From: Candidatus Babeliales bacterium
Lineage (GTDB): Bacteria > Babelota > Babeliae > Babelales > JBFXEV01
Direction of reading: 5' to 3'
Assembly (NCBI GenBank): GCA_050179755.1
Contig: JBFXEV010000001.1
Span: 677,940 to 741,939, forward strand
Length of the DNA: 64,000 nucleotides
Below the pieces are notes generated by a model, which did not search any database, was not told where the DNA came from, and saw only the letters and a list, made by a program, of their open reading frames with translations. The first letter of the stretch is position 1. Each line of letters opens with the position of its first letter. Made by a program: the position numbers and the translations under genes. This document shows, piece after piece, positions 1 to 64,000 of the stretch.

Positions 1-1956
1 TTCTGGCTCTCTTGGCGGACAAGTTTCAATTGCAGGAGCTTTCTCGTCAATCTTGGTGTCTACAACACAAGCCAATTCTCTGGTATAAAATCGTTCTATT
101 TCCTGCTTAATTATTACAGTTGGCTGGTTTGTTATTATTGCTTCATACAGAGCTTGGATTGATGGCTGATATCTATAACAAGTATTATTTTTAATGCTTG
201 TGCAAATAAGGCTGAGCGCTTCTTTTAGAACAGATTTTTGTGTTGTATCTTTTTCAATATTGTATGCATAGATTAATTGATTGTATTGATGGCAAAGAAC
301 ATGGAATTCTGGTTTTAAGAGCGAGGAGTTTGCTCTCAATTCTATATTCTGATACTGAGCAATATCTTTTAAGATGCCGCAAGGCTCAAAGAAAGCATCT
401 ATGAGTTTTTCACGCTGTTTATTTTGCGGTGAAATAATCTTAAAAATAGTATCAATTAATACAGGAGTAGCAGTTATTCCTACAAGTTGATAAAGTGCTG
501 CATGCACGGCATTATGTGCATCATCAGGAATTTGCCATGCCTCTTGTAGTCGTTTTTTCCAATCAAGGCGCATAAGCAACTCTGTATTGAGCGCATCTTG
601 TTTTTCCTTGTTGTTTTTTAGTGACTTGCGATCCTGCTCGCTTATGATTGCCCAACGAGGATCTTTTGTTACTTCGCGATAAATGCCATATTCATTGTAA
701 GTTGCAGAAAGGTACTTTTTATAATAATAATTATATAAATCTGCAGCATAATTTGGGCAACAAGAGCGGTATTCTTGAGCAACATGCCAATCATTTTTTT
801 GGCATGCATTAATGAGTTCAAGTAAATTACGATTTGTTTGATTGCAACGAATTATGGTTTTCCATTCGTTTGGATCACGATCATAAAAGTTTTCTTTGAT
901 CTTATAGCTAATATTGATAGGTGCAAAAGCGCACCAATTGACTGCGCGTGCAAAATAATCTGGATCTTCGAGGCGAGCAATAGCTCGAAATAATTTTTTT
1001 TCTTTTAGAATACTGTGCGCATTCTTTGTACCGAAGATTGGTAGTATAAAATTATTTAAAATAATATATTCAAATTCATCATTTGCATAATAGGGTTCCA
1101 GACTTCCATCTGCTCTAAAATAATATGATAACAATGCATTAATTGCATTGTGTAAATGTGCTCCATATAACCCAGGCAACCGTAAATTAATACACTTTAA
1201 ACGAGCTTCCACGTGCACGGATGGATCATTGGCATTTGTTTTAATAAGAACGTCTAAACAATATGATAGAGCTTGTGCTAAATCTTCTTGAAAATAAGGA
1301 TCATTAATCCAATAACGATTAATAAACTCTTGCTCTTGTTCATATTTACTTTTTCGCTTAGGAGTGGCGATTGGTTTGAACTGCATTTGAAAGTAGCCAT
1401 TACCTAACGTTGTTCTGAATCCATTTTGAATAGCAAAAGTATGTGGTTCATAAAAAGTATTATCAAACTTATATTCTATTGGCTGTGTACATAAGGGGTG
1501 GTGTAGTGTTTTAGGTGCTATGTGGGAATCTATGGTATTGGCAGTGCATTGCGCACTGATTTGGTTTTGCACATGAGCAAGAGTAGCAACGGCAGTTGGT
1601 TTTTGTATAATTTCTTGTTTTGGCAATGTTTGTGGATTAATGTAGTGCGCATATTCTTTGCCAAGTGCGGTGATTGCTATACCTTCTTTAAAAGGTTCTT
1701 TTTGTTGTTGCGCTGCAATATAAGAACAAGCAACTTCTGCTGCCGCATGGTTTATGTGCGTTTCTTGCATATTTTCAGTGAGAATGACTGCTCCTAAAAG
1801 AAGCTCGCATACCCCGAGCGCTTCAGCTGCAGAAATTGCTAATACCGCACCTTCATATATTACCAACGCCATTGGGCGAACGGTAGTTACAATAAGTTCA
1901 TTGAGTATAAAAAGGATACAGAGTGAAAAGACTAACTTGTTTAAATGCTTTTTCAT
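1..1956 (-). CDS. Large hypothetical protein with hydrophobic N-terminal leader; 3' end leaves the window (partial)
   Basis: Absent from the ORF track because it runs off the window. Reverse-strand reading from ATG at 1956..1954 stays open to base 1 (652 codons): MKKHLNKLVFSLCILFILNELIV... No recognisable catalytic motif. Confidence 0.6.
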   Translation of the reverse strand, partial: MKKHLNKLVFSLCILFILNELIVTTVRPMALVIYEGAVLAISAAEALGVCELLLGAVILTENMQETHINHAAAEVACSYIAAQQQKEPFKEGIAITALGKEYAHYINPQTLPKQEIIQKPTAVATLAHVQNQISAQCTANTIDSHIAPKTLHHPLCTQPIEYKFDNTFYEPHTFAIQNGFRTTLGNGYFQMQFKPIATPKRKSKYEQEQEFINRYWINDPYFQEDLAQALSYCLDVLIKTNANDPSVHVEARLKCINLRLPGLYGAHLHNAINALLSYYFRADGSLEPYYANDEFEYIILNNFILPIFGTKNAHSILKEKKLFRAIARLEDPDYFARAVNWCAFAPINISYKIKENFYDRDPNEWKTIIRCNQTNRNLLELINACQKNDWHVAQEYRSCCPNYAADLYNYYYKKYLSATYNEYGIYREVTKDPRWAIISEQDRKSLKNNKEKQDALNTELLMRLDWKKRLQEAWQIPDDAHNAVHAALYQLVGITATPVLIDTIFKIISPQNKQREKLIDAFFEPCGILKDIAQYQNIELRANSSLLKPEFHVLCHQYNQLIYAYNIEKDTTQKSVLKEALSLICTSIKNNTCYRYQPSIQALYEAIITNQPTVIIKQEIERFYTRELACVVDTKIDEKAPAIETCPPREPE

Positions 1957-2331
1957 TGAGCTTTCCTTGGTGCAAACCTGTGATGATGCATAAGTTGTAC
2001 TCTATTTTTAAGGGTCTTTCAAGAGCAGGGTAATCTTCAAAATGGGCAATGACAGCAAAAAATGGCGTAAATAAAGAATTATTAGGTGAAAAATATTTTT
2101 GTAGGGGAAAATGGGTTTCAAAGCCAAATTAGCCTTTTTGGCTTGTTTTTACGTATATATTCTGTAGCAGGTACTATCCCTGTTCTTTTAGTCGCAAAAA
2201 GCGCTAAAAAGCCAAATTTCCTTTTGACAAAATTTACAAATTGTCTTATGATGAGATATATCTTATAGTTTATAAGGTTTGAGTAGATTTAAAAATCAAA
2301 CATTCTTAATTTTTCAGGGAAAACCAGTTAT

Positions 2332-4029
2332 ATGATTAGTTCATTTAAGGACATTGCGCTTGCTGCCTCATTAAAAAGAGCTCTTGAAGAGCTTGGCTTT
2401 ACTACGCCAACTGAGATTCAAGCCAAAGCAATTCCTCAGCTCATTGATGCAAAAAATATAGATTTTCATGGCCAAGCCCAAACAGGTACGGGTAAAACAC
2501 TCGCGTTTGGCTTGCCATTACTGCATCACATTGACCCAACAAATAAGCAAGTACAGGCATTGATTGTAGCACCAACTCGTGAACTTGTAGTGCAAATTGC
2601 AGAAAGTTTACAGCAAGTTGCAAAATATAGTCAAATTAAAATCACCACAATCTATGGTGGTGTATCAATGCAAGATCAATTACACGTACTTAAAAATAAT
2701 GGCGTGCAAGTTGTTGTTGGCACTCCAGGTCGTCTTAATGATCATTTACGCAGAAAAACATTAAAGCTTAATGTACTTCAAACTATCGTGCTTGATGAAG
2801 CTGACATTATGCTTGATATGGGCTTTAAAGAAGAGATTGATGAAATCCTTAATAACTGTTCAAAAGAGCGTAACATCTGGTTATTCTCAGCAACGGTTAA
2901 AGGTGGTATTGAAGATCTTAAAAATTCACACATGCGCAATCCAATCTCAGTGCGTGTATCAAAGAGCGATGTTGGTAACAAACAAGTAAAACAATATTAT
3001 TGCATAGTGCCATCGCGCAATCGCCTTGCAGCACTTTCTCGTTTTATTGATAAATCACTTTCATTTTATGGTTTAATCTTCTGTCCAACCAAAATTTTGG
3101 CAGGCGAAGTTGCTGAAGTACTTCTTAAACGTGGCTATAAAGCAAGTGCGCTTCATGGTGATATGAACCAAGCGTCACGTAACCGTGTAATTAAGCGTTT
3201 TAAAGACAATCAAGTACAAATTCTTGTGGCTACTGACGTGGCAGCACGTGGTATTGACGTTGCAGATTTAACGCACGTTATAAACTATTGTATCCCTGAA
3301 GACCAAGAAAGCTATGTTCACCGTATTGGTAGAACGGGCCGTGCTGGTAAAGAAGGAACTGCGATCACCTTTATTAATCCGTCAGAAATTAGCCGTATCA
3401 AACGTTTACAACAACGCTTTGGCTTAGACATTAAACCTATTGATGTGCCGAGCATAGAAGACATCGCAGGGGTTCGCGTGCAAGAAGCTGCAGAATATGT
3501 GGCGCTTTCTTCTCATAAAGATAAACATTCTGGTGCGTACCTTGACACGTTGCGTGGCTTGGTAACAGAATATGAGCAAGCGGATCTTATTAACGTAGTA
3601 GTTAACAGCTTGCATGATCTATTCTTTAAGCATATTAAACAAGAAACAGATATTTCATTCACACCAGCAAGTAAGTTTAGTGATTTTGGTGACGAATCTG
3701 AATCACGTGGCCGTGGGCGCCGTGGTGATCGTAATGATCGTGGCGGTGAACGCCGTGATCGTGGGGATCGTGGGCCGTCTCGCCTTGCTGATGGTCATGA
3801 AGAACTTGCATTAAACGTTGGTTCTGATGATAAAATTACTAAAACTGATTTAGTTACGTTCTTGACTCAGAATGCAAAAGTTAATGGGCAAGATCTTGGT
3901 AAAATTAAATTGATCAAGCGTTGCAGCTTTATCAGTGTGCCGTCTCCAATAGTCAATCGAGTGATTCAATCACTTGATGGCAAAAAGTTCGGCGGCCGCC
4001 AAGTGCGAGTTCGTAGAACTGGAGAGTAA
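2332..4029 (+). CDS. deaD: DEAD-box ATP-dependent RNA helicase with C-terminal DbpA-type RNA-binding domain
   Basis: Motifs AQTGTGKT, PTRELV, VLDEADIMLDMGF (DEAD), SAT, HRIGRTGRAG. RG/RD-rich linker (RGRGRRGDRNDRGGERRDRGDRG). C-terminal ELALNVGSDDKITKTDLV...GGRQVRVRR. Confidence 0.93.
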   Translation: MISSFKDIALAASLKRALEELGFTTPTEIQAKAIPQLIDAKNIDFHGQAQTGTGKTLAFGLPLLHHIDPTNKQVQALIVAPTRELVVQIAESLQQVAKYSQIKITTIYGGVSMQDQLHVLKNNGVQVVVGTPGRLNDHLRRKTLKLNVLQTIVLDEADIMLDMGFKEEIDEILNNCSKERNIWLFSATVKGGIEDLKNSHMRNPISVRVSKSDVGNKQVKQYYCIVPSRNRLAALSRFIDKSLSFYGLIFCPTKILAGEVAEVLLKRGYKASALHGDMNQASRNRVIKRFKDNQVQILVATDVAARGIDVADLTHVINYCIPEDQESYVHRIGRTGRAGKEGTAITFINPSEISRIKRLQQRFGLDIKPIDVPSIEDIAGVRVQEAAEYVALSSHKDKHSGAYLDTLRGLVTEYEQADLINVVVNSLHDLFFKHIKQETDISFTPASKFSDFGDESESRGRGRRGDRNDRGGERRDRGDRGPSRLADGHEELALNVGSDDKITKTDLVTFLTQNAKVNGQDLGKIKLIKRCSFISVPSPIVNRVIQSLDGKKFGGRQVRVRRTGE

Positions 4030-4633
4030 TCTTCATTGAGCCCAGTGCTCAAAAATTAAGTAAGGGTTTTGGTTAGTGCGTAAAAGCATTAGTATCAGAA
4101 CCCTTAATTTTAGATCAAAAAACCTCTACAGCCGGTCTCAGGCTGGTTTCCTCCTTTGTTTATCCGGGCCTTTAGGGTCGGCAAACTACGAGAGGAAAAG
4201 TCCTCCTGCTCTCCTATACAATGTTGATTTTACCCTATAATCTCAGAGATTATTTACCTTTTAGCCCTCTGTAGACCCTTGAATTTTAACCTGGCTTTAT
4301 GTTACAATGAGAATATAGAATAGGCTCCGGTGCTTAATATAGGGTATTCTAAAAAAATTTACTCTGGCTGTATGAGTATTAGTTGCTTAATAAAGCACTC
4401 AGCATTCATAAAAAAGTTATGCGTTAATGGTAGTTAATGCAAGCATGCCATTTGGCGCTATTAAAGATATTTCCATGCAAGGTGATTTCTCATTGGTCGC
4501 TTATATGATAACGCCGATAGGCTAATGACAGAGAAAGTCTTTTTTGCTCTCAAAAGAAGAAGAAAAGTTTGAAAGAGCGTCAGCAGATTTTGATGTAGCA
4601 GTAAGTAAAGAGCACAACTAAAGGAGATTGTTA

Positions 4634-6202
4634 ATGTTGAGCAAAAAATTAGTTCTGTTTTGTGCTTTTTTCTCTCTGGCCAATCTTATGGGCATGGAGC
4701 AAGTGACTATTCAAACGGAAGAAGGTCAAGAATTTATTGTAGACGCAGACCTTGCAAAGCTTTCGGAAACTTTAAAGAATTTAATAGAAGATGCAGGAGG
4801 GGATCTACTTGAGAACTCATTGCCATTGCCTAATATTACAGGGGCCACATGGGCGCAGATTCAAAATTTATTACCCGCTGTTCGCGATATTATAGATGGC
4901 ACTCAAGATGCTCAGCAAAAAAAAGATGGCATTATTGCCGCATTAAAACAACTTGATGGCACTAATCTCATAGCATTTATTATTGCAGTTAATTATTTGG
5001 ATATTCGTATTCTATTAGAGTTAGCAATTGATGTTGCAAAACAGATTGATGTTAAAAAGATAACTCCCGCACAAATTGCTGCACTACCCAAAGAAATTCG
5101 CAATCCTATTATATTTGCACAGACATTAAATATTTTGGGTCCATTGAGTGACAGCTCATTGCAGGTTAAGCAAACTGCCGGTAAACGTTCAGTATTTTCA
5201 GTGGATGTATCGCCTGACGGCAGCAAGATGGTCTCAGGATCTAATGATAGAACCGTACGTATATGGGATGTTAATAATTTTAACTTACTTAAAACATTTT
5301 ATACCGTAAATATGGTGAGAGCGGTTTGTGTAACACCAGATGGCCGTAAGCTTGTTACTGGTTCAGACGATGGCGTTGTCCGTCTACTTGATATCAATAC
5401 CGGTGGGCTCCATCGGGTGTTTATGGGGCATATATTTCCTGTGACATCAATCTCTATAACGCCAGATGGTAATCATATAGTTTCAGGTTCTGCTGATGGT
5501 ACAATTCGCATATGGGATATTATGACAGGTGAACTTGTTGCCGTGTTGCGAGATTCTGTAAGCAAAGCGATCAATGCAGTCTTTGTAACACCTAATGGTA
5601 AACATATAATTTCAGGGTCCGATGATTATTCAGTTGGCATATGGGATATTGGAACATATAAGCCATTAGTTAAGCTAATAGGGCATACCGGCCCAGTTAA
5701 GGGAGTGTGGGCAACGCCAGATGGTGCCTTTATTGTTTCAGGGTCATTGGATGGGACAGTTCGTATTTGGGATAGCAACACTCACCAACAATTATACGAG
5801 CTAAAAGCCGATGGTCCTGTGAATTCTGTTGTTGTAACGCAGGATGGCAGTAAAATACTCTCAAGCTCTCAGAATGGCATACAAGTATGGGATAGAAATA
5901 ATCGTGCGTTACTTGTACATTTTATTGTTTTTCCTCATATGATTCGGGTTACGCCCGATGGCAAAACTATTGTGGGTTCCAGTGGTAACTTGTTATTCAA
6001 ATTTGATATGTCAATTTTGGATCGCTTTCCTGCTATAACACTACAGCAGGCTGAGTTCATTTGGTCGTATTTACAAGGCAGTCATCGTGAAGACTGGAGC
6101 CCTATTTTAAACCTTCTGGCACTTAGGCCAACAATGTTACAAGGAGTAGCGGGTGTGCAGGAAGTGCAGCCGCCCACAAAACGCCGGCGGGGTGCTCAGT
6201 AA
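4634..6202 (+). CDS. Leader + SKP1-like (POZ) domain + WD40 propeller fusion protein, paralog 1
   Basis: AAGGAG at 4621-4626 sits 7 nt before ATG 4634; the track start 4628 is TTG. Leader is LSKKLVLFCAFFSLANLMG. SKP1-collinear block: MEQVTIQTEEGQEFIVDADLAKLSETLKNLIEDAG...LPLPNI...IIAVNYLDIRILLELAIDVAKQI. WD blades: GSNDRTVRIWDV, GSDDGVVRLLDI, GSADGTIRIWDI, GSDDYSVGIWDI, GSLDGTVRIWDS. Confidence 0.85.
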   Translation: MLSKKLVLFCAFFSLANLMGMEQVTIQTEEGQEFIVDADLAKLSETLKNLIEDAGGDLLENSLPLPNITGATWAQIQNLLPAVRDIIDGTQDAQQKKDGIIAALKQLDGTNLIAFIIAVNYLDIRILLELAIDVAKQIDVKKITPAQIAALPKEIRNPIIFAQTLNILGPLSDSSLQVKQTAGKRSVFSVDVSPDGSKMVSGSNDRTVRIWDVNNFNLLKTFYTVNMVRAVCVTPDGRKLVTGSDDGVVRLLDINTGGLHRVFMGHIFPVTSISITPDGNHIVSGSADGTIRIWDIMTGELVAVLRDSVSKAINAVFVTPNGKHIISGSDDYSVGIWDIGTYKPLVKLIGHTGPVKGVWATPDGAFIVSGSLDGTVRIWDSNTHQQLYELKADGPVNSVVVTQDGSKILSSSQNGIQVWDRNNRALLVHFIVFPHMIRVTPDGKTIVGSSGNLLFKFDMSILDRFPAITLQQAEFIWSYLQGSHREDWSPILNLLALRPTMLQGVAGVQEVQPPTKRRRGAQ

Positions 6203-6328
6203 TAATTACCTGAGCTACAGGTAAAAATAGCTTATTTTACCCAAATTAATATTTTCTATTTGACATAATTTATACCTGTGATATACTGAATATACCCTAT
6301 ATTATTCAGGTTTAAATGGAGTATTATT

Positions 6329-7966
6329 ATGTTAAAGAAATTACTATTTTTTTCATTATTAACGGTCTCTTGCGCTTATGCCATGGAACCAGTGCCAGGT
6401 AAGCGGCAAAAACGTTATGATAATCCTCTAGAAGATGGTTCAAGTGAGGTTGACGCTTTGCCCAGATATTTATCAATTGAGCAGCCGGCATTCGTAAAAA
6501 GCGATGAGGACGTTGCTATTCAGACAGAGGATGACCAACACTTTATAGTTCCTATTCAACTTATTAAGTTATCTGAGACACTAAAAAATTTAATCGAAGA
6601 TGCTGGAATAGATCATCCAATTCCGCTACCTAATATTACTGCTTATACATGGCAGTTAACCCAATCATTGCTAGAGCGCGTGAGTGTTCTTTCGGGAAAT
6701 GATGCAGCCTTAGCGCCTCATGCAAAAAATTCTATTATAGCAACTTTACAAGATCTTAGATGCCAGGATCTTGTTGATTTTATTACAGCAGTTAATTACT
6801 TGGATATTCCAATTTTACTTAATATTGTGCTTGATGTTGTAAAGCAAGCAGATGTTTCTGTTATGACCCCGGAGCAGCTTATTCAGCTGCCAAAAGAAAT
6901 TGCCAATCCCATAGTTCTTGCGCATATTTTGCGGGCGTTAGCACCGTTACAAGGGCAGCAGCAACAAGTTATTAAGGGGTTTAAACGAGCGATTGCAGGA
7001 CTTTGTGTTAGTCCCAATGGTAACAAGATATATACCACGCATATCAATGGTATTGCGCGTATTTGGGATATGGCAACTGGTCAGCAGTTAAGTCAATTCG
7101 GGCATGCATCATGGGGGCGCCCAGGCTTGGGCTTATTGCCTGATGAAAGTGCTGCCCTATTAGGTTTTCATGCAAAGCCAATAATAATGTGGGATCTGGC
7201 AGCGAATAAGGTTTGTGAGAATGTTACCTTTGAGCGTCCTGATAATGCATTTTTAGGCGTACATACATTTCAAGTTACCCCTGATGGCACTAAAATTGTG
7301 TGCAAGGTGCACACGGGTTTCATCATTGTATGGGATCGTATCACTGGTAAAATTATTCATCGTATTTTAAGTGACGCAAGGCTTGTTTGTGTATCATCTG
7401 ATAGCAAGTATCTTGTTTTATGTGCGCTAAATGGTGCAATAACTCTACATGACATGGAATCAGGAGTACGCGTTGAGTCATTTCCTAAAATTGGAGATGG
7501 CAGTTGTGTTGATGGTGTTTTAATAACGCCAGATCAAAGCAAAATAATTCTAAATTATGCTGGTCGCGTATTATTTATAAAAGATTTTAAAACCGGTGCC
7601 GATCTTAACCGCATAGGCTATGATGAGCAAATTAGCGCAATATGCGTTACGCCAGATAGTTCTTATATATTGATTGGGCTTGTAAATGGTAACATACATA
7701 TGCATGAGCTTGCAACGGGTACATTAGTTGCCTGTTTTAAAGGTCATACAAAGGCAGTTTGTAATCTTAAAGTTGTGTCACAGGGTAGTCGTTTTGTTTC
7801 AGCATCTATGCTGGATAAGACCATGCGTATATGGAATCTAGATATATTTGCTCGCTTACGTGCATTATCTAAAGAGCAAGCAAAGTATATATGGACTTGC
7901 TTATATAAAAAAGAGATTGATAAGTGCCGTGTATATGTTCAAAATATTATAGTGCCACAAGACTAG
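6329..7966 (+). CDS. Leader + SKP1-like (POZ) domain + degenerate WD40 propeller fusion protein, paralog 2
   Basis: GGAG precedes the ATG. Leader is MLKKLLFFSLLTVSCAYA. SKP1-like block: VAIQTEDDQHFIVPIQLIKLSETLKNLIEDAG..PIPLPNI..ITAVNYLDIPILLNIVLDVVKQ. WD-like blades: GIARIWDM, PIIMWDL, GFIIVWDR, DKTMRIWNL. Confidence 0.82.
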   Translation: MLKKLLFFSLLTVSCAYAMEPVPGKRQKRYDNPLEDGSSEVDALPRYLSIEQPAFVKSDEDVAIQTEDDQHFIVPIQLIKLSETLKNLIEDAGIDHPIPLPNITAYTWQLTQSLLERVSVLSGNDAALAPHAKNSIIATLQDLRCQDLVDFITAVNYLDIPILLNIVLDVVKQADVSVMTPEQLIQLPKEIANPIVLAHILRALAPLQGQQQQVIKGFKRAIAGLCVSPNGNKIYTTHINGIARIWDMATGQQLSQFGHASWGRPGLGLLPDESAALLGFHAKPIIMWDLAANKVCENVTFERPDNAFLGVHTFQVTPDGTKIVCKVHTGFIIVWDRITGKIIHRILSDARLVCVSSDSKYLVLCALNGAITLHDMESGVRVESFPKIGDGSCVDGVLITPDQSKIILNYAGRVLFIKDFKTGADLNRIGYDEQISAICVTPDSSYILIGLVNGNIHMHELATGTLVACFKGHTKAVCNLKVVSQGSRFVSASMLDKTMRIWNLDIFARLRALSKEQAKYIWTCLYKKEIDKCRVYVQNIIVPQD

Positions 7967-7988
7967 GACAAACTAGAAATTAACTTTC

Positions 7989-9362
7989 TTATAATGCTTT
8001 TTCAATAATCTTAATCGAATCAGCAAATCCTTTTCTTAATCTTAATAAAAAAGACTTGCAATTTGAAAGTTCCGCAATAAGGTCTTGAATGCGCTCGTCT
8101 GTTAATCCAATCTTTTGCGCTTGTGCTTTGGTTAACCCATATTGATCGAGTGTGCCATCTAAAAATGCCTGAGCAATGCAGCGTGAGGGCACGGTTTGCA
8201 AGATATAGCTATATTGGCGCAATTGATAATAAAGATCACTTGCTAATGAACCGTTTTCATAGGCAACTTGTATTGCTCGCCACTGTGCTGCAAACTGTTC
8301 ATCCGTTACATCGTTTATTTTTAGATTTGTTCTTCCAAAAAAATCTGCCATAGTATTTTCTACTGATGCACTATACTGCCCCATTTTTGCATATGTTAAT
8401 AAAAATTCTTCAGTGAGCGTTAGGTCTTGCGTTAAAATACATTGTCTCAATGTTGCAAAGCAAATTTGATCTCGTTCAAGTGCTGTAATGTTGGATTCAA
8501 CTTCTTTATGTAGTGCAACTAATTGTGCGTGTAATTGCACGAGAAGCTCATTAGTTTTTTCATCTTCTTTAGTAATTCTTTTAAGAAGTTCTTTGCCGTG
8601 TGTTAATGCTTTTTCATACTTCCTATGATTCAATTCTTCTGGATTTGATTCTTGCAGAGGTTCTTGCATTTCAATTTTTTCTACTGCTTCAATCACTGGC
8701 ACTGATTCTGATGTTTGAGTTTGCTGCGTAGCAGCAATAATACTTTTAAATGGGGCAAATGAACCCCTTATTTTCTGTGCAAGAAACCGCCAAGCAGTTG
8801 ATACTGGTGTTGCTGTTTGTTCAAGTGTGGAGTGCTTAGATGATTGCTGCTCGGCTGCAGGTATTAATGAAACTGCGCTTGCATTATCAAGTGTGGCTAT
8901 ATACGTAATTTCACTTGGCGCTTCTTGCTGTTCTTGAGTTTTTTGCATTGTGTGAGCATCATAATCATCAACAATAAGGAGCAGTGGTTTTGGGCTATCT
9001 GCAAGATCTAACGTTCTTAACAACGCATCTATGGGTGATGCTTCATGTAAGCGCACAACAAATTCAGCAGGAGCTGCTCTATTAAATGGTAATTTGCAGT
9101 GATTAAAGAGTAATTCAATTTGGCCATGAATAGTGCGCGTGCAGGTGTTTGCTGCTTTGCATAATTTTTGTAAATCGCTTAGTGCTGGCCGTTCCGCATG
9201 CATGGATTTGCCAGCGGTATTAATGATTATCCAGCTTTTTCCCATTAGATTATCATCAGCATCTGGTTCCATGCAAAAAGTATTGGTTGTGATAACGCAT
9301 ATGATGATAAATACAATCTTTTTGCTAGTTGGCATTATATGACCAGCGTTATGATCTAACAT
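7989..9362 (-). CDS. Hypothetical leader-bearing protein, helical/coiled-coil rich
   Basis: 457-codon ORF with AAAGGA upstream of ATG 9362. Hydrophobic segment KKIVFIIICVITTNTFC is followed by MEPDADD. No recognisable domain. Confidence 0.6.
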   Translation of the reverse strand: MLDHNAGHIMPTSKKIVFIIICVITTNTFCMEPDADDNLMGKSWIIINTAGKSMHAERPALSDLQKLCKAANTCTRTIHGQIELLFNHCKLPFNRAAPAEFVVRLHEASPIDALLRTLDLADSPKPLLLIVDDYDAHTMQKTQEQQEAPSEITYIATLDNASAVSLIPAAEQQSSKHSTLEQTATPVSTAWRFLAQKIRGSFAPFKSIIAATQQTQTSESVPVIEAVEKIEMQEPLQESNPEELNHRKYEKALTHGKELLKRITKEDEKTNELLVQLHAQLVALHKEVESNITALERDQICFATLRQCILTQDLTLTEEFLLTYAKMGQYSASVENTMADFFGRTNLKINDVTDEQFAAQWRAIQVAYENGSLASDLYYQLRQYSYILQTVPSRCIAQAFLDGTLDQYGLTKAQAQKIGLTDERIQDLIAELSNCKSFLLRLRKGFADSIKIIEKAL

Positions 9363-9410
9363 GGAAATCCTTTGCGTATAAAGTTTAAAACCTTAAGGTT
9401 TTAATAGTAG

Positions 9411-19196: not shown

Positions 19197-20541
19197 CAAG
19201 AGAATTGTGATGGAACATAAAGAAGCAATAGATTTATTAGAAAAGCACATGCATGTTTTGCAGAACGCGCCAGATGATTATACTCCTCTTCTTAATTACA
19301 TTGGCAATGCATCACTAGTATTGCTTGGTGAAGCCACCCACGGCACGCATGAATTTTATGAAGCACGCGCGCAAATTACTAAGCGTTTAATCCAAGAAAA
19401 AGGATTCACGCAAATTGCGATCGAAGGCGATTGGCCCGATGCATACCGTGTGAACCAATATATTCACCAACGTACGGCCACTAGCGCTGTGCATGCACTT
19501 TCTGATTTTAAACGATTTCCTGCATGGATGTGGCGCAATGCTGAGATGGTGCACTTTATTGAATGGCTGCGCATACATAACACCAATGTGCGTGAGAATC
19601 ACAAAGTTGGTTTTTACGGCTTAGATCTTTACAGTTTGCATCGATCTATGGAATTAGTTGTTACCGAGCTTGAAAAGTTCGATCAAGTAAGCGCGCAAAA
19701 AGCACGTGAGCGCTATGCATGCTTTGATGCGTTCCCTGATCCGCAATATTATGGCCACCATGCAACGCTCTATCCTAATGATTCTTGTAGGCAAGCAGTG
19801 CTTGATCAACTTGTTGCATTACAAAAAAAAGAATTAGATTTTTATAGAGAATGTGCCATGCCCGCGCGAGAGTGCCAATTGTATATTGAGCAGAATGCGT
19901 TGGTGGTTGCCAATGCGGAGCATTATTACCGATCTCTTTTTGAAGGTCATCGTGCAGCGTCATGGAATATACGTGATGCACATATGGCACAAACGGTTGA
20001 TGCATTACTGAAATTTGGTGTTCGTGGCAACGAATCTCCCAAAATTGTTATTTGGGCGCATAACAGCCATCTTGGCAATGCCAGTGCCACCCAAATGGCA
20101 AGTTTTGGTGAAATTAATGTGGGGCAATTACTCAAAGAACGATATGGTGCAAAAGTAGTTTCTGTTGGATTTAGCACGTATCATGGCACCGTGAGTGCTG
20201 CATCAAATTGGGGGAGTGCCGTTGAGCGCAAAATTGTACGCCCCGCGCTGCAAGGAAGTTATGAAGCGCTGTTCCATGAACTACCATTTGAAAAGGTTGT
20301 GCTTTTTACACATGATGATGAGCGTATTAAGCAGTTACTTGCGCCAGAGCGTTTGCAGCGAGCGATAGGTGTTATTTATCTGCCAGAGCGTGAGCGAGCC
20401 AGCCATTATTTTTATGCAAGTTTGCCCGCGCAGTTTGATGTAATGATTCATTTTGATACTACGCATGCGCTGGAGCCGCTTGATAAAAGTGCTGAATGGG
20501 AACAAGGTGAGTTGCCTGAAACGTATCCATTTGGAACGTAA
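19189..20541 (+). CDS. Erythromycin-esterase-family protein
   Basis: LLGEATHGTHEFYEARAQITKRLIQEKGFTQIAIEGDWPDAYRVNQYI and IWAHNSHLGNA are typical of the Ere/succinoglycan esterase-like family. Confidence 0.8.
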   Translation: MNSKRIVMEHKEAIDLLEKHMHVLQNAPDDYTPLLNYIGNASLVLLGEATHGTHEFYEARAQITKRLIQEKGFTQIAIEGDWPDAYRVNQYIHQRTATSAVHALSDFKRFPAWMWRNAEMVHFIEWLRIHNTNVRENHKVGFYGLDLYSLHRSMELVVTELEKFDQVSAQKARERYACFDAFPDPQYYGHHATLYPNDSCRQAVLDQLVALQKKELDFYRECAMPARECQLYIEQNALVVANAEHYYRSLFEGHRAASWNIRDAHMAQTVDALLKFGVRGNESPKIVIWAHNSHLGNASATQMASFGEINVGQLLKERYGAKVVSVGFSTYHGTVSAASNWGSAVERKIVRPALQGSYEALFHELPFEKVVLFTHDDERIKQLLAPERLQRAIGVIYLPERERASHYFYASLPAQFDVMIHFDTTHALEPLDKSAEWEQGELPETYPFGT

Positions 20542-21537
20542 CTATTTTTCTTGTGTTACCAATTTTGCAGGCTTATCTCTACGTAATCCTTTATATGTTG
20601 GATGGCGTAACTTATTATATTTGGTCCATTCAGTAAAACCAACTTCACACACTAACTGTGGTTTTACCCAATGCACGCCTTTAAGTGAATCGTCAAAGTT
20701 TACAAATGGATTTTTGTTTGTGGCTAATTTATTAAATTTATTTGTAAGATAGAGAAGTTCTTCTGTATCAAAGCCGGTGCCAATTTTACCAGCATAGTGT
20801 AATTTGCCGCGTTTATAATAGCCCACTAAAATTGCACCAAATCCAACGCGAGATCGTTGCGGGTCCGTGTAGCCGCCAATCACTAATTCTTGTTCTTGCA
20901 CACATTTGAATTTAAGCCAATCGGTAGAACGTTTGCTTTGATAGGTACTATTTTTATATTTTACTACCAATCCCTCCCATCCTTTTTTGCAGATAGTTCT
21001 AAAATAAGAGGCGCTTGCTTTGAGTTTGTGTTGTGTGTAACGTAATGGTTTTTCAAAAGTCATTACCTTACGCAATATTTGCTTACGCGTGATCAGTGGT
21101 AATTGAGTAAGGTCGTAGCCATCAAGATACATGATATCAAAGATATAATAATACACGGGAACGCGTGTTTTGGTGGCGGCTTCTTTGGTGCGGGCGTGCA
21201 TGCGCTGTTGCAAACGCGAGAAGTCAGAAAGGCCGTTTTTAAAAGCTACAATTTCTCCATCAAGAATCACGTTTGCTGGTATTTGTGCGATGGCATCTTG
21301 CACATCAGGGTAACTAATATTCATTGATAGGTGATTGCGTGATTCAAGAGCAACTTTTTTGCCTTTTTTTATGGCAACGCAACGCTCGCCATCAAGTTTG
21401 TGTTCGTAAAGCCAATCTGAGTCATAGAAGTAATTGTGGGTTAATGTTGCAAGCATTAAATTAAACGTGGAGGGTTGTGCTTTTTTTTTGAGTAATTTTT
21501 TTTGTTCTGGTGGTAAGTTTTCTAAAATGGGATTCAT
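20542..21537 (-). CDS. ATP-dependent DNA ligase (LigD/LigC-type ligase core: adenylation + OB)
   Basis: Motif I EHKLDGERC (catalytic Lys), then EGLVVK and WLKFK motifs. 331 aa. Confidence 0.85.
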   Translation of the reverse strand: MNPILENLPPEQKKLLKKKAQPSTFNLMLATLTHNYFYDSDWLYEHKLDGERCVAIKKGKKVALESRNHLSMNISYPDVQDAIAQIPANVILDGEIVAFKNGLSDFSRLQQRMHARTKEAATKTRVPVYYYIFDIMYLDGYDLTQLPLITRKQILRKVMTFEKPLRYTQHKLKASASYFRTICKKGWEGLVVKYKNSTYQSKRSTDWLKFKCVQEQELVIGGYTDPQRSRVGFGAILVGYYKRGKLHYAGKIGTGFDTEELLYLTNKFNKLATNKNPFVNFDDSLKGVHWVKPQLVCEVGFTEWTKYNKLRHPTYKGLRRDKPAKLVTQEK

Positions 21538-22225
21538 GTATGCTCCTGTTTTATACTGTGAGATTACAGAAATGTGTGAAGAGTTTACAAGTGTTTTATA
21601 GAAATATTGGATTCTATTTTAATGCATTATAGAAGTTTGCTTACTTATTAAAATTATTATATAGTTCCAGGGATTTTCTTTAATGTATGAATGCTTACGC
21701 TTCGCGCCTGTGCGGCGGGCATGAGACCTTTTGCTTCTCCAAAAGATCTCAACTAAAAGGAGCCAAGCTAAAGCTTGACCGGTCGGTAACGCCTAACCTT
21801 CCACGTATACAGCCTGCTAACGCAGCCTGTAACGAGAAAATAGGCTACCTAAAGTACTTTTACGGTAGGATTTTTAACTGACTATTTTACAATAAGTTTT
21901 CCGCCTCAAACGGCCGGCTGGGCCGACTTCATAAACTACCCTCCTTTAAATTTACGATTATATACCATTGTATAAGCAATGGTTTTTGTGACATTGATAG
22001 TTAAAAAATCCTGAAAAAGGGATACGTAAAGGATTCCCTCTTTTAGCTTCACTTTTTTACAGCGCACCATTGTAGCGCATTGGCACGATGAAACTTGTGG
22101 GTTTTTTGAAAATTTTAATAAAGAAGTCTGATGGAGCTGCAGCACTACTGCGCCTGAATAGGCGTGCAGTCAGGGCAAAGCGCATGGGCGTGACGAAACT
22201 CTTTATGCTTTTAGGAAATTAATAA

Positions 22226-22422
22226 AGTAGTTCTTATGCGCGCTGCGTGCATACTTCGTCGTGAAACGACGTGAAGTATAGCGCTCAGCGATCGAGCGGA
22301 ATGGTCCAGCGGAACGCTGGTGCTTTTTTGCGTCCTTTTTTTGCACAAAAAAAGGCATGCGCTGCCGCGCGTAGCGGTACCAGGGATAATGATTGTAAAA
22401 TGGTAAAGCGAACTTCTACATT
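22226..22422 (+). repeat. Structured roughly 200-nt repeat element, copy A
   Basis: Near-identical to 63015-63223. Contains four local hairpins, e.g. ccagcg-gaa-cgctgg and cctttttttg-ca-caaaaaaagg. Confidence 0.85.
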
Positions 22423-22561
22423 ACTACTGGAAAGTAAAGAACAATCTCTAGTGGCAAAACAAGACTCAGCATTGTAAATTAAATGGTCTGCTAGAAGTTA
22501 TATAAAATCTGGAATTATTTTTTACATTCTTTTTATTTAGGTTATAGTTATATGAATTTAA

Positions 22562-22897
22562 ATGTTCTTAACGAAAGTATTTGCCATGAAAAAATTAATT
22601 TTATTGGTTTGGTTGAGTGCATTTTCAGTAAACCTGATAAAGACGCAAGATCAAGAACAAGCATGTGATCCTTGCGAAAGAGCTTATTATTATATGTTGC
22701 GTACCGTGCAAGCAAAACCAGAACAATTTCAAGAATTATATGATAAAAGTTTAGAATATAAAGCGGAATGTAAAAAGCAACAAGAACAACAGATTAAACA
22801 GTTTGTAAAAACTAAAGATTACCAAAATTATGTTTTATCCTTTGGTTTAGGACTTGCTGTTGGTGGTGTTCTTGTTAAAGCTTTATTATCAAGCTAA
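22562..22897 (+). CDS. Small leader-bearing protein with C-terminal membrane anchor
   Basis: Likely true start is ATG 22586 (MKKLILLVWLSAFSVNLI). C-terminal hydrophobic SFGLGLAVGGVLVKALL. Confidence 0.5.
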   Translation: MFLTKVFAMKKLILLVWLSAFSVNLIKTQDQEQACDPCERAYYYMLRTVQAKPEQFQELYDKSLEYKAECKKQQEQQIKQFVKTKDYQNYVLSFGLGLAVGGVLVKALLSS

Positions 22898-23661
22898 AAA
22901 GATTGTTTTTTGTTATTGCGCGCAATAAACAACCAATCTTGTTCGATCGAATCGATTATGGATAAAGTCTTAAACGTATTCCAACTCGTGCGAATAATCG
23001 GCGTTGGTTTATGCCGATGCTTCCACACATACAACCGCGTTTTAGGATCACCAGGGCTTCCACTACCAAAATTGCCATAACGCTTTTTAAGACGTTCATA
23101 TTCTAAATCTGAAGCAGATTTTGCCAGTATTGATGCAGCACCCACGATGGTGTGATTTTCATCCGCGCGATGCTCAGGAATAAAATGAACTTTGCGTAAA
23201 TTTCTACGTTTTAGAGAGACTTTAAGTGCATCAAGTTGCGCTCGTGTTTCTTTGCTTAATAAATGGTTAAATCGCTCAAAAAATAGCTTTTCAGAGACTT
23301 CCCAGTTATCAATAATAACACTACCAAGTTCGGTGCTTGTTTGCTTTTGCAGGTCTTCCACTATTTTGCATACCACAAGCATTTCCCATGCGTTGAGATT
23401 GAGAGCTTTATTGTCGATCATATGGGGTTTTAGCTTGCGCACTGAGAAGGCGATTGCCGTTTCTTTAATGAGCTTTGCAAGTTCGTCTCGCTTTTTGCGG
23501 GCAATGAGCTTGCTGTCTTTTACACCCTTCTCGTGCCAAAGAGCAACGGTTGCAGGGTCTGCTACCACGCCTGCGATCATGATTGATCCAATAACGGGGC
23601 ATTTAGTGGCATCATCGATGCCAGTGATTAAAGTTGAAGGGTTAAGAATGACTTGTTTCAT
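22894..23661 (-). CDS. rnhB: Ribonuclease HII (type 2 RNase H)
   Basis: ITGIDDATKCPVIGSIMIAGVV matches the GIDEAGRGPVIGP block, with Asp in place of Glu. Start re-set to ATG 23661 (MKQVILNP). Confidence 0.75.
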   Translation of the reverse strand: MKQVILNPSTLITGIDDATKCPVIGSIMIAGVVADPATVALWHEKGVKDSKLIARKKRDELAKLIKETAIAFSVRKLKPHMIDNKALNLNAWEMLVVCKIVEDLQKQTSTELGSVIIDNWEVSEKLFFERFNHLLSKETRAQLDALKVSLKRRNLRKVHFIPEHRADENHTIVGAASILAKSASDLEYERLKKRYGNFGSGSPGDPKTRLYVWKHRHKPTPIIRTSWNTFKTLSIIDSIEQDWLFIARNNKKQSF

Positions 23662-23790
23662 AATGAGCTCTAGATCATAGTATCCGAATATGCTTAAGCC
23701 GTCAATTACTATTTTGTAATAATTCTTGCACAATGAAAATAGCTTTTTGTATACTGTTACTAGGTACTATATTCAAAAAGGAGTATTCTT

Positions 23791-24279
23791 ATGAAAAAAT
23801 TAATGCATGCGACTAAAAACAGCTTGCCAGAAAACCAACGTGTTGAGCTTTGTGCCATTCTTAATAAAACACTTGCTTCTACCACTGATCTTTACGTTCA
23901 ATGTAAACAAGCACATTGGAATATTAAAGGCATGAGCTTTATAGGGCTTCATTTGCTGCTTGATAAAATAGCAGAAGAAGTTGAAGAACAGGTAGATGTT
24001 GTGGCAGAGCGTGTGACCAGCCTTGGCGGCACGGCACTTGGCACCATACAAGAAACAGTCAAGAATACTCAGTTGCGTGAATATCCGGTGGATATTTTTG
24101 ATGAAAAAGATCATATTGCGCATTTAACGCATAATATTGCGATCTTGAGTGAGCTTGCGCGCACTGATATAGAGAAGTCAGAAGAATATGGTGATATGGC
24201 AACTAATGATCTGTATATTGATTTAGTGCGTATGCTTGAAAAGAATTTATGGTTCTTAGAAGCGCACGTGCAAAAGTAG
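23791..24279 (+). CDS. dps: Dps (DNA-binding ferritin-like protein)
   Basis: LYVQCKQAHWNIKGMSFIGLHLLLDKIAEEVEEQVDVVAERVTSLGG. AAGGAG precedes the ATG. Confidence 0.88.
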   Translation: MKKLMHATKNSLPENQRVELCAILNKTLASTTDLYVQCKQAHWNIKGMSFIGLHLLLDKIAEEVEEQVDVVAERVTSLGGTALGTIQETVKNTQLREYPVDIFDEKDHIAHLTHNIAILSELARTDIEKSEEYGDMATNDLYIDLVRMLEKNLWFLEAHVQK

Positions 24280-24297
24280 CAGCTTTTAAAAAATAAA

Positions 24298-24342
24298 TCC
24301 CGTGAAAGATAGTATAATTTAACATTCACGGGACTTTTTTTT
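24298..24342. terminator. Bidirectional rho-independent terminator between dps and the convergent 69-aa gene
   Basis: 9-bp stem tcccgtgaa/ttcacggga, flanked by an A-run on the left and T8 on the right. Confidence 0.75.
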
Positions 24343-24347
24343 ACTAG

Positions 24348-24557
24348 TTACTTAGGTAGTCTTGATGCCCACCATAATAAAATGATAACAACAAGCGTAG
24401 TAATTACTATTCCAGTTATGAACAGCTGAGAGGTAATCTCAGTTCCAAAAAAAATATTCGTTGGTAACGCACCAGAAGCTAAAGCTAACAAACTCCCTAA
24501 AATATAAAACGTTGCCGCGCCTGCCAAGAAAATAAGACAATCACGTAATCTAAACAT
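24348..24557 (-). CDS. Small two-helix membrane protein
   Basis: 69 codons, two hydrophobic helices (CLIFLAGAATFYILGSLLALA; LFITGIVITTLVVIILLWW). Confidence 0.5.
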   Translation of the reverse strand: MFRLRDCLIFLAGAATFYILGSLLALASGALPTNIFFGTEITSQLFITGIVITTLVVIILLWWASRLPK

Positions 24558-24665
24558 ACGGTCCTTTTTTGGTTTGAACGATTATTCTGTGGTTATATTA
24601 AAAACTTTTTATACCTTCATCTTTCTAGTTTGAGTATATTACTAAGGTGATGATTTTCTAAAACA

Positions 24666-25172
24666 TCATTTGTTTTGTGCATTTAAGGTCGCAGCGAGAT
24701 GTGCTTTCAATAGAAAAGATAAAACTTGTTCGTGCCCAGGCAAACAAAAACCAACTGATCCATCTTCTTGAGGATATGCTAAATAACCCTTTTTTGCATA
24801 GTCTGCAATTAATTTTGGTGTACTGCATGTGGAAAATATAGCTGGTGGTTTTTCTCCTTTTGGTTGCGGGTTTTCTGTTTCATATTTAGCGCGTGCTTGT
24901 TTGAGAGTACTAATCAAATCTTCTCTTGATATTCCTTCTTGTCCACAATCAATAGTACCATGGCCGTACTCAACCACCTCTACTTTGGGAACTTCTTGAT
25001 TGCCACTTTCTTTACGTAACGTTTGCTCAAGACGCATTGCCATCATGCGTGCTTCAAAAGCTTGCTCTCGTTGTTCCTTTTCTTTTGCTGTTAATTCATT
25101 AGGTTTTTTCATTGCAAAGCTTGCGCTTTGTACTAAACATGCTGCTATTAAAAAAAAAAGTGCTTCATGCAT
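24666..25172 (-). CDS. Hypothetical secreted protein
   Basis: Leader MHEALFFLIAACLVQSASFA followed by MKKPNE. No known domain. Confidence 0.55.
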   Translation of the reverse strand: MHEALFFLIAACLVQSASFAMKKPNELTAKEKEQREQAFEARMMAMRLEQTLRKESGNQEVPKVEVVEYGHGTIDCGQEGISREDLISTLKQARAKYETENPQPKGEKPPAIFSTCSTPKLIADYAKKGYLAYPQEDGSVGFCLPGHEQVLSFLLKAHLAATLNAQNK

Positions 25173-25181
25173 ACTCCTTAA

Positions 25182-25556
25182 TTACATTGAATCGCTATCG
25201 CTCGCGCATGGGCCTACTTCTACATGTCCCGTAGAGTTGTATCGGTTAGCTCTGGAAGCGGGTGCTGTTGCTTGCTCCATTCTAAATTGTAAAGCAAACT
25301 GTCTTTGTGTTGCATCCAGTGCTTCATAATCTTGAGCGGCAGCTTGTTCAGTTAATGTAAGTGCATGAGCGCCAGGTGCTCCACGCAATACTTGTACTTC
25401 TGTTTCCAAAGTAGCTATACGATCCTTAAGTGACCCAATAATTCGAACTTCTCTTTCCAAAACTACCACACGTTGCATTAATTTTCTTACATCATTGTCC
25501 ATGGTATAGCAATTGCTTATCATTAAAGACGCTGCAAAGAATGTATATTTTTTCAT
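25182..25556 (-). CDS. Small secreted coiled-coil protein
   Basis: Leader MKKYTFFAASLMISNCYT followed by MDND. Heptad-like VVLEREVRIIGSLKDRIATLETEVQVLRG. Confidence 0.55.
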   Translation of the reverse strand: MKKYTFFAASLMISNCYTMDNDVRKLMQRVVVLEREVRIIGSLKDRIATLETEVQVLRGAPGAHALTLTEQAAAQDYEALDATQRQFALQFRMEQATAPASRANRYNSTGHVEVGPCASDSDSM

Positions 25557-25660
25557 GATGGCCCTTTAGTAATGAGTGTTTTTGTTGTTAGGAATACTAT
25601 ACCAAAGAGTGCGTAAGGATGGCAAGTTAGTATTGCAGGGCAGCGCGCGTTGTTTGGGCA

Positions 25661-26677
25661 TTAGTCAAGCCGCGCGGTCTGCTCATGATATTTTGTTGCA
25701 TGGAATGTGCTTATTTGTGCATCTTTATAAAGTCGCTGCTCCATAAATTCAACAAGTTGATCATGATAGCGTGGGTCTCTCATGCCATTTGCAATAACTG
25801 CTTTCATCCACCCCAAAGGGTTACCAGTATCGTGCCGTTCACCTTGCACAATATACGCAATCACGCGCTCACCACTATTTTTAAGCATGTGAGCAATGGC
25901 ATCGGTTAATTGGAGTTCGTTTTTGGTAAGCATATTATGTGCTTGCAGATATTTAAGAGATTCATACACTTTTGGAGAAAGCACGTAACGGCCTACAATG
26001 GCTAGATTTGAAGGGGCTTTTTCTCGTGCCGGTTTTTCAACTAAATCATTTATTTCAAAGGTAAGTGGATCAATTTGTTTACTAAAACTTATTACACCAT
26101 AATTTTGCACCATGTGCATAGGTACTTCTTGTACGGCAATTACAGAGGCCTGTTCACGCTCTGCAATGCGCATAAGCTGACCTATAGCAGGATCATCTGC
26201 AAGATAAATATCATCAGGCAATATTACGCCAAAGTAATTGTTTCCTATTTCTGGTTCAGAAAGTAACACTGCGTGGCCAAGGCCTTTTGGTGCATCTTGC
26301 TCAACATAAGTAAATGAAAGATTGGCGAGCGCTTGCTCATGCGCTTCTACCATGTGATATTTGCCTAAAGGTTTTAAAAATTCAGATTTAAAAGGATCAA
26401 AATAATTTTTGAGTGCTTGTTTAAAATCGCTGCTTATCACCACAAGATCAGTAAGGCCTGAACCCTGGGCTTCTTCGGCAATAAAATGCATGGCGGGTTT
26501 TTCAGTAAGCGGGATCATTTCTTTGGGTATTGCTTTAGTGAGTGGTAAAAAGCGAGAACCTATTCCTGCTGCGGGAATGACTACTTTTTTTATGAATTTT
26601 GCTTCAATGCGTGGTGCTATAAACATTGCCACCCCAAGTACTATTACTCCATACTTTTTCATTTCATTCTCCTCCAT
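25661..26677 (-). CDS. galU: UTP-glucose-1-phosphate uridylyltransferase
   Basis: VIPAAGIGSRFLPLTKAIPKEMIPL, KGLGHAVL, VEKP. The N-terminus is uncertain; an internal ATG at 26626 would remove a hydrophobic 17-aa extension. Confidence 0.88.
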   Translation of the reverse strand: MEENEMKKYGVIVLGVAMFIAPRIEAKFIKKVVIPAAGIGSRFLPLTKAIPKEMIPLTEKPAMHFIAEEAQGSGLTDLVVISSDFKQALKNYFDPFKSEFLKPLGKYHMVEAHEQALANLSFTYVEQDAPKGLGHAVLLSEPEIGNNYFGVILPDDIYLADDPAIGQLMRIAEREQASVIAVQEVPMHMVQNYGVISFSKQIDPLTFEINDLVEKPAREKAPSNLAIVGRYVLSPKVYESLKYLQAHNMLTKNELQLTDAIAHMLKNSGERVIAYIVQGERHDTGNPLGWMKAVIANGMRDPRYHDQLVEFMEQRLYKDAQISTFHATKYHEQTARLD

Positions 26678-26688
26678 TGTTGATGTTA

Positions 26689-29406
26689 TTATCTTAATCT
26701 TTGTTCTAAATTTCTCAAATTAATCTGTAATTGTTGTAGGGAATTCACCAGCGTATTTTGAGGCTTAACTCCACTGAGAGGTGGGGTTTGAATACGAGGT
26801 TTGCTTTCTTTTTCTATAGTTTTTTGCCACGCCTCAAATTCTGTTTTAGTAAGCGTTGGTGTTGGAGTGGTAGTTTCGCTTGGATGTATAATGCTTATTA
26901 TTTTGCGTTCATCTGGGGTGAGTGAAGTAAGCCAGGCGGCAATACCTTGCGGATTGGTTTCTTGTAGCGTTTTATATTTTTGCAACACTGGTACCGCTTT
27001 TTCTTGTAGGAATGTTTGTATCTTCTTGCGCCCTGCAAGTTGTTCAGTACGCTTTACTGGAGGTTTGCTTGCGGTACTAAACAGTTTTTCAATCGTGTTT
27101 ATTAATTGACCAGCTTTAGGGTCGTTGGAAGAAAAAAAAGTAAGATTAGGAATGTTACCAGAGGATATGGTGTCAGTTGCTGGCCAGAGAGCCTGATGTG
27201 GTATATTTTGGCTTTTAAACGTATGGATAAAGAGCACAACGTTAACTTTTTTTGTAGAATCAGAGGTGAATAGTTTTGTATCGTTGTTTATAATAACTAC
27301 GTTATCAAGTGTAATTTCAAATCCCTTGAGATTTTTAATAAGTCCTTCATACTTTGGATTTTTATCAACTAAGCACGTGAGCCTTTTAATAAAAAATCGC
27401 TTAGTGAATTCTTGTTTTTGTATAGGCATGAATTTTTGCACAACTTCAGACAATGGTATCTTGGGTGCAGATATTTCTTCAAAGTAATGATCAGCATTAC
27501 CACCAATCATGGAAAGCACTGCAGGCATTCTATCTTTCATTATTTTTACTGGAACAGGAATATGCTCAGTGTAAAGTAGTAATGCATTTTGGCCTTGAAT
27601 GGTAAATGGTGTATTACTCGCAAGATGCGTTATCGCTGATTGCTCAGTAATTGTTGCAGTGAGTGGGCCAAGTTTTGAGCCAAATACTTTTGTTTTTGGC
27701 ATATCTACTACTCTAAACCATTCAGTATTTGGAAATCGAACCAACGGAATATTCTGCATTTTATCGAGAGTCCAAGGCGACTTGAACTTGTGGATATTGT
27801 TTAAGATATCTGCTAATGATGGTGTTGATTTGCCCGCTTGAAAGGCTTCCAACTCTGTAAAGTATTTAGTAAAATCTTGATTGAATTGAATTCTTAACTC
27901 AAGTGCAATTGCGGTTGGCGTGGCCGGTGACACGCCAATTTCTGGAATCTTGACGGTAGTTGGAGCATCAACACTTGCTCCCGAAACAAGAGTATAATTA
28001 TAGTTGAGGGGCATGTTCTCATATTGGTAGGGTGCTTCTAAGTTTTTACCACTACCAAAGCACGTATTATAAAAGAATAACCCAGTTTTTACGAAGCTAT
28101 TAAAAAAATTGAGCACTTCCTTAAAGTTATCTACAGATAATCCAGCAATTGATGCACCAGTATCACCAGTAGCTATTTTTTGTTTCAACTTATTAACTTG
28201 ATCTTGTAGTGCTTTTACAAGTTCTTGATAAGCGCTTACTGCCTTCTGAGAGCTTAGAATTGTAGCAAATATACTCTCCTTAGATTTAGCATAATATTTT
28301 TCTTGCGTGCTGCCAATTTTTGCTTCCCTCCATTTCTTTTCGATCGTTTCTTGTTCTTTTTGATATGTTGCTAATTGGTTTTGAGTTTCTTTTAATTTTT
28401 TTTTTGCTTGCGCAAGCTCTTGCTCATTTTGTGCAATTTTTTCTTGATAATATAATGTTCTATCCGGCCAGCCATGGCCAGTGGCATACACATTCCACAT
28501 CCCCAAATAATTTTCATGTGATTCAGGAGCTTTTATCTTGGAACTTGGTGCAATCAAGCCAAGATCTTGTCGCGTGACAAAGAGCTGCCTGAGGTCAATT
28601 TTTTCGCTTATGTTAGCTTGCTGGGCGCTGACTGATTCTTTTGGAGGGGTGAGAGGATCAGTTATTGTTGGCATATGATCTATTTTAAGGCCTAGGATAA
28701 GCTCACGATTAGATATGTTTTGGAATGAAGGCAGGTTATTGGTGTTTACCTGTTTGGTCACTTGTTGTTCATATGAGTTTGGCACTAAAAGATAGGCAAA
28801 ATTTGGGATGTGGCGTATTGTCCAATCTAAAGGATTGAAGCGAGTTGTATATGCTATAAAATCAAAATTGATTTCCTTTCTAATGGGGTGATCTTGTTGT
28901 AATTCTTTTTCATGAATAGCTATTGTTTTAAAGAAATCATTAAAATCGGTTGATGGTGGTTGGTTGCCAAACGTTTTGAGTGCTTGCTCGAAATACCCAT
29001 AATGGGCTGCATACAGTTGGTTCAGTTTGTTACGGAAGGTTAGAATATCTTTTCTGTAATCATACTGTGGCCCGATAATAGTGGTAGCATATTTTTTTAA
29101 TAAATCAGTTAATAAGTTGCCTCCTAATGGGCCGTTGTCTTTTAGTTGCTGATAGCGGTGACGCCTGGTTACAAAGTTATGCCAAAGTGATTCGGAAACG
29201 AGTAGAGGAGCTGCTTGTTGCTCAACCCCAGCAACAAGTTCAGACATAAGAGCAAAGCTTCCTGTTTGGGAGGTTTCTTGGCCGTGAGGATCAAAGAGGA
29301 TAAACAATCTGCGAGGTCCAAAAGTTCCTTCCATGGACCAACTGACTGATGCCCATGCAAGCTGTGATAGAGTGTAAAAAGCAATAACATATAACTTCAT
29401 TTCCAT
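26689..29406 (-). CDS. Very large secreted hypothetical protein (about 905 aa)
   Basis: AAAGGGAG lies 5 nt upstream of ATG 29406 (MEMKLYVIAFYTLSQLAWA). The track's earlier start is upstream of this Shine-Dalgarno sequence. Central coiled coil; see findings for an HG...C dyad. Confidence 0.65.
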   Translation of the reverse strand: MEMKLYVIAFYTLSQLAWASVSWSMEGTFGPRRLFILFDPHGQETSQTGSFALMSELVAGVEQQAAPLLVSESLWHNFVTRRHRYQQLKDNGPLGGNLLTDLLKKYATTIIGPQYDYRKDILTFRNKLNQLYAAHYGYFEQALKTFGNQPPSTDFNDFFKTIAIHEKELQQDHPIRKEINFDFIAYTTRFNPLDWTIRHIPNFAYLLVPNSYEQQVTKQVNTNNLPSFQNISNRELILGLKIDHMPTITDPLTPPKESVSAQQANISEKIDLRQLFVTRQDLGLIAPSSKIKAPESHENYLGMWNVYATGHGWPDRTLYYQEKIAQNEQELAQAKKKLKETQNQLATYQKEQETIEKKWREAKIGSTQEKYYAKSKESIFATILSSQKAVSAYQELVKALQDQVNKLKQKIATGDTGASIAGLSVDNFKEVLNFFNSFVKTGLFFYNTCFGSGKNLEAPYQYENMPLNYNYTLVSGASVDAPTTVKIPEIGVSPATPTAIALELRIQFNQDFTKYFTELEAFQAGKSTPSLADILNNIHKFKSPWTLDKMQNIPLVRFPNTEWFRVVDMPKTKVFGSKLGPLTATITEQSAITHLASNTPFTIQGQNALLLYTEHIPVPVKIMKDRMPAVLSMIGGNADHYFEEISAPKIPLSEVVQKFMPIQKQEFTKRFFIKRLTCLVDKNPKYEGLIKNLKGFEITLDNVVIINNDTKLFTSDSTKKVNVVLFIHTFKSQNIPHQALWPATDTISSGNIPNLTFFSSNDPKAGQLINTIEKLFSTASKPPVKRTEQLAGRKKIQTFLQEKAVPVLQKYKTLQETNPQGIAAWLTSLTPDERKIISIIHPSETTTPTPTLTKTEFEAWQKTIEKESKPRIQTPPLSGVKPQNTLVNSLQQLQINLRNLEQRLR

Positions 29407-29522
29407 ACTAGCTCCCTTTAATTCTGATTTTAGAGTACCAAAAACAGCACATAACGAGCAACGGTTAAAATAAGTGTACGTTGCATGCATTGTATGCATG
29501 GTATGCAAAAAGCTATTCTTTT

Positions 29523-31043
29523 TTATATCTTGTGGTTAAAAAAAATTGCTCCACCTTTTAACCGATATATAAACAGTTGATAAAAAAGAGTTAAGGGGTC
29601 TTGTTCGTCGGGATTTTCAGCAAGCACCGATGCAAGAGGCTTTATTACTTTGAGCATGATGTTTAAATTCCGAATGTATAAGTGGGGATCAACGAGTGCT
29701 TGCATGTGCGCTGACCGCTCTAAGGCCTGTGCCATTTGGAGTGGTGTTTGCCCTTGCTCTGTTGCGGTGCAGAGTAATCGAGTAATATTTTGCAAATGTT
29801 TTTTTGCATAGTGCCATGCAAGAATTTGTGCAATTTTTTGCTGTTCATCTGGGCCAAATGATGTAACAAACGTACGCGCAGTTGCAAAGTTCATAAGAGG
29901 AGCCAGATCTTCACTTACATCTACAGGTATATTATATACAAGTGGTCCATTCCAAAGGAGCGTCAGAAGATCTTGGCGTAATAATGTGCTCGCCGTAAGA
30001 TGTGTTTCTAAGAATTTTTGAATGCATAATGTTCTGAGTGTTGGCACGTTGCTTTGGTTTAATGCCTCTAGAATAGAATCAAGAATTGCGATAGGGTCTT
30101 CATGTACCGTAGCTTCTGCAGGAGGTTGATCGTTATTATTGTTATTAGCCGCTGCAGGTAATTGATTGTTATTGTTATTGACATCAAAAGGTACTTGATT
30201 GTTGTTATTATTAATATTTTCAATAAGCTGGGGCAAGGGCGGCGCCAGGGGCTCGGGTGGCGCAGGAATTGGAATAATGGGGTCTATGCAATATAAAAGC
30301 AATGCAAGCAAAGAATAGAGTTTATTATTATCTATGGCAGTATGCAGCGCGGTGTGTTTATTAACATCAGGGCCCACCCATGCGCGATGTTCAAGTAAAT
30401 GACCAATACAAAATGGATGTTCTTGTGTTATACCAAATACTATGGGAGGATAACGTTCTTTATTATAAGTATCAATATCAATTCCCGCTTGGTAAAGTAA
30501 CAGCAAAAGTAACTGGTCAAATCCTCCTTCAGCGGCAACATGTAGTGTTGAATTTTTTGTTCTTGGGTGCATGGCTTGGGGATTTATTCCTTGCAAGAGC
30601 AGACGTTGGACTTTAAGCATATTATTTTGCCGTACTGCCGAAAGCATGGCAAAAACTTCTGCTCGTTTTTGCGCTTCTGTTTTTAGGGGCGGTGGCGCTT
30701 CATAGTGCACATATTGCCGAGGGCGGGTGGATACCCGGAAAAATTCTTTTTGATGACGAGAAAGTGCTGTTTCTTTTTCTGCTGCAGGCTCAGGTTCTTG
30801 TTGTACTTCTTTTTTGGTTTTGCCTTGTGCAAAATTGGCAAAGTGCTGTGTAAGTGGCGAAGGGTTTTCTTGCTCTGGCGATGGTGTTCGCGAAGGAGCG
30901 CCTTTGCGCACTTTCCCTTCTTTAAATTTTTTAAAATGAGTAAAAAAATCTTCGTCAGGCGGCTTGGGAGGCTCCATTGCACGCATTATGTGAAAACTGG
31001 TAAATAAGAGAGTAAGAATAGAGGAGCGTACACGGTGTGCCAT
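29523..31043 (-). CDS. Ankyrin-repeat protein with leader and poly-Asn triple repeat
   Basis: AAGGAA precedes ATG 31043 (MAHRVRSSILTLLFTSFHIMRA). ANK units (NSTLHVAAEGGFDQLLLLLLYQAGIDID; HTALHTAIDNNKLYSLLALLL). NNNNNQVPFDVNNNNNQLPAAANNNNND. Confidence 0.75.
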   Translation of the reverse strand: MAHRVRSSILTLLFTSFHIMRAMEPPKPPDEDFFTHFKKFKEGKVRKGAPSRTPSPEQENPSPLTQHFANFAQGKTKKEVQQEPEPAAEKETALSRHQKEFFRVSTRPRQYVHYEAPPPLKTEAQKRAEVFAMLSAVRQNNMLKVQRLLLQGINPQAMHPRTKNSTLHVAAEGGFDQLLLLLLYQAGIDIDTYNKERYPPIVFGITQEHPFCIGHLLEHRAWVGPDVNKHTALHTAIDNNKLYSLLALLLYCIDPIIPIPAPPEPLAPPLPQLIENINNNNNQVPFDVNNNNNQLPAAANNNNNDQPPAEATVHEDPIAILDSILEALNQSNVPTLRTLCIQKFLETHLTASTLLRQDLLTLLWNGPLVYNIPVDVSEDLAPLMNFATARTFVTSFGPDEQQKIAQILAWHYAKKHLQNITRLLCTATEQGQTPLQMAQALERSAHMQALVDPHLYIRNLNIMLKVIKPLASVLAENPDEQDPLTLFYQLFIYRLKGGAIFFNHKI

Positions 31044-31317
31044 GATATTCCTTTCTTTGTATAGCATACTGTTTCTTTAAATATATGCACAAGAGTTACC
31101 CCCTAAAGCTCTTTGTGGTACACTAAAACAACGATACTATAGATATTTGGCCCGCTTTTATATTTTCTAGCCTACGTCGGCCGACAGGCGATAATTTTCG
31201 CTCACCTTTCCCTCGATACAAATCGCTACGCGATTCACTTGGGATGAGCGGTGTATCGACTTTATTCGATGTAGCCTTGGTGAGGATGGAAAAACGAGCG
31301 GTCCCTTAGGAAACATT

Positions 31318-33765
31318 ATGAGTTACGACGTAAGCAGTATAGAAAAAAAATGGCAGCAACGGTGGCAAGAAGATCCTTATTGGTATGCAAAACCAGCAGG
31401 ATCAGGTAAAAAATACTATTGCTTGGATATGTTTCCGTATCCTTCGGGTTCGGGGCTGCACGTAGGCCATTGGCGCGGGTATGTACTTTCTGATGTGTAT
31501 GCTCGTATTAAAATGCTCGAGGGTTACAACGTGCTCCATCCTATGGGGTGGGATGCTTTTGGTTTGCCTGCAGAAAATGATGCTATAAAAAAAGGCATAC
31601 ACCCTAAAGAGGGTACCTATAAAAATATAAGCAATTTTAAAAAACAGCTAACGCAAATTGCTGCTATTTATGATTGGTCAAAAGAATTAAGCACTACTGA
31701 TCCAGAGTATTATAAATGGACGCAGTGGATTTTTTTGAAAATGTATGAGGCGGGTCTTGCCTACCAAGACAATATGCCTATTAATTGGTGCACGTCATGT
31801 TTGACTGGTCTTGCCAATGAAGAAGTGGTTGATGGCCATTGTGAACGGTGCGGTTCACACGTGATACAAAAAGAGGTGCGTCAATGGGTGTTACGCATTA
31901 CTGAATATGCAGAAAAATTACTTACTGGTCTTGATACGTTATCGTGGCCTGAAAAAGTAAAAACAATGCAGCGCAACTGGATTGGCAAATCTGAAGGTGT
32001 TGAAATTCATTTTACTGCAGAAGATGTTCATGGTAACACGTACTTGGTGCCGGTATATACTACGTGCCCAGAAACTATTTTTGGAGTTACCTTTTTGACC
32101 ATGGCACCTGATCACGAGCTTGTTGAAAAGTTAGTTGATCCTGCACATCAAGCAGCAGTAAATTCATATCAAGAAATTGTTTCTGGCATGTCACCATTTT
32201 CGCGTGAAACAGGCAAAGATAAAACGGGTGCGTTTATTGGTGCGTATGCAATCAATCCGTTAACGCACGAAAAATTACCTATTTTTATTTCAAGCTATGT
32301 TTTAAAAGAATATGGCACTGGTGTGGTGATGGGTGTTCCTGCGCATGACGAACGTGATTTTGATTTTGCACGAGAATATGATTTGCCAATTACACAAGTG
32401 ATTTCATCACCATTGGTGCAGTATGATGATGCAGGTGATTTGGCAGCATGTTATCCTGGTGATGGTGTGCTTATTAATTCTGGATGGTACTCAGATTTAC
32501 CTGCAAAAACAGAAGGCCGTGCAAAAATTAGCGCAGATTTAATTGCGCGTAATAGTGCATTTAAAAGAACGCACTACAAATTACGAGATTGGATTTTTTC
32601 CCGTCAACGCTATTGGGGAGAGCCTATACCGCTTCTACATTGTATGCGCTGTGGCGTGGTGCCGGTTCCTGAATCTGAATTACCGGTCAGGCTTCCAGAG
32701 GTTAAAGAATATCACCCTACAGGCACTGGTGAATCGCCACTTGCAGCAATTGAACATTGGGTAAACACCAAATGTCCTTCATGCGGTGGGCCTGCCAAAC
32801 GAGAAACAAATACTATGCCACAATGGGCAGGTTCGTGTTGGTATTATTTGCGTTATCCAAATCCAACATTAACTGATAAACCATTTGACACACAAGATAT
32901 GAACTATTGGTTACCGGTCGATTTATATGTGGGTGGTGTGGAGCATGCTATTTTACATTTACTTTATGCGCGTTTTTATACTAAAGTATTGTATGATTTA
33001 GGCTATTTGCCATTTAATGAACCGTTTAAACAATTGTTTAATCAAGGAATGGTTAATAAATTTTCTGAAATTTCTGGTGCTGTTGAAAAAATGTCTAAAT
33101 CAAAAGGTAACGTAGTTAATCCTGATGACATGGTGGCACAGTATGGTTCTGATGCATTACGCACGTATATCTTATTTATGGGGCCGCCTGAGCTTGATTG
33201 TGAATGGCAAGATACTGGTCTTGAAGGCGTTAAAAGATTTTTGCAGAAAGTTTGGAATTATTCGGTTGATAAAAGTACGTTACTTTTATCCAATGAAATG
33301 GAAGATTTACAAGTTACTAAACGCGTGCATCGATTTTTAAAAGAATATCAAGAACGCATTGCGCATTTTAAGCCAAACACGGCAGTTCCTGCTGCAATGG
33401 AATTATTTAACGATTTAACTAAACAAAAAGCACGCTTATCGCGCGATAGAATGGAAAAAATACTTGTCTCGCTTTCAGTGATGGTGCCACATATGGCAAG
33501 TGAATTGTTAGAAGTTGTTTTGCAAAAACGCTTACAAGATTGTGTATGGCCAACGTATGATCAAAAATTAGCGCAGCAAGATGAAGTAACCATGGCAGTG
33601 CAAGTTGATGGCAAAACGCGTGCAACGATTGTGGTAAGCCAAAATGTTACTAAAGATAGTGCTGTTGACCAAGCGCGTGATGCTGCAAGCAAATGGCTTG
33701 AGGGCCAGGTGGTTGATAAAGTGATTTTTGTGCCGGGCCGCATGATTAATTTTGTGATCAAGTGA
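31318..33765 (+). CDS. leuS: Leucyl-tRNA synthetase
   Basis: HIGH motif ([10 protein letters not shown]), KMSKS (EKMSKSKGN), CP1 editing-domain insertion, 815 aa. Confidence 0.95.
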
Positions 33766-34159
33766 TCATGAAAAAGGGTGCAAATAAAGGTTTTTTAGCG
33801 CATCATAAATTATTACGTTGTGTGCCAAGTGTGTATTGTTGCAAATGCATGCTTGGTATGCACTGTGTGTGAACGCATATATTGTTGGTAATGTAGGAAT
33901 GGGCATATTTGTAATAATCGCATGCTAATGAATATTTGTATGCATTTATTCAAGGTAAACAATCGCTGACTTTGTTTACATAGTTTGTATGGTAAACAAT
34001 GTGGGCAATGTAATACATGTAACAGAGCGCATTGCAGGTATTTTTCCGCATTACTTATATTTGTATCTGAAAAGGTTTCTATGGAATAAATATATTATAA
34101 AAGAGGATCGTGTTTTGAGCAGAGTTCCTAAAAATTAATTTTTACAACAAGGTTTTTTC

Positions 34160-34882
34160 ATGAACAAATATATTATACATATTCACATTTTTTTATTAAC
34201 TGTTTTTTGCTCAGCTTCTCCTGCTGTTGACCCAATAAAAGCATTGTTTGCCAATAGGCCCTGGGATTTTGTGGAGCAGATTTTTGTCATTGAGCCACAT
34301 GCTCAACTCAACGCTTTTAGCAGTAGCATGAAGCGCTGGATTCCTGCGCTTGCGGCTGGAACTGCAGCGGGCTATGGTACCTATAAATTAGCTGAACATG
34401 CGATTTTAGAACAGCAAGAAACATTTAAATGGAAAGAATTTACTCAAAAAGTTGGTTCGCCAATAGTTGGGGTTATTGGTTTATCTGCTGTGTATAGAGT
34501 TGCGCGTGCCTATACTGAGCGTAGTATTGATTTACAAGTATTAACGCAATTTATTGTAGAATGGGAAGAAAATAAACAATATACTCCTATTGAATTGCAT
34601 GAATCATGTGACGCATTATATCAATTATTTATGCAAGAAGGCGCAACTGCTCGTTATAATGAAGTTGCTCATAAAATAGCACCAATATTAAAGCGAACTA
34701 TTTATCAGCATTTTCCTAACAAATACCGCGAGCAACTACAAAGTTTGGAACGCGCTTATTTTTCCGACAGTATAATGTTTACGGTATTTCATTTTGAAGT
34801 TGATGTGGCGCGAGTTTTAGAAGTAACCGCTCGTATTGTGCGGGCATTTTTTGTTGATCCTGATCATCGAAAGAACAGATAA
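34160..34882 (+). CDS. Hypothetical membrane-associated protein
   Basis: Leader MNKYIIHIHIFLLTVFCSA plus two hydrophobic segments. No known domain. Confidence 0.5.
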   Translation: MNKYIIHIHIFLLTVFCSASPAVDPIKALFANRPWDFVEQIFVIEPHAQLNAFSSSMKRWIPALAAGTAAGYGTYKLAEHAILEQQETFKWKEFTQKVGSPIVGVIGLSAVYRVARAYTERSIDLQVLTQFIVEWEENKQYTPIELHESCDALYQLFMQEGATARYNEVAHKIAPILKRTIYQHFPNKYREQLQSLERAYFSDSIMFTVFHFEVDVARVLEVTARIVRAFFVDPDHRKNR

Positions 34883-34943
34883 TATTAATGTTAATTAAGG
34901 GCAGGTGATTTTGGGTTGACTGCTTTTTTAAAAAGGAGAGTAT

Positions 34944-35816
34944 ATGGAAAGAAAGGTAGGAAAGCACATAATCACCACCACCAATGAAGATGTAATTTGG
35001 TTTCCAAAATCAAAGATAACCAAGGGTGACGTGCTTAATTATTATGAAAAAATTGCACCAATTATGGTGCCACACATGTATGGTCATCCGGTAACAATGC
35101 TTCGGTATGTCGATGGCATACAAGGTGAAGGGTTTTATCACAAAGATGCGCCAACGTATTTTCCAAAATGGATCAAGCGATGTAATGTTGCAAAAAAAGA
35201 AGATGGCACAACAAGTTATGTGTTGTGTAATGAACCCGCAACGTTAGTTTATTTGGCACAACAAGCATGCCTTGTGCCACATCTCTGGCTGAGTAAATGT
35301 GATAAGCTTAATTCTCCTGATCTTTTAATTTTTGATTTAGATCCGGCAAAACAACCATTTTCATTTATTTGTGATGTTGCGTTACGATTAAAAGAAATCT
35401 TAGAAGCGAATAATTTGGTGCCATTTATAAAACTTACTGGCTCCCGCGGTTTACATGTTACCGTACCCATAAAACGTTTGTATACGTTTGATTTTGTTCG
35501 TGATTTTGCAAAGGAAGTTGGCCAAATTTTGGTTGAAGATGATCCTAAAAATCTTACCATGGAAATCAGAAAAGAAAAAAGAAAAGGGCGGTTATTTATT
35601 GATATTAATCGTAATGGATTTACCGCAACAGCTGTGGCGCCATATGCCATTCGTGCATATGAAAAGGCGCCGGTTGCAGCACCATTACTTTGGGATGAAG
35701 TGAAGAAAAAAGGTTTGACCGCTCAAAAATATAACATCTCAAATATATTCAAGCGGTTGTCGCGTATCGGCGATCCATGGCATGATATACAAAAGCATGC
35801 TACAAAGTTGCCGTAG
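34944..35816 (+). CDS. Stand-alone LigD-type polymerase/primase (PrimPol) domain protein
   Basis: ITKGDVLNYYEKIAPIMVPHMYGHPVTMLRYVDGIQGEGFYHKDAP, LIFDLDP, TGSRGLHV, AVAPYAIR. GGAGAG precedes the ATG. Confidence 0.85.
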   Translation: MERKVGKHIITTTNEDVIWFPKSKITKGDVLNYYEKIAPIMVPHMYGHPVTMLRYVDGIQGEGFYHKDAPTYFPKWIKRCNVAKKEDGTTSYVLCNEPATLVYLAQQACLVPHLWLSKCDKLNSPDLLIFDLDPAKQPFSFICDVALRLKEILEANNLVPFIKLTGSRGLHVTVPIKRLYTFDFVRDFAKEVGQILVEDDPKNLTMEIRKEKRKGRLFIDINRNGFTATAVAPYAIRAYEKAPVAAPLLWDEVKKKGLTAQKYNISNIFKRLSRIGDPWHDIQKHATKLP

Positions 35817-35885
35817 AATATCTGTTGTTATTATATAAATATGGTATACTTTAAAATATATGATTTAGCTGTCCAGGAGGCCCTT

Positions 35886-36098
35886 ATGAAACTACCATTA
35901 CCAGATTTAGTTCCTCAATATATCGTTGACAAGTCAGGCAAAAAAACTAGTGTTGTTATTGATATAGCAAGATTTGAGCATTTTTTAGATGAAGTTGAAG
36001 ATATGTATCTTGCTCTTCTTGCCAAAAAAACTCTTGAAGAAGATGACGAGTATGTTTCACATGAGGATGTGCGGCGCATGAGCGGAGATAAAGAGTAA
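35886..36098 (+). CDS. Phd/YefM-like type II antitoxin
   Basis: AGGAGG lies 5 nt before ATG 35886. QYIVDKSGKKTSVVIDIARFEHFLDEVEDMYLALLAKK. Ends 4 nt before the toxin gene. Confidence 0.75.
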   Translation: MKLPLPDLVPQYIVDKSGKKTSVVIDIARFEHFLDEVEDMYLALLAKKTLEEDDEYVSHEDVRRMSGDKE

Positions 36099-36102
36099 TT
36101 TC

Positions 36103-36375
36103 ATGCAGCATGCTAAAATGAAAAAAGTTATTTGGCGAGCAAAGGCTTCAAAGCAATTTTTGAAATTACCTCGTTATGATCGTGATGCAGTTATTGGAAA
36201 GATAGATCTCCTTGCTTCAGGCGCACTTAATTTAGACATTAAGAAGCTGAAGGGTTACGACTTTTATAGGCTACGAGTTGGTACTTACCGAGTTATATAT
36301 CAACTCATTGATGGGGAGTTTTGCATCGTGATTATAGGCGTTGGGCATCGAAAACAAGTATACGATGATTTATAA
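36103..36375 (+). CDS. relE: RelE/ParE-family type II toxin
   Basis: YRLRVGTYRVIYQLIDGEFCIVIIGVGHRKQVY is the canonical RelE/StbE C-terminal block. Confidence 0.85.
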   Translation: MQHAKMKKVIWRAKASKQFLKLPRYDRDAVIGKIDLLASGALNLDIKKLKGYDFYRLRVGTYRVIYQLIDGEFCIVIIGVGHRKQVYDDL

Positions 36376-36471
36376 TTTTTTATTGATTTTCTTACGTTCA
36401 AACTCATAAAATCTACATCAACCCACTCACATTTTTGTATAACTAGATGTAAGTGGGTTGATAAAAAATCC

Positions 36472-36792
36472 TTAACCTAACGGCCTTCCGCCTTTTAAAT
36501 TATGATCAGTTCTTTCAGGGTATTTTTCACCACGTTTTTTCTCTAATTTTTCAAGAGCCTTTTGGAGTGCATCTTCTGCAAAGGCAGTGAGTGTTAACCC
36601 CGGCTCCCAATAGACTGCATCTTTTACCTTATTAATGAGGTCGGTTGAAAGATGAATGGTTACTCGTTGCTTTGGTGAAACATCACTTGTATCATTTTTT
36701 GTTTTTTGCGCTGTGCTATTTTTTTTAGGCTCAATTTCTTGAGACAAGTAAGCCATTAACGGATTACTGCCAATTGTTTTTTTATTACTCAT
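36472..36792 (-). CDS. Small ribbon-helix-helix (ParG/CopG-like) protein, partner of ParA
   Basis: Basic disordered N-terminus, then an RHH pattern KQRVTIHLSTDLINKVKDAVYW..LTLTAFAEDALQKALEKL. Located directly downstream of parA. Confidence 0.65.
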   Translation of the reverse strand: MSNKKTIGSNPLMAYLSQEIEPKKNSTAQKTKNDTSDVSPKQRVTIHLSTDLINKVKDAVYWEPGLTLTAFAEDALQKALEKLEKKRGEKYPERTDHNLKGGRPLG

Positions 36793-36873
36793 GTAAACTC
36801 CTTGCTTATATAATTCCTTAATAATCCCGCGAATGTGGTATTTTGAAAAAATGACAAAGTTATTCGAGAGATT

Positions 36874-37650
36874 TCAAACAATAACTGTTTGTTTCTGTTC
36901 CTGCAAAATCACTTCACTTGCCAAACTTCTATAATCGAATGCACCATACGAGCGTGTATCATATTCAGTAATTGGTTTGGTAAATGAAGGCGCTTCAGAA
37001 AGCCGCACGTTCTCACGAATTGCCGTTTTATAAAGCATTCCCTTAAAGTTAGATTCAAGCGCAGATACTACTTCTTTTGCATGTTTGGTTCTACCATCAA
37101 CACGGCAGGGCACAATGCCTGCAATATGCAAATCTTTATTTAACCGTTCTTTAATTACATCAATAGTTTGCATTAATTGTACCAAGCCGCTCAATGCCAT
37201 TACGCGTGCTTCTACCGGAATAATCACTTCTTGCACGGCAGTGAGTGCATTGATGGTCAATATTCCTAAATTGGGTGGGCAATCGATAAGCACATAATCA
37301 TACTTGCCGGAGAGTTTTTTGAATTGCTGTTTTAAAATTGTTTCTGAGCCAACTTCATGCGCCAAGGCTTTATCAAGGCCAAAGAGCCAATTTGATGCAG
37401 GAACGGCATCAAGATATTCAACTTCTGTTCTGGTGATAATGGCATCAATGTGTACTTTGTTTACAAATACATCATAGAGGCTTTTACCATCACCGTCTGA
37501 TACGCCAAGCCACGAGCTTGTAGATCCTTGCGGATCAAGATCAATGAGTAATACGTTTCGTTTGTTTTCAGCAAGACCTGCTGCAAGATTTACGGCGGTA
37601 GTTGTTTTGCCACTGCCACCTTTTTGATTAATTACCGCAATTGTGCGCAT
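36874..37650 (-). CDS. parA: ParA/Soj-family partition ATPase
   Basis: Deviant Walker A VINQKGGSGKTTTAVNLA, then LLIDLDPQGS and YVLIDCPP. AGGAG precedes the ATG. Confidence 0.9.
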   Translation of the reverse strand: MRTIAVINQKGGSGKTTTAVNLAAGLAENKRNVLLIDLDPQGSTSSWLGVSDGDGKSLYDVFVNKVHIDAIITRTEVEYLDAVPASNWLFGLDKALAHEVGSETILKQQFKKLSGKYDYVLIDCPPNLGILTINALTAVQEVIIPVEARVMALSGLVQLMQTIDVIKERLNKDLHIAGIVPCRVDGRTKHAKEVVSALESNFKGMLYKTAIRENVRLSEAPSFTKPITEYDTRSYGAFDYRSLASEVILQEQKQTVIV

Positions 37651-37761
37651 TCACTACTCCTAGTATAAAGTTAATCATAACTGATATAACTTTATGATAA
37701 TAGGAGTGTTGTTGTCAATGATTACTATGCAGACAAGGTGTACGTTGTATTAGCGAGCAAC

Positions 37762-38682
37762 TTACTGTTCATGTTTTTCAAGTAATTGTGCAATATCAGT
37801 ATGGCCTGCTTCTTGTGCAAACATGCGCGGTGTTTGGCCTTTGTTATCGTTTGTGTAAACATCTGAGCCATGCGCCAAAAGTAATTCCACAATCTCTCTG
37901 TTTCCTCCATACGATGCATAATGGAGTGGAATTCTACCGAATTTATCTTTTATATTTACCTGAGCACCATGAGCTATAAGCAATTGTGGGGTTTCTAAAT
38001 TATATTGAATATGTAACGCCGTTCGGTTAAGGTCATCTTGAGCATTCACTTTCGCACCATGAGTCAGTAGTAGTTCAGTGATTTCTACATTTCTTGCACC
38101 ATGCAATGCTCTCCTGCCATCAACGTCTTTTGCGTTCACGTCAGCGCCATGGATCAATAGTAGTTTAACTATATCTTTCCAGAAGAGGTGGGGTGAATGA
38201 GTGTGTAAGGCTGTTTTGCCATCCATATCTTTTGCATTTACATCTGCGTTATGTGCTATCAAGAAAGCAGCCATTGGTGGAGTGAATGCGTAATGGAGTG
38301 CTGTTTTGCCACGATTATCTTTGGCATTTATATCTGCACCATGCTCTAGTAATAATTTAATGATGTTAGGGTGCCATGCCAGGTGAATTGCTGCATTTCC
38401 GTCATCATTTTTTATATTCACATTTGCACCGTGCGCTAATAATACTTTAATGAGTGATGTTTTCTCACTGCTACCCCATAATAATGAAGGATTCTTTAAA
38501 GCTTTTTTTAATAGTTCAGTTGCATCAGCACCAGCAGCTAACTTTTTCTTGATGATGAATATTTTTACTTTGTTAATGATAGTAACAATATAGTGCTGAA
38601 TGCGCGTCCATATATGTCTTGCAAAGATTATACCACCAACCAAAAGAATAAATCCTATCAAATAAATTAATGCGTTCTTCAT
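37762..38682 (-). CDS. Membrane-anchored ankyrin-repeat protein
   Basis: ATG 38682 has AAGGTG upstream; the track start is GTG. TM segment ALIYLIGFILLVGGIIFA. Six or more ANK units (GKTALHYA..LIAHNADVNAKD etc.). Confidence 0.85.
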   Translation of the reverse strand: MKNALIYLIGFILLVGGIIFARHIWTRIQHYIVTIINKVKIFIIKKKLAAGADATELLKKALKNPSLLWGSSEKTSLIKVLLAHGANVNIKNDDGNAAIHLAWHPNIIKLLLEHGADINAKDNRGKTALHYAFTPPMAAFLIAHNADVNAKDMDGKTALHTHSPHLFWKDIVKLLLIHGADVNAKDVDGRRALHGARNVEITELLLTHGAKVNAQDDLNRTALHIQYNLETPQLLIAHGAQVNIKDKFGRIPLHYASYGGNREIVELLLAHGSDVYTNDNKGQTPRMFAQEAGHTDIAQLLEKHEQ

Positions 38683-38884
38683 ATACACCTTGCATGAGAT
38701 ATTTGGTTTCTTATTTCTGTTCTTATCAAATACTTGGCATGTTATATTGGCAGAAGATGTATTTTGTTATTTGGTTATTGTTACCCGTATAGCTTGCCCT
38801 TTTTTAGTTTTTTTATCGCAAGCCCGTGAGTGAACATCGCTTGCGGTATGAATAAAGAGTTGTTGTATTCATGAGTTATTACGA

Positions 38885-39253
38885 TTAGCCAACAGGTGGC
38901 ATATAATTATCAACAAATACGCTAAAACCAAGCGGTGCAGCTGGCTTCAATAAGATGTCTATTCTGGTAATATTACAGTCTGGTATCAATATTAATTCAT
39001 TGCCATTGCCAATACCAGTTAACTTTTTCACCGTTAATTTGGTGGGGCATGGAAAATTTAGAATACCCGTAGGTTGATGAGGGTGAAATCGTTGCACTAA
39101 TGTTTGGCCATTTTGTGCTTCAAATTTTATTTCTATTATGCCATCAGTAAAGTTTCGAAAGTTTCCCGGTTGAATTACAAATGCTTGTATTCCAGAGGTA
39201 GCTATTAAGGTTAAAGCTAGTGTTAGTGCATAGATTATTTTATTATTTTTCAT
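38885..39253 (-). CDS. Family B small secreted two-Cys protein (B1)
   Basis: AAGGAAA precedes ATG 39253 (MKNNKIIYALTLALTLIATSGIQA). NFPCPTKLTVKKLTGIGNGNELILIPDCNITRIDI aligns to B2. Confidence 0.7.
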   Translation of the reverse strand: MKNNKIIYALTLALTLIATSGIQAFVIQPGNFRNFTDGIIEIKFEAQNGQTLVQRFHPHQPTGILNFPCPTKLTVKKLTGIGNGNELILIPDCNITRIDILLKPAAPLGFSVFVDNYMPPVG

Positions 39254-39272
39254 GATTTTCCTTTTTAAGGTA

Positions 39273-39300
39273 ATCATCCACGAGTTTCCTCGTGGATGAT
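39273..39300 (-). other. Perfect 12-bp stem / 4-nt loop hairpin between A1 and B1
   Basis: atcatccacgag-tttc-ctcgtggatgat. No U-tract follows on the minus strand. Confidence 0.6.
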
Positions 39301-39322
39301 TTAATTTACTATTCTCTTTTAC

Positions 39323-39976
39323 TTAATTTGCTGCGTTAAGATCACCTTTAAGAGTTGTTCCAAAGAAATTAGGTATCTGGTATGTTCCATCATTTTGAAC
39401 ATTGATTTTTAAGTTACCAAAATCTTTTTTGAGCGGTGTGTAAATAGTCAAAGTTTCAGTCCATTGTTTTGCACGAGGGCCTTTTGCATATACTTTGATA
39501 GCTGTATGTCTTTTTGGATCAGCTGCTTTTGCATCTGTGGCTTCTTGTGCTACTTTTGCAGGCGTTCCTTCGGGGAACGATTCATCAAGACTAAATACGT
39601 AAAATAATATTTTATACGGTTCGTTTGGATACGGCCCTTTAGAGAAAGTTATTGCATACAATTTTTTGCCAACATTGGGAACAGGTAATATAATTTCTTT
39701 ATTCTCAGTGATGGTGCGAAAATTTGTAATATTCTTTTGTGCTTCGAGAGTATTATAATCTTCTCTATCACCAGCAGAACCCATTACTTTTGAGGCTGAG
39801 TGTCCTTTTGCTGTTATAACTTGCTTGCAACCAGTTGCGCCTTCGCCGCAAATTATCTGAACTGATTCTATATCTTCTTTTTTAATCTCAACTTGGTTAC
39901 TGTCTTGTTTTGCAAAACTCATCTGTATGAGAGCCAAGCAAGCAAGAGCGGCAAGGGTTGTTATTTTATTGTTCAT
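39323..39976 (-). CDS. Family A secreted protein (A1)
   Basis: AAGGAG precedes ATG 39976 (MNNKITTLAALACLALIQMSFA). GKKLYAITFSKGPYPNEPYKILFYVFSLDESFPEG aligns with A2-A5. Confidence 0.7.
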   Translation of the reverse strand: MNNKITTLAALACLALIQMSFAKQDSNQVEIKKEDIESVQIICGEGATGCKQVITAKGHSASKVMGSAGDREDYNTLEAQKNITNFRTITENKEIILPVPNVGKKLYAITFSKGPYPNEPYKILFYVFSLDESFPEGTPAKVAQEATDAKAADPKRHTAIKVYAKGPRAKQWTETLTIYTPLKKDFGNLKINVQNDGTYQIPNFFGTTLKGDLNAAN

Positions 39977-40103
39977 GAGAACTCCTTTTTTATTTAGTGG
40001 CATATTGTATCATAGTGATAAAGATTATCTATGTACAGATAAGGCCTAATATCTATCTTCTATCCTCATTGTAACAAAATTTGCCTCTGGAAATCAAGGG
40101 TTT

Positions 40104-40532
40104 TTAAGGTATTGCTTGGTCAAATATAAGCCCATTGGGGCCGTCCCCTACAATAAGATTAATGGCGTTACAATTTTGCCTGGTCCAAAAAGAGCTTATT
40201 TTGCCAGCTCCCGTACCGGTAAGCTTTTGTATTTTGATTTTGCGTGGGCAAAATGGAAAATTGGTGGTTCCTGATTCACCCTTGCCATAATATAATATGG
40301 TAGATGCTTCAAAGCCTTGCTGTATTCTATCATTCGCTTCTTGTTTGATTCTATCTAGTATTATGTCTGCAAAGGGATTTAGGCTTGAAATGCCACCAAG
40401 TGCTTGCTGTGATAATGCATCAAGTGATAATTGTATTTGGCCGTCTGTATTATTTTGCACATTAAGCGTGAGTGCTTCTATGCGTGTATACAATGCATTA
40501 CTGATTGTAAGAATTAGTATTATTTTTTTCAT
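40104..40532 (-). CDS. Family B small secreted two-Cys protein (B2)
   Basis: Leader MKKIILILTISNALYTRIEA. LNVQNNTDGQIQLSL; NFPFCPRKIKIQKLTGTGAGKISSFWTRQNCNAINLIV. Confidence 0.7.
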   Translation of the reverse strand: MKKIILILTISNALYTRIEALTLNVQNNTDGQIQLSLDALSQQALGGISSLNPFADIILDRIKQEANDRIQQGFEASTILYYGKGESGTTNFPFCPRKIKIQKLTGTGAGKISSFWTRQNCNAINLIVGDGPNGLIFDQAIP

Positions 40533-40542
40533 ATCTATCCCC

Positions 40543-41160
40543 CTATGTTATGGTATTTAAATCGTAAGTAATTGGCGCAGGTCTTACTAAGTTACCTGTG
40601 GTATCAGTATATGGTTGTGGATAATAAAATAATTTTGCTTCAGAATCAACAGTAATAAGTGGTTTAAGTGCGGTAATAGGTTTTTCATTAAATGAAGTTA
40701 ACAGGTATGTCCATTGATTTTGCTCTGGCAATTTATAATAAACTTTTAACACGCTTTTAATTTCTGGATGTTTTGTTTTTATATCAGCAATTTCTTGTGA
40801 GAATTTTGCATCTGATAACTCTGCAGGGATGTTATTAATATTAAATGCATAAAATAACAATTTAATTTGTTGATTGGCATACTGTTTTTTGGTTGGGGTG
40901 AAAGCTATTATTTTTTGCCCCGAAGCTGGCAATGTTAATTCTGTTTCTTTTGTTGTTTTAATGGTACTTAAATTTTGTACATCAATGTTGATCTCTTTTG
41001 GTGAGAATTTATCGCTTGCACTTCCAATAGTCACATCGCCTGCCACGCAATCTCCTTGTGCTCCTACGCAAAAGAGTATTTCTTTGCGAACGGCAAAACA
41101 AAAAGAGCAATTAAATACGGTGATAATGATAATTGCAAAAGATTGAAAAGTGTGCTTCAT
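40543..41160 (-). CDS. Family A secreted protein (A2)
   Basis: AAGGAAA precedes the ATG. GQKIIAFTPTKKQYANQQIKLLFYAFNINNIPAE...LKVYYKLPEQNQWTYLLTSF. Confidence 0.7.
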   Translation of the reverse strand: MKHTFQSFAIIIITVFNCSFCFAVRKEILFCVGAQGDCVAGDVTIGSASDKFSPKEINIDVQNLSTIKTTKETELTLPASGQKIIAFTPTKKQYANQQIKLLFYAFNINNIPAELSDAKFSQEIADIKTKHPEIKSVLKVYYKLPEQNQWTYLLTSFNEKPITALKPLITVDSEAKLFYYPQPYTDTTGNLVRPAPITYDLNTIT

Positions 41161-41177
41161 AATTTTTCCTTATCCTA

Positions 41178-41543
41178 TTACGACATATTAATGCCTTGTG
41201 AAGGATCAAATGGTGCTGCTTTTAGTACAGAAGATTCGTTAAATTTAATTGAGAACATATCGGCTTCTTTTGTAATAACGATTTCATAATTATCACAATT
41301 ATTGCCTGCCCACATTTGCTTACCATTGATGGTTATTTGTTTTAAACAGTCTTGCTCTTGTCCAAAATTATAATCGCGCGTTGTCTGTGGGTCTACGTGA
41401 AGTACAGCAAAATTTATTGCTGATTTAATTAAGCCAACTTTAAGCGGTTCTTTGGTTTGATTGAGAATTTTTATATAGTTTGTTGCATATGCATCATATG
41501 CTATGCATAAGAATGCTAAGAATACTACAGCTAATTTCTTCAT
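41178..41543 (-). CDS. Family B small secreted two-Cys protein (B3)
   Basis: ATG 41543 (MKKLAVVFLAFLCIAYDAYA) has AAGGAA upstream. The track's longer N-terminus overlaps the predicted promoter. IKILNQTKEPLKVGL; DCLKQITINGKQMWAGNNCDNYEIVI. Confidence 0.7.
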   Translation of the reverse strand: MKKLAVVFLAFLCIAYDAYATNYIKILNQTKEPLKVGLIKSAINFAVLHVDPQTTRDYNFGQEQDCLKQITINGKQMWAGNNCDNYEIVITKEADMFSIKFNESSVLKAAPFDPSQGINMS

Positions 41544-41595
41544 GATCTGGATTCCTTGTAAAATACCTACAATAGAGGCTCTAATCTCCACTTTT

Positions 41596-41625
41596 AGTAT
41601 AGCATTTTTAATTTCTATTATGCAA
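41596..41625 (-). promoter_or_regulatory. Sigma70-type promoter for B3 (TTGCAT-N18-TATACT)
   Basis: The minus strand reads TTGCATaatagaaattaaaaatgcTATACT. The same architecture recurs at 48420-48449 and 49297-49326. Confidence 0.6.
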
Positions 41626-41691
41626 TATTTTGCAGGGTTGGTAAGGGTTCTTGCAGGTTAAACAAAGATAGGCAAGGGGGGAGGGGGGGTT

Positions 41692-41722
41692 AAAGCCGCT
41701 CAGTCTAGTGATGAGCGGCTTT
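41692..41722 (-). terminator. Strong hairpin after the esterase-domain gene (putative terminator, weak U-tract)
   Basis: 11-bp stem aaagccgctca/tgagcggcttt with a 9-nt loop, 16 nt downstream of the stop at 41738. Confidence 0.5.
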
Positions 41723-41737
41723 ACTTATCAAACTCTA

Positions 41738-44170
41738 TTAGGCAGAAGGATTAGGAATTACTTCACATGGTTCAAGATCATATACACTAATTAATTCGCG
41801 TGTATCACCAAATGTTTCCACCCAAGCACCAATGGCACCTAAATCTAAAATCTTTGGTATATCAAGTTGCTGGCCTAATTCAAATGGTATATCGCTTGTG
41901 CGCACAATGGTGGTACTGTTTTCAATAATATCTAAATACACAAGACGCAGTTCATCTTCTACCGTTGCAATGGCAGCTGATTTGGTACCTTGATCAGCAT
42001 ATACTTGTGCGCCAATAAAGGTACTAAAATCTATTAAGCTGCTGGTGGTAATTTCATAGATAGGGTCAGTGCCACGATCTTCCAATTGTTTTGCTGATGC
42101 CAAAACGTTTCTAAATGATTTATTAAAATAAAATCCTGTAGAAGCCATTTCTTCTTTATAGAAAAAGTCATCAGTGCTTGTAGCAGTGTCAATAAAATTG
42201 ACAGGGCTTGTAGTGCGAATGCCGCCTGGTTCAAGAATTCCAGCTTGGTCAATATTAACCGGTTGCATGCGCCAATTATCAGGAAGCGTTGCAAGGTTGG
42301 CGCCTCCCAGCACGTTGCCAGTTGGAAAGTTAACTCTAAATGTATAATTATCGGCAGGCCCGAGCGCAAATACAGCAGCAGCATCTTCAAGGCCTGAGGC
42401 AATTTGATTATGCTCAAATACACCTTCTTGAATATCAAGTGTTATTTGCGTCAGATTACGCAAACCGCTCATTCCTTGATAGTTAGAACTATCAGGTGGC
42501 ACGATTGGTTGCCCTAGAAGGCCTGCACCAATGCCAAAAAAGCCTTGTCTTCCAATTTTAAATAATGCACCCGGCCCATTGATAATAATAGACGCTTGAA
42601 CACTGTTATCATTAAGCGAAGGATCTGCAAAGGCTCGTGCTTTGCTATATAAATTACCAATTTGAAAGCCACCGCCAGCTCTTGTCTCATCACCAATAAG
42701 TACTTTACCATTATCAAGTATTTGTAAATTTATATTGGTAGCTTCTACTTCTGGAGGCAGCGTTTCTATGCCAAGTAATGTTCCTTTTTCAACAAATAAT
42801 TGCGCATTTTCTTCAATAATAATGGTACCCGTGCCTATTATTTTAGATCGTACCACGTTAGGGTCTTCTCCATTTTGAGAAAATACGGCAGATAGCATTT
42901 GGAATACTGTTCTGTTGCGTGAACAATTTTCATTAACAATGCAATCTGTGTGTTTGCCATTATAAAGAAGATATTCATGATCTACTTGTTCGTTTGCAAG
43001 TTTTACCGAGAGCATGCGGGCGCCACGCGCATTAATGAGTTCTAAATTACCACCATCAAGAAAAAATGCTTGATGTTGTAACGTTTCAATAACATCTGGA
43101 TCGTTTGATACGAACCAAGGATCTTTTTCTCGCCAACGCTCAATAGCAGTTTGACTTAATACTAATGACACGGGAAATGTTATTGGTGTCCCGGGGATTT
43201 CTGTGCTGGCACCAATAAAAGGCCCCGGAGTAAATACCGGCGTGCCATCACCATTTACCTGGAAAGGAAGATCCACAAAGTAGGTATTTACGAATGGGTT
43301 TACAAATTCACCTCGAATAGCAGCTAAGTTTGGGCTAAGTGCACCTGATAATGAAAAAAGTAAAAAGGTATTAGGGCCATTGGTGGGAGCAATTCTGCCA
43401 GTATCTGGGCCCGAAGTTGGTATTTCTGGTTGCACAAGACTGTTTAGTGAAAATAGCGCCCCATCAAGAATGCCTGCAGTATTTGTATGTGCAAGATCGG
43501 TTGTTGCAATAGCCCAGAGCGGCGTGCCGCTTTCAGAGCCAAATCCAATAAATTTATCTGGGTGATTCATGGCCAGTAATGTAGAGCCATAGCCGCCCAT
43601 TGATTGGCCTGCAAGCGCTCGATACGCTCTATCTGCTTTTGTGCGGAAATTTGCATCAATAAAATTGACGGTATCTTCCACCAAAAAATCTTCAAAAAGT
43701 CCTGGCATTCTATTTACGCCATTTAATTCCGAATTAACATACCATGCTGAGGCATAGTTTCTCAAGCCATCTGGAGTTACACCATTAATTAAGCTCGCAT
43801 CAACCGATACTACAATGATAGGCGTAATTAATTTATTGTTAATTAAATCATCTAACACCAATTTATCGCCGCATACAAAAAAAGTATGATCACCTTCAAA
43901 GCCGGGCAAATAATAAACGACCGGGTAACGTTCTGTGCTTGTCTCATATCCTCTTGGTAGATAGACAATTGCCAAACGAACATTATCTCCTTCGGGTGCC
44001 AAAGGTGATGGTGGAACTTTGTCTAACGTGGGTATACCAACAAGCACTAGTAACCCCCCATTGCCAGGGTTGTTTATATCACCGCAAATGTTGGGGTCTA
44101 TTGGATATATTATTGCATGAAGATGCGTTGTCATCAGTAGGGCAAGCAAAAAAGTTATGATGTATTTCAT
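41738..44170 (-). CDS. Secreted esterase-domain protein (putative-esterase / esterase D-like fold) with a roughly 400-aa beta-rich C-terminal extension
   Basis: Leader MKYIITFLLALLMTTHLHA. VRLAIVYLPRGYETSTERYPVVYYLPGFEGDH. Nucleophile elbow AGQSMGGYGS (Ser codon at 43603..43601). The C-terminal half is Gly/Asn/Ile-rich and repeat-like. Confidence 0.7.
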   Translation of the reverse strand: MKYIITFLLALLMTTHLHAIIYPIDPNICGDINNPGNGGLLVLVGIPTLDKVPPSPLAPEGDNVRLAIVYLPRGYETSTERYPVVYYLPGFEGDHTFFVCGDKLVLDDLINNKLITPIIVVSVDASLINGVTPDGLRNYASAWYVNSELNGVNRMPGLFEDFLVEDTVNFIDANFRTKADRAYRALAGQSMGGYGSTLLAMNHPDKFIGFGSESGTPLWAIATTDLAHTNTAGILDGALFSLNSLVQPEIPTSGPDTGRIAPTNGPNTFLLFSLSGALSPNLAAIRGEFVNPFVNTYFVDLPFQVNGDGTPVFTPGPFIGASTEIPGTPITFPVSLVLSQTAIERWREKDPWFVSNDPDVIETLQHQAFFLDGGNLELINARGARMLSVKLANEQVDHEYLLYNGKHTDCIVNENCSRNRTVFQMLSAVFSQNGEDPNVVRSKIIGTGTIIIEENAQLFVEKGTLLGIETLPPEVEATNINLQILDNGKVLIGDETRAGGGFQIGNLYSKARAFADPSLNDNSVQASIIINGPGALFKIGRQGFFGIGAGLLGQPIVPPDSSNYQGMSGLRNLTQITLDIQEGVFEHNQIASGLEDAAAVFALGPADNYTFRVNFPTGNVLGGANLATLPDNWRMQPVNIDQAGILEPGGIRTTSPVNFIDTATSTDDFFYKEEMASTGFYFNKSFRNVLASAKQLEDRGTDPIYEITTSSLIDFSTFIGAQVYADQGTKSAAIATVEDELRLVYLDIIENSTTIVRTSDIPFELGQQLDIPKILDLGAIGAWVETFGDTRELISVYDLEPCEVIPNPSA

Positions 44171-44182
44171 TATGATCTCTTT

Positions 44183-45970
44183 TTATAGGAAAAACTCTAA
44201 GCCAATATACCAATCTGTATCTTGTGGTGTATTTTTACCACCAACCACGCCGCCAACGCTTGCAAAAATGCCAGCAGTAATGCAATCAAATTCATGCCGT
44301 AAACATATTTCACCGTAGAGTTTATGCGTGGTAACGTCTGTGTTAATTCTTAGATTGTTAGCATTAAGCAAGTTGGTGCCCGTTGGTATGCATGTGCACG
44401 CATTTGATTGTAAGCTAATAGAATCTCGTGATTTGATATACAGTTCATAACCAAAACGCATAAGGGCATAATCCTTGCAGGTGATAGGGCGTGCAATAGA
44501 AGCTTCTGCGTGGCCTAAGAAATAGTGCCAATTTACGTTGGCAGGAACGCCTGATCCAATGTTTTTGATCGTTGCTCCTTGCAGCGGTAATGCCACATTT
44601 TCTGCGCGTTTAAGTACTACAGAAAAGAGGGCATCTGCTTGTAGCAATAACCAATCATAATCATGCCAATAGGTTCGCGTGCCAATCATAATTTCTGGGT
44701 GTCCGTTATTGCCAAGTGATTGCAATGCGATCAGGCCTGGAGCCACTTGTGCGCCGGCCGTTGGTAAGCGCAATGCAACATTACCTTCTACAAAAGAACA
44801 CTGATTCCACCAATATTGGGTGAAAAACTGTGCATCAATATCACCAAGCCCGCCATGACTTCGCGAATTAAAATTAATGCCAGCTCTTTCAAAAAATGCA
44901 TTAATTTGTGTGGCTGGTGATCCGATTAAAAGATCAACGCGTTTTTTGATTATGCACGCGGGATCAACCAATTTAGTGACCGTGGGCGTTGATATAAAGG
45001 TTGGTTCAATCCACAATTGCTCCCGAATTTCTTCTTGTTCAGGAGTATTGGCGCCAAGTTCACCATAAGGTGTTGTGATGAGAAAGCGTGCGCGCCCGCC
45101 GATGGGCACAGGACTACCACTGCCTGGTAAGCCATCAAACGATTGTGCTTGGTCTATTGGTTGCGCAAAAGGGGGAGTTGGTGCAGTGCCCAAAGGTGGT
45201 TTAAAAACAGTAACTGGGTTTTGGCGTATTTGATTGAGCGTATTAAAGTTATTGGTGACATCAACATTTGCAATAGTTATAGGATATGTCACTGGATTTG
45301 CTGGTGGATTGCCTTTGAATCCTGTATCTACATAATCAACTAGCCGCACCATGAGGCCTGGAGGTGACCAGCTTTCAGGTAATTGATGCAAAAATTGTAA
45401 ACGATATGCAAATGTTTCCACCGGTGTGCTGTTAGTGCCTAAAAACTCTACTTGTTCGCGTACGTTAGCATCAAGAATTGCAGGGTCAATTTGGTTATTA
45501 ACAATCGGGCCTTGCGTTAAGCGCATGTTAAAATTGCGAAAGGGGATAGTTACACGGCCACCAACAACCACGTTGCAGCGCACCGCATGAGAACTTACTA
45601 ATCCAAGCACTACGCCGCGATCGGTATAGGTATAACGGGGTGAGAGTAGAGTTGAAAAAAGAATATTAATAGGTGACGTGGTTTGCGTTGCAAAAATATC
45701 ATTTACTGGAAAATCTGCTCTGTTAAATAATAATGCGGATAACGGGCTTTTATGTGTATCAGTAGTTTCAACATTAAGTGCGGTATCACATTTGCGCTGA
45801 TAATAACCTGCCCATGCATAAAATTGTGCTTGTTCACATAGAGGATTAAGTGGTTCAGTGTGCAGCCAATAACGTAATAAAGGAATGGGTGTTCTAAATT
45901 CACGCGCAGTAAGTGTTGTGCTTATGCATGTGGCAATTACTAAACTGTATATAAGATAGTTGTGCTTCAT
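44183..45970 (-). CDS. Putative outer-membrane beta-barrel protein (family not assignable)
   Basis: Leader MKHNYLIYSLVIATCISTTLTA. No hydrophobic helices. Aromatic/Gly-rich amphipathic segments. Aromatic C-terminus DWYIGLEFFL. Gaps of 12-15 nt to the flanking genes. Confidence 0.45.
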   Translation of the reverse strand: MKHNYLIYSLVIATCISTTLTAREFRTPIPLLRYWLHTEPLNPLCEQAQFYAWAGYYQRKCDTALNVETTDTHKSPLSALLFNRADFPVNDIFATQTTSPINILFSTLLSPRYTYTDRGVVLGLVSSHAVRCNVVVGGRVTIPFRNFNMRLTQGPIVNNQIDPAILDANVREQVEFLGTNSTPVETFAYRLQFLHQLPESWSPPGLMVRLVDYVDTGFKGNPPANPVTYPITIANVDVTNNFNTLNQIRQNPVTVFKPPLGTAPTPPFAQPIDQAQSFDGLPGSGSPVPIGGRARFLITTPYGELGANTPEQEEIREQLWIEPTFISTPTVTKLVDPACIIKKRVDLLIGSPATQINAFFERAGINFNSRSHGGLGDIDAQFFTQYWWNQCSFVEGNVALRLPTAGAQVAPGLIALQSLGNNGHPEIMIGTRTYWHDYDWLLLQADALFSVVLKRAENVALPLQGATIKNIGSGVPANVNWHYFLGHAEASIARPITCKDYALMRFGYELYIKSRDSISLQSNACTCIPTGTNLLNANNLRINTDVTTHKLYGEICLRHEFDCITAGIFASVGGVVGGKNTPQDTDWYIGLEFFL

Positions 45971-45985
45971 AATTTCTCTTTATGT

Positions 45986-46411
45986 TTAAGATTGCACGGG
46001 AATAAATAGGCTGTTGCCACTCATACGCAGAATTGGTTGTAAATCAGGAAATTGTAAAATAGCTCCCGGCAGAACTTGTAGTTGGGCATTACCATTAAAT
46101 GTGATATTGAGCCCAATTATCCAACGTGCCGATGTGCTAACAATAAAAGCGCCGCTAGTACTTGATGTCAAAGTAACAACATCGGTTTGCAGATCAAACC
46201 CTGGCCCTGCTTCAATGAGCAAGCACCCGATAGTATCGGTAATAACTATATCTTCATCAAGAATAATGGTACTGGTTTCATTAGGGCGAAATGGATTATC
46301 GCACGAATAGAGTTGATTAAATTCGCTTGCAGTTATAATAACACTAAGTGATTGGGTGCAATAAAGCGATAGTGCAATACATGTTGCACTCAAAAGGTAA
46401 TTGTTCATCAT
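45986..46411 (-). CDS. Small secreted beta-rich protein, first gene of the OMP/esterase operon (D)
   Basis: Leader MMNNYLLSATCIALSLYC. ITFNGNAQLQVLPGAILQF resembles IIEENAQLFVEKGTLLGIE in the esterase protein's C-terminal half. Confidence 0.6.
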   Translation of the reverse strand: MMNNYLLSATCIALSLYCTQSLSVIITASEFNQLYSCDNPFRPNETSTIILDEDIVITDTIGCLLIEAGPGFDLQTDVVTLTSSTSGAFIVSTSARWIIGLNITFNGNAQLQVLPGAILQFPDLQPILRMSGNSLFIPVQS

Positions 46412-46485
46412 ATGCTCTCTTTAAGTTATATATAAAATTTATATACAACTTAAGTTCAGCAGATGATGAACAACTTGTCAAGCGC
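46399..46485 (-). promoter_or_regulatory. Duplicated promoter/leader module, copy 1 (TTGACA-N17-TGcTGAACT plus start-codon-occluding inverted repeat)
   Basis: The 87-bp block is alignable to 51275-51360, and its distal 36 bp match that copy at 35 positions. -35 at 46476-46481, -10 at 46453-46458. Arms at 46462-46476 and 46399-46413. Confidence 0.6.
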
Positions 46486-47109
46486 TTAAGAATTTGGGTT
46501 TTTCATACCCTCGAGCACAGATTCTTTTGTTGTGGGAGGTGGCGCATTTTTGGCAGCCTCAGCTTGTTGCTCTGGGGTAAGTTTAGGTTTAACTGGGTCG
46601 CCAGCTTGGGTTGTGAATGTACCATCAGGGTTTCTAACCATGCCTACAGCGCCTTCTGGTAGTGGTTCTGGTGGTTTTGTATAGTTAAACGTTGCAACAG
46701 CTGCGCCATCTTCGCGCGTGAGAATAATATTTTGATTAGGGCAACCTTTTTGTGTATTGTTTTTTGGAATAGCTTTTGCAAATTCTGTTTGATCTTGGAA
46801 TTTTACCATAACTGATGATACACAGAAGCCCATGCGTGCGCCTTCTTTAAATGTATAGGTAGTAGATTCATTGGGTTGTAAGTTACGGTACTGACCTTCA
46901 GGATCAAGCCTGCCTGTTTGATCATATGCTAAATTTCCCTGACTTCCTTTACTCACATAACTATAGCCAGCAGCGGTAATAAAAACTTGTGCGGGCGTTG
47001 AAGTATTATTTGTTATGGTAAAAAGTCTTGGCGTGGGTTCTGCTGCAAACGCATGTAATGAAATGGTTAATGCTAGTATGGTAAGCGCAATGTTATGTAC
47101 TCTATTCAT
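46486..47109 (-). CDS. Family C secreted protein (C1)
   Basis: ATG 47109 (MNRVHNIALTILALTISLHAFA) lies 1 nt after the A3 stop. FTITNNTSTPAQVFITAAGYSYVSKGSQGNLAYD aligns to C2. Pro/Ala/Lys-rich tail. Confidence 0.7.
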   Translation of the reverse strand: MNRVHNIALTILALTISLHAFAAEPTPRLFTITNNTSTPAQVFITAAGYSYVSKGSQGNLAYDQTGRLDPEGQYRNLQPNESTTYTFKEGARMGFCVSSVMVKFQDQTEFAKAIPKNNTQKGCPNQNIILTREDGAAVATFNYTKPPEPLPEGAVGMVRNPDGTFTTQAGDPVKPKLTPEQQAEAAKNAPPPTTKESVLEGMKNPNS

Positions 47110-47110
47110 A

Positions 47111-47704
47111 TTAATCCTTGCCAAGTTCAGCAGTAAGCGGTGTAGTACCAATTTTTGGTGTTGAACTATCCTTTATTGCTTTTTGGAATGCAGGCAATGT
47201 TGCTACTACTTTGCCGTTACCGGTAAGTACAAGCTTTATAGCGCCTGGTTCTTGTAAATCAGCTGGCGTATCAATAGAAACCATTTGGTCTACTGAAGTC
47301 CACATAGTTTCATTTGGCTTTTGCACAAATATGCCCACTATTGTTTTGCCCTGATCACCAATATTTGGATCATTTTTAGCTTTTTTAATAGCAGCAAGTA
47401 AGTTTGCTGGCGCATCAGTGGGCAATGGTTGAGCGAGATCGAGCATGTAGAATAAGCCTTTAACTTTTTTGCCCGTGTATCTACCTTGTGTTGGGATTAT
47501 TTCAATTATTTTTTTACCGCTTGTTGGTAGTGCAATGGTAGCAATCACTTGTTTATTAATAATGCCATAATCTTCTGCCTGAATATCGGTAGTATCAATA
47601 GTTGCTTTTGCGGATTTAATGGGGCCAAGATCTAAGTTCATTGCAAAACTAAATTGAGAGATCAAGCAACTGAACAGTGTGCTTATGAGTAAGTTATTTT
47701 TCAT
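47111..47704 (-). CDS. Family A secreted protein (A3)
   Basis: AAGGAA precedes the ATG. GKKIIEIIPTQGRYTGKKVKGLFYMLDLAQPLPTDAPANLLAAIKKAKNDP. Confidence 0.7.
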   Translation of the reverse strand: MKNNLLISTLFSCLISQFSFAMNLDLGPIKSAKATIDTTDIQAEDYGIINKQVIATIALPTSGKKIIEIIPTQGRYTGKKVKGLFYMLDLAQPLPTDAPANLLAAIKKAKNDPNIGDQGKTIVGIFVQKPNETMWTSVDQMVSIDTPADLQEPGAIKLVLTGNGKVVATLPAFQKAIKDSSTPKIGTTPLTAELGKD

Positions 47705-47731
47705 GATAGAGTTCCTTTTTTATTCATATTT

Positions 47732-48370
47732 TTAAAATGCTTTAGCCAAATCAGTAGTCATAACGCTAGCAGGAACAGTGTTTCCTTGCCCATCTTTATG
47801 TGCTGGTGAATAAATTTTTGCGCGTCCATCGGGAAATATCTCAGTAGCAATAGGCTTCATTTTATTAAAGGGGTCATCACTGAAAGAAGCAATGAGTTCA
47901 GCCCATTGTTTGCCAGTCGAACGATATACTTTTAACATAGTAACCGCCCAAGGGTATTCCTTTTTACCGTCAATAGCTTCTTGATAGATGTTTGGATTTG
48001 ATAATCCTTTAGGCATGTTATCAAGCTCAAATGCATTAAATAAAATTTTAATTTGTTGTTCTTTAAGTCGACCTTCAGTGGGTGTGAAAGTAACTATTTT
48101 TTTGCCACCTGCAGTCATGTCTATATCGACTTGGCGTTTTGCAGTAATGCGACCTAATGGTTGTACTTTTACACCTGTAGTAGTAAAGGTTAGTAAGTCG
48201 CCAGCTTTACCAACTGTAGCCGATTTTACTACAACATCGCCTACTGAACAATTTTCAATTTCCCCTTGGCAGATGTTGGCAGTTTTACTGTTATCGTCTT
48301 GTTTGGGCAAGGTCATGTTTGTAGTAAGTGCCAGCCCTATAACCGTTAATGTTATAATATAGTTTTTCAT
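47732..48370 (-). CDS. Family A secreted protein (A4)
   Basis: GGKKIVTFTPTEGRLKEQQIKILFNAFELDNMPKG...LKVYRSTGKQWAELIASF. Confidence 0.7.
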   Translation of the reverse strand: MKNYIITLTVIGLALTTNMTLPKQDDNSKTANICQGEIENCSVGDVVVKSATVGKAGDLLTFTTTGVKVQPLGRITAKRQVDIDMTAGGKKIVTFTPTEGRLKEQQIKILFNAFELDNMPKGLSNPNIYQEAIDGKKEYPWAVTMLKVYRSTGKQWAELIASFSDDPFNKMKPIATEIFPDGRAKIYSPAHKDGQGNTVPASVMTTDLAKAF

Positions 48371-48419
48371 GGTACTATCCCTTAATTAATCTAAATTTTT
48401 CATTATTCTTTCCACCTTC

Positions 48420-48449
48420 AGCATAGCATTTTTATTGACTATTAAGCAA
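48420..48449 (-). promoter_or_regulatory. Sigma70-type promoter for A4 (TTGCTT-N18-TATGCT)
   Basis: The minus strand reads TTGCTTaatagtcaataaaaatgcTATGCT. Homologous to the B3 and A5 promoters. Confidence 0.55.
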
Positions 48450-48455
48450 TAGTTT

Positions 48456-48496
48456 AAAAAAACATACTGCCCCAAGTGATTTCTCTCTTGGGGCAG
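48456..48496 (-). terminator. Rho-independent terminator after A5
   Basis: 10-bp stem ctgccccaag/cttggggcag, followed on the minus strand by U7. Confidence 0.8.
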
Positions 48497-48522
48497 TGTT
48501 ATAAACTACGTTTTGATTAAGA

Positions 48523-49230
48523 TTACTGTGCTGTTTTAGGGAGTTTTTGAATCTCATCAAGTGTCATACCAAGTTCAAGTTGAAGTGGTGGAGCACTTAC
48601 TTTTTTGGTTGTGCCATCTGTTTGTGGCGCAAGGAACGATGGAAGATATGCAATTACTTTACCACCTGGTTGAATTACAAGTCTGATACCTTTACCTTGT
48701 GCTAAATCTTGAGGCGTATCACTACTTCCGTCAACATAGAATGGCGTCCAAAGGCCTTGTTCATCAGGTCCTTGGCGGAACGCACCAGTTACTGTCTTTA
48801 AATCAGCAAAGTTAATTTTTGGATTTGCTTTAGCTTTTTCTATTGCTTCTTTCATAATAGAAGGAGCATCTGCCGGCAACGGCTGGCTTAAATCAATTGT
48901 ATATAACGCTGCTTTGATTTGTTGGTTGGCATAGCTGCCTGTAGTTGGCGTAAATGAAAATATTTTTTTACCGGTTGCAGGAATAGCGATTGTTTTTTGA
49001 GTCATTCTGGTAATAACGCCAAATGATTCAACGGGAACGCCTACTGTGTTGAGCGCTTCAGGTTGGAACGCACCACCCATAGTAATATCACCAGTTATAC
49101 AACCACCAACTACGTAACCTACGCAGTTAAGAATTGTTTTTACGGTTGTATCACGCCCTGAAGCGTAACCTAACTGTGAAAACGTTAAGCAACCTACGAT
49201 TGCTAACATGATTGAAGTTTTGTTATTCAT
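48523..49230 (-). CDS. Family A secreted protein (A5), possible lipoprotein
   Basis: MNNKTSIMLAIVGC contains a lipobox-like IVGC. GKKIFSFTPTTGSYANQQIKAALYTIDLSQPLPADAPSIMKEAIEKAKANP. Confidence 0.7.
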   Translation of the reverse strand: MNNKTSIMLAIVGCLTFSQLGYASGRDTTVKTILNCVGYVVGGCITGDITMGGAFQPEALNTVGVPVESFGVITRMTQKTIAIPATGKKIFSFTPTTGSYANQQIKAALYTIDLSQPLPADAPSIMKEAIEKAKANPKINFADLKTVTGAFRQGPDEQGLWTPFYVDGSSDTPQDLAQGKGIRLVIQPGGKVIAYLPSFLAPQTDGTTKKVSAPPLQLELGMTLDEIQKLPKTAQ

Positions 49231-49296
49231 GATAACACTCCTTTATTATTAGTTATACTTTTTTTTGTTCTACTGTATAAGTATCTTTACACTTTT

Positions 49297-49326
49297 AGTT
49301 TACCATTATTAATTTCTAATATGCAA
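49297..49326 (-). promoter_or_regulatory. Sigma70-type promoter for A5 (TTGCAT-N18-TAAACT)
   Basis: The minus strand reads TTGCATattagaaattaataatggTAAACT. Confidence 0.55.
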
Positions 49327-49423
49327 TAGTTTTTCCTTGGGCGGGAAAGGCAGCGCAGGCTTGTTTAGAGGTATTCAGGTTAAAATCAAGGTAAGGCAGG
49401 AGGGTGGTTTTCAAGAATATATA

Positions 49424-49453
49424 TTGACTTTTTTAATACAGATTGAGTATTAT
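49424..49453 (+). promoter_or_regulatory. Sigma70-type promoter for B4 (TTGACT-N18-TATTAT)
   Basis: ttgact at 49424-49429 and tattat at 49448-49453. AAGGAG lies before ATG 49499. Confidence 0.6.
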
Positions 49454-49498
49454 TAAATTAGGTAGATCCTTAAAAAAAGCTAGTACTAAAGGAGTTTT

Positions 49499-49891
49499 AT
49501 GATGAAAAAACGTATAATTGCGCTAGCATTGTTAGTGGCGAGTATTTCTGGTTCACAAATGATCGCTATACAGATAAAAAATAATCTTAGGTATGGTGTT
49601 GCGGTGAGTGACGCTGATGGTGCCCGAATAGCAAATATTTGCACCATGGACACGGTAAATTGTGAAATTAGAGGTAAAGTTACACGATCTGGCGTTGAGC
49701 TTACCCGTGATCAAATGCGCGTGCGTCTCAATGTAAATGGTATTGATATTTATCCTGGTGAAACCAAAGAAGTGGGTTTTTGGGGTGATGGTTCAAGATT
49801 AACTGCATATTATGATACTACCGTGTTGCAATTTACAGCGCCAGTGCAAAATTCTTTAGAGTTCCCACGCGATTTTAAATTAGCCAGATAA
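49499..49891 (+). CDS. Family B-like small secreted protein (B4, divergent)
   Basis: Leader MMKKRIIALALLVASISGSQMIA. IQIKNNLRYGVAVS start strand. Two Cys (ICTMDTVNC). Confidence 0.6.
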   Translation: MMKKRIIALALLVASISGSQMIAIQIKNNLRYGVAVSDADGARIANICTMDTVNCEIRGKVTRSGVELTRDQMRVRLNVNGIDIYPGETKEVGFWGDGSRLTAYYDTTVLQFTAPVQNSLEFPRDFKLAR

Positions 49892-51244
49892 ATTAATTTC
49901 ATTTCCTGACGTATCAAAATATTTGGCATAGGCATACGAAATATAGAGTATATTGCGTTGCCACTGCACGGCTTTAAATCGAGCTGAAAGACACATTAAT
50001 TTGGGGATATTGGAATTTTTGCACCATATATCATTGGTTATTGCAAGTATGGTTGACCCTTTTTCATACCTATCGTCTGGCTTATCATTAAAAAAAAGTT
50101 CCGAACAAATATACGGTATAAATGAAACTCCTTCAAGAATATGGAGCATTGGTCGCTCATTTGTGGATGGAGTTATGCCCGGATAAGTACTGAAAAATAA
50201 CTTTTCAAACAATTTAAAATTATAAATTTCTGGCAATGCTTCAGTAAGGAGCATTGCATGCCGCTTATCAAAGATTTCTTTTAATTTCCCATTAAAAAAC
50301 CAATGTAACGTGTTGCGGTAAGAAGGGCCATCCCAGCGAAATGAGCCAAGTACAATATGTAGTGGCCGCAGCAAATCTTCTTCTGACCACATTGCGCAAA
50401 GATCAGGGTCTTTGCTTAAATGATCACAAAAAATGGATGACTCAGGCATAATAATAAGCTTGGCATCAGGTTGTAATACCGCTACATGGAAGAATAATTC
50501 TTGCGCCAATTTTGCTTGTTTTGTTAAATCAACTTGGCTTGAAAGTTTGCTTGGCAGGTAGGCTATTTCTTTGAGCCATGCCGGTTTTATCATCGGTGCG
50601 AGCGGAATTACCAAACTAATAAGCCAGGGGGCTGCGAATGCTATCACCCAAAAAAAAGCATAGAGAGATTTTCTTATATACAAGTAAACGAGTGATCCTG
50701 AAAAACTTATAAGTAATAAGATAAGTATTGTTTTGCCAAGATAAGGCAAAAGTGCAAGTAAGCGCGGTTCCTCTGCAAGAACAAGTACGGGATTAAAGAA
50801 AAAATGCCCTTCACAGCGCCCAAAGAGTATAAAGCAATAATGTTCCATAAAAAGAATAAAAAGTGTGTACGTACTAACCCATAAAAAGAGTCGCTGCCCT
50901 ACGCTGCGTAATGAAAAAAAGTTAATTATGGTATTATTGAGCAAAAACCAGCATGCCGCATAAAAAGCAGCGGTGGAGATGAGTACTAATGCGGGAGCAA
51001 GGCGTGCAAGAATTGAGCCTTTTGCAAAGTTATCAATACCTGTAATAACGCCAGCCAGGTGAAGAGTGAAGGTAATAATTCCCCATAGAAAACCACGTTT
51101 AAACGAGAGATTGTTATATACTGCTATATATAAAAGGGGTGCAGCGAAAATAAAAACCAAGGGCCAAAAATAGCTACTCAAAAGTAATGGCAGCGCATAG
51201 CAAATTGCAGAAAGAATAAAGAGTAGCCAATGAGCGAGTATCAT
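49880..51244 (-). CDS. lnt: Apolipoprotein N-acyltransferase
   Basis: Polytopic N-terminal half, then a CN-hydrolase triad context: IIMPESS (Glu), FDKRHAMLLTEALP (Lys), IPYICSELFF (Cys). Confidence 0.8.
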   Translation of the reverse strand: MILAHWLLFILSAICYALPLLLSSYFWPLVFIFAAPLLYIAVYNNLSFKRGFLWGIITFTLHLAGVITGIDNFAKGSILARLAPALVLISTAAFYAACWFLLNNTIINFFSLRSVGQRLFLWVSTYTLFILFMEHYCFILFGRCEGHFFFNPVLVLAEEPRLLALLPYLGKTILILLLISFSGSLVYLYIRKSLYAFFWVIAFAAPWLISLVIPLAPMIKPAWLKEIAYLPSKLSSQVDLTKQAKLAQELFFHVAVLQPDAKLIIMPESSIFCDHLSKDPDLCAMWSEEDLLRPLHIVLGSFRWDGPSYRNTLHWFFNGKLKEIFDKRHAMLLTEALPEIYNFKLFEKLFFSTYPGITPSTNERPMLHILEGVSFIPYICSELFFNDKPDDRYEKGSTILAITNDIWCKNSNIPKLMCLSARFKAVQWQRNILYISYAYAKYFDTSGNEINLSG

Positions 51245-51291
51245 TGTATGCCACCAAAAAGCAGCATTAAATAGAAGTTGTTCATCATCAT
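51241..51291 (-). other. 16-codon upstream ORF (MMMNNFYLMLLFGGIQ*) whose TGA overlaps the lnt ATG (ATGA)
   Basis: AAGGAAA precedes the triple ATG. The N-terminus is homologous to the start of gene D (MMNNYLL). Confidence 0.4.
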
Positions 51292-51360
51292 GCTTTCCTT
51301 ACAATATACAAATAAGTATATATTTTAAGTTCAGCAGACGATGAACAACTTGTCAAGCGC
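51275..51360 (-). promoter_or_regulatory. Duplicated promoter/leader module, copy 2
   Basis: -35 TTGACA at 51351-51356 and -10 TGcTGAACT at 51328-51333. 15-bp inverted-repeat arms at 51337-51351 and 51275-51289, with one G-U pair. Confidence 0.6.
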
Positions 51361-51396
51361 GGTCATATAGCCGCAGTGGGAATTTTGATCACCCGT

Positions 51397-51903
51397 TTAT
51401 GAAGACGGTTGCTTTCCTTTAGATGGCATCTTGCCAGCAGTAACACTTTCAACAGGTTCAGTTTTTGCAGTAAGTGATTCTCCACCTTCAAAGTTAATTG
51501 AAGGTTTACCATCTGCTCTTCGCGTTAAATTAATAGTTTGAGTGGTTCCTGCAGCTACTTTATTTTCTTTAACAGCGCGTACAAAATCTGGTTCGCCTGC
51601 AAATTTTACCATAAGATCTTTTAATGGCATACCTTGGCGTGCATCGCCACCTTCCCAAGAATAATCTGTTGATTTACCGGGTTCAAGAGTACGAGTTTTC
51701 CCTTTAGGGTCATCCAAATTGCCTTCCATATCAAACGCAAGGTTTCCTTTACTGTTTTTACTTATAAAATCATAGCCTTCCGCTGTGATATATATTTCTG
51801 CATTTACGGCAGCATTATTTTTAACTGTAAAATCAGCTAATATATGGTTGCAGCTTAACGTCATAAGAGCTGCGATAGCCATGTTGAGTGATAAACGTTT
51901 CAT
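51397..51903 (-). CDS. Family C secreted protein (C2)
   Basis: Leader MKRLSLNMAIAALMTLSCNHILA. FTVKNNAAVNAEIYITAEGYDFISKNSKGNLAFD. Confidence 0.7.
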   Translation of the reverse strand: MKRLSLNMAIAALMTLSCNHILADFTVKNNAAVNAEIYITAEGYDFISKNSKGNLAFDMEGNLDDPKGKTRTLEPGKSTDYSWEGGDARQGMPLKDLMVKFAGEPDFVRAVKENKVAAGTTQTINLTRRADGKPSINFEGGESLTAKTEPVESVTAGKMPSKGKQPSS

Positions 51904-51928
51904 AGTAAACTCCTTTAAGTCTTAAGTT

Positions 51929-52594
51929 TTATTTTTGTGTTTCGCCTGAGCGTACTTGGCGGTAATATTCAAGCTTTCTGGCAAGTGAATCACCTGGATC
52001 TGGTTCTGAAAATCCTTCTTTCATCGTATCGCCAAAATCTCTAAATCCGGCAGAAACTGTTGTTACGTTTTCTGCTTCATATTTTTGCCAGCCTTCAAGT
52101 ATTACTGAGGCCTTTTTGCTTGATGCAAAATCAGTAGCTTTTTTACCGCCAACAATAGTGAGTGCACCTTTGCCGTGGAGTACTGTAGCTATTTTTAAAA
52201 GCTCATTTTGTGCTGCATAGAAAAGCGCAGTCATGCCGGCATTGTTTGGCAAATTTAGCAATTCTGTGGCAGCGTCTTCTTTAGGTAGTTTTGTAAGCAA
52301 TCGGTTGATAATATCGGTGATATATTGCGTCGCTTGTGCTTCTCCATAAAGAGCTACCGCCTGTGGAAATCCCTTAATGGCTGCAGTAATGAGCGTATTG
52401 CCGTTAGCATCACGGGCAACATATAAATCTTCGGTGCTAATCAAAAGAGATTTTGCTTGATTGAGCAAATTTACATAATCACCTTTCTCTGCAAAGGCAA
52501 AAAACTTTGTAGCTTCATCGGGCGAGCCAAATGCGCCAAAAGATGAAAGCAGCATCATGCTTGCTCCAAGATAGGTTAAAAATTTAGAATTCAT
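51929..52594 (-). CDS. Secreted ankyrin-like repeat protein (paralog of 53284..53832)
   Basis: ARDANGNTLITAAIKGFPQAVALYGEAQATQYITDIINRLL; NNAGMTALFYAAQNELLKIATVLHGKGA. Confidence 0.7.
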   Translation of the reverse strand: MNSKFLTYLGASMMLLSSFGAFGSPDEATKFFAFAEKGDYVNLLNQAKSLLISTEDLYVARDANGNTLITAAIKGFPQAVALYGEAQATQYITDIINRLLTKLPKEDAATELLNLPNNAGMTALFYAAQNELLKIATVLHGKGALTIVGGKKATDFASSKKASVILEGWQKYEAENVTTVSAGFRDFGDTMKEGFSEPDPGDSLARKLEYYRQVRSGETQK

Positions 52595-52656
52595 TGGTTT
52601 TCTCCTGTTTTTTTACTATTTTTTACCCTCATAGGGCATGCTTCTATATCACCAAT

Positions 52657-52686
52657 AGTATATCAATTTTGTCATTCAAATAGCAA
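52657..52686 (-). promoter_or_regulatory. Promoter TTGCTA-N18-TATACT
   Basis: The minus strand reads TTGCTAtttgaatgacaaaattgaTATACT. The attcaaatagcaat core is shared with 53882-53911. Confidence 0.55.
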
Positions 52687-52747
52687 TATTATAGTATTTT
52701 TTTACTTCAAGTGTGCAGGTTAGGGTTGAGGAGGGCTTTTTTTTGGA

Positions 52748-53287
52748 TTATTTGTAATTGCTTTCAATCAAGGTAAACCCCTCAGTTTCTTCCTTCTCTT
52801 TAAGAAACCGTGCCAATTGTTCAAACTTACGCTTTTCTTTGGGGTTTTGTAAGCGCGATGCTATATCTTGTGCCCAAGCGCTTGCTGTTTTGCCTAAACT
52901 GTCTTTAAGGGTATAGTCTACGTGCGTCTTTGTATCTAAGTAGGTAATAACCGATTGTAGGCCAAAAAGTGCTGCCATCATAAGAGCAGTTTGCTGCGCA
53001 ACATTTTGAGCATTCACATTAATGCCTTTTAGGGGAATCAATTCTTTTATAAGCGATAGTGCTTGCTCTTCAGTAATAATATCAGTGCCAACCGCTTCAA
53101 GTACTGCGTGGAGTGGCGTGTTGCCTTTGCCGTCGCGCAATGTTGCTAAATTTTTTGATTGACTGATTAGCTTACGAGCCTGTGCAACATCTCCTTTATA
53201 AAGTGCTTGAAATAACTCAGTTGACCCACGTAGCATGTTTGGCGCGCAGATAATGCTTGTGCATATGATTATTGTTTGTAATTTCAT
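52748..53287 (-). CDS. Secreted ankyrin-repeat protein
   Basis: RDGKGNTPLHAVLEA; NVAQQTALMMAALFGLQSVITYLD. The start overlaps the upstream stop (ATGA). Confidence 0.7.
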   Translation of the reverse strand: MKLQTIIICTSIICAPNMLRGSTELFQALYKGDVAQARKLISQSKNLATLRDGKGNTPLHAVLEAVGTDIITEEQALSLIKELIPLKGINVNAQNVAQQTALMMAALFGLQSVITYLDTKTHVDYTLKDSLGKTASAWAQDIASRLQNPKEKRKFEQLARFLKEKEETEGFTLIESNYK

Positions 53288-53832
53288 TTTTTATCCCCCA
53301 CTAATACCCAGTCGTCTTCCAGATTCTCCCATTGCGCTAAAATTGTTTTAAGTTGCGCATTTTTTGCATAGGAAGATGCTTTTTTACCATCTTTTGTAAC
53401 TGAGAAGGCTCCTTTATCATGCAAAAGAACCGCTACTTTTAAAAGCCCCAATTGAGTTGCCATAAAAAGAGGCGGCATGCCCGCTTTGGTTGCCTCATTT
53501 ACCAGTTTAACTGCGTCTGCTTTATCAATCCTTAAAAGGAGCATGGAAAGTACGTCATAGAGTAATTGTGAGGCTTTTGGCTCGCCATATTTTGCTACCG
53601 CTAATTTGTAACCTTGTAAAGCAGCACTAATAAGCGTATTGCCATTATCGCGCGCGTTCATTATTTCTTGAGCAGTTAATTTGCGATTTTTAGTAAGATC
53701 GAGAAGCACTTGGTAAAAGCCTTTTTCAGAGGCTTGAAAGAATTTTTTAACATCTTCGTTTGAACCTAAAAGGGCAAGGGGTAAGCATAAAAAACTGCTT
53801 ACGGCGATAGTCTTTAAGATAATGGCTTTCAT
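53284..53832 (-). CDS. Secreted ankyrin-like repeat protein
   Basis: CAGGAG precedes ATG 53832 (MKAIILKTIAVSSFLCLPLALLGS). The predicted promoter lies inside the track's longer N-terminus. Confidence 0.7.
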   Translation of the reverse strand: MKAIILKTIAVSSFLCLPLALLGSNEDVKKFFQASEKGFYQVLLDLTKNRKLTAQEIMNARDNGNTLISAALQGYKLAVAKYGEPKASQLLYDVLSMLLLRIDKADAVKLVNEATKAGMPPLFMATQLGLLKVAVLLHDKGAFSVTKDGKKASSYAKNAQLKTILAQWENLEDDWVLVGDKK

Positions 53833-53881
53833 GAGAGCTCCTGTTTTTTGGCTTTTAATCTTGTGTAGCCTTGTTAATTTC

Positions 53882-53911
53882 AGTGTACCAATTTGGCTAT
53901 TCAAATAGCAA
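53882..53911 (-). promoter_or_regulatory. Promoter TTGCTA-N18-TACACT
   Basis: The minus strand reads TTGCTAtttgaatagccaaattggTACACT. Confidence 0.55.
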
Positions 53912-54014
53912 TAAAGGCAATGCTTGAATGGTGAATTAAGTCATTCATTGTTTTGTAATGCGTGAATTTGTTATAATTATGGTAGAAAGATGCCGTAAAT
54001 TGAGGAATAAGTTT

Positions 54015-54434
54015 ATGAAGCTACAGAGAATAACGTCTTGTTTTTTTTTATTAATCTTAGTGCTTTATGCACGCGATCAGTATGCTCAAACCAGTACTGT
54101 TAATACCATTATTATTAATAATGAGTCTGGTATGGATATTACCGTGTTACTTAATTATGAAGATAATACGTCGGTTACCCAATTTGTGATGAAGGGCGAA
54201 AAGAAAACATTTTATGCCCAAGATCAGTGCCTTTATGGCATTTCACTCTATAGTGAGCGTTGGCGTAATGTTACCGATATAGATTTTGACGATAAGCTTA
54301 TTATTCCGGTAACATGGAACAGGTGCCAGGGTTGGATCTTTACAATAAAAAAACGCAGCGATGGCACCGTGCACATAGCACGTAAGCAAAGTGTTCGCGC
54401 GCAAAGAGAACAACAGACTAAGGCCGGCACTTAA
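54015..54434 (+). CDS. Family B small secreted two-Cys protein (B6)
   Basis: GAGGA precedes ATG 54015 (MKLQRITSCFFLLILVLYA). IIINNESGMDITVLL; DQCLYGISLYS...WNRCQGWIFTI. Confidence 0.65.
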   Translation: MKLQRITSCFFLLILVLYARDQYAQTSTVNTIIINNESGMDITVLLNYEDNTSVTQFVMKGEKKTFYAQDQCLYGISLYSERWRNVTDIDFDDKLIIPVTWNRCQGWIFTIKKRSDGTVHIARKQSVRAQREQQTKAGT

Positions 54435-55452
54435 TATACCATCCTTGAGCAATAATATCCTGCACTTTTTCAAATTCGTGTTTAAATGCATGATCACATT
54501 CAGTCAGTCGTTTGAGCGTAGTGCCTTGCAATACTAACGGATTAATGCCCCTAAACTTGCCAATCATGTGAATATCGTAATCGTCTTTGGTGCTTAAACA
54601 AATGATATCCATAAAGTTTTTTAACTTATGCATATGCCCCTTTATTTCAGGGTCATTGCAGCTGGTGAGCTTCTGCCAGACTACGTCATCAATAGAAAAA
54701 TGTATGTCATGTTTATTAATGAGATCTATTGCGCATGCGCGATGCAGTGCTTGCGCTGCCCATTTATAGGTAATAAGGCCAGATGCTGACGCAAATTCAT
54801 TTTTGGTTAATGATAAAGCGCAATCTGCAAAAAGGCGTGCTGCATGTACGTCATCAAAATACCATTGATCATTTTTAGTTTTAAGATGAGATAATAGATA
54901 GGTAATATCTTCTTTTGTTATAATATTTTTTAATTGACCACCAAAAAGCACATATTCAAGCCGATCAGCACAAATTTCGGGAATATCTTGTTCAAGAAGT
55001 TTAAATTCCCCACTTTTATGAATAATATCTGCAATTTCATAGCCATATTTATGGAGCAGAGCTTTTAGTTCCGTTTGCTCAATAAACCAATGGTGAATGC
55101 TATCTTGATATGAATCGTTGTGTGACGCAGTGTATAAAAAGTCACCCACATGCGAGAACACGGTATGTGAAACATCATGGAGTAGCCCTGCAATTTGTTC
55201 TTCAAGGGGAGCGCCATACAATCGAAGTAGTACCATAACTCCCACTGAATGTGTGTAGCGTGAATATGGTGGTAAATTTTTTATAAATGGCGTAATGCCA
55301 TATTGATTAATATGCTCAAGGCGCTTCATTGAAGGTGAATGTAATAACTCAATGAGAACTGGTTCGGTAATGGTTACGGTGCCATAGAGTGTTGTGACTG
55401 TACTAGCGTTTGGAAGCTTGTTTTGTAAGCTTTGGGGTTTAATTGTAATCAT
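54418..55452 (-). CDS. HD-domain metal-dependent phosphohydrolase
   Basis: RYTHSVGVMVLL...AGLLHDVSHTVFSH. AGGAGG precedes ATG 55452; the track start 55488 lacks a Shine-Dalgarno sequence. Confidence 0.75.
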   Translation of the reverse strand: MITIKPQSLQNKLPNASTVTTLYGTVTITEPVLIELLHSPSMKRLEHINQYGITPFIKNLPPYSRYTHSVGVMVLLRLYGAPLEEQIAGLLHDVSHTVFSHVGDFLYTASHNDSYQDSIHHWFIEQTELKALLHKYGYEIADIIHKSGEFKLLEQDIPEICADRLEYVLFGGQLKNIITKEDITYLLSHLKTKNDQWYFDDVHAARLFADCALSLTKNEFASASGLITYKWAAQALHRACAIDLINKHDIHFSIDDVVWQKLTSCNDPEIKGHMHKLKNFMDIICLSTKDDYDIHMIGKFRGINPLVLQGTTLKRLTECDHAFKHEFEKVQDIIAQGWYIKCRP

Positions 55453-55637
55453 ATCCCCTCCTGGTGTTATTGATATCTTCTTTTTCATTTTTAGTGTAGT
55501 TGATTTGCTATGTTTTAAGGAATAGTTTGCAGCGCATCATTGTTTTGTTAATGCAATTAGTTTAAATGTTGACTTTATTTTATAATTTTAATTACAATTA
55601 TAATGAGTAGATGTTTTGTGTTTAAAAAGGAACGATT

Positions 55638-56006
55638 ATGAAGAATATTTTTTTTGCCATGCTTTCTGTGCTTTTAACTAGTTTTAGTTTAAACCTTATG
55701 GCAGCGGCAGTTGATTTTCATTTTGAAAACAATACGGACGAAGCAGTAACATTAGGAGCGGTTTTTAGTGGTAAACAAGGCCCAAAAAGTCGCACCATAA
55801 TGCTTGCTGCGCATGAATCAAAAAAAGAAGTTTTTGAAGGCTGTTTGCAAGAAGTGCGTACCGAGCCTAACGCAGATTTGGCGATCAAGGGCATGGAGCA
55901 ACAAACGATATGGAAGCCAAGTAAAAAATATGGTTGCAAATCAATGACCACGAGCGTGCATCAAGCAACTAATGGTGCGCTTGAGCTTGTTTTTGTGTAT
56001 CAATAA
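55638..56006 (+). CDS. Family B small secreted two-Cys protein (B5)
   Basis: AAGGAA precedes the ATG. Leader MKNIFFAMLSVLLTSFSLNLMAA. FHFENNTDEAVTLGA; GCLQEVRTEP...YGCKSMTTSV. Confidence 0.65.
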   Translation: MKNIFFAMLSVLLTSFSLNLMAAAVDFHFENNTDEAVTLGAVFSGKQGPKSRTIMLAAHESKKEVFEGCLQEVRTEPNADLAIKGMEQQTIWKPSKKYGCKSMTTSVHQATNGALELVFVYQ

Positions 56007-56092
56007 AAGCATACGATTCTCAATTACTTAAGCGTATTGCATAGACACTTTGTGTGTATGTGATACGCTTTTTTTATATTCAAGGAGATTTT

Positions 56093-56755
56093 ATGAAATT
56101 ATTTATTGATACCTCAAACTTACATGACATCAAACGCTGGTATGATATGGGCATTCTCGATGGCGTTACAACAAATCCCACTAATTTATCAAAAGAAGGT
56201 GGGGACCCCAAAAAGCATATACAAGAAATGTGCGCGCTCATGAAAGATCACGATATAAGCGTTGAGGTAACTGAAGCAGACCCACAACTTGTCTATAAAC
56301 AAGCTAAAGCCATTGCAGCACTTGCCAAAAATGTGGTAGTAAAAATTCCTTGCCATCGCGATTATTATGCGGTAATTAATAAGTTGGTACAAGAAGGCGT
56401 TGCTCTTAATATCACCCTTGTTTTTACCGTGCTTCAGGGTATGCTCATGGCCAAAATGGGCGTGCGTTATATTTCACCTTTTGTTGGCAGATGGGATGAT
56501 ATTGATGTTGACGGTAATGAGCTTATACATGAAATGCGTTCTATGATAGATGACTATTGTTATCAAGATACTGCTATTTTGGCAGCTTCGTTGCGTACGG
56601 TGCGCGATGTGCATAATGCCGTTATTAATGGGGCTGACGTTGCAACGCTACCTTCATCGTTACTAGAAAAAATAACTGATCATCCATTAACCAATCGTGG
56701 TATAGAATTGTTTACTGAAGATTGGAAAAAATTAGGGATCAAACAGTTTCCTTAA
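56093..56755 (+). CDS. tal: Transaldolase / fructose-6-phosphate aldolase (short TalC/Fsa type)
   Basis: AAGGAG at 56082-56087 precedes ATG 56093; the track start is GTG. MKLFIDTSNLHDIKRWYDMGILDGVTTNPT; Schiff-base Lys context VVKIP. Confidence 0.88.
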   Translation: MKLFIDTSNLHDIKRWYDMGILDGVTTNPTNLSKEGGDPKKHIQEMCALMKDHDISVEVTEADPQLVYKQAKAIAALAKNVVVKIPCHRDYYAVINKLVQEGVALNITLVFTVLQGMLMAKMGVRYISPFVGRWDDIDVDGNELIHEMRSMIDDYCYQDTAILAASLRTVRDVHNAVINGADVATLPSSLLEKITDHPLTNRGIELFTEDWKKLGIKQFP

Positions 56756-57160
56756 TTAAATTTCTATACCTTCAAGAATATCGCGCATCATCTCATAAAG
56801 AGAAGTAAATGTTTCTAGCGTATCATGAGCATCTTCTTCCGATTCTTTTATATTTTTTTCGGTTATGTTTTCAAGATGTGCAGAAAGATATTTAAATTCT
56901 TTACCGGTAATGATTTTTTCTTTTTGAGCTGTATGAAGAATATCGTCAGAGGTAGGCGACTCTAAAGGAATTGCGCATATATTTTCAATGTAATCGGCTA
57001 AGAAGTTCAAAAAAAGATCGCGTGACTCTATATATGATTCTAGGAGCAAATCAAATGTTTCAGCTGAAATTTCATCGCTATCAATAGTATCAAGAATGTC
57101 TTGCATATCGGATAGCGCATGTAGCGCATCTTGATAAGTTGTGAGCATCTCTTCCATCAA
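56756..57160 (-). CDS. Acidic helical hypothetical protein
   Basis: 134-codon ORF, Asp/Glu-rich. No recognisable motif. Confidence 0.45.
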   Translation of the reverse strand: MMEEMLTTYQDALHALSDMQDILDTIDSDEISAETFDLLLESYIESRDLFLNFLADYIENICAIPLESPTSDDILHTAQKEKIITGKEFKYLSAHLENITEKNIKESEEDAHDTLETFTSLYEMMRDILEGIEI

Positions 57161-57602
57161 ATATCCTTGCTAAGGTAATTCTGTTTATTCCATTTTTGCA
57201 GCATTTGGCCACAAAGAGAACTTACTTATGCAAAAAAAGTATAGACGAAGTTGCTTTATTTGTCAGTAGTTTTTGATTCGAAATTTGTACCAAAATACTC
57301 TATAAGCGCCGCTGCTTGGGAAAGTTAAGTTATCTTCGTGGTTTGCCAGAGATTGACAGCTACTGACAGTATGCGCTTGTGTTTGAGATGTTTTATTATA
57401 TTTTTGCCATATAAGATTATTAATCGCGGTAAGTGCATTAAGATATCAATTCGCTTAGTTTGTTCCAATGTGTAATTTAAAGAAGGAGTAAAAGAAAGAA
57501 TCACAGTAACGAGTAATCGTATGAGCATAATATTCTTTCTTTTAAGGCTATACTAATATAAGGTATGAAGATTGTGATATTTGACGAGAGTGTAATGTTA
57601 GT

Positions 57603-58772
57603 ATGACGGAAAATAAAAATTTATCAATTGTATTTATTACCAATAATTGGATTCCTTTTAGTGCGGGAGTTGTAAGTTCCATTACAGCGTTTAGGCAAGA
57701 ACTTATGCGCCAGGGGCATCACGTGACGGTGGTAACTCTGGATTTTAAACGCTCTTTGCATGAGCCTGAAGATGGCGTGATTCGTGTGTATTGCCCTATT
57801 AAATTTTCATATAAAGGTATACCCCTTGCGGTGCCTTTGCGCGCCGATAAGCAAGTTCGCGATATTATTAATAAGTTACAACCGGATATTATTCATTCTC
57901 ATCATCCATTTTTATTAGGAATTTCAGCATTAAAGGCTGCAAAAACGGAGAAAATACCTTGTATTTTTACCTATCATAGCTTATATGAAAAATATACGCA
58001 TTATATTCCCATGCCGCAGCAATTATTAAAAAAGCTTGTGCGTTTTCGCGTAAAAAAATATTGCAAGCAAGTAGATGGCATTATGTTACCAGGTAAAGAA
58101 ACCAAACGACTGCTTATTCGCGATGATATTACAACACCGCATATAGTATTGCCAAGTCCCTTGCAAGAAGTCTATATGCGCAAGCGTGTGCAAAGTGTGC
58201 AACGTATACATAGGGCAGCAACACAACCGTTTCGCCTAATGACTTGTAGCAGATTTGTAAAAGAGAAAAATATTCCTTTTTTGCTTGAATGTTTTGCGCG
58301 CCTTGATCAAACCAAGTTCAGCTTTACGCTTGCGGGCTTTGGCAATGAACTAGAAGCATTGCAAACCTGTGCATACCAGACATTCAAGCTATCACCAACT
58401 ACGGTTAAATTTGCCATTAAACTGCCTTTGGAAGATCTGTGTGCTTTGTATGCAGCACACGATCTTTTTATTTTCTCGTCACTTGCAGAAACACAAGGGT
58501 TAGTTTTGGCAGAAGCAATGGTTAATGGGTTACCGGTGGTGGCCCTTAATGGTCCGGGGCAAGAAGACATTATAATACATGGTGAAAATGGCTTTTTGGT
58601 ACATAATCAAAAAGAAATGCAACAGGCTATTGAACACCTAGCAGGCGACGGTGATCTGCATTATCGTCTGCGGTGTAATGCGCTTGAAACTGCAAAGCGG
58701 TATACGCCTGGATTTTTAACGGAGCAATTGGTTGATTTTTATCGGCGTTTTTTGCCCGCGAGCAGTGAGTAA
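57603..58772 (+). CDS. GT4-family (group 1) glycosyltransferase
   Basis: ETQGLVLAEAMVNGLPVVALNGPGQEDII is the E-x7-E type GT-B C-terminal motif. 389 aa. Confidence 0.8.
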   Translation: MTENKNLSIVFITNNWIPFSAGVVSSITAFRQELMRQGHHVTVVTLDFKRSLHEPEDGVIRVYCPIKFSYKGIPLAVPLRADKQVRDIINKLQPDIIHSHHPFLLGISALKAAKTEKIPCIFTYHSLYEKYTHYIPMPQQLLKKLVRFRVKKYCKQVDGIMLPGKETKRLLIRDDITTPHIVLPSPLQEVYMRKRVQSVQRIHRAATQPFRLMTCSRFVKEKNIPFLLECFARLDQTKFSFTLAGFGNELEALQTCAYQTFKLSPTTVKFAIKLPLEDLCALYAAHDLFIFSSLAETQGLVLAEAMVNGLPVVALNGPGQEDIIIHGENGFLVHNQKEMQQAIEHLAGDGDLHYRLRCNALETAKRYTPGFLTEQLVDFYRRFLPASSE

Positions 58773-58837
58773 CCTAACTCGCGGTGCCAGCGCAGGCCTT
58801 TGCCAAAACGCCCATTTAATGCTATTATTGGTATGAT

Positions 58838-60817
58838 ATGAAAAAACTATTTAAGCTTCATGCTCCTTTTGAACCTGCAGGTAGTCAGCCTGAGGCTATT
58901 AAGAAGCTGGTGAAGTCTCGCCCTGGGATCTCTACCCTTATTGGGGTAACAGGTTCTGGCAAGACGTTTACTATGGCTAACGTGATAGCATCGCAGGGTA
59001 AGCCCGTTCTCATCTTATCTCCCAACAAAACCCTGGCAGCTCAGTTGTATGAAGAATTCTCACAATTTTTTCCTGAAAATAAGGTGTGCTATTTTGTCAG
59101 CTATTATGACTATTATCAGCCAGAATCTTATTTGCCCGCTCAAGACGTCTATGTAGCCAAAGAGACTAAGGTTAACAGTGAGATCGAGCGTTTACGCGTA
59201 GAAGCTACTGCGTCACTCATTAATAGAGAAGATACTATTGTGATCGCATCGGTTTCTGCCATCTATTCTTTGGGTAATCCAGGCGATTATCGCGATTTAG
59301 GGTTTGCCCTTAAAGTAGGTCAAAAAATTAAGCGCCGCGATCTTGTTGATCAACTTATTTATATTCAGTATCAGCGCAATGATGTGCAAAAAGCACCTGG
59401 CATGTTTTCAGTGGTAGGAAACACGCTTGAAGTGCGTTTGCCCTATCAAGACGCAGTGCTTCGTATTGAGCTATTTGGTGATGTTATTGAATCGCTTCAA
59501 TGGGTTGATAAAATGAATAACATCGTGCAAATGGCCCTTGATAATACTATTATTTTCCCGGCAAAACACTTTGTTACCACACCCGCAAAAAAAGAAATGG
59601 CAATGCGCAGCATTGAGCGTGAACTTGAAGAGCAATTACCGCAGATTCAAAATGTGGTAGTGCGCGAGCGTTTGAAACAACGCGTGAATCACGATCTTGA
59701 AATGCTTGCTGAGGTTGGTTATTGCTCTGGCATTGAAAATTATTCTGCTCATTTTGAGGGTAGACCATCGGGAGAGCCTCCGTATTGTTTATTTGATTTC
59801 TTCCCCAAAGATTTTTTACTTATTATTGATGAATCGCATATGGCATTACCGCAATTGCGTGGTATGCATGCAGGTGACAGGTCTCGCAAAACTTCTTTAA
59901 TTGAACATGGTTTTAGATTACCATCAGCGTATGATAACCGTCCGCTTAAATTTGAAGAAATTGAACGCTATTTTAAAGACGTTTTGTTTGTTTCTGCAAC
60001 GCCCGGTGATTATGAGCTTGCGCATTCAGATGCCGTGGTGGAACAATTAATTAGACCAACTGGTTTGGTGGATCCTATTGTTGAAGTGCATAAGCGTGAA
60101 GGCCAGATTGATCATTTGATTAACCAAATTAAAGAAACGAGAGATAAAGGATTCCGTTCACTTGTTATGGTTATGACTAAGCAATCTGCCGAGCAAATGG
60201 CAAACTATTTAGAAGAACGACAACTAAAAGTATGTTATCTGCACTCTGAACTTAAAACGCCAAAACGCACCGAGCTTTTGCAAAAATTACGTTTAGGCGT
60301 ATTTGATGTTTTGGTTGGTGTGAACTTGCTGCGTGAAGGGATTGATTTACCCGAAGTTGCCTTAGTTGCCATAATGGATGCCGATATTGAAAGTTTCATG
60401 CGTGATAAACGTTCACTCATTCAGATTATGGGCCGTGCAGCACGTAACACTGAATCAAAAGTTATTTTGTATGCAGATAAAGTAACGCAATCAATGCGCC
60501 TTGCAATGCAAGAATCTTCGCGTCGGCGCGAATTGCAACAAGCATATAATGAAGAACATAATATTACGCCACAATCTGTGCAACGAGAAGTCACTAAAAC
60601 TATTACTGACTTGCAAGCTGCCATTGAAGCGGCATCGAAATCAAATAAAAGCAAAAAAGCTCGTGAAGCAAATATGTCTGATACAGACTTGCATAAACGT
60701 CTTGTTGAAATTGAAGTTGAAATGCGAACCGCTGCTGAAAATCTTGATTTTGAAAAAGCAATTGCATTGCGTGAAGAATGGCGCAGACTGCACTCGCTAT
60801 CGTCTAAAAAAGACTAA
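58838..60817 (+). CDS. uvrB: Excinuclease ABC subunit B
   Basis: GVTGSGKTFTMA, DESH box (IIDESHMALPQ), YADKVTQSM, C-terminal UVR domain (LDFEKAIALREEW). Confidence 0.95.
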   Translation: MKKLFKLHAPFEPAGSQPEAIKKLVKSRPGISTLIGVTGSGKTFTMANVIASQGKPVLILSPNKTLAAQLYEEFSQFFPENKVCYFVSYYDYYQPESYLPAQDVYVAKETKVNSEIERLRVEATASLINREDTIVIASVSAIYSLGNPGDYRDLGFALKVGQKIKRRDLVDQLIYIQYQRNDVQKAPGMFSVVGNTLEVRLPYQDAVLRIELFGDVIESLQWVDKMNNIVQMALDNTIIFPAKHFVTTPAKKEMAMRSIERELEEQLPQIQNVVVRERLKQRVNHDLEMLAEVGYCSGIENYSAHFEGRPSGEPPYCLFDFFPKDFLLIIDESHMALPQLRGMHAGDRSRKTSLIEHGFRLPSAYDNRPLKFEEIERYFKDVLFVSATPGDYELAHSDAVVEQLIRPTGLVDPIVEVHKREGQIDHLINQIKETRDKGFRSLVMVMTKQSAEQMANYLEERQLKVCYLHSELKTPKRTELLQKLRLGVFDVLVGVNLLREGIDLPEVALVAIMDADIESFMRDKRSLIQIMGRAARNTESKVILYADKVTQSMRLAMQESSRRRELQQAYNEEHNITPQSVQREVTKTITDLQAAIEAASKSNKSKKAREANMSDTDLHKRLVEIEVEMRTAAENLDFEKAIALREEWRRLHSLSSKKD

Positions 60818-60857
60818 AGTTTAGTAGCCACGCCATAGCTTTTAGCGACGGCGGGCA

Positions 60858-60896
60858 GAAAAAATGATGCCCCTCTTTCAAGGGGCATATTTTTTT
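60858..60896. terminator. Bidirectional rho-independent terminator between uvrB and the ABC permease gene
   Basis: 8-bp stem atgcccct/aggggcat (60867-60888), flanked by A7 and T7. Confidence 0.8.
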
Positions 60897-61680
60897 ATAT
60901 ATAATCTAATCGTGTTTTAAGTCTCTTTAATCCATGCCATGTACACAGTATGGTAAACAATGCAATCATTACACAGCAGAACCAAAAGTTAAGTGATCCT
61001 TCTTGCCCAAGTACTGATGCACGCATGCCTTCCATAACATAGAGCATAGGATTTGCCAAGCTTACGTATGCCATAATGGGGCTTACTTGATGCAACACTT
61101 CATATGAATATTGGAATCCACCAAGAAACCATATGGGGTATACAAAACGCATCCAAATACTGCCAATTTGTTCCATGCCTGAAATGCGCGTGGTGATCCA
61201 CAATGCAAATGCTGCGGAAAAAATGTTTGAAAGCAAAAACACAATACAAAATTTAAATAAGCTAAATTCAGCAAGGCTAAATTCATTCCATACCAGCAAC
61301 TTGCTAATAGGTAAAATCAATATGCTAATCACCGTTGTGTTAATGGTCATATAGACCAATTTTTCTATCCACACTAACCATGATGGCATGGGTAGCGTTA
61401 GATAAAACGATGTTATATTAAGTCCAGTAAAGTCACTTATAAAATTAGTAGCACTTGAATAAACTTCAAAAAGTCCTGCACTGCCAATTAAACTCGCGAT
61501 TAAAAAACCACTATAATCTTGTGACAGTCCAAATGCGGGCATAAGGTACGTGTTCACCAGCACCATAGTGATAATCCAGATAAAAAGATCTATCAATTTA
61601 TCTTTGATTGTTTGTTTGAGTAGTAATAAGTCTGTTGCAAGCAAACTTTTGAAAATTGGTACATAAGATAATAATTGCAT
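60895..61680 (-). CDS. ABC-2-type transporter permease
   Basis: Six hydrophobic spans, 261 aa. Lies 8 nt downstream of the ATPase gene. Confidence 0.75.
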   Translation of the reverse strand: MQLLSYVPIFKSLLATDLLLLKQTIKDKLIDLFIWIITMVLVNTYLMPAFGLSQDYSGFLIASLIGSAGLFEVYSSATNFISDFTGLNITSFYLTLPMPSWLVWIEKLVYMTINTTVISILILPISKLLVWNEFSLAEFSLFKFCIVFLLSNIFSAAFALWITTRISGMEQIGSIWMRFVYPIWFLGGFQYSYEVLHQVSPIMAYVSLANPMLYVMEGMRASVLGQEGSLNFWFCCVMIALFTILCTWHGLKRLKTRLDYI

Positions 61681-61688
61681 TGTGTTCC

Positions 61689-62426
61689 TTATTCTTTTGG
61701 TTCTTGTGTAAGTTCCAAGAATACATCTTCAAGACGCCCCATTTGGAACGTTTTCATTAAATTAGCTGGCGTATCAATCAATTTAATTTCACCACTTGCC
61801 AAGAGCACTACTCGATCAGAAAGTTTTTCAGCTTCTTCCAAATAATGTGTAGTGAGCAATATACACACACCTTGTGATTTGATTTGCTCAATGTAATACC
61901 AGAGTTGATTTCTAATTGCAGGATCAAGTGCCACTGTTGGTTCATCAAGTACAATCAATTTTGGTGAATGCATTAATGTTCGTGCAATCATATAGCGTTG
62001 CTTCCAACCACCAGAAAGTTCATCTGGCTTTGCATGCAAATATTGATTAATACCCAAATAGTTATTAAGCTCGGCAAGCCGTTGTGCAATTGCCTCATCA
62101 CTCATGCCATAATATTTACCTGCAAACTCTAAATTTTGTTTGATGGTAAGCATAGGGTTAAGATTAGGCTTTTGCGGGCAATAGCCAATGAGCTTGCGGT
62201 ATTCAGGGATATCTTTATATATTGAAACATCATTATAGAGAATATCGCCTTTTGAGGCAGGGTGGAGCGTTGCAATGATGGTTGATAACGTTGTTTTACC
62301 CGCACCATTAACGCCTAAAAGCCCTACTACTTCACCGGGGTATAAATCGAATGATACGCCTTTGAGCGCACGTGTTTGACCATACTGTTTTTCAACAGAT
62401 CGTATGGATAATAATGGTTTAGTCAT
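61689..62426 (-). CDS. ABC transporter ATP-binding protein
   Basis: Walker A GVNGAGKTT, signature LSGGWKQR, Walker B LIVLDEPT. ATG 62426 is preferred over the TTG at 62450. Confidence 0.88.
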   Translation of the reverse strand: MTKPLLSIRSVEKQYGQTRALKGVSFDLYPGEVVGLLGVNGAGKTTLSTIIATLHPASKGDILYNDVSIYKDIPEYRKLIGYCPQKPNLNPMLTIKQNLEFAGKYYGMSDEAIAQRLAELNNYLGINQYLHAKPDELSGGWKQRYMIARTLMHSPKLIVLDEPTVALDPAIRNQLWYYIEQIKSQGVCILLTTHYLEEAEKLSDRVVLLASGEIKLIDTPANLMKTFQMGRLEDVFLELTQEPKE

Positions 62427-62768
62427 GTGGTTGACCTTGGTTATAATCAACTTTTAAAAAGTTGACGATCGTGTATAAGCTAATTTGCTACAGCTTTAAG
62501 CAAGCGCAGAAAAATAACTTTATTAAACTTTAATAAAGGGAATATCATTGCCTTAGCGGCAATTTTTAAGACATCTTAAGTTATTGGAACTTAAGAGATT
62601 ATGCGGGTGGTGGTTTTCATTGGCGGCGTACTCCTATAGTATTAGCCATGTTAGTTTCTATTATTAATATATTTTATTGTTTGAGAACAGTCAAGGGTAT
62701 TTTGATTGCAAAGTGAAAAGTTCCGGTTTTTATAATGATTCTAGATTGTTTGCAGAGGCTTTGGTTAC

Positions 62769-62866
62769 GTAGAAGTTCCACTGGAGTTTTACCTGTATTA
62801 TCACTGGTGCCGCTGCGCGCGGCGGCGTACGCCTTTTTTGTGCAAATAAGGGTACAAAAAGCACTT
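62769..62866 (-). repeat. Truncated, diverged, inverted copy (3' half) of the structured repeat element
   Basis: The reverse complement gtgctttttgtacccttatttgcacaaaaaaggcgtacgccgccgcgcgcagcggcacc...ggaacttctac aligns to the 3' half of copies A and B. Confidence 0.7.
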
Positions 62867-63014
62867 AAGGGCATGCTATCCCTTAAGAATCCCCATACCT
62901 TATCAAGTAGATTATTAAATCAACTGGGTTAAATCTCGCCGTCCATATTTTTTGGTTTCTATGCATACTATTGTGTGGGTGGATGGATATTCACTGGCTC
63001 ATAATGAAAATTTT

Positions 63015-63223
63015 AGTAGTGGTTCCTCTGCGCGCTGCGTGCATACCTCGTCGTGAAACGACGTGAGGTATAGCGCTCAGCGATTGAGCGGAATGGTCCA
63101 GCAGAATGCTGGTGCTTTTTTGCGTCCTTTTTTTGCACAAAAAAAGGCATGCGCAGCCGCGCGTAGCGGCACCGGCAATAATGCTTACAAGTAATCAGCG
63201 GAACTTCTACATTTTATTTTAGA
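63015..63223 (+). repeat. Structured roughly 200-nt repeat element, copy B
   Basis: Aligns end to end with 22226-22422. Differences include two compensatory base-pair swaps. Confidence 0.85.
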
Positions 63224-63299
63224 AACTTGCGCTATTGTCTTCTTTGGTATAAGGCAAGTATATTAATAATGATAAGTTGATTTTCAAAGAGGTAGCAAA

Positions 63300-64000
63300 A
63301 TGAATACCAACAGAATTGTTCTCTTCTTGTCTCTTGTTTCATCACTCTCTGTCGTTACGATGGATCAAAGCACATACACCCAAAGCTTAACTTCAGACAC
63401 CAAATTATTACAGGCAATTTGCCAAGGCCCAAAACCAGAAGATCATATTTTTTGTGAAGCACGTGTTATAAAAGTAAGCGAAGAAAATTCTTTTGATGCA
63501 ACCGTTATGCCTCCAAGCGAAGATACTATGAATATGTCTATCATGGAATTTGGAGGAAAATGTCTAGAACCTGCTTTTGAAGCAACATCAACTGCCATTA
63601 CATTTAAAACCCATCCCGTGTTGCAAAGTTTAAAACGAGCAGGCACTCTCGCTTTAATATGCGTACACGGTACCTATTCAAAAGATATGGGATTTGGGGA
63701 TAAGATTGAAAGAAAATCCACGCATGCGATAATAGACTTGGCTCATACTTTAGGTATTTCATATAATAAATCTGTAGAAATTATTTCATTTGCATGGTCT
63801 GGCATATTAGATATCAAGGCGCGAAAAGAAGCAGGTAAGCAACTTGCTGATTTTTTAATAGAAAAGAAAAAAGCATACGATCTTGTTTGGACTATTGCAC
63901 ATTCACATGGTTGTAACGTAGTTAATTGGGCAGGGCTTGATATGTTAAAAGACGGGCATCAAGTGCCCATAGATACTGCAATTCATCTGGCATCACCCAC
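63300..64000 (+). CDS. Secreted alpha/beta-hydrolase (lipase-like), 3' end leaves the window (partial)
   Basis: Not in the track. GAGG precedes ATG 63300. Leader MNTNRIVLFLSLVSSLSVVT. LICVHGTYS... and nucleophile-elbow-like WTIAHSHGCNV. Confidence 0.6.
   Translation, partial: MNTNRIVLFLSLVSSLSVVTMDQSTYTQSLTSDTKLLQAICQGPKPEDHIFCEARVIKVSEENSFDATVMPPSEDTMNMSIMEFGGKCLEPAFEATSTAITFKTHPVLQSLKRAGTLALICVHGTYSKDMGFGDKIERKSTHAIIDLAHTLGISYNKSVEIISFAWSGILDIKARKEAGKQLADFLIEKKKAYDLVWTIAHSHGCNVVNWAGLDMLKDGHQVPIDTAIHLASP

Follow-up and report, generated by a model that had tools for sequence, protein, structure and literature searches.

A conserved methionine-acidic junction at the end of Sec-type leaders in effector-like proteins of Babeliales

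Ten proteins encoded in the 64-kb stretch of DNA that was analysed here (the window), from a bacterium of the amoeba-parasite type (order Babeliales; Dependentiae/TM6), carry a hydrophobic leader that ends directly at a methionine, out of about 34–35 leader-like N-termini in the window. Nine of these junctions had been listed in an earlier note on this DNA; all nine were re-read from the sequence and lie at the positions and in the form given there, and a tenth (NNLLA/MKIS, ATG at 18417; slashes mark the junction) is added here. Two of the ten genes encode SKP1-WD40 paralogues on the plus strand. In paralogue 1 (4634..6202), the ribosome-binding motif AAGGAG precedes position 4634 by 7 nt, codons 1–20 (4634–4693) specify the leader and the junction ANLMG/MEQV is formed by ATG-GAG at 4694–4699, i.e., by Met21 and Glu22. 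Paralogue 2 (6329..7966) has its leader at 6329–6382 and the junction SCAYA/MEPV, with Met-Glu from 6383 onwards; here, ME precedes the SKP1 domain by 43 residues, and the intervening stretch contains the NLS-like sequence PGKRQKRY. The ankyrin-like protein of 281 aa with the added junction is encoded on the plus strand at 18351..19196 behind an AAGGAGG motif, and a relative from another Babeliales locus (L001) retains the Met (MHG/MLPS). A further plus-strand gene (63300..64000), which runs off the end of the window, has its leader at 63300–63359 and the junction SVVT/MDQS at 63360.

The remaining six genes are located on the minus strand. They encode a 457-aa protein (7989..9362, NTFC/MEPD at 9272–9270) whose leader probably starts at ATG 9335 (MPTSKK...), a 168-aa protein (24666..25172, SASFA/MKKP at 25112–25110; HGLA/MKPT in the L001 orthologue), a 124-aa protein of coiled-coil appearance (25182..25556, NCYT/MDND at 25502–25500), a 905-aa protein (26689..29406, start ATG 29406, VSWS/MEGT at 29334–29332), an ankyrin-repeat protein of 506 aa (29523..31043, start ATG 31043, HIMRA/MEPP at 30977–30975) with two tandem L001 orthologues that both read ALHP/MDND, and a 197-aa member of a family of small secreted paralogues (47111..47704, FSFA/MNLD at 47641–47639). 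The latter is a weak example because its four paralogues in the window bear leaders and lack the junction Met. Another small family in the window (51932, 52751, and 53287), one member of which has an ankyrin-like sequence motif, comprises three leader-bearing proteins with G/S junctions. In the L001 orthologues of the junction proteins, Met is retained while the leader sequences diverge.

That the leaders are translated, as the earlier note had assumed, is well borne out. SD-like motifs precede the leader ATG in 9 of the 10 window genes and in 12 of 18 genes of the class with Met followed by Asp or Glu (M[DE]), and they precede the junction ATG in none of the 10 and none of the 18, against a baseline of 7% for random internal Met codons and 56% for the starts of all leader genes. 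The leader reading frame, its basic n-region, hydrophobic core and small residues at positions −1 and −3 are conserved in the orthologues as well as in 73 SKP1-like family members. Two features of a Sec signal were found: a hydrophobic core in the range taken for such signals (about 7–15 uncharged residues in the first ~30), preceded by an n-region with Lys or Arg in 9 of the 10 window leaders (the exception being the one starting at 25172, MHEALFF), and, counted from the junction Met, small residues at −1 and −3. The residues at −1 in the window are G, A, C, A, A, T, S, A, A, and T; in SKP1-like proteins, −1 is A, G, C or S in 47 of 57 cases and −3 is A, L, V or I. The L001 ankyrin orthologues deviate from this pattern with a Pro (ALHP/MD), which is unfavourable for signal peptidase I, and the Met is still present. 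By the −3/−1 rule, signal peptidase I would cut exactly before the junction Met.

Other signal classes do not fit. A lipoprotein signal for signal peptidase II was rejected because position +1 is Met and Cys, where present, occupies −1 (NTFC/ME) and lacks an L-[AS]-[GA] context. A Tat signal was discarded with RR present in 0 of 10 leaders, and a type IV pilin-like (class III) signal with the hydrophobic stretch preceding the Met and hydrophilic sequence following it. The Kozak-like appearance of the junction (gccATGG) was dismissed as well, because the codons at −1 (Ala, Gly or Thr) and +2 (Asp or Glu) already provide the purine at −3 and the G at +4. Some of the genes have been called both with and without leader (P0068 and P0069 by JGI versus P0161 and P0162 by NCBI); the short versions are alternative calls of leader-bearing genes rather than leaderless homologues and were excluded from the evidence. 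Proteins were accepted as leaderless only when in-frame stops were present upstream.

The earlier note had further suggested testing for an enrichment of Met at the end of the leaders, and a census shows such an enrichment. As a statistic, we used the residue that directly precedes the first charged one downstream of the N-terminal hydrophobic stretch, which requires no cleavage-site prediction; a rule-based cleavage-site picker was dropped for assigning +1, as it was too ambiguous and often picked a site 2–5 residues upstream of the Met. In the window, Met occupied the census position in 7 of 34 cases compared to a Met background of 1.8% (binomial p = 1.8e-6). The corresponding figures were 15 of 199 (p = 1.4e-5) for 22 other Babeliales loci and 6 of 211 (p = 0.28) for 56 non-Babeliales loci. 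Met forms a positional spike at the census offset (23 of 235 Babeliales leaders versus 4–9 at each adjacent offset), whereas the control genomes are flat across offsets and most of their 'junction Met' cases are miscalled starts. With a relaxed filter, M[DE] was present at the junction in 13 of 200 leaders from Babeliales loci, a figure that includes two NusB false positives and three orthologues of window genes, versus 1 of 234 in controls (Fisher p = 4e-4). All these values refer to about 0.5 Mb of Babeliales DNA rather than whole genomes, and some of the hits are orthologous to each other; a metagenome scan yielded only 11 short loci, too few for a second census. Our literature searches retrieved no description of a leader with a Met-acidic junction.

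The SKP1-like proteins give the clearest view of how such a junction may have originated. Residues 21–148 of paralogue 1 retrieve SKP1 chains from the PDB with phmmer (E about 2e-9) and paralogue 2 matches PF03931, which points to the SKP1 BTB/POZ domain in the proteins starting at 4634 and 6329. In a residue-for-residue alignment, Met21 of paralogue 1 falls on Met1 of human SKP1, and the earlier statement that this junction Met corresponds to the native SKP1 initiator thus holds. With the first 177 aa of paralogue 1 as query, a word-indexed search gave one hit only, and an exhaustive HMMER search was used instead. Truly leaderless relatives start with MDNQVTLTSQDG or MADDDQV(T/I)LQSQDG, and these N-termini match the mature part of leader-bearing MDDDQVILQS forms, so the comparison with relatives lacking leaders yields the same N-terminal residues on both sides. 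From the alignment of Met21 with SKP1 Met1 and the equivalent starts of the leaderless relatives it follows that in at least one case the leader was placed in front of an ATG that was already there, and for the SKP1 family as a whole an origin of the junction by grafting a leader onto an older start is the probable course of events.

The graft is not the whole story, even if this part of the earlier proposal stands for SKP1. The junction Met is present in 59 of 73 leader-bearing SKP1-like representatives (81%) that share less than 50% pairwise identity, and in conservation it ranks 11th among the alignment columns, level with the PLP and NYLDI core, while position +3 after the junction is highly variable; in a few members, the junction Met is replaced by A, S, G, I, L or F. 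The linker between the junction and the SKP1 domain varies from 0 to more than 100 residues across the family. In paralogue 2 and most other members, ME is located 10 to more than 100 residues upstream of the SKP1 start, and the ME therefore travels with the leader and not with the domain.

The junction also recurs outside the SKP1-like family. Junction-Met proteins are SKP1-WD40, ankyrin, GNAT or orphan proteins, the orphans including those of five other loci (L003, L004, L005, L008, and L015), and the leader proteins of the window that lack the Met include GH1, HAD, esterase and NTP transferase proteins. Among 52 leader-bearing ankyrin proteins, five showed leader/ME, among them the four proteins most closely related to the Babeliales query, and none of the other 47 from this search had a junction Met; the search returned mostly generic ankyrin proteins and served only as a control set. 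When the 905-aa protein was compared with nine homologues, the residue at +1 was M in five cases, I in two, T in one, and two N-termini were shifted and lacked Met. An acidic residue followed +1 in all 10 N-termini compared. As a piece of counter-evidence in its own right, Met is dispensable there, 5 of the 10 N-termini having I, T or a shifted form.

The second part of the junction is its acidic character. In the 23 Babeliales cases, the first charged residue after the junction Met is acidic in 18 and basic in 5. Among leaderless starts of Babeliales whose second residue is charged, this residue is acidic in 9 and basic in 28 cases, and the acidic bias of the junction set is far above this ratio (p = 8e-8). 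A general bar of the Sec pathway on basic residues after cleavage was rejected as the cause of this bias, since in non-Met leaders of the same genomes the next charged residue is acidic in 112 and basic in 100 cases.

Could Met and its acidic neighbour simply be left over from an old start codon in front of which a leader was added, functionless and preserved merely because too little time has elapsed? Such a relic would agree with the SKP1 alignment and the matching leaderless starts, and the I and T residues that replace Met in 3 of the 10 N-termini of the 905-aa family are encoded by single-base neighbours of ATG. The short open upstream frames of an AT-rich genome might also set a new leader flush with the old ATG. 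Nevertheless, we judge this explanation improbable. It would have to accommodate a Met kept in four-fifths of highly diverged SKP1-like representatives next to a highly variable position +3, a variable linker that separates ME from the SKP1 start in most of them, an acidic bias far above that of leaderless starts, and the recurrence of the junction in unrelated families (ankyrin, 905-aa and the orphans of the five other loci). Met conservation despite the variable linker, together with the acidic bias, thus points to the junction as a selected motif of effector-like proteins of Babeliales such as SKP1-WD40 and ankyrin proteins. We are highly confident that a conserved, lineage-specific leader junction with Met followed by an acidic residue really exists in Babeliales; its conservation suggests that it is under purifying selection.

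How a selected junction could have come about, and what it might serve, can be put together as follows. The hydrophobic N-termini would be genuine Sec leaders, and signal peptidase I would cut directly before the Met such that the mature proteins begin with Met-Glu or Met-Asp. At least in the SKP1 family, the junction would have arisen as a leader was placed in front of an older start codon, and purifying selection would have maintained it after its origin. The effectors would then act in the cytosol or nucleus of the host, where their N-terminus would have to pass for that of any eukaryotic protein: Met with a non-hydrophobic residue of the NatB type behind it should be stable under the N-degron rules of the host, and exposed Asp, Glu, Lys or bulky residues should not. 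As a complete chain, from leader cleavage through graft and selection to a host-compatible N-terminus, we hold this account tentatively, at slightly less than even credence. Selection for a neo-N-terminus with Met-Asp/Glu, one of the possibilities raised in the earlier note, fits the conservation; its rationale in the host is speculative, a leading guess that may well turn out to be wrong. Ala, Ser, and Gly are likewise stabilising under the N-end rule in its classical form, and host stability alone is therefore insufficient to explain the preference for Met. Acetylation of an imported protein is doubtful because NatB acts co-translationally. Somewhat more broadly, it is conceivable, and we put it forward with reserve, that a Met-Asp/Glu N-terminus exposed by signal peptidase marks those effectors of Dependentiae that act in the host cytosol or nucleus, imitates a nascent eukaryotic protein of the NatB type and either evades N-degron surveillance or guides onward export.

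Onward export would involve a bacterial machinery that reads the Met-acidic N-terminus after Sec transport and moves the proteins from the periplasm, or into vesicles, towards the host. A motif that is conserved, lineage-specific, limited to effector-like families and absent from the enzyme- and envelope-type leader proteins of the window would suit such a second sorting step, and Dependentiae have been described with Sec as their only export system and without a known effector route (PMC6561590). We regard it as a rather remote option: no candidate receptor or machinery was identified, two residues carry little information, Met is replaceable in some members and the evidence assembled here is the same for the model of a host-compatible N-terminus.

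In the third alternative, which had also been considered in the earlier note, the junction ATG is a second start codon that yields a leaderless cytosolic isoform beside the exported one, a use by which the ATG would be conserved. The conserved codon is indeed ATG and gene callers sometimes choose it, as in P0068 and P0069. U-rich RNA can in principle allow SD-independent initiation, and the leader-coding RNA is U-rich. However, SD-like motifs were found before none of the 18 junction ATGs, compared to more than half of the true starts of leader genes and 7% of internal Met codons taken at random, and where Met is lost it is replaced by A, S, G, I, T, and F, besides one Leu and one or two Val, and not mainly by the Val and Leu expected from GTG and TTG starts. 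Dual initiation would furthermore leave the acidic second residue without a reason, and a host mimic with SKP1, WD40 or ankyrin domains has no obvious use in the bacterial cytosol. We consider it very unlikely. Finally, there is next to no chance that the junction ATGs are the true starts and the hydrophobic codons before them untranslated, even though AT-rich DNA yields peptides rich in Phe, Ile, Leu, and Lys and most 'junction Met' hits in control genomes were miscalled starts, as the SD-like motifs stand before the leader ATGs and not before the junction ATGs and the complete leader architecture is conserved in orthologues and the 73 family members.

Dependentiae (TM6) are widespread protist parasites for which, to our knowledge, no effector-delivery or injection system has been recognised. 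If the Met-Asp/Glu N-terminus does mark host-acting effectors, 'leader + M[DE]' would suffice as a simple rule for finding the effectors of an entire phylum from sequence. The junction would serve as a cheap sequence marker that separates likely host-acting effectors from ordinary envelope proteins and secreted enzymes, and it offers a testable hypothesis on how effectors exported by Sec become compatible with the cytosol of the host or are sorted onward. It would also document a case in which a start codon, once captured by a grafted leader, came under selection as a feature of its own. The starts called for these genes differ between annotation pipelines, and leaders, and with them predicted secretion, are missed in databases. 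A reliance on Sec has been reported for Dependentiae, with signal peptides in 44% of coding sequences and in 78% of ankyrin proteins (PMC6561590).

With ordinary Gram-negative leaders for Sec and signal peptidase I, the Babeliales leaders share the basic n-region, a core of about 10–15 residues, small uncharged residues at −1 and −3 and an SD-like motif at the leader start. They differ in that a subset has a conserved Met at +1 and Asp or Glu at +2; Met at this position is at background or absent in the 234 control leaders and the 47 other ankyrin proteins. In the sorting rules for lipoproteins (Lol avoidance with Asp at +2 and the lipoprotein export signal of Bacteroidota), acidic residues after the mature N-terminal residue likewise decide on the destination after Sec transport; however, these rules require a lipidated Cys at +1, where the Babeliales junction has Met and no lipobox. 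The PEXEL/TEXEL motifs of Apicomplexa resemble the junction as effector-specific motifs beside a leader that leave an acidic or polar residue at position 2 of the mature protein. The analogy is purely functional: PEXEL (RxLxE/Q/D) is processed by an aspartic protease of the eukaryotic ER with subsequent acetylation, whereas the Babeliales junction is found in a bacterium and would be processed by signal peptidase I, and RxL is adjacent to the junction in none of the window examples.

A precedent for the proposed role in the host is the Sec-secreted anthrax lethal factor: once in the cytosol of the host, its potency obeys the N-end rule, and Met is the most stabilising N-terminal residue (PMC2518864). 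In this toxin, as in edema factor and listeriolysin O, the residue left by leader removal sets the stability in the host cytosol. These are experiments on single toxins, whereas the Babeliales signature is family- and lineage-wide and deduced from sequences. As regards its origin, targeting signals such as signal peptides and organelle presequences are known in general to be gained by 5′ extension in front of a start codon, and the SKP1 junction conforms to this scheme in that its Met is equivalent to the one with which eukaryotic SKP1 and the leaderless relatives begin. A simple extension, however, leaves behind a decaying relic, whereas the Met-acidic pair of the Babeliales proteins is conserved across deep paralogues at the end of the leader, despite long linkers.

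Re-reading of the sequence reproduced exactly the nine junctions listed in an earlier note, at which a hydrophobic N-terminal leader runs directly into methionine (junction Met; ↓ marks the putative leader/mature boundary), and yielded a tenth, NNLLA↓MKIS at 18417. The ten proteins comprise two SKP1-WD40 paralogues (paralogue 1, 4634..6202 (+); paralogue 2, 6329..7966 (+)), two ankyrin-type proteins and six without Pfam assignment; the junction at 47641 (MNLD) is a weak example, with four window paralogues carrying a leader and no junction Met. As a site picker based on the -3/-1 rule proved ambiguous by a few residues, we replaced it by a cleavage-free statistic that scores the residue just ahead of the first charged residue after the N-terminal uncharged hydrophobic stretch. 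Met occupies this position in 7/34 window cases (background Met 1.8%, p=1.8e-6), in 15/199 from 22 other Babeliales loci (p=1.4e-5) and in 6/211 from 56 loci of other phyla (p=0.28). A Met excess over background, for which the earlier note had proposed a genome-wide test at +1, is present at this position in the Babeliales loci sampled. It is also positional: across 235 Babeliales leaders, the pre-charge offset has 23 Met against 4-9 for each neighbouring offset, and control leaders show no such spike. Junction Met followed by Asp or Glu was found in 13/200 cases in Babeliales loci versus 1/234 in controls (Fisher p=4e-4); matches in control loci are evidently miscalled starts, e.g., a true LeuRS start behind a chance open frame. 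The 13 Babeliales cases include two NusB false positives and three orthologues of window genes from L001, the complete Candidatus Babeliales MAG chromosome OY970310.1, and the eight remaining cases are new families from five other genomes (L003, L004, L005, L008, L015).

L001 is the closest genome: the window LeuRS gene (31318-33765) has 82% identity to that of L001 versus 57-66% to those of about twenty other Babeliales/TM6 MAGs. The 905-aa protein of the window matches, with full identity, an NCBI protein encoded on a 1.53-Mb Babeliales MAG contig. Window G+C is about 38%. By a crude filter, more than half of the window ORFs (34/61) have leader-like N-termini, in agreement with Chromulinavorax destructans, in which 44% of the coding sequences, and among ankyrin proteins 78%, have signal peptides and Sec is the sole export route identified (PMC6561590). 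Small secreted paralogues without Pfam match form dense arrays (38885-41591, 46486-49891, 51397-51903, 53958-56006) and fall into family one (39323, 40543, 47111, 47732, 48523), family two (38885, 40104, 41178, 49499, 53958, 55638) and family three (46486, 51397); among them lie an 810-aa esterase-domain protein and a 595-aa protein resembling an outer-membrane protein. The set at 12157-15794 (+), in which two helical-repeat proteins related to each other (14358-14810, 14838-15794) come after a leader-bearing 737-aa protein without Pfam match, resembles in layout a toxin with immunity proteins behind it. An ATP-dependent DNA ligase (20542-21537 (-)) and, 13 kb away, a separate LigD primase-polymerase domain protein (34944-35816 (+)) are both parts of NHEJ-type repair, here in a parasite with a reduced genome. 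A pair of small antitoxin/RelE-like genes (35841-36375), a small ParB/CopG-like ORF (36472-36792) and a ParA-type ATPase (36874-37650) may together (35841-37650) be a plasmid or mobile-element remnant. Within the ankyrin gene at 29523-31043 (-), a low-complexity tract with Asn-run repeats (NINNNNNQVPFDVNNNNNQLPAAANNNNNDQPP, about 30100-30250) recalls amoebal (Dictyostelium-type) proteins.

Junction-Met proteins outside the window are ankyrin proteins (3/8), one GNAT and otherwise unknowns. Among the leader-bearing matches to a Babeliales ankyrin query, Met-Glu directly follows the leader in five, including the query's four closest relatives, and junction Met occurs in 0/47 other leader-bearing ankyrin proteins. 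SKP1-like relatives with higher G+C and a leader read ...FA↓DQV, without Met (L082, P0070, P0079), and window leader proteins lacking junction Met include enzymes, namely GH1, HAD hydrolase, esterase and NTP transferase. A GalU-like NTP transferase, of a normally cytosolic type (window 25661-26677 (-), L001 2960-3901 (-)), shares between the two genomes a conserved N-terminal MKKYGVIVLGVAMFIAPRIEA↓KFIKK, a leader or an anchor, again without junction Met; its Pfam domain begins at residue 32. Exceptions are three small leader-bearing proteins at 51.9-53.9 kb with G↓S junctions, one of them with an ankyrin-like motif.

The earlier note had aligned the junction Met of paralogue 1 with the initiator of eukaryotic SKP1, and a phmmer comparison with PDB sequences bears this out: residues 21-148 align with human SKP1, Met21 corresponding to Met1. 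HMMER, run exhaustively with residues 1-177 as query, returned 273 relatives. The truly leaderless SKP1-RCC1 protein P0067, with in-frame stops shortly upstream, begins MDNQVTLTSQDG, proteins of metagenome loci L086 and L087 begin MADDDQV(T/I)LQSQDG, and the leader-bearing P0161 and P0162 read ...SLVG↓MDDDQVILQSRDG. As the leaderless forms begin where the mature part of the leader-bearing forms does, and Met21 pairs with Met1, the leader would have been added directly 5' of an existing initiator, and we consider an origin of the SKP1-family leader by grafting onto an older start rather probable. P0068 and P0069 were rejected as leaderless forms: they are JGI calls of the genes that NCBI calls with a leader (P0161 and P0162, same contigs), the starts lying 18-19 residues apart at junction Met and leader start, so that databases hold "secreted" and "cytosolic" versions. 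The contig that encodes P0067 (L081; GCA_029781815.1, JAKOWA010000180.1) is very rich in AT, and the neighbours of the P0067 gene are a ubiquitin gene, an AAA ATPase and a 2OG-Fe(II) oxygenase; the P0067 start lacks a preceding SD-like motif. This contig may come not from Babeliales but from a giant virus or from a symbiont of very high AT content.

As an account of the whole pattern, a mere relic of grafting falls short, since Met has been kept and is followed by an acidic bias. Among an unbiased selection of the 150 best representatives (pairwise <50% identity, MAFFT alignment), 73 have a leader, and 59 of these (81%) show Met in the junction column; it ranks 11th in conservation over the first 300 residues, on a level with PLP and NYLDI, the core of the fold in SKP1. 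At the next position, about 47 have E or D and 5 have Q or N, and position +3 is highly variable. The distance from Met-Glu to the SKP1 domain varies widely, from 0 (paralogue 1, P0013, P0051/52) through 43 (paralogue 2) to >100 residues (P0018), and Met-Glu therefore belongs with the leader, not with the SKP1 domain. P0014 has a further leader↓MD junction and, behind it, an internal MEQDAKRAKR that corresponds by homology to the start of mature P0019. The first charged residue after junction Met is acidic in 18 and basic in 5 cases. Unfiltered old starts are rejected as the source of this bias, since leaderless Babeliales proteins whose second residue is charged show 9 acidic versus 28 basic (p=8e-8 against the junction-Met class), as is a general Sec constraint, since acidic and basic residues number 112 and 100 after the non-Met leaders in these genomes; a preference for acidic residues is thus particular to the junction-Met class. 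In L001 orthologues, Met is retained and the leaders have diverged: TLWT↓MEAA in the 905-aa protein (window 26689..29406 (-)), ALHP↓MDND, twice, in the ankyrin, HGLA↓MKPT in the 168-aa protein (window 24666..25172 (-)) and MHG↓MLPS in an ankyrin-like relative of the protein at 18351. Constraint on Met is incomplete: ten N-termini of the 905-aa family have M (5), I (2) or T (1) at the junction or are shifted forms without Met (2), all ten with an acidic residue next.

The residue before junction Met is A, G, C or S in 47/57 SKP1-like proteins, with A, L, V or I at -3, and G, A, C, A, A, T, S, A, A and T in the ten window cases. As these residues match the -1/-3 rule of signal peptidase I, the natural reading is that the cut would fall immediately ahead of Met. 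The best-supported interpretation from sequence combines Sec leaders probably cut ahead of Met, a leader grafted, at least in SKP1, onto an earlier start codon, and a Met-acidic mature N-terminus that selection appears to have since retained in effector-like families of Babeliales. We favour, speculatively, a reason on the host side, because the proteins imitate host SCF and ankyrin components and because the residue exposed by leader removal sets the cytosolic stability of Sec-secreted toxins, Met being the most stabilising (PMC2518864). K[KR]x[KR] clusters, which also point to the host by suggesting nuclear import, lie right after Met-Glu in many SKP1-like proteins (e.g., MEGDAKKARVDD, MESDTKRAKTNE, MEQDAKRSKIHNPLED; carriers P0019, P0022, P0030, P0036, P0045, P0014), in the paralogue 2 linker (PGKRQKRY, 6383-6511) and, as a basic cluster, C-terminally instead in paralogue 1 (PPTKRRRGAQ, about 6160-6199); their resemblance to monopartite nuclear localisation signals suggests host-nuclear targeting. 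Finally, an N-terminal Met with D, E, N or Q next to it belongs to the NatB class among normal eukaryotic N-termini. The weak points are that Ala, Ser or Gly would be stable too and that NatB acts during translation. A sorting signal read in a second step by the bacterium would fit the same data equally well; selection for a Met-Asp/Glu N-terminus, one alternative of the earlier note, fits the conservation, its host-side rationale staying speculative.

The other alternative, dual initiation with the junction ATG as a second start, is the least supported one still live: SD-like motifs lie 3-12 nt 5' of the leader ATG in 9/10 window cases and at 12/18 leader starts of the Babeliales Met-Asp/Glu cases, but at 0/10 and 0/18 junction ATGs, respectively. 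Leader-gene starts as a whole have such a motif in 56% of cases and internal Met codons picked at random in 7%; the junction ATG thus behaves as an internal codon, and SD-driven initiation there gains no support. The same motifs exclude the leader as an artefact of untranslated AT-rich DNA.

Full-text literature searches returned no mention of Met at +1 or of a Met-acidic junction; the high signal-peptide content of Dependentiae is on record (PMC6561590). What is new is the +1/+2 signature, which is unusual, conserved and specific to lineage and protein class; the Sec leader that bears it is ordinary.

Follow-up and report, generated by a model that had tools for sequence, protein, structure and literature searches.

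A clade-specific modular intergenic element of Babeliales: a probable gene for a small structured RNA, joined to a hairpin module resembling a terminator

REPs of gamma-proteobacteria are 20-40 nt long, occur in hundreds of copies and are accompanied by a RAYT gene; REP/BIME elements can act as terminators or mRNA stabilisers. Correia elements (Neisseria) are likewise present in hundreds of copies, with clear terminal inverted repeats and a TA duplication, BOX elements (Streptococcus pneumoniae) are built of the defined modules boxA, boxB and boxC, and insertions of Rickettsia palindromic elements frequently lie in frame within genes. Searches of the literature on the Dependentiae (TM6), uncultured bacteria that parasitise protists, turned up no intergenic repeat family and no non-coding RNA family specific to the lineage, and we know of no sRNA target or chaperone in these bacteria. 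The family described here is confined to a few uncultured Babeliales (Dependentiae) genomes. It was analysed starting from two copies, A and B, in a 64-kb window (the whole stretch of DNA under study, 64,000 nt) of one such genome.

The family has features in common with each of these systems. As in REP, BIME and REPIN, its members are intergenic GC-rich imperfect palindromes, mosaic in structure, arranged in inverted pairs and conserved in structure more than in sequence; A and B also carry GTAG...CTAC near their ends, as REPs do. Compared with the REP description only, the units are larger (90-400 nt) and few in number in these data, some have a conserved head with a promoter-like block, and the window contains no RAYT. 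Like Correia, BOX and ERIC, the family consists of modular intergenic units of 100-200 nt with stable RNA hairpins and promoter- or terminator-like sequences, adjoining gene promoters. It shares no sequence with them: Rfam 15, which includes several such repeat families, gave no match at gathering threshold over the whole window, and permissive scans, which covered the two loci, a third block rich in GC and one relative, stayed at chance level (best E = 0.044, 20.8 vs 44 bits). The Rickettsia palindromic elements and the GC clusters of yeast mitochondria offer a further parallel, that of GC-rich palindromic modules with nested insertions in an AT-rich intracellular genome; unlike the Rickettsia elements, those studied here are strictly intergenic, gene-oriented and equipped with a terminator-like hairpin. 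Finally, members of one type (C-type) recall multicopy sRNA genes by their promoter-like block, body of about 75 nt, covarying terminator hairpin with U-tract, and paralogues within a genome, but a conserved 100-nt module of hairpins and tail follows the terminator, and A and B have no recognisable promoter. On this comparison, drawn from general knowledge of the known repeats, the family would appear new yet not unprecedented in kind.

The initial annotation had described a multi-hairpin repeat at 22226-22422 and 63015-63223. This repeat is real: A (22226..22422, + strand) and B (+ strand) can be aligned end to end over 197 columns, the best-aligned span of B being 63018-63213 (BLASTN E about 1e-57). 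A 17-mer of the element occurs twice in the window, vs 0.11 times expected, and the covariance model R1 scores A at 241.7 bits and B at 236.8 bits. The elements are richer in GC than the window, as had been noticed (0.49-0.52 vs about 0.38). In a 145-nt core (columns 12-156), A and B differ by 7 substitutions (95% identity). Realignment returned the same core changes as had been listed, four of them forming two compensatory pairs, with all coordinates and bases correct: T22255/A22275 of A is C63047/G63067 in B (U-A to C-G, paired in HP1), and G22311/C22315 is A63103/T63107 (G-C to A-U, paired at the HP2 apex). A fifth change, C22293 to T (U in the RNA), had been placed in a loop (gatcgag/gattgag) and indeed falls in an unpaired stretch. 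T22363 to A is also unpaired, and T22378 to C turns a G.U pair into G-C. In the 41-column 3' tail, identity falls to about 66% (13 substitutions, 1 gap). Either strong constraint or core-limited gene conversion could account for this near-identity of the core next to a diverged tail. The flanks of A and B are unrelated, the 5' flanks being at most weakly similar.

Both copies fold stably on the + strand (A -74.4 kcal/mol, z -3.4 vs shuffles; B -80.4 kcal/mol, z -4.0). The - strand folds more weakly (A -59.5 and B -71.0 kcal/mol); folded as DNA, both strands beat shuffles (z -3.9 and -3.5). The + strand consensus obtained with RNAalifold from A and B contains 7-8 G.U pairs, which would become A.C mismatches if the other strand folded. 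These pairs, together with the energy gap between strands, point to the + strand as the one that folds. All six substitutions at paired columns are pair-preserving (two doubles, one A-U to G.U and one G.U to G-C), and no consensus helix is broken. In a permutation where the structure was predicted from A alone and the same substitutions were re-dealt at random positions, the probability of at least 2 compensatory doubles was P = 0.0035, and it fell to P = 0.0007 when no more than 1 pair was allowed to break as well. The pairing signal between A and B is thus real but built on two sequences.

In the consensus, a closing stem brings the two ends of the element together (columns 1-8 with 185-192; in A, AGUAGUUC at 22226..22233 pairs with GAACUUCU at 22410-22417), and its A-U pair at 4/189 becomes G.U in B. 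A long-range GCGC pairing (columns 13-16 with 134-137) is a short version of the one that had been proposed to close a multi-way junction; its 4 bp, all invariant, are what stands behind this candidate junction. HP1 (columns 17-64; 22242..22289 in A, 63034-63081 in B) is a 48-nt hairpin present only in the head of A and B, and carries the pair 22255/22275. HP2 (columns 71-106; 22296..22331 and 63088-63123) is the terminator-like hairpin H1 of the family. Its apex CCAGCG-GAA-CGCUGG (22306-22320 in A), which carries the pair 22311/22315, is followed by U6; in A the apex runs into UGCUUUUUUG, which can alternatively pair back to GCGGAA. HP3 (columns 107-131; 22332..22356 and 63124-63148), H2 of the family, is the U7/A7 hairpin CCUUUUUUU-GCAC-AAAAAAAGG with the clamp GCGU/AUGC. 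This is the cctttttttg/caaaaaaagg helix reported previously; the other short helix reported with it, cgctc/gagcg, is absent from the consensus and is a mere alternative competing with the base of the long hairpin. HP4 (columns 139-153; 22364..22378 and 63156-63170), H3 of the family, is a small GC hairpin, GCUGC-CGCGCGUA-GCGGU in A. The AU-rich tail of A (22379..22422) ends in the conserved GAACUUCUACAUU, a motif common to A, C, D, L086 and L091.

Related loci were reached through neighbouring proteins: L081 and L082 (RNase HII 80% and 78% identical), L084-L086, L087-L091, which were chosen by the ABC ATPase (93-82% identical), and L092. L083, one metagenome contig, came from a DNA pattern scan with the C head. 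A second covariance model, R2, built on H1-H2-H3, detected 12 copies and no other match in about 170 kb of clade DNA: A, B, C and D in the window, two copies (m and p) at each of L081 and L082, and copies at L083, L085, L086 and L091. All members carry the same chassis, composed from 5' to 3' of H1, H2, H3 and an AU-rich tail ending in AACUYCUAC (variant CUUUUUCUAA). H1 is a GC-rich hairpin with a U-tract behind it. In H2 a U-run pairs with an A-run, closed by a variable, covarying GC clamp, and H3 is a weak GC hairpin. The predicted anatomy of H1 is that of an intrinsic (Rho-independent) terminator, i.e. a GC-rich stem-loop with a covarying stem and a U-tract, and the terminator scan has matches on it in A (22306-22320), B (63098-63112), C (62887-62864), D (21780-21761), L081m, L081p and L083m. 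Terminator hairpin and U-tract of A and B lie in the same register as those of C (UGCUUUUUUG vs GUGCUUUUUG).

Covariation across the family is concentrated in H1 and H2. With the alignment fitted by the covariance model, H1+H2 score 0.304, vs a shuffle mean of 0.144 (SD 0.019) and 0.124 for the best slid control; 14 of the 25 pairs have changed on both sides, and none of 500 shuffles reaches the score. A structure-blind MAFFT alignment leads to the same picture (0.256 vs 0.140, SD 0.023; best slid control 0.136; 13 of 25 pairs changed on both sides; 0/500 shuffles). H3 (HP4 in A) has no covariation support across the family, and HP1, in the A/B head, shows one compensatory pair in two copies. 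The selection on pairing that had been suggested for the repeat is therefore supported by the permutation on A and B, and far more by the covariation of H1+H2 across 9-12 members. H1+H2 form a covariation-supported module, and the two models R1 and R2 can be used for annotating Dependentiae genomes.

Upstream of H1 the members differ. The C head is found in 7 copies and the A/B head in 2, while D, L082m and L085p have another head or none. The C head, about 125 nt long and nearly invariant, extends from a putative sigma-70-like promoter into H1. It comprises a block GAGCCAGTTGATATCCATCCACCCACA...TATGCATAGAAAC, readable as TTGATA, 17 nt, nAnTAT, and a conserved body of about 75 nt, GACGGC..GAATTAACCCAGTTGAGTTAATAATCTGGTTGATAAGGTATGG; the H1 that follows has a conserved loop, AUAGCAUG, on a stem that varies (UUAAGGG, UUAGGAGG, GCGAGGG or GCAGGG). 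Promoter-like block, invariant body and covarying terminator hairpin together make up what looks, from the sequence, like the architecture of a small RNA gene. One of the three C-type promoter blocks scanned passes the promoter scan (L081m, TTGATA-17-TAATAT, 9 of 12). Outside H1, the RNAalifold fold of the C-type head is weak and lacks covariation (z -1.2 for a single copy). The A/B head is GC-rich and dominated by HP1. Its first 95 nt are absent elsewhere in the data (BLAST with 7-mers, and R1 with filters off, on the window and 12 related loci): with filters off, R1 matches only A, B and part of C, with weak matches to the C-type chassis. The A/B and C heads are therefore alternative heads on one chassis. 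As this chassis is common to sequence-unrelated heads in the relatives, the element is a mosaic in which the head varies and the terminator-like chassis is conserved, and not one indivisible 200-nt unit. No reading frame is conserved across copies.

The two other copies in the window lie on the minus strand. Copy C (63000..62769; 35.4 bits and E 6e-8 with R1, 80.4 bits with R2) was found through a 24-mer from the 3' half of A/B that has a third site there; its 3' half is about 75% identical to theirs and its 5' half different. It begins with a promoter-like block (TGAATA, 17 nt, TAGTAT; 63000-62961), followed by the conserved head down to about 62891, H1 with its U-tract (62887-62864), H2 (62855-62827), H3 (62826-62809) and the tail motif GGAACTTCTAC (62779-62769). 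The 5' end of B adjoins the promoter-like block of C on the opposite strand. Copy D (21783..21625; 38.7 bits and E 2e-7 with R2), located upstream of the ligase gene, has a chassis that has diverged strongly: H1 is GGUCAAGC-UUUA-GCUUGGCU, then CCUUUUAGUUG, H2 is GAGAUCUUUUG-GAGAAG-CAAAAGGUCUC, H3 is GC-rich and the tail is CAAACTTCTATAATG (21639-21625).

Positions and orientations are conserved between genomes. Copy A is located between a ligase gene (20542-21537, - strand) and a small secreted ORF (22562-22897, + strand), and points to the ORF; the genes downstream of both A and B encode small secreted proteins without Pfam domain. In relatives, the region between the small secreted ORF and the ligase gene houses homologues of copy C, and A occupies the orthologous site, in the same orientation, of the promoter-bearing C-type copy L081m (ORF 42% and ligase 69% identical). 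D corresponds in position and orientation to L081p, L082p and L085p. Copy C lies upstream of an ABC transporter and has an ortholog at the same site in L091. Elsewhere this ABC locus varies: unrelated sequence is found in L087, the closest relative (ATPase 93% identical), other GC-rich modules in L089, and none in L090. The C-type copy of L083 is upstream of thyX, and the L086 element converges on the 3' end of the RNase HII gene. Divergent pairs of elements are seen at four loci (D+A, C+B, L081 m+p and L082 m+p). Promoter-like sites of the downstream genes (TTTACA, 16-17 nt, TATnnT) stand 25-100 nt past the 3' end of the element.

We read the element as a probable gene for a small structured RNA, to which a hairpin module resembling a terminator has been joined. 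Our leading explanation, a tentative one, takes A and B for paralogues that represent a single variant of this clade-specific modular intergenic element, with head and H1 as the small structured RNA and H2, H3 and tail as a back-stop. The + strand would be transcribed into an RNA of roughly 100 nt (head + H1), whose transcription in A and B, ends and possible trans-acting function we infer. H1 and its U-tract would stop transcription, H2, H3 and tail would form a back-stop or insulator that precedes the promoter of the neighbouring gene by 25-100 nt, and selection for pairing in the RNA would preserve the hairpins. Substitutions that keep their pairs, G.U pairs and the asymmetry between folding strands favour a + strand RNA with selected pairing, and it is on these three lines that we take A and B to be paralogues, each a small structured RNA unit with its end at H1. 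Heads that are transcribed would be candidate regulators next to genes of DNA repair and replication (ligase, RNase HII, thyX) and of secreted proteins. This explanation has weak points: the promoter scan upstream of A and B returned no passing promoter, and conservation continues after the terminator. H2, H3 and tail, which lie past the terminator, are the best-conserved part of the family, and a simple model of an sRNA that ends at H1 leaves this unexplained.

A possible though less probable explanation is a non-autonomous DNA repeat that recombines or moves, an analogue of REP/BIME, REPIN, Correia, BOX or the Rickettsia palindromic elements. The hairpins would then act as single-stranded or cruciform DNA seen by a transposase or recombinase, or be palindromic through template-switch mutation, and the promoter- and terminator-like pieces would be passengers with incidental effects on neighbours. 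The mosaic of alternative heads on a common chassis speaks for it, as does a small GC-rich unit, CCTGTCCGCCG...AGGAGG, nested in hairpin loops of L082, L086 and L089. These nested insertions and the variable presence at the ABC locus, where L087 lacks the element, fit such a repeat. Loci also vary among genomes (RNase HII-ligase, upstream of the ABC transporter, upstream of thyX), and the cores of A and B are 95% identical 40 kb apart, with diverged tails and flanks. The pairs are inverted, their outer tails being mutually inverted repeats (12/15 for the tails of D and A), and both strands fold better than shuffles as DNA. Several short-read contigs end in or beside elements, as repeats would make them do; a mobile repeat, if this is what the element is, explains such assembly breaks, and would add to the cases of an AT-rich intracellular genome colonised by GC-rich palindromes. 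Palindrome-templated DNA mutation (quasipalindrome correction) is another possible source of compensatory changes in hairpin arms. However, the persistence of many G.U pairs in both copies speaks against frequent palindrome correction and in favour of one strand. Site and orientation are kept over 69-86% protein identity, and copy number is low: the 64 kb of the window contain 4 chassis copies, at 2 loci, and the 20-kb loci of relatives contain 1-2 each. Hallmarks of mobility are also lacking in the window: the flanks of A, of B and of the D-A and C-B pairs show no target-site duplication, terminal inverted repeats within one element are weak (solely AGTAGTTC and GAACTTCTAC are complementary), and none of about 40 window ORFs encodes a transposase, integrase, reverse transcriptase or RAYT (Y1 transposase). 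The initial annotation had offered a structured RNA or a mobile palindromic element; selection on pairing is supported, strict mobility less so. There is also a slight chance of an as yet undescribed cassette system, where alternative small-RNA heads (the C head, the A/B head and others) are swapped onto the conserved chassis by recombination at orthologous intergenic sites and the chassis, in its divergent pairs, is what determines recombination or mobility. The small-RNA genes would then be mobile cassettes, in a phylum of obligate intracellular bacteria whose own ncRNA families were looked for in Rfam and the literature without any being found.

The small-RNA reading ends the transcript at H1; the model of the initial annotation makes the whole 190-nt element one structured ncRNA with a multi-way junction, in which case the internal hairpin and U-tract would be sequestered and non-terminating. 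The closing stem and the GCGC/GCGC pairing do enclose HP1-HP3 in the RNAalifold consensus, the closing stem is extended in B, with one A-U pair become G.U, the U-tract is able to pair back to GCGGAA, and the tail motif complements two different 5' ends, GUAG..UUC in A/B and UAGAA in the C-type. We nevertheless consider this model unlikely: its long-range pairs show no variation, A and B agree least in the tail, the terminator scan finds no terminator after that tail, and the chassis also stands behind unrelated heads, D, L082m and L085p being without a matching 5' strand. An end complementarity of 5-6 bp is also not unusual by chance. Every copy is upstream of the next gene and co-oriented with it, and a conserved head with a terminator hairpin resembles an aptamer with its expression platform, as expected of a riboswitch-like leader or attenuator that acts in cis on the downstream gene. 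This reading was rejected and is left with little probability, since the downstream genes are unrelated (small secreted ORF, ligase, an ABC transporter with its own leader peptide, thyX) and have their own promoter-like sites, between element and start codon. The convergence of the L086 element on the RNase HII 3' end also counts against it, and the stem of H1 changes under an invariant head, so no conserved antiterminator pairing is possible. A small protein, either a 51-aa basic ORF (22358-22203, - strand) or the + strand ORF MVQRNAGAFL..., is the most improbable of these readings. Frames are open through the core in both copies, and core substitutions are synonymous in 3 of 5 cases for the minus frame and in 3 of 4 for the plus frame, counts that are too few for significance. 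There is no Shine-Dalgarno sequence, the frames are lost in C, L081m and L083m through a 1-nt indel in the H1 stem, and the six-frame pseudo-protein of A has no homologue among 5.8 billion proteins.

Sequence collections were searched with other parts of the element. BLASTN of A against plasmids and phages gave no match, the chassis-tail pattern had 0 matches in genome, metagenome and viral collections (which did not hold the window's own genome), and the C-head pattern matched no viral contig. Other candidates were also considered and rejected: a MITE, for want of clear terminal inverted repeats or target-site duplication; a retron msr-msd RNA, the window having no reverse transcriptase; a type I toxin-antitoxin, as the AUG ORFs in the H1 loop of the C-type vary in frame and length and the AUG is absent in A and B; and a DGR-like reading. 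A 19-bit R1 match inside an ORF (8656-8773) was judged spurious, and an SRP RNA in the GC block at 4131-4215 was without Rfam support. A scan places the U-run/A-run hairpin essentially at family members only, and the idea of a motif generic to the genome was rejected. The initial annotation had overlooked the diverged minus-strand copies C and D, as well as the divergence of the A/B tail relative to the core. The likeness between A and B may reach about 12 nt further 5', to about 22214. The gene content of the window (ankyrin and WD40 proteins, a split LigD, Dps, UvrB and LeuRS) fits a Dependentiae genome.

The promoter-like block of the C-type elements, i.e. the hairpin-rich intergenic repeats made of a conserved head and a chassis of three hairpins (H1 to H3) with an AU-rich tail, was considered together with its copies in loci from related genomes. 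It is located at 62961-63000 in the window (minus strand), at 12107-12147 (minus strand) and 12397-12447 in L081, at 10998-11050 in L082, at 5190-5240 in L083 (minus strand) and at about 1690-1740 in L086 (minus strand). Across the window, L081, L082, L083 and L086, conservation extends into the 17-nt spacer, ATCCATCCACCCACA. Read on the complementary strand, the block gives a mini-ORF, MH(T/I)xVWVDGYxLAH, which has no Shine-Dalgarno sequence and whose end is variable. The block resembles a gene less than it does an operator or a binding site that overlaps a promoter.

Short ORFs were also observed at H1, the terminator-like hairpin of the chassis. In C-type copies its 5' arm is a Shine-Dalgarno-like AGGAGG or AAGGG (62864-62887 of the window, minus strand, and likewise in the elements L081m, L081p and L083m and at locus L091), and the conserved H1 loop, AUAGCAUG, provides an AUG 5 nt further on. 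The resulting ORFs are rich in Phe and Leu (e.g. MPPNCFLHPFLHKK...), and their frame and length vary from copy to copy.

The region 5' of the ABC-transporter ATPase gene (62573-62694, minus strand) has counterparts in relatives, at about 120-250 in L087, 205-320 in L089 and 200-320 in L091. A conserved promoter (TTGACT, 17 nt, TATATT) is followed by a ribosome-binding site and a leader ORF of 8-10 codons, which reads MKTTTRIIS* in the window (62620-62591) and whose stop codon is contained in the hairpin CTTAAGTT-CCAA-TAACTTAAG. The arrangement resembles a leader-peptide attenuator.

Across the 64 kb of the window (1-64000), none of the Rfam families, tRNA and rRNA included, scored at or above its gathering threshold. 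Other GC-rich modules are present in the window and in relatives. A separate small unit of 28-50 nt, CCTGTCCGCCG...variable...GGCGTAGGAGG, is inserted in either orientation within hairpin loops or arms of larger elements: L082 11130-11180 and about 10800-10830 (minus strand), L086 about 1440-1470 (minus strand), L089 about 70-100 and L083 about 4850-4885. This unit may be a further repeat family, smaller than the first, with hairpins as its targets. An intergenic GC-rich hairpin block after the DEAD-box helicase gene (4131-4215), which has no Rfam match, is 88% identical over 33 nt (4158-4190, minus strand) to the long-hairpin module (..CCGAGCCTGAAGGCCCGGATAC..) found as an insertion within L082 and L086 elements. 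Another GC-rich hairpin, ACUGCGCCU-GAAU-AGGCGUGCAGU (22128-22202, + strand), lies about 60 nt upstream of element copy A and is not present at copy B.

Among the other genes, a cluster of minus-strand ORFs without Pfam domain (39300-55500) shares repeated DNA segments (families D4, D5, D7, D9, D10 and D12), which suggests a locally amplified paralogous family, perhaps of effectors. Several eukaryote-like repeat proteins are encoded in the window (at 4628-7966, 18351-19196, 29523-31067 and 37762-38688). Three have ankyrin repeats and two are WD40 beta-propellers, of which one begins with a Skp1/POZ-like N-terminus, a content consistent with a parasite of protists. LigD functions are split between an ATP-dependent ligase gene and a LigD primase-polymerase gene 13 kb apart in the window (20542-21537 and 34944-35816); relatives (in L081, 6544-8428 and 12759-13757) have two ligase paralogues, one of which adjoins the primase-polymerase gene.

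Follow-up and report, generated by a model that had tools for sequence, protein, structure and literature searches.

Two adjacent genes in the analysed window, 64 kb of readable DNA out of a genome of 1.53 Mb, encode a ParA ATPase of the Soj type and a small protein of 106 aa, and the two are best read as a chromosomal partition pair of type-Ib-like character that became fixed long ago. Together the two genes probably constitute a two-gene DNA partition operon that has been inherited vertically in Dependentiae (TM6) chromosomes. The cassette is not a recently integrated plasmid, and the neighbouring LigD primase-polymerase and toxin-antitoxin genes are unrelated to the par operon. An initial annotation had combined all three modules into one plasmid-like unit. 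Its six open reading frames were all recovered from the window sequence with matching positions, and the cluster is flanked by leuS and an ankyrin protein as described; of its interpretation, the small RHH-type partner was retained and the single plasmid-like unit was not. The genes of the locus are:

31318-33765: leuS (flank)
34160-34882, plus strand: 240-aa protein (hyp240) with a hydrophobic N-terminus, no Pfam, NCBIfam or PHROG match
34944-35816, plus strand: stand-alone LigD primase-polymerase (PolDom), 290 aa (PF21686, E=5e-85, 1-254/254)
35841-36098, plus strand: RelB-like antitoxin, 85 aa (PF18506, E=2e-8)
36103-36375, plus strand: ParE/RelE-family toxin, 90 aa (PF05016, E=2e-11; TIGR02385 above cutoff)
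36472-36792, minus strand: 106-aa ParA partner, predicted RHH centromere/operator-binding adaptor resembling pCXC100 ParB (family and profile comparison)
36874-37650, minus strand: parA, Soj-type ParA ATPase, 258 aa (Pfam AAA_31, E=9e-56)
37762-38688: ankyrin protein (flank)

The ParA protein matches AAA_31 over its full length and carries the deviant Walker A motif noted previously (KGGSGKT, residues 10-16). With 258 aa and no N-terminal HTH it resembles type Ib ParAs, which have ~200-260 aa, and its alignment to Soj begins at residue 2. The best solved homologue is M. xanthus ParA (8RAY, E=2e-60), and the Soj proteins of H. pylori (6IUB, 6e-47) and T. thermophilus (1WCV, 1e-46) also align full-length, whereas McdA (6non, 2e-16), SegA (7e-16) and ParF (4dzz, 3e-11, partial alignment) are more distant. 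Judged by these homologues, the window ParA is of the chromosomal Soj/ParA type, far from ParF and McdA, and the suggestion of a plasmid ParF-like or McdA-like protein was not borne out. It is 43% identical to the chromosomal M. xanthus ParA and 92% identical to the ParA of the nearest Babeliales chromosome (L012). Alignment to the solved homologue revealed that both Walker A lysines are retained, as are D39, the equivalent of Mx D60, and R216, the equivalent of the nsDNA-binding R238 of M. xanthus. Of the six residues that line the ParB pocket in M. xanthus ParA, five remain hydrophobic (L128, I130, I133, V165, and L170), and the sixth is changed from Mx V116 to K94. In a neighbour-joining (NJ) tree, ParAs paired with the small partner form a clade that excludes the three canonical Soj sequences and contains the Dependentiae ParAs as one monophyletic sub-clade.

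The gene for the 106-aa protein follows parA in the same orientation after a gap of 81 nt. The protein gave no significant Pfam, NCBIfam or PHROG match, none in Pfam at E<=0.01, and no match to a ParB model in Pfam or NCBIfam. It belongs to a large, uncurated family of 1,305 50%-clusters at E<=1e-3 that has neither a Pfam nor an NCBIfam model. The small gene directly follows parA in every Dependentiae locus examined, amid differing neighbourhoods. In all 61 ParA-linked loci the partner gene comes next after parA and has its orientation, sampling that started from ParA found it in 4/4 loci, and the cassette recurs in nine species-level Bipolaricaulota genomes. Relatives that combine the RHH with the GGRP tail and are devoid of the N-terminal peptide adjoin methylases and integrases, like ordinary regulators. 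Alignments A1 and A2 define a layout of conserved N-terminal peptide, variable linker, RHH core, and invariant GGRP tail, with these segments on the window sequence:

36745-36783, minus strand: conserved N-terminal peptide, codons 4-16, K-K-T-I-G-S-N-P-L-M-A-Y-L (alignment A1)
36529-36672, minus strand: ribbon-helix-helix core, codons 41-88 (AF2, Foldseek, sub-threshold Pfam)
36475-36531, minus strand: C-terminal tail RGxxYPxR...L-K-G-G-R-P-L, codons 88-106 (alignments A1 and A2)

Concordant, individually weak lines of evidence suggest that the core adopts the ribbon-helix-helix fold proposed for it initially. Its elements are a beta strand (QRVTIHL), helix A, a G65-L-T67 turn, and helix B. 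The AF2 monomer model of the core (pLDDT 89.5) shows an extended segment followed by helices at 11-23 and 29-48, a strand-helix-helix arrangement with a GxT turn. The best compact Foldseek matches to the core were the RHH proteins SegB (7dv2) and ParD (7ycw), with a TMt of 0.71 but E>4. Among 37 family members, sub-threshold Pfam matches included RHH-type BrnA (15/37) and RHH_1 (5/37), and ParG was absent from the families listed.

The tail, whose GRP core is AT-hook-like, is invariant at G88, R94, L99, G101, G102, R103, and P104 in alignment A1, and at R94, L99, G102, and R103 across phyla in alignment A2. In alignment it falls on the C-terminal ...RGRPLG of pCXC100 ParB. An hmmsearch of profile A4 against the PDB gave a marginal match, restricted to helix B and the tail, to 3NO7 (E=0.0094), the RHH domain of pCXC100 ParB (PMC3074162). 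With hhalign, the pACHL01 ParB homologue aligned over 64 columns spanning the whole RHH plus the tail, with 23% identity and P=3.7e-4 at a probability of just 36%, and tblastn with the window 106-aa protein did not recover pCXC100-type plasmids. These profile similarities point weakly to a distant relationship with pCXC100 ParB, which binds the centromere of that type Ib plasmid system. The partner had been described as type Ib and ParG-like rather than a ParB; the type Ib architecture and the distinction from ParB/Spo0J hold, and the resemblance is to pCXC100 ParB instead of ParG.

Apart from the RHH, the N-terminal peptide (consensus KKTIGxNPLxxYL) is the most conserved part of the partner, with T6, L12, and Y15 invariant in alignment A1, and it lies within residues 1-40, for which structure prediction gave low pLDDT. 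Including variant forms, it occurs in 61/61 ParA-adjacent family members and in 0/28 unlinked ones. Its hydrophobic spacing resembles that of L11/L15/L18/I19 in M. xanthus ParB, without the central Arg/Lys of ParB's ParA-binding motif. The peptide is predicted to be a ParA-binding, ATPase-activating motif.

Around the operon the following cis elements were found:

37735-37746, no strand assigned: 12-bp palindrome AAGGTGTACGTT (AASGT-NN-ACSTT), candidate operator/centromere subsite just upstream of the -35
37689-37718, minus strand: probable parA promoter, -35 TTGACA, 18-nt spacer, -10 TAAAGT (consensus match 10/12)
36417-36462, no strand assigned: hairpin with 16-nt arms, probably a bidirectional terminator for the small gene and the parE toxin gene, which converge on it

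The promoter is the joint-best consensus match within 33.7-38.9 kb, and both hexamers are conserved in L012, as is the hairpin (inverted repeat I5, arms 94% complementary). The palindrome has a single perfect copy in the 64-kb window. Across 25 Dependentiae loci AASGT-NN-ACSTT is ~8-fold enriched beside par operons, the pattern having been chosen post hoc; in an unbiased 7-mer test, words overlapping the palindrome pass Bonferroni correction. It is degenerate in L012, the nearest relative, and not kept in every sub-clade. A repeat search found no multi-repeat or tandem centromere array close to the par operon, and parS (TGTTNCACGTGAAACA) had no match at up to two mismatches in the 64-kb window.

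The arrangement suggests a mechanism in which the small protein would dimerise through its ribbon-helix-helix core and bind specific DNA, the palindrome at the parA promoter being the candidate site. The invariant tail could add minor-groove or dimer contacts. Like the N-terminal motif of ParB, the N-terminal peptide would contact ParA and stimulate ATP hydrolysis, and the bound DNA could then be moved or equi-positioned along a ParA gradient, while the same DNA binding would autoregulate the operon. The partner's DNA binding, its binding site, the ATPase stimulation, and the cargo are what we infer for the pair; observed are its gene order and conservation, the Soj type of its ParA, the domain layout of the partner, the strict tie between N-peptide and ParA adjacency, and the weak homology to pCXC100 ParB. 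The likeliest cargo would be the chromosome itself, because Babela, one of two other Dependentiae in the published 2015 COG table, has one COG1192 (Soj) and zero COG1475 (ParB/Spo0J) proteins; TM6SC1, the second of them, likewise has zero Spo0J. No window ORF of 150 aa or more has a ParBc domain. The cassette may be a substitute for the customary ParB. Tentatively, and with less confidence than the operon itself, it can be proposed that Dependentiae, possibly also Bipolaricaulota, have given up the CTP-dependent clamp of ParB, and that a Soj-type ParA with an RHH adaptor of ~100 aa, which bears a ParB-like ParA-activating peptide, segregates or equi-positions their chromosomes. If so, the pair would be to bacteria what SegAB is to archaea, the peptide would be a portable module common to ParB and type Ib adaptors, and plasmid-style equipositioning could distribute many chromosome copies in Babela-like organisms. 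Babela-like organisms grow as large multinucleoid bodies and then split.

Among known systems, pCXC100 ParA/ParB of Leifsonia xyli (type Ib plasmid partition, 3NO7) and its actinobacterial homologues share the parA-then-parB order. In keeping with the predicted layout of the partner, pCXC100 ParB is a small centromere-binding protein whose N-terminal half is disordered and which has a low-complexity linker, a C-terminal RHH, and an extra C-terminal loop with a ...RGRPL end; an N-terminal peptide ('...PAGLDAL...') is likewise present in the pACHL01 homologue. Sequence similarity to this family is in register yet marginal (E about 0.01). The cognate ParA shares just 31% identity with the window ParA, against 43% for chromosomal M. 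xanthus ParA, and the pCXC100 centromere consists of nine 9-bp direct repeats, an array that the window operon does not have. Furthermore, pCXC100 is a plasmid, whereas the window pair is chromosomal and appears to be lineage-wide. Chromosomal ParABS shares with the pair the full-length ParA alignment, the deviant Walker A, the Arg that binds DNA, and most of the pocket for the ParB peptide. The partner's peptide resembles the ParB motif LG-R-GL-xALI, although the central Arg/Lys is missing and the first two hydrophobic positions are one residue further apart. A ParB/Srx CTPase domain, an HTH and a ParB dimerisation domain are all absent from the partner, and parS was not found in the 64-kb window. 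A canonical ParABS partner was rejected, the 106-aa protein having no ParB match in Pfam or NCBIfam.

In the archaeal SegAB system of Sulfolobus, a chromosomal ParA-family ATPase is followed, as predicted for the window pair, by a site-specific RHH protein of ~100 aa with a disordered N-terminus, and in Foldseek the core model scores best against this protein, SegB (7dv2, TMq 0.51). SegB has no detectable sequence homology to the partner, and SegA is distant from the window ParA; the relation is one of architectural analogy, not family membership. The classical type Ib systems TP228 ParF/ParG and pSM19035 delta/omega combine a small Walker-type ATPase with an RHH dimer that autoregulates its operon and whose flexible N-terminal tail activates the ATPase; both are plasmid-borne, their tails are unrelated in sequence to that of the partner, and TP228 ParF is remote. 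ParF/ParG was rejected as the family of the pair on the partial ParF match and the lack of a Pfam match, ParG (PF09274) included, at E<=0.01 for the partner. A true family member is WP_014935027 from plasmid pCher of Cardinium cEper1, with 40% identity over its full length and the N-peptide RQTIGENPLDSLI, encoded directly downstream of a ParA from the subfamily of the window ParA. Unlike the window pair, the pCher cassette lies on a 57.8-kb conjugative plasmid beside a VapE-domain gene and IS elements; its partner is annotated as hypothetical, and both proteins are uncharacterised.

The function of the pair could also be sought beside a canonical ParABS system, as an accessory plasmid-derived ParA/RHH serving an extrachromosomal replicon or an McdAB-like protein cargo. 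This is unlikely, given the single COG1192 and zero COG1475 proteins of Babela, even if the family occurs sporadically in phyla with large genomes (Acidobacteriota, Myxococcota, and Planctomycetota). Orphan ParA-like ATPases with small disordered partners do serve cargo positioning, yet the partner, unlike McdB, has a predicted DNA-binding RHH fold, the window ParA keeps the two lysines of Walker A as well as the Arg that binds nsDNA, and its similarity to McdA is a mere 2e-16. No cargo gene consistently adjoins the pair, whose neighbours vary from genome to genome. McdA/McdB-like positioning was rejected on the McdA match (2e-16 against 2e-60), the predicted structured RHH core, and the lack of an adjoining cargo operon; nothing points to the non-DNA cargo that had been considered. 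A plasmid or element cargo is possible in principle, because the cassette is found on pCher and on an element, L007. As for the 106-aa protein, it is very unlikely to be a pure RHH repressor of parA with ParA acting alone or with another partner. The lone promoter palindrome without a repeat array would suit a repressor, as would the relatives next to methylases and integrases, but the N-terminal peptide counts against it because a pure repressor needs no such peptide, and this one is confined to ParA-linked members and mimics ParB's ParA-binding motif in its hydrophobic pattern. In type Ib systems, moreover, one protein is both repressor and adaptor (PMC3074162), as is proposed here for the partition operon.

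The integrated or domesticated plasmid remnant suggested initially is a fair description as far as 'domesticated' applies to the ParA/partner pair. It is, in contrast, extremely improbable that everything within 34.9-37.7 kb came in recently as one integrated plasmid or element, leaving a remnant with repair, addiction, and partition modules. All three gene types are commonly plasmid-borne, and the cassette is present on pCher and on L007, a 12-kb contig with an integrase, a DnaG-type primase, and a DnaB helicase, where a ParE-like toxin lies near the pair. Yet GC, GC3, and codon-usage z-scores are within about 2 SD of 39 other window genes and the 1-kb GC profile is ordinary, so that the anticipated compositional shift was not seen. 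No convincing flanking copies of att-like direct repeats and no tRNA genes were found in the window, nor any integrase or replication gene among its ORFs of at least 150 aa. L012 keeps the order ParA, small gene, LigD-Pol, hyp240, leuS, with the toxin-antitoxin pair alone missing, and in L009 the par pair and the LigD-Pol/leuS block are 7 kb apart. The monophyly of the Dependentiae ParAs and the presence of the partner on merely 1/72,556 PLSDB plasmids also count against a recent arrival. Conserved synteny, here with L012, and ordinary composition are the outcome that the initial annotation had named as speaking against its own proposal, and composition, synteny, and the missing integrase, att and tRNA features largely refute the recent remnant.

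The toxin-antitoxin pair is a separate, recent local insertion of ~560 bp that does not belong to the par module. It is missing from L012 and L009; L012 has ~90 bp alone between the small gene and LigD-Pol. RelB (COG3077) is absent from both published Dependentiae genomes, Babela and TM6SC1, in the COG table. The RelE toxin was correctly recognised (ParE_toxin/RelE-StbE) and also matches the PHROG RelE-like toxin (4e-18). The Phd/YefM label of the antitoxin (PF02604) needs correction, as the sole Pfam family of the 85-aa protein is RelB-like. Its gene lies directly upstream of the toxin gene with a 4-nt gap, an arrangement that fits the type II RelBE/ParDE superfamily.

LigD-Pol, by comparison, is a lineage-typical repair gene linked to leuS. 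COG3285 (LigD-Pol) is present in both Babela and TM6SC1, and the gene adjoins hyp240 and leuS in L012 and lies next to leuS in L009. The protein scores 238.6 bits against TIGR02778 ligD_pol (cutoff 214.7), and its description as stand-alone is upheld because neither a ligase nor a nuclease domain accompanies the full-length LigD_Prim-Pol domain. The window ORFs of 150 aa or more yielded no Ku domain, and a separate ATP-dependent DNA ligase is encoded at 20542-21537, 13 kb from LigD-Pol. The hyp240 protein is a conserved neighbour of LigD-Pol, with a 49% identical orthologue at the same position in L012.

The window is part of a metagenome-assembled genome of Candidatus Babeliales (phylum Dependentiae/TM6). 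The initial annotation had described the interval 34944-37695 as a plasmid-style cluster made up of a LigD-type polymerase, a Phd/YefM-RelE addiction pair, and a ParA with a ribbon-helix-helix (RHH) partner. All ORFs that it named are present, and the genes are arranged as follows.

34160-34882, plus strand: hyp240, a 240-aa protein without recognizable domain
34944-35816, plus strand: stand-alone LigD primase-polymerase (LigD-Pol), 290 aa, full-length (PF21686, 5e-85; TIGR02778 above cutoff)
35841-36098, plus strand: RelB-like antitoxin, 85 aa (PF18506)
36103-36375, plus strand: ParE/RelE-family toxin, 90 aa (PF05016; TIGR02385)
36472-36792, minus strand: partner of ParA, 106 aa (identical copy on record on a 1.53-Mb contig under locus tag AB7F19_04750)
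36874-37650, minus strand: ParA, 258 aa, deviant Walker A (KGGSGKT)

[quoted passage not shown] The toxin does belong to the ParE/RelE family, but its antitoxin is RelB-like and not Phd/YefM. For the 106-aa partner, searches of Pfam, NCBIfam, and PHROG gave no significant match. The rest of the window is ordinary chromosome, with a DbpA-type helicase, UvrB, RNase HII, transaldolase, leuS, and many ankyrin and WD40 effector-like genes.

The cluster had been proposed to be an integrated plasmid remnant, a reading suggested by the side-by-side position of LigD-Pol, toxin-antitoxin (TA), and ParA genes. Its composition is unremarkable: GC content, taken in 1-kb windows, spans 0.36-0.40 in the cluster vs 0.33-0.43 over the whole window, and GC, GC3, and codon usage of all six genes fall within ~2 SD of the 39 other window genes. 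On either side of the cluster no convincing att-like direct repeats turned up, no integrase or replication gene was found among the window ORFs of at least 150 aa, and the window contains neither a tRNA nor an Rfam match. The closest relative found, a Babeliales chromosome (OY970310.1, locus L012), has ParA, small protein, (convergent) LigD-Pol, hyp240, and leuS in identical order, with identities of 92% for ParA, 82% for LeuS, 78% for LigD-Pol, and 75% for the small protein. L012 lacks RelB and ParE, its gap between the small gene and LigD-Pol is only ~90 bp, and the terminator hairpin is kept. At a more distant locus (L009, ParA 75% identical) LigD-Pol still adjoins leuS and the par pair lies 7 kb off. 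According to published COG tables, a LigD-type primase (COG3285) and ATP-dependent ligases occur in both Babela massiliensis and TM6SC1, and RelB in neither (Pagnier et al. 2015, PMC4378268). Synteny, ordinary composition, and the COG tables thus separate the cluster into independent modules and contradict the plasmid-remnant interpretation: LigD-Pol is a lineage-typical gene tied to leuS, the TA pair is a local insertion of ~560 bp, and the par pair is a conserved module of its own. LigD-Pol, TA, and ParA genes side by side should therefore not be taken as a plasmid scar in annotation.

ParA was compared with all PDB sequences. The best matches are chromosomal and full-length, led by Myxococcus xanthus ParA (8RAY, 2e-60; PMC12462528) and followed by the Soj proteins of Helicobacter pylori (6e-47) and Thermus thermophilus (1e-46), whereas McdA (2e-16), MinD (~4e-16), archaeal SegA (7e-16), ParF (3e-11), and pNOB8 ParA (3e-11) are far more remote. 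Neither a kinship with ParF nor the suggested repurposing along McdA/McdB lines is therefore favored, and the pair does not resemble McdAB. Residues were mapped by alignment to M. xanthus ParA with the residue lists of PMC12462528. The ParB-peptide pocket V116/L150/L152/L155/L187/L192 corresponds to K94/L128/I130/I133/V165/L170, with five of the six positions still hydrophobic, the nonspecific DNA-binding R238 corresponds to R216, and D60 to D39. Because these equivalents could be mapped, the protein appears to be a functional Soj that binds the nucleoid and is activated by a partner.

The partner belongs to a large family. A word-indexed search gave 64 homologues, of which all organism-named ones are Dependentiae, a profile search gave 699 90%-clusters at E<=1e-10, and an exhaustive profile search 1,305 50%-identity clusters at E<=1e-3. 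Nearly all named entries in the 699-cluster set are called "hypothetical protein", apart from one JGI entry "CopG/RHH". No curated database covers this family of more than 1,300 50%-identity clusters. In alignments its members consist of an N-terminal peptide, a variable linker, a core, and an invariant tail. The N-peptide reads K-K-T-I-G-x-N-P-L-x-x-Y-L, with T6, L12, and Y15 invariant. The low-complexity linker between N-peptide and RHH ranges from ~10 to >150 residues in proteins of 99-273 aa (seen in homologues P0079, P0082, P0058, and P0059) while both ends are conserved, consistent with a flexible tether of differing reach. The core is KQRVTIHxSxDLIxRVKNAVYWEPGLTLxxFAExAL...LE and the tail RGxxYPxR...LKGGRPL.

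Several approaches were applied to the fold of the partner. An AlphaFold2 model of the core (pLDDT 89.5) has an extended segment followed by two helices with a G-x-T turn, which in the prediction is the topology of an RHH monomer. Compact Foldseek matches are RHH proteins, namely Sulfolobus SegB (7dv2), ParD (7ycw, TMt 0.71; 8c24, TMt 0.70), and Reg576, but because the domain is small and was modelled as a monomer, and both models gave nonsignificant E-values, they serve as a consistency check only. Sub-threshold Pfam matches include BrnA_antitoxin (15 of 37 members), RHH_1 (5 of 37), RHH_5, and CopG_antitoxin, along with scattered unrelated families. A Dependentiae-only profile matched nothing among the PDB sequences except NDUFA13, which is spurious; the broader 67-sequence core profile was needed to reach 3NO7 (E=0.0094), an entry that represents the DNA-binding RHH domain of the ParB encoded by plasmid pCXC100, which has a type Ib system (PMC3074162). 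With hhalign, strand, both helices, and tail align wholly in register with a full-length homologue from the Pseudarthrobacter plasmid pACHL01 (P=3.7e-4), which has an N-terminal "...PAGLDAL..." peptide, a PQ-repeat linker, and a C-terminal ...PRGRPLET. These lines are individually weak and all agree, and we conclude that the 106-aa protein is probably of the RHH centromere-binding type, as the initial annotation had it, and distantly related to pCXC100 ParB. Its placement there as ParG-like rather than a chromosomal ParB is correct in that no ParB domain is present, but the nearer relative is pCXC100 ParB and not ParG.

The linkage of the N-peptide to ParA was scored at 90 loci. The peptide is present at all 61 loci with ParA directly upstream and absent from all 28 at which ParA is not adjacent; at the remaining locus the motif is present, and adjacency could not be scored as the sequence stops 148 nt upstream of the gene. 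Variant forms of the peptide include RRTIGTNPLDAVI, ALGSDPLDALV, and KTINANPLTDYL. When four Babeliales ParAs were picked from a ParA search alone (contigs of 32-692 kb), a family member was encoded 10-50 nt downstream of each. In the spacing of its hydrophobic residues (I7, L12, Y15, L16) the N-peptide resembles, with one extra residue, the ParA-binding motif of M. xanthus ParB (L11, L15, L18, I19; PMC12462528), whereas its basic residues precede the motif instead of lying centrally. No other computational result argues as strongly as the strict co-occurrence with ParA for the N-peptide as a predicted ParA-contacting element.

The neighbors of unlinked family members are DNA methylase genes, an integrase gene, or unrelated genes. 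At L071 and L072 (Chromohalobacter and Microbulbifer) and at L052 the protein consists of RHH core and GGRP tail alone, lacks the N-peptide, and has no neighboring ParA. In two gammaproteobacteria such a protein is encoded directly 5' of an N6/N4 DNA methylase gene, and at one locus it comes after an integrase. The DNA-binding module of these N-peptide-less members may be a controller-type regulator.

Two elements were located upstream of parA.

37718-37689, minus strand: probable parA promoter, TTGACA-18-TAAAGT, joint-best consensus match in the region and kept in L012
37735-37746, no strand: 12-bp palindrome AASGT-NN-ACSTT, just upstream of the promoter and the only perfect copy in 64 kb

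The palindrome surfaced only through visual comparison and k-mer statistics. In 25 Dependentiae loci it occurs 1.22 times per kb in operon-proximal non-coding DNA vs 0.16 per kb elsewhere, an enrichment that is inflated because the pattern was chosen after inspecting those same regions. In an unbiased 7-mer test the overlapping words ACATAAA, AGCATAA, ATAAAGG, and CATAAAG passed Bonferroni correction, and the passing words tile to GCATAAAGGTA[AC]ACCTTT. The palindrome is degenerate in L012 and absent from some sub-clades; it fits a candidate operator. At L008 and L027, related to L007, there are two copies, one at the parA promoter and the other in the stretch that separates parA from the partner gene. 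A 22-nt imperfect inverted repeat directly 5' of the parA ATG (37652-37708) was also considered as operator and dropped, as it is not conserved in L012 and is partly RBS/anti-RBS complementarity. No convincing iteron or tandem array was found near the operon, and a repeat search in the par regions of four relatives gave no shared repeat. Between parA and the partner gene, the 81 nt of spacer (36793-36873) are 80% identical to L012 5918-6000 and contain a conserved block, TCGAATA..TTTGTCATT.TTT..AAAAT.CCA, that could be an internal promoter or binding site.

A scan of 185,579 species genomes with the pattern [KR][ND]AV[YF]W[ETS]PG gave 131 matches, a number that is no prevalence estimate because the pattern undercounts (two of the four loci sampled through ParA carry KNVV[YF]WEPG). 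The matches lie in Dependentiae, Bipolaricaulota/Acetothermia, Fraserbacteria, Chlamydiota, Planctomycetota, Acidobacteriota, Nitrospirota, Myxococcota, Cardinium, and a few Gammaproteobacteria. Among 72,556 PLSDB plasmids the partner is found on one, Cardinium pCher, where the pair adjoins a VapE-domain gene, and it matches no record of the phage collection. In a neighbor-joining tree without support values and with only three outgroups, the ParAs paired with a partner are set apart as a clade from the three canonical Soj proteins used as references. Identity to the window ParA is 48-92% for the paired ParAs vs 40-43% for the references, except for two linked ParAs at ~41% (Beggiatoa and one other assembly). 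The Dependentiae ParAs form one sub-clade, which includes the copy on the L007 contig, and one "Dependentiae" bin falls with Cardinium and Parachlamydiaceae. Neighborhoods of the par pair differ between Dependentiae chromosomes (alaS/nusA/infB, gdhA, gatB, znuABC, ankyrins). The picture suggested by these comparisons is that of a mobile two-gene cassette, fixed early in Dependentiae and then inherited vertically.

The 12.3-kb metagenome contig L007 probably represents a plasmid or integrative element from Dependentiae-like bacteria; besides a diverged ParA-RHH pair (partner 45% identical, with a long linker) it carries a tyrosine integrase, a DnaG-Zn-ribbon primase, a DnaB-family helicase, and a ParE-like toxin. 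In Bipolaricaulota the cassette was found in at least nine species-level genomes (Bipolaricaulota/Acetothermia and Fraserbacteria loci, L028-L047 and L064), with very similar ParAs (60-63% identity to that of the window) and the N-peptide form RRTIGTNPLDAVI. Some copies are on contigs of 139-370 kb (L033, L034), and Bipolaricaulota may use the pair chromosomally too. In one Dependentiae sub-clade (L005, L094, L095) the pair is always followed by a PGA_cap gene (poly-gamma-glutamate capsule synthesis-like) and then an SDF-family transporter, a synteny block not present in the window.

ParABS with a CTPase ParB is considered near-universal as the chromosome partition machine of bacteria, and RHH adaptors are usually associated with plasmids (type Ib) or archaea (SegB). 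By analogy, the pair would work like the type Ib systems (ParF/ParG, delta/omega, pCXC100 ParA/ParB) and archaeal SegAB. The ATPase of the pair belongs with the chromosomal Soj proteins. The adaptor can at most be placed as a remote member of the pCXC100 ParB family and is neither a ParG nor a ParB/Spo0J. In published COG tables Soj (COG1192) is counted once in Babela and not in TM6SC1, Spo0J/ParB (COG1475) is counted in neither (Additional file 11), and Smc is missing in Babela (Pagnier et al. 2015, PMC4378268). From these tables, Dependentiae appear to lack ParB. Literature searches on Dependentiae turned up no main text on ParB, Soj, or partitioning, and only the COG table was informative. 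No ParB domain was found among window ORFs of at least 150 aa and no parS in the 64-kb window, and Babela massiliensis is not named among the best 120 matches of the ParA or partner search. Whether the conserved pair serves as the sole chromosome partition system is, in our judgment, a roughly even call.

A phylum of obligate intracellular bacteria, for which published gene tables list no ParB, stably pairs a chromosome-type ParA with an RHH adaptor. New here are an uncurated adaptor family that is paired with a Soj-type ParA and carries a predicted, ParB-like activating peptide, and an RHH-adaptor pair that is chromosomal and lineage-wide in a phylum that appears to lack ParB. If true, this would be a natural experiment on dispensable ParB functions (clamp, spreading, CTP switch), and the ParA-activating peptide would be a transferable module. 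The comparative pattern is clean; its importance hinges on the putative absence of ParB and on the chromosome as the presumed cargo.

Further genes of the window were inspected. A stand-alone ATP-dependent DNA ligase (DNA_ligase_A_M and DNA_ligase_A_C, 331 aa) is encoded at 20542-21537 on the minus strand, 13 kb from LigD-Pol, so the LigD functions appear split between genes; no Ku domain was found among the window ORFs of at least 150 aa. At 38885-41591 (minus strand) five small genes lie in tandem (130, 226, 142, 205, and 137 aa); four of the products have a hydrophobic N-terminus, and Pfam gave no match for any of them at the thresholds applied. Two products, those of 205 and 226 aa, are paralogues (~37% identity), several copies of the family are also found upstream of the L012 parA, and the array looks like a lineage-specific expanded secreted-protein family. 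WD40 and ankyrin repeat proteins are typical host-interaction genes of Dependentiae. Eukaryote-like repeat proteins are encoded at 4628-7966 (plus strand), 29523-31067 (minus strand), 18351-19196, and 52748-53287 and comprise two WD40 beta-propellers, of which one has a Skp1/POZ domain, as well as several ankyrin proteins; the ankyrin protein of 514 aa carries poly-Asn tracts (NNNNNQ repeated).

Follow-up and report, generated by a model that had tools for sequence, protein, structure and literature searches.

What are the small leader-bearing proteins that crowd 17 kb of a Candidatus Babeliales MAG (phylum Dependentiae; a symbiont genome), and what is the locus around them about? The stretch analysed, 64,000 nucleotides in length (the window), had been described in an earlier note, which placed thirteen such ORFs in three lineage-specific paralog families: A (five members), B (six), and C (two). 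The ORFs, families A and C, and the packing of unnamed, lineage-restricted, putatively exported paralogs into one dense block stood up to analysis, while the six-member family B did not. The locus is real and conserved, with uncharacterised families of small exported proteins multiplied around four envelope genes, and the 17-kb stretch probably forms, on balance, the variable portion of a Babeliales chromosomal locus that is inherited vertically and given over to exported/envelope proteins.

ORFs, leaders, and flanking genes

All 13 ORFs were present, 10 of them on the minus strand (the positions given as starts in the earlier note were the lower coordinates), and every protein here was listed as 'hypothetical' in the public annotation. 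By a home-made n/h/c-region rule, and not SignalP, a signal-peptide-like leader was called in 13 of 13; the rule flagged 20 of the 25 ORFs in 37762-56006 versus 11 of the 38 in the rest of the window (Fisher p = 9e-5). The island was bounded by transaldolase/HD hydrolase and by ParA, as it was in a related 1.87-Mb Babeliales chromosome. Locus L012, on a Babeliales chromosome, comprised Tal, HD, B5, AnkSP, X141, X595, X810, Lnt, B4, four A genes, ParA, PrimPol, and LeuRS, and equalled the window in content and flanks, its B genes being B4- and B5-like only.

Conserved four-gene backbone

Through the island ran a backbone composed of a divergent Lnt, X141, X595, and X810, and this backbone is the strongest pointer to the theme of the locus. 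X810 (41738..44170, minus strand), predicted to be exported, carried an N-terminal CE1/esterase-D-type serine hydrolase domain: residues 60-225 matched Pfam PF00756 (E 1e-19; 71.5 bits vs a cut-off of 22), X810 also matched PDB feruloyl esterases (E 2e-21), and GQSMGG (GxSxG nucleophile elbow) was invariant in five orthologues; full-length relatives were confined to Babeliales/Dependentiae. X595 (44183..45970, minus strand; 595 aa, predicted to be exported) displayed 23-74% identity in an 11-orthologue alignment and a C-terminus resembling an outer-membrane beta-signal (..GLEFFL), and no Pfam, NCBIfam, or PDB-profile match was obtained with either the single sequence or the 11-sequence profile. 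Its assignment to Omp85, TpsB, or the autotransporters was rejected, with no match to POTRA, Bac_surface_Ag/ShlB, or autotransporter beta-domains. X141 (45986..46411, minus strand), a small, putatively exported protein, lay 15 nt upstream of X595. The 454-aa Lnt (49880..51244, minus strand) was recognised from its family profile against PDB Lnt: positions 19-434 aligned with 27-443 of Escherichia coli Lnt (E 8e-10), including the catalytic Glu/Lys/Cys motifs PES/DKxH/IC[SY]E (here IIMPES, DKRH, and ICSE). X141, X595, and families A, B, and C yielded no functional motif or domain.

X141, X595, and X810 were contiguous in almost all related Babeliales/Dependentiae loci examined: X595 was adjacent to and directly upstream of X810 in all full-length-X810 loci that allowed both to be scored; X141 preceded the two in every locus but L018, where no X141 was detected. 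Lnt, which may simply be a housekeeping copy, adjoined this trio or A arrays in L004 (where it was duplicated), L011, L012, L013, and L017. Most of the related loci also had family A arrays, the genes lying <10 kb from X595/X810 in L010, L011 (seven copies), L012 (four), L013 (three), L015 (five), and L017 (two). The backbone is linked to the paralogs by synteny only, and since these genomes are small and little rearranged, such synteny can persist without functional coupling. The earlier note had overlooked the backbone.

The island genes diverge fast relative to ParA and LeuRS: identity to L010/L012 was 89/92% for ParA, 83/79% for LeuRS, and 50-63/52-56% for the trio, and identity to L010 was 35-49%, 38-42%, and 34-45% for families A, B, and C, respectively. 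This bears on the unlikely alternative that the locus encodes housekeeping periplasmic/outer-membrane biogenesis factors connected with Lnt and with the esterase, such as factors that handle or acylate the lipids and lipoproteins of the envelope, with A and B/C as carriers or substrates and not host-directed. The placement of Lnt beside the trio or the A arrays would fit, as would the kinship of X810 to esterase-D/CE1/Ag85-type alpha/beta hydrolases, a group that includes acyltransferases, and the identity of the closest structural neighbour of B2 (see below), TssJ, which is an outer-membrane lipoprotein; however, no conserved lipobox was present in the small proteins (Cys is absent from the B2 leader, and an IVGC-like string occurred only in A5 and its orthologue), their sequences diverged far faster than those of housekeeping genes, and their copy number and content varied between close relatives.

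Family A and its arrays

The five family A paralogs, all on the minus strand, were (i) A1 (39323..40003; called as 217 aa with the start at 39976), with an orthologue in L008 (48% identity); (ii) A2 (40543..41160), separated by 17 nt from B3, which lies upstream of it, and by 10 nt from B2, which lies downstream; (iii) A3 (47111..47704), which had no Cys loop and had an orthologue in L010; (iv) A4 (47732..48370), the A protein modelled; and (v) A5 (48523..49230), with an orthologue in L004 (54% identity). All 10 pairs were significant (E 8e-6 to 1e-37), the G[KQ]K... motif proposed earlier was present in the alignment, and families A and C are true families as judged from sequence. Among 1.84 billion proteins, family A was represented by 97 clusters, and a hydrophobic N-terminus was present in 89 of the 97 representatives; at E <= 1e-10, the family had 47 representatives. 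Its invariant residues were G, W, P, and T, and nothing in them looked like a catalytic motif. The AlphaFold/Foldseek check suggested in the earlier note was run on A4 and B2; Foldseek matched the A4 model (pTM 0.73) to nothing in PDB or BFVD. Family A is predicted to consist of an optional disulfide-loop N-terminus plus an alpha/beta domain matching no known fold. Sequence searches of Pfam, NCBIfam, PHROGs, and PDB likewise gave no match for A, B, and C, in agreement with the claim that no family could be named, and the exported-protein families of this locus are new.

Every A paralog of the window was paired with its own orthologue in close relatives, and recent tandem duplicates were seen in L012, L013, and L004, a pattern that suggests birth-and-death evolution for family A. 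The order B3-A2-B2-A1-B1, with gaps of 17 and 10 nt, had been described correctly, and functional A/B pairing had been proposed from it. The B3-A2-B2 unit was kept only in the closest relatives, L008 and L010; L011, L013, L015, and L017, which are more distant Babeliales loci, had A arrays of two to seven copies in which B-type genes were not detected, and pairing is weakly supported and not general. That A and B form cognate pairs (effector/inhibitor or toxin/immunity protein) is given a very low probability: the alternating order with gaps of 10-17 nt, the retained triplet, and the interleaving, in L004 and L012, of B4-type genes among those of family A argue for it, whereas A3, A4, and A5 had no B partner, as was true of the four distant arrays; the invariant residues of family A showed nothing catalytic-looking; leaders were present on both partners; and no toxin or immunity family was matched.

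Families B and C and the ankyrin-like genes

The six proteins previously united as family B did not form one family. B1 and B2 gave the only detectable pairwise match among them (E 3e-5) and had NFPxCPxK..KLTGxGxG in common; the B1/B2 HMM retrieved none of B3-B6. B1 (38885..39277, minus strand; 122 aa with the start at 39253 in the public annotation) was assigned to this subfamily from its ORF and homology to B2, with a putatively exported mature form of ~100 aa, and P0010 and P0012 were relatives. B2 (40104..40532, minus strand) was predicted to be an exported beta-sandwich that contains a helical insertion; its two Cys are C75 and C101 in mature numbering, and its orthologues were P0011 and P0117. 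B3 (41178..41591, minus strand; likely start M17, at 41543) appeared to be an exported two-Cys protein distantly belonging to the B1/B2 group, with orthologues in L003, L008, and L010 (42-60% identity). B4 (49499..49891, plus strand), with paralogs in L004 (three) and L012, carried a family A-type N-terminal Cys loop (NICxxxxxNC; E 2e-7 and 1e-3); its placement as a B1/B2-like member was rejected, and this putatively exported protein was treated as an A-related hybrid in a separate subfamily. B5 (54015..54434, plus strand), a putatively exported two-Cys protein in its own subfamily, had an orthologue at the equal position in L012 (46% identity). B6 (55638..56006, plus strand), with the opening motif FHFENNT, was a putatively exported two-Cys singleton, no homologue having been found among the related loci examined.

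Family C comprised C1 (46486..47151, minus strand; called as 207 aa with the start at 47109), in which a two-Cys domain was followed by a Pro/Lys-rich tail, and its paralog C2 (51397..51903, minus strand), which had neither Cys (C1-C2, E 8e-28, as the earlier grouping of the two implied). The two Cys covaried in this family: C2 and its orthologue were without both, and C1-type proteins had both. Profile comparisons were run by hhalign with homologues added, the best reversed-profile control having P 0.037. The B1/B2 profile matched B3 (P 4e-4, 70 co-linear columns), and the B1/B2/B3 profile matched C (P 2.8e-3, 75 co-linear columns) with the N-N-T strand and both Cys strands aligned; B3 matched B5 locally over only 21 columns (P 2.8e-3), and B1/B2 matched B6 at P 0.037, equal to that control. 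The shared opening strand proposed in the earlier note was borne out: [LIVFYM]x[LIVFYMT]xN[NQ][TSA] occurred eight times in the 17,944 residues of the window ORFs, and five of the eight occurrences were at the mature N-termini of B2, B3, B6, C1, and C2, which is more than chance. The idea that B and C are one superfamily is thus weakly supported at the profile level for B1, B2, B3, C1, and C2, only hinted at for B5 and B6, and given up for B4.

Three further leader-bearing, ankyrin-like genes (Pfam Ank) were located at 51929-52594, 52748-53287, and 53284-53904, all on the minus strand and with orthologues in L004 and L012; the first and third were paralogs, forming a further island family.

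That these similarities reflect chance or composition, with some ORFs not being real genes, is extremely improbable. In its favour stand the AT-richness of the genome, the shortness and beta-rich character of the proteins, and the weak profile P-values of B5, B6, and C; against it, all ORFs but B6 had syntenic, length-matched orthologues in independent assemblies, the reversed-profile controls were clearly weaker, and family A had its 47 strong representatives. This explanation was largely refuted for A, B1-B5, and C, and B6 was still the sole ORF without a homologue.

Predicted fold of B2 and proposed role of the locus

The AlphaFold model of B2 had pTM 0.64 and a core pLDDT of 85-94. Its best Foldseek match was TssJ1 3zhn (E 2.7e-3, probability 0.99, TM 0.45), with none at E <= 1e-3 and with 4a1r, 3rx9, and 5amu as further matches. 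B2 would accordingly be modelled as a transthyretin/TssJ-like beta-sandwich, a generic binding-module fold, the match being marginal. The pilin-, adhesin-, or inhibitor-like roles suggested in the earlier note are candidate roles.

Disulfide-containing beta-sandwiches of pilin-like size, as predicted for B/C, are also what a multi-subunit surface appendage or coat (pilus, fibre, or S-layer-like) would contain, with X595 as the outer-membrane assembly pore, A and B/C as major and minor subunits, and X810/X141 as tip or anchoring components. In keeping with such a structure, the block was tight, co-directional, and operon-like (gaps of 1-27 nt in many places), the five A paralogs of the window were ancient and individually kept as orthologues, as distinct subunits would be, and the linkage of family A to X595 extended over distant Babeliales; yet neither chaperones of the PapD type nor ushers, sortases, or type IV pilins were detected among the genes, X595 had no Omp85, usher, or TpsB signature, the copy number of A ranged from two to seven, B/C were missing from most lineages, and the A model had no pilin or Ig match, making an appendage quite improbable.

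In the preferred reading, a variable part of a vertically inherited locus, the backbone comprises the divergent Lnt, the 141-aa putatively exported protein, the 595-aa protein with an outer-membrane-barrel-like C-terminus, and the 810-aa serine esterase, and around it small Sec-exported proteins would have arisen by tandem duplication followed by quick divergence. The multiplied sets would be (i) family A; (ii) a loose superfamily of ~100-aa disulfide-stapled beta-sandwiches (B1, B2, B3, C1, C2, and possibly B5 and B6); (iii) hybrid B4; and (iv) the leader-bearing ankyrin-like proteins. After Sec export, leaders would be cleaved and the proteins folded oxidatively in the periplasm, to take on binding or structural tasks at the envelope or the host interface. 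Shown here are the ORFs, the leaders (by the home-made rule), the families, the synteny, the fast divergence, and the folds as models, whereas export, disulfides, final location, and any host-directed role are inferred. The small proteins of this fast-evolving locus most likely leave by Sec and would act in binding or in the envelope.

Comparison with known systems

The N-terminus of X810 resembled the alpha/beta hydrolases of the CE1 feruloyl esterase, esterase D, and antigen 85 type, from which X810 differed by an extra C-terminal extension of ~450 aa that had no match. The 454-aa Lnt shared a full-length alignment, over the 8-TM and nitrilase-like domains, and the Glu-Lys-Cys triad with E. 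coli Lnt (5vrg and 5n6h) but was so divergent that Pfam and NCBIfam models and single-sequence phmmer missed it.

The B2 core, as modelled, may be comparable to TssJ/SciN/IglE, CDC domain 4, and CBM41 in having a predicted sandwich of eight strands, the second of which is followed by an insertion. It displayed no sequence similarity to them; the likeness was fold-level, marginal, and generic, and the B2 leader MKKIILILTISNALYTRIEA, having no Cys, had no lipobox; canonical L-[AS]-[GA]-C was likewise absent from the B1 and B3 leaders. Among the island genes covered by Pfam or NCBIfam scans, neither TssM/TssL nor other T6SS core families were found.

The island resembled chaperone-usher pilus operons in that small exported beta-rich two-Cys proteins stood beside a large exported outer-membrane-like protein. 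It differed from them in that PapD-like chaperone (PF00345/PF02753) and usher (PF00577) models were unmatched at E <= 1 in A1-A5, X595, and X810, no fimbrial Pfam/NCBIfam match was obtained in the island genes scanned, and the family A model was not a two-Ig-domain fold and had no PapD-like Foldseek match.

Dense signal-peptide ORFans are typical of the phylum Dependentiae. According to the part of the published account drawn on here (PMC6561590), the Dependentiae isolate Chromulinavorax destructans had signal peptides on 44% of CDS, a set enriched in ORFans and ankyrin proteins, and export was presumed to proceed via Sec and outer-membrane vesicles. Sec leaders and proteins of unknown function together with ankyrin proteins were thus common to the island and this secretome of the same phylum. 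Limited pattern scans did not find the families in cultured Dependentiae, and that part of the account (PMC6561590) described no such locus or family; in the island, the ORFans formed defined paralog families tied to a four-gene backbone.

Composition of the island

All 13 leader-bearing ORFs of the earlier note (A1 to A5, B1 to B6, and C1 and C2, making up the island at 38885-56006) were found in the window sequence; the positions listed as their starts were lower coordinates, and 10 of the 13 lay on the minus strand. Every one of them was leader-bearing by a simple n-region/h-region/cleavage-site rule, which was positive for 20 of 25 ORFs in 37762-56006 versus 11 of 38 in the remaining window (Fisher p = 9e-5). 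Chance was a scarcely credible explanation for the locus. The window came from a 1.53-Mb contig of a Candidatus Babeliales (Dependentiae) MAG, and all the proteins were annotated as hypothetical.

The island displayed no sign of a mobile island, since its GC content equalled that of the flanks and a tRNA scan of the whole window gave no tRNAs. A promoter/terminator scan gave counts equal to those of shuffles and was hence uninformative. Directly beside the island were a LigD-type primase-polymerase (PrimPol; 34944-35816, plus strand), a RelB-like antitoxin/ParE toxin pair (35841-36375, plus strand), and ParA with a 106-aa partner (36472-37650, minus strand). ParA, its partner, and PrimPol were syntenic in L010, as were ParA and PrimPol in L012 (two of the related Babeliales/Dependentiae loci used for comparison and designated L003 to L018), which argued for a chromosomal location and against recent insertion.

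Three leader-bearing ankyrin-like proteins were encoded on the minus strand (51929-52594, 52748-53287, and 53284-53904); the first and third were paralogous, had orthologues in both L004 and L012, and constituted a fourth island paralog family, absent from the earlier note. Two leader-bearing WD40 beta-propeller proteins were located at 4628-6202 and 6329-7966 (plus strand), one of them with a Skp1/POZ-like segment; such eukaryote-like domains are typical of host-associated bacteria.

Conserved backbone

A tight co-directional minus-strand block, with many gaps of 1-27 nt, ran from 49230 down to 38885 in the order A5–A4–A3–C1–X141–X595–X810–B3–A2–B2–A1–B1. Its conserved genes were the middle three, which had been passed over previously and encoded exported proteins of 141, 595, and 810 aa (X141, X595, and X810; the trio). 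The trio was contiguous in L003, L008, and L010 to L017, the contig of L016 stopping within the X810 gene; X595–X810 was detected in L018 and X141 was not.

X810 had an N-terminal PF00756 esterase domain (E 1e-19) with a GQSMGG motif, its closest PDB relatives were CE1 feruloyl esterases (E 2e-21), and its long C-terminal part had no match in Pfam or PDB. Full-length X810 relatives were confined to MAGs of Babeliales/Dependentiae, of which one bore the label 'uncultured Pseudomonadota' and another 'uncultured bacterium'; in other phyla, likeness extended to the esterase domain alone. X141 and X595 gave no match in Pfam, NCBIfam, PHROGs, and PDB sequence/profile searches, nor did X595 in a pattern scan of the genome collection, and no similarity to X595 or X810 emerged when A, B, and C were compared with them by hhalign. 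X595 was leader-bearing, and across 11 orthologues it ended in alternating hydrophobic and aromatic residues, a C-terminus that would resemble an outer-membrane beta-signal. A surface appendage might be assembled at X595, which we considered improbable given that no chaperone, usher, or pilin signatures were found. The C-terminal motif ITFNGNAQLQVLPGAIL of X141 (45986-46411) resembled the start of the X810 (41738-44170) C-terminal domain (hhalign P 1.3e-3, 22 columns), and the two may share a repeat unit.

The fourth backbone member was a divergent Lnt, a 454-aa membrane protein at 49880-51244 (minus strand), which was missed by Pfam, NCBIfam, and single-sequence phmmer; a 7-sequence family profile gave a full-length match to E. 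coli Lnt (E 8e-10), in which the Glu/Lys/Cys motifs were in register. Lnt adjoined the trio or family A arrays in L004 (as a tandem pair), L011, L012, L013, and L017. Another possible role of the locus proteins, which we regarded as unlikely, is in envelope biogenesis or acylation, linked to Lnt and the esterase.

Family A

Family A was a genuine family: all 10 pairs were significant in all-against-all BLAST (E 8e-6 to 1e-37), and the motif quoted for it earlier was visible in the alignment. An exhaustive HMMER profile search of 1.84 billion representative proteins retrieved 97 representatives at E <= 1e-3 (47 at E <= 1e-10), mostly of 160-260 aa (range 102-402) and 89 of them with a hydrophobic N-terminus; the 10 looked up were all unnamed or 'hypothetical' and came from metagenomes or SRA assemblies. 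Foldseek found no structural match for the family A model in PDB or BFVD, and a LolA-like fold, not being among the matches, was rejected. In a neighbour-joining tree, the five window paralogs each paired with their own orthologue in close relatives, and recent tandem duplicates were present in L012, L013, and L004; family A is fast-diverging and under birth-and-death evolution. The A2 orthologue at L010:10001-10717 had a doubled N-terminal Cys-loop module (INECIGAVTGDCVAGN.. then INWCVGSVTGDCVGGD..) and A3 wholly lacked it, indicating an optional module that is mobile within family A.

Families B and C

The six B proteins had been presented as one family, which was not borne out: only B1 and B2 were related pairwise (BLAST, E 3e-5), sharing N..N.TDG.I and NFPxCPxK..KLTGxGxG, and a B1/B2 HMM picked up none of B3 to B6. 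Family C held, with C1 matching C2 at E 8e-28. Profile-profile comparisons, run after homologues from related contigs were added, gave the following: (i) P 4e-4 over 70 co-linear columns for B1/B2 versus B3; (ii) P 2.8e-3 over 75 co-linear columns for B1/B2/B3 versus C, superposing the opening N-N-T strand, the PGxST-type strand, and both Cys-bearing strands; (iii) P 2.8e-3 but just 21 columns for B3 versus B5; and (iv) P 0.037 for B12 versus B6. The best reversed-profile control reached 0.037, and most lay at 0.2-0.9. Among the 17,944 residues encoded by window ORFs, the opening motif [LIVFYM]x[LIVFYMT]xN[NQ][TSA] occurred eight times, in five cases at the mature N-terminus (B2, B3, B6, C1, and C2). 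The two Cys covaried, being both present in C1-type proteins and both absent from C2 and its orthologue. B4 and its paralogs had the family A N-terminal Cys loop NICxxxxxNCxVG, and A4 matched B4 (E 1e-3) and a B4-like protein of L004 (E 2e-7); judged from sequence, B4 is a hybrid related to family A and not B1/B2-like. The BLAST and profile results thus regrouped the proteins into family A with five members, a loose beta-sandwich superfamily, and B4 apart: the proposed union of B and C was weakly supported for B1, B2, B3, C1, and C2, to which B5 and B6 may belong as outliers, and failed for B4.

B2 was modelled from a 12-sequence B1/B2/B3 alignment (pTM 0.64), giving an eight-strand sandwich core (pLDDT 85-94) and a low-confidence helical insertion, with the two Cys immediately preceding strands 78-83 and 103-109. 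The top Foldseek match was the T6SS lipoprotein TssJ1 (E 2.7e-3, probability 0.99, TM 0.45), and further best matches were SciN, IglE, cholesterol-dependent cytolysin domain 4, CBM41, and transthyretin-like proteins; the predicted fold is a generic binding-module sandwich. A thaumatin-like relationship (similar opening strand; low Foldseek matches with probability ~0.5 and TM 0.30) was rejected for want of a Pfam match.

The invariant Asn of the opening strand was followed by Ser/Thr at +2 in ~15/19 B1/B2/B3/C sequences (NNT, NQT, NDS, NAT, and so on; 40104-40532, 41178-41591, and 46486-47151 in the window), which has the form of an N-x-S/T sequon and could be a structural or glycosylation site. 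C1-type proteins had a Pro/Lys/Glu-rich low-complexity tail (..PPEPLPEG..KPKLTPEQQAEAAKNAPPPTTKE..; window 46486-46700, L003:705-1307, and L010:1913-2536), which was shorter in C2-type proteins. In the 279-aa protein P0007 (L004:9927-10766), the family C domain was naturally duplicated in tandem.

The statement that these families resembled none with a name agreed with sequence/profile searches, in which A, B, and C had no match in Pfam, NCBIfam, PHROGs, and PDB; a weak Pfam match of C2 to phage tail tube (E 0.0086) was rejected since PHROGs was negative. Beyond the source MAG, B1/B2, B3, and C turned up in just a few SRA-derived contigs; JGI metagenome pattern scans for C and B3 gave no match, and B6 had no homologue among the loci fetched for comparison. 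The A and B/C families are genuinely unannotated and narrowly distributed.

Synteny and divergence of related loci

L012, a 1.87-Mb Babeliales chromosome, displayed the order Tal (transaldolase)–HD (HD hydrolase)–B5–AnkSP (leader-bearing ankyrin-like protein)–X141–X595–X810–Lnt–B4–A–A–A–A–ParA, followed further on by PrimPol–LeuRS; it equalled the window in content and in flanking genes, with one block transposed. Identities of window proteins to their L010 and L012 counterparts, respectively, were 89% and 92% for ParA, 83% and 79% for LeuRS, 77% and 78% for PrimPol, 50-63% and 52-56% for the trio, and 35-49% and about 29% for family A. Lnt was 59% identical in L012 and not found in L010; B proteins were 38-42% identical in L010, with 29% (B4) and 46% (B5) in L012; C proteins were 34-45% identical in L010 and not found in L012.

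Family A arrays accompanied the trio in L010, L011 (seven copies), L012 (four), L013 (three), L015 (five), and L017 (two). L011 to L018 yielded no gene of the B1/B2, B3, or C type, and in L012 the B-like genes were restricted to the B4 and B5 kinds. The proposed A/B pairing was favoured by the order B3, A2, B2, A1, B1 in the block, but A3 to A5 and the arrays of A without B in L011, L013, L015, and L017 weakened it, and cognate effector-inhibitor pairs, which lean on the same alternation, were very unlikely.

Between X810 and B3, L010:7522-9426 carried extra leader-bearing ORFans, among them two paralogs (165 and 155 aa) and an internally duplicated protein of 297 aa; none was present in the window, indicating turnover of island content. 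A 302-aa leader-bearing protein between the A array and the trio (L011:10651-11559) ended in ..WLSWGFNF, a putative classical outer-membrane beta-signal. The full X141–X595–X810–Lnt–family A module was also found in L017 (CAZGZQ010000002.1), labelled 'uncultured Pseudomonadota'; it otherwise occurred only in Babeliales/Dependentiae, and this MAG may be mislabelled or mis-binned.

Interpretation and comparison with known systems

The Dependentiae, obligate symbionts or pathogens of protists, are widespread, and to our knowledge almost nothing is known of their interaction with hosts. Overall, the observations made earlier on the island were confirmed in part, and their interpretation was partly supported. 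We lean towards a vertically inherited envelope/secretome locus, in which Lnt, X141, X595, and X810 would form the conserved backbone, and small Sec-exported proteins would have been duplicated and then diversified around it, probably with binding or structural roles in the envelope or at the host interface; we infer the functions of the locus proteins from context only. A bolder proposal, that the backbone is an envelope machine peculiar to Babeliales, which would export, acylate, or anchor A and B/C on the surface (an undescribed surface-display/secretion system, with A, possibly a new fold, and B/C as cargo for protist-host attachment or manipulation), was thought rather improbable.

The locus yields a defined and fairly widespread family A, a narrow beta-sandwich superfamily, and a conserved four-gene backbone in which an exported esterase and a putative outer-membrane protein are linked with lipoprotein acylation. 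Should backbone and paralogs act together, they would give tractable access to host recognition and envelope biology in this phylum; otherwise, the locus would be another instance of the secretome rich in ORFans that had been described for Dependentiae. It is concrete, conserved, and testable in a poorly understood phylum, and its kind, a signal-peptide ORFan secretome, is already known there.

The likeness of B2 to TssJ was that of a beta-sandwich model only, and B2 was rejected as a TssJ because it had neither a lipobox nor T6SS neighbours. The report on the Dependentiae isolate C. destructans (PMC6561590) gives signal peptides on 44% of CDS, a set enriched in ORFans and ankyrin proteins; these data make the window finding less surprising, and the C. 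destructans secretome fits the envelope/secretome reading of the locus.

Follow-up and report, generated by a model that had tools for sequence, protein, structure and literature searches.

A predicted outer-membrane β-barrel and two secreted partner proteins, one of them an esterase, are encoded as a set that, to judge from its homologs, recurs across the Dependentiae and fits no described family. The set was analyzed in the window, by which we mean the whole 64,000-nt stretch of DNA under study; its source is an uncultured bacterium of the Babeliales, phylum Dependentiae, a group of amoeba and protist parasites. We tentatively read the operon as an export-and-anchor system of Dependentiae that resembles FapF and the autotransporters without being a member of type V secretion, an interpretation that we regard as a real possibility, short of probable. 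A literature search found no description of Dependentiae autotransporters, of a Babeliales esterase/barrel system, or of the esterase in PDB entry 8z91.

Gene layout and operon boundaries

Three open reading frames of 141, 595, and 810 aa lie in tandem on the minus strand, separated by 15 and 12 nt. Gene 1 (45986..46411, minus strand) encodes a secreted protein that consists almost entirely of one domain, A3, behind a signal peptide of approximately residues 1 to 23. Gene 2 (44183..45970, minus strand) encodes the predicted outer-membrane barrel of 12 predicted strands, and gene 3 (41738..44170, minus strand) encodes a secreted protein in which a signal peptide (aa 1 to 19) is followed by an esterase domain and then by a domain termed A2c. 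The leaders, read directly from the sequence, are MMNNYLLSATCIALSLYCTQSLS, MKHNYLIYSLVIATCISTTLTA (followed by REF), and MKYIITFLLALLMTTHLHA (followed by IIY); all three are basic, then hydrophobic, with small residues at the end. The arrangement of three closely spaced genes with a leader each, as proposed in an earlier sequence-only reading, was thus recovered. The genes are real, and each has conserved homologs in many MAGs.

Upstream of the operon lies a 36-nt element, GCGCTTGACAAGTTGTTCATCATCTGCTGAACTTAA (46450..46485, minus strand), which contains TTGACA and TGAACT separated by a 17-nt spacer and ends approximately 38 nt 5' of the first ATG. A second copy with one mismatch is found at 51325-51360 on the minus strand, upstream of an lnt-like ORF, and the 20-nt core of the element has a chance expectation of 0.01 occurrences, in agreement with the proposal that the operon and the lnt-like ORF have a promoter module in common. 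The element is likely the promoter or regulatory site of the operon. At the other end, a stem-loop, AGCCGCTCA-N9-TGAGCGGCT (41694..41720, minus strand), begins 17 nt past the gene 3 stop codon. A scan for consensus promoters and terminators gave counts near shuffle expectation and did not pick up this hairpin, which was located by reading the sequence and then folded and compared with 200 shuffles; its predicted stability was −20.2 kcal/mol (z = −7.1), and 0 of the 200 shuffles was equally stable. Since the U tract is short (UUU), we infer the terminator role; the structure is terminator-like and likely marks where the operon ends. Together, the promoter-like element on the upstream side and the strong hairpin on the downstream side enclose a compact three-gene unit, as expected from the operon originally suggested.

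The barrel and its partner proteins

The AlphaFold2 (AF2) model of the 595-aa protein (pLDDT 78.9, pTM 0.69) has 12 long strands, joined by short turns at one end and by long loops at the opposite end. When the model was compared with the PDB by Foldseek, every significant match was an outer-membrane barrel, which bears out the barrel assignment first made from composition, the lack of TM helices, and the C-terminal sequence. FapF was the top match (5o67, E = 1.8e-8; FapF TM-scores, 0.63 to 0.68), the COG4313 channel 4rl8 gave the highest TM-score (0.76), and the barrels of EspP (3slj, 2qom) and EstA (3kvn) matched at E values of 2e-5 to 1e-4; FadL and TodX were also among the matches, FadL with a poor TM-score of 0.35 to 0.38. 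Hydrophobicity alternates in most strands, and the C terminus reads GLEFFL, phenylalanine being the final residue in most relatives. The protein is predicted to be a 12-stranded outer-membrane barrel in the fold class of FapF, COG4313, and the autotransporter barrels. Among the 14 homologs searched there was no Pfam family at E ≤ 10, and PDB sequence searches, family profile included, gave no match. Specifically, Pfam searches returned no Omp85, POTRA, or PF03797 match, so the barrel is not a member of type Va, Vb, or Vd, and the suggestion of a type-V-like arrangement is borne out in part. A profile search placed the barrel family at 471 representative clusters (50% identity), and the best 150 of the 471 representatives are all 712 aa or shorter, with no partner-barrel fusion.

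The mature barrel begins with approximately 25 residues ahead of strand 1, REFRTPIPLLRYWLHTEPLNPLCEQ (45830..45904, minus strand; aa 23 to 47), which were modeled at low confidence. In the homolog alignment, R23 and P28 are invariant and A22, E24, and R26 are at least 90% conserved; an (E/Q)FR(T/S)P-like motif recurs in the barrels of the type II loci described below (AEFRSP in L022, SQFRTP in L025) and is degenerate (TLFTP) in an orphan barrel, L012. By analogy with FapF (PMC5557850) and COG4313 (PMC4493636), this segment is a candidate plug for the lumen. Strands 3 and 4 are separated by a mixed α/β insert of approximately 215 aa (44864..45511, minus strand; aa 154 to 369), with a pLDDT of ~80 to 88 in the DSSP-annotated AF2 model. 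The insert is kept in both barrel lineages, in which profile matches are full length. The short turns of 3 to 6 aa at residues 131-133, 388-392, 436-441, 496-499, and 561-564 point to the periplasmic side, and the insert is accordingly modeled as extracellular loop 2 (predicted). Both the insert and the loop motifs GNNGHxE, KNxG, and GGKNTP are conserved across the family, which is unusual for surface loops and fits binding of a conserved partner; the insert is a candidate docking platform.

The 810-aa protein has about 29 full-length homologs, and its AF2 model is compact and well packed (pLDDT 87.7, pTM 0.88). The α/β-hydrolase domain (42881..44053, minus strand; aa ~40 to 430) matched PF00756 at residues 68 to 221 (E = 1.2e-19; 71.5 bits versus a cutoff of 22) and contains the nucleophile elbow GQS190MGG. 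Across the 29 homologs, Ser190 and Asp372 never vary, and conservation of His407 reaches at least 90%; the corresponding codons were checked (43601-43603, 43055-43057, and 42950-42952, respectively), and Asp372 and His407 align with the matching motifs of 8z91. PDB sequence searches with this domain returned the 8z91 esterase and CE1 feruloyl esterases, and Foldseek matched 8z91 to the 810-aa model at E = 4.7e-22. By homology, then, the protein is a PF00756 esterase with a complete, conserved Ser190/Asp372/His407 triad, and the esterase claim of the earlier reading stands.

The A2c domain (41765..42883, minus strand; aa 430 to 802, ~370 aa) forms the C-terminal part of the gene 3 product. Its N-terminal portion is beta-rich and solenoid-like in the predicted structure, with the motifs GGxLQIGN, NGPGA..IG.QGFLG.G.G, QGxFxHNQIASG, and GGGN, and its C-terminal portion is α/β and ends with the motif LI(S/R)VYDLxP. 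No Pfam or PDB sequence match was obtained for A2c, and its fold matches were weak ones only, to tail-fibre and CBM96 structures. This region had been described as a Gly/Asn/Ile-rich, repeat-like sequence. Its richness in Gly and Ile is real (the C-terminal ~380 aa contain 10% Gly, 10% Ile, 9% Leu, 8% Ala, and 6% Asn); the conservation and the model suggest a confidently folded domain more than a loose array of repeats.

In the 141-aa protein, Cys37, Cys63, Trp97, and an FxGNA motif of A3 are invariant. All nine homologs of this protein lie on contigs with barrel homologs. When the 141-aa protein, the barrel, and A2c were searched against Pfam, NCBIfam, and PDB sequences, both singly and as profiles, nothing matched. 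A3 (~100 aa) has a homologous counterpart in the last ~110 aa of a 982-aa protein at locus L004 (hhalign probability, 95%; E = 1.9e-8) and also occurs inside the 1,300- to 1,500-aa proteins of related loci. A motif thought to be common to the 141-aa protein and residues ~450 to 474 of the 810-aa protein found no such support (hhalign probability, 3.6%, E = 0.012; hmmsearch in both directions, domain scores of at most 9 bits) and appears to be a rung-like resemblance, not evidence of homology. In the fused variants, A3 and A2c sit side by side in a single polypeptide. No conserved lipobox Cys was seen at the signal peptide cleavage site in the partner alignments.

Comparison across Dependentiae

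The order A3 protein, barrel, esterase-A2c protein is found in approximately 15 Dependentiae loci (the window, L001, L002, L006 to L011, L013, L014, L020, L029, and L031, plus L030, which is frameshifted), and identity to the window's barrel drops to ~27 to 33% in the more distant of them. Intergenic gaps in the five loci with gene calls range from −31 to +25 nt, so that reading frames partly overlap. In all cases in which divergent esterase-A2c proteins were looked up, a barrel gene adjoined. At about 10 other loci, a single protein of 1,300 to 1,500 aa with no recognizable enzyme domain is encoded just upstream of the barrel. These large (type II) partners are Cys-rich. At seven loci, including L015, L017, L018, L021, L023, and L024, A3 is followed directly by A2c, the tandem sitting at the C terminus of the giant protein; beyond the six named loci, other A3-A2c tandems fall below the significance cutoff, and the large proteins of L019, L022, L025, and L026 show A2c only. 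L004 is an intermediate, in which the 982-aa protein ending in A3 is followed by the barrel and then by a 984-aa protein with the esterase and A2c. The A2c alignment takes in both type I and type II proteins, and the N-terminal cargo is variable, being either a Ser-Asp-His esterase or an uncharacterized region of ~950 aa. The occurrence of A3 and A2c beside the barrel in both split and tandem arrangements indicates that they form a barrel-associated module with variable N-terminal cargo.

The barrels cluster by partner architecture, those of type II grouping together, apart from those of type I; one genome, OY970310.1, carries one locus of each type. Barrel-partner order is conserved in approximately 25 loci from independent assemblies, and the barrel gene almost always adjoins genes for secreted proteins with A3 and A2c; one orphan barrel, L012, has no recognizable partner nearby. 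Every one of the ~25 related loci and every database match examined has the barrel encoded by a gene of its own, so the "split" that had been suspected is the family's normal state and not a recent fission. Conserved order indicates that the barrel and the two partner proteins are an evolutionarily locked set, and the view that they belong together is strengthened by the fusion of the partner domains elsewhere.

Export, uptake, or anchoring

In the export-and-anchor model, the partners would reach the cell surface after Sec export, and A3 and A2c would assemble there, in cis or in trans, into one solenoid-like unit that docks onto the conserved extracellular loops and insert of the barrel. The barrel would most likely also be the conduit, with the partners passing unfolded, C-terminal module first, a step modeled on the export of FapC by FapF and of passengers by autotransporter barrels. 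The window's cargo, displayed or released, would be the esterase, which may act on host-derived esters during intracellular life. A conserved C-terminal module joined to a variable N terminus and the cargo-then-barrel order would, by analogy, mirror autotransporter logic.

Among known systems, FapF (PDB 5o65/5o67) is likewise a separately encoded 12-stranded barrel; it is able to export unfolded polypeptides, its pre-strand-1 segment plugs the lumen, and its substrates are encoded in the same operon and follow Sec transport (PMC5557850). FapF has a periplasmic coiled-coil trimerization domain, whereas the window's barrel has only the ~25 residues before strand 1; conversely, FapF does not have the ~215-aa loop insert. 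The partners of FapF are amyloid subunits (fapA-E operon), whereas the barrel here has the A3 and esterase-A2c proteins as partners, with no FapD-type protease, and Pfam and PDB searches found no sequence similarity between the two barrels. Type Va proteins (EstA, EspP) resemble the set in their 12-stranded barrels, with significant fold matches, and in pairing N-terminal cargo that varies with a passenger module that is conserved at the C terminus; the type II loci also have a type Va-like order, cargo encoded before barrel. EstA even has an esterase cargo, although that enzyme is a GDSL esterase and the window's is a PF00756 α/β hydrolase. However, a type Va protein is one polypeptide, whereas barrel and cargo are separate genes with their own signal peptides in every locus examined here; the PF03797 match and linker helix of type Va are missing, and the window's esterase gene comes after the barrel gene, unlike in autotransporters. 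COG4313 proteins (Pput2725, PDB 4rl8; SphA) gave the best TM-score, and association with a lipid-related enzyme is conceivable, but COG4313 proteins are 270 to 320 aa long, without a large loop domain or dedicated protein partners; the window's barrel is twice that length owing to its insert. FadL has 14 strands.

Other families were considered and rejected. Type Vb systems also have adjacent transporter and secreted partner genes, and the type Vd protein PlpD carries a lipolytic enzyme as cargo, a counterpart of the esterase. Vb and Vd transporters are 16-stranded Omp85 proteins with POTRA domains, and Vb partners are recognized by an N-terminal TPS domain, whereas the window's barrel is 12-stranded and lacks POTRA, and the module conserved among the partners lies at their C termini; TPS/Omp85 and PlpD membership was rejected on these grounds. 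Chlamydial Pmps, which belong to obligate intracellular bacteria, form a paralogous set of large surface proteins of solenoid-like build, each with a 12-stranded barrel, but they are single-chain autotransporters with GGA(I/L/V)/FxxN repeats (PF02415), and no PF02415-type match occurred in any partner searched. Slam/type XI (14 strands with TPR) and SusCD (22 strands, TonB dependent) both have lipoprotein partners; the 12-stranded barrel, with no N-terminal domain and no conserved lipobox Cys in its partners, fits neither.

Several observations count against export through the barrel. In the model comparisons, the best TM-score belongs to a small-molecule channel, COG4313, and the predicted barrel has neither the periplasmic coiled coil of FapF nor the linker helix of autotransporters. 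A compact 810-aa protein and Cys-rich type II partners would be awkward for passage through a 12-stranded pore, and the orphan barrel L012 has no evident partner protein beside it. As far as fold is concerned, an uptake channel fits the predicted barrel equally as well as secretion or display does. The barrel could thus be a FadL/COG4313-type channel, with A3/A2c holding a protein for capture or hydrolysis in place over its mouth. Host lipids would be cleaved by the esterase, and the fatty acids or other hydrophobic products set free would pass directly into the channel, to the benefit of bacteria unable to make fatty acids. COG4313 barrels are 12-stranded, have an N-terminal segment that occludes the lumen, and import hydrophobic compounds, sphingosine among them (PMC4493636), in line with the top TM-score, the presence of FadL and TodX among the matches, and the strongly conserved pre-strand segment here. 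An intact esterase as partner is in keeping with this idea, conserved surface loops and insert suit a docking site equally well, and TM6/Dependentiae, in which fatty acid biosynthesis is lacking, have been proposed to draw on host lipids in some as yet unknown way (PMC4776705). Yet the giant partners at ~10 related loci have no recognizable enzyme domain, the route of the partners to the surface is left unexplained, and by sequence the barrel falls outside the FadL and COG4313 Pfam families. Moreover, the esterase is related most closely to feruloyl/carbohydrate esterases and esterase D rather than to lipases, which makes a lipid substrate guesswork, and the partners, unlike SusD-type lids, are not lipoproteins. 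On balance we consider such a channel, the leading rival to export and anchoring, rather unlikely.

Less probable still is a barrel that passes nothing and only anchors a surface coat or adhesin layer, its partners being exported by a type II secretion system (T2SS) or by vesicles. Dependentiae encode a T2SS, which could export the partners folded, and its components, with two gspD copies, are among the core genes of TM6 genomes (PMC4776705); folded-state export would suit the compact esterase model and the Cys-rich giants, and the large conserved extracellular domain predicted for the barrel would suit an anchor. A plain anchor, however, would have no need for a conserved pre-strand segment and lumen-side and loop motifs of the FapF/COG4313 type, and the strict one-to-one adjacency with overlapping frames is typical of dedicated transporter-substrate pairs. 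That the genes are unrelated neighbors (a general porin co-transcribed with two periplasmic proteins, an esterase and a small one), or a recently fissioned autotransporter or an assembly artifact, we regard as very improbable. Barrel, A3, and A2c have no annotated function, Pfam places the esterase domain only, and an orphan barrel exists, all of which would be compatible with chance association; but the conservation of order in independent assemblies, the fusion of both partner domains at other loci, the clustering of barrels by partner architecture, and the lack of partner-barrel fusions among the best 150 of 471 representatives have largely refuted it.

A bolder form of the export-and-anchor model, which we put forward as speculative and rather doubtful, is that of an unrecognized export class confined to Dependentiae, in which a stand-alone, plugged 12-stranded barrel with an extracellular docking domain of its own translocates its partners and then holds them. 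Recognition would go through a two-part A3 + A2c module at the C terminus of the partners, present in one chain in giant, adhesin-like proteins (in cis) or shared between the 141-aa protein and the esterase (in trans). If it exists, this class would be a "non-covalent autotransporter" between FapF and type V secretion and the main route by which these unculturable parasites deploy surface enzymes and adhesins.

Dependentiae (TM6) are widespread obligate protist parasites on which hardly any experiments have been done. As many as 44% of their proteins have signal peptides, and the sole dedicated outer-membrane export route described for them is the T2SS (PMC6561590, PMC4776705). The barrel module is a large family that has no family-level annotation, and the pattern of partner-domain fusion in cis and in trans is clean. 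Should export or anchoring by the barrel prove right, the FapF/type V principle would extend to enzyme-bearing cargo encoded by a separate gene, a display scaffold of compact, two-part design would be at hand, and the phylum's likely adhesins and enzymes of the cell surface would be identified. Should the barrel instead be an uptake channel fed by the esterase, it would bear on how fatty acid auxotrophs harvest host lipids.

Organization and products of the operon

The minus strand carries three consecutive, co-oriented ORFs, which encode proteins of 141 aa (46411..45986), 595 aa (45970..44183), and 810 aa (44170..41738), with spacing of 15 and 12 nt, confirming the three-gene operon proposed by the sequence-only reading. 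At both internal junctions, an AAAGAGA-type purine tract precedes the ATG, and this feature, together with the 12- to 15-nt spacing, supports a single transcript that the three genes would share. A stem-loop (41694-41720, minus strand; fold energy -20.2 kcal/mol, z = -7.1) begins 17 nt past the stop codon of the third gene. At all three N termini, a few basic residues lead into a hydrophobic core and then a cleavage motif of small residues, and each product is read from its sequence as carrying a Sec signal peptide.

The middle protein had been proposed to form an outer membrane barrel, and structural modeling bears this out. It had no match in Pfam, NCBIfam, or PDB sequences, even with a 14-member profile. 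The AF2 model (pLDDT 78.9, pTM 0.69) contains twelve long strands, most with alternating hydrophobicity, and all of its significant Foldseek matches are outer membrane barrels: FapF (E 1.8e-8, TM 0.63-0.68), the COG4313 channel 4rl8 (TM 0.76, the best TM-score), FadL (TM 0.35-0.38), and the autotransporter barrels of EspP and EstA, the latter an esterase autotransporter. The model alternates turns of 3 to 6 residues with long loops, and by the usual rule for outer membrane proteins, loops 62-111, 154-369, 403-425, 461-473, and 514-545 would be extracellular. Loop 154-369 forms a mixed alpha/beta domain of ~215 aa modeled at pLDDT ~80-88. This insert is conserved family wide, as are the first 25 mature residues (REFRTPIPLL...) and the loop motifs GNNGHxE, KNxG, and GGKNTP, a combination that is unusual for a barrel.

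The 810-aa protein matches PF00756 at residues 68-221 (E 1.2e-19), and among solved structures it is closest to 8z91, a metagenomic esterase, and to CE1 feruloyl esterases. Alignment of 29 full-length homologues shows no variation at Ser190 (GQSMGG) or Asp372 and a conservation of at least 90% for His407; a second HMMER segment places Asp372 and His407 on the D.G and G.H motifs of 8z91. Since the AF2 model is also confident (pLDDT 87.7, pTM 0.88) and retrieves 8z91 with an E value of 4.7e-22 in Foldseek, we conclude that the Ser190/Asp372/His407 triad is complete and that the esterase is intact; the domain is an ordinary PF00756 member. The remainder of the protein, A2c (residues ~430-802), has no match in Pfam or PDB sequences. 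It contains conserved Gly-rich motifs, and its model is beta-rich, with numerous short strands leading into an alpha/beta sub-domain.

The 141-aa protein, whose mature part we call A3, has no known domain in Pfam or NCBIfam. Its nine close homologues all lie on barrel-carrying contigs. A motif shared between this protein and the 810-aa protein (NAQLQVLPGAILQF versus NAQLFVEKGTLLGI) had been pointed out, and as homology it was not significant by hhalign or hmmsearch. Because the motif closes A3 and opens A2c, and these two are contiguous in the fused proteins described below, we read the resemblance as similar rungs of what may be one solenoid-like unit.

Partner architectures in other genomes

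Related loci (L001 to L031) were collected by look-ups of barrel and esterase homologues and by a scan of GTDB species genomes, and all of their ORFs were scanned with four custom HMMs (barrel, esterase half, A2c, and A3). The GTDB scan contributed 23 loci, of which nearly all that are taxonomically labeled belong to Babeliales, Dependentiae, or TM6; Dependentiae (TM6) are obligate parasites of protists. The window's barrel protein itself shows 100% identity to a hypothetical protein encoded on a 1.53-Mb contig of a Candidatus Babeliales MAG, which places its organism in this phylum. Two architectures were found. In type I (the window, L001, L002, L006-L011, L013, L014, L020, L029, L031, and the frameshifted L030), the order is an A3 protein of 127-213 aa, the barrel, and the esterase-A2c protein, with junctions of -31 to +25 nt in loci with gene calls. 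Identity to the window's barrel drops to ~27-33% in the more distant type I loci, and A3 and a barrel lay upstream of every divergent esterase-A2c protein examined. In type II (L015, L017-L019, and L021-L026), the esterase is absent and a single protein of 1,300-1,500 aa lies directly upstream of the barrel. At its C terminus, A3 is followed directly by A2c in L015, L018, L021, and L023 and, more weakly detected, in L017 and L024; A2c was detected alone in L019, L022, L025, and L026.

An intermediate arrangement occurs in L004, where three successive genes encode a 982-aa protein with A3 at its end (hhalign probability 95%, E 1.9e-8), the barrel, and a 984-aa protein carrying esterase and A2c. 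The 1,448-aa protein of L017 is collinear with this 982-aa protein and then extends into A2c, so that the split forms are interrupted precisely at the A3-A2c boundary. In a neighbor-joining barrel tree, built without bootstrap support, all type II barrels cluster with L004 apart from type I. The complete 1.87-Mb Babeliales genome OY970310.1 carries both a type I (L006) and a type II (L017) locus, ~0.8 Mb apart, with distantly related barrels that share 56% and 30% identity, respectively, with the barrel of the window, indicating that the two systems are old paralogues coexisting in one genome.

Several loci stand out in layout or taxonomic label. The L012 barrel has no recognizable partner nearby. 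In L030 (4405-7932), the barrel and esterase genes are split over several frames, as pseudogenes or through long-read assembly frameshifts. A2c-like and barrel fragments occur in L028 (4920-7088 of CAWJBS010000116.1, labeled Bryobacterales), a contig whose ORFs look unlike Dependentiae genes; a binning chimera, a horizontal transfer that has since degraded, or remote homology beyond Dependentiae could each explain this. CAYTCH010000001.1 (L004/L016; 1.08 Mb) is labeled "uncultured Pseudomonadota," but its barrel locus is of the typical Dependentiae type, and the contig has probably been assigned to the wrong taxon.

Flanking genes

A 36-nt element, GCGCTTGACAAGTTGTTCATCATCTGCTGAACTTAA (that is, GCGCTTGACAAGTTGTTCATC[A/G]TCTGCTGAACTTAA), lies 5' of the first gene (46450-46485, minus strand), and a second copy with one mismatch lies 5' of an lnt-like ORF (51325-51360, minus strand). 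These are the only copies within the window, against a chance expectation of 0.01 occurrences, in agreement with the "shared promoter module" noticed earlier. The element may act as a promoter or operator common to both, coupling the module to lipoprotein maturation. The ORF itself (49880-51244, minus strand) had been named lnt, and Lnt-like motifs (PES..., ICSELFF) can be seen by eye; it had no Pfam match at E<=0.1.

The operon is also flanked by five copies of a family of ~200-aa secreted paralogues (39323-41160 and 47111-49230, minus strand), which have no Pfam match. By BLASTP, at least seven other genomes (L001, L002/L027, L006, L009, L010, L011, and L020) have a family member no more than 7 kb from a type I barrel locus, and none of the 10 type II loci has one nearby. 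These paralogues could be additional clients or accessories of the barrel system, or they could simply belong to an abundant family. In L004, the esterase gene is followed by a fourth gene (12743-14245, plus strand), whose 500-aa product has a signal peptide, terminates in ...SLAYSF, lacks a Pfam match, and looks like a second outer membrane barrel. Just outside the island containing the operon, the product of an ORF at 37762-38688 (minus strand) combines ankyrin repeats with a hydrophobic segment at its N terminus; such proteins are typical of the host interaction repertoire reported for Dependentiae (PMC6561590).

Export, anchoring, or uptake

The comparative data show a 12-stranded barrel evolutionarily locked to secreted partners that carry A3 and A2c. 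The two domains can sit on one chain or on two, and the N-terminal part of the partners varies, being an intact esterase in the window. These data considerably strengthen the case for the barrel, for the esterase, for the operon, and for a functional linkage. It is very improbable that the genes are unrelated neighbors or that a classical autotransporter was recently split; the breadth of synteny and the fusion of A3 with A2c contradict this view, and none of the best 150 representatives of the family is a fused barrel. A word-indexed search retrieved only 14 barrel relatives; profile searching across 1.84 billion representatives retrieved 471 clusters (337 at E <= 1e-30), the best 150 of which are mostly full-length matches, none longer than 712 aa.

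The closest functional parallels to the module are FapF and type Va autotransporters. FapF is a stand-alone, 12-stranded plugged barrel that exports unfolded operon partners and resembles autotransporter barrels (PMC5557850). The module shares with autotransporters a conserved C-terminal module, a variable N terminus, and cargo encoded before the barrel. Membership in the type Va, FapF, type Vb/Vd, Slam, SusCD, and Pmp systems was rejected on features: the module lacks the PF03797 match, single-chain architecture, and linker helix of type Va; the coiled coil and fap partners of FapF; and the Omp85 or POTRA domains of type Vb/Vd, having 12 strands rather than 16. Its partners are not lipoproteins, unlike those of Slam and SusCD, and lack the PF02415 of Pmp. 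The "split surface-display or secretion module" originally envisaged is partly supported: the predicted barrel, the completeness of the esterase, the operon structure, and the functional linkage stand; type V membership does not, and export is a putative function.

With almost no periplasmic mass and a large, conserved outer face in the barrel model, docking of A3/A2c on the outer face would be the most economical arrangement, and it would require the partners to be surface exposed. Given the FapF precedent and the autotransporter-like layout, we tentatively favor by analogy a system in which the barrel would both export and anchor its partners, a reading that could well be wrong. An uptake channel capped by the esterase is attractive, since the barrel belongs to a fold class that includes COG4313 and FadL, channels for hydrophobic molecules whose lumen holds an N-terminal segment (PMC4493636), since COG4313 gave the best TM-score, and since TM6 lacks fatty acid synthesis and is proposed to draw on host lipids by some unknown route (PMC4776705); it accounts poorly for the nonenzymatic type II partners, and we consider it somewhat unlikely. 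The type II secretion system is core in TM6, and the partners could be exported by that route with the barrel merely anchoring them, which seems to us quite unlikely. A description of the module was sought in the searchable literature and not found. The module might also constitute a distinct, phylum-specific class of "non-covalent autotransporter," although we regard this as doubtful.
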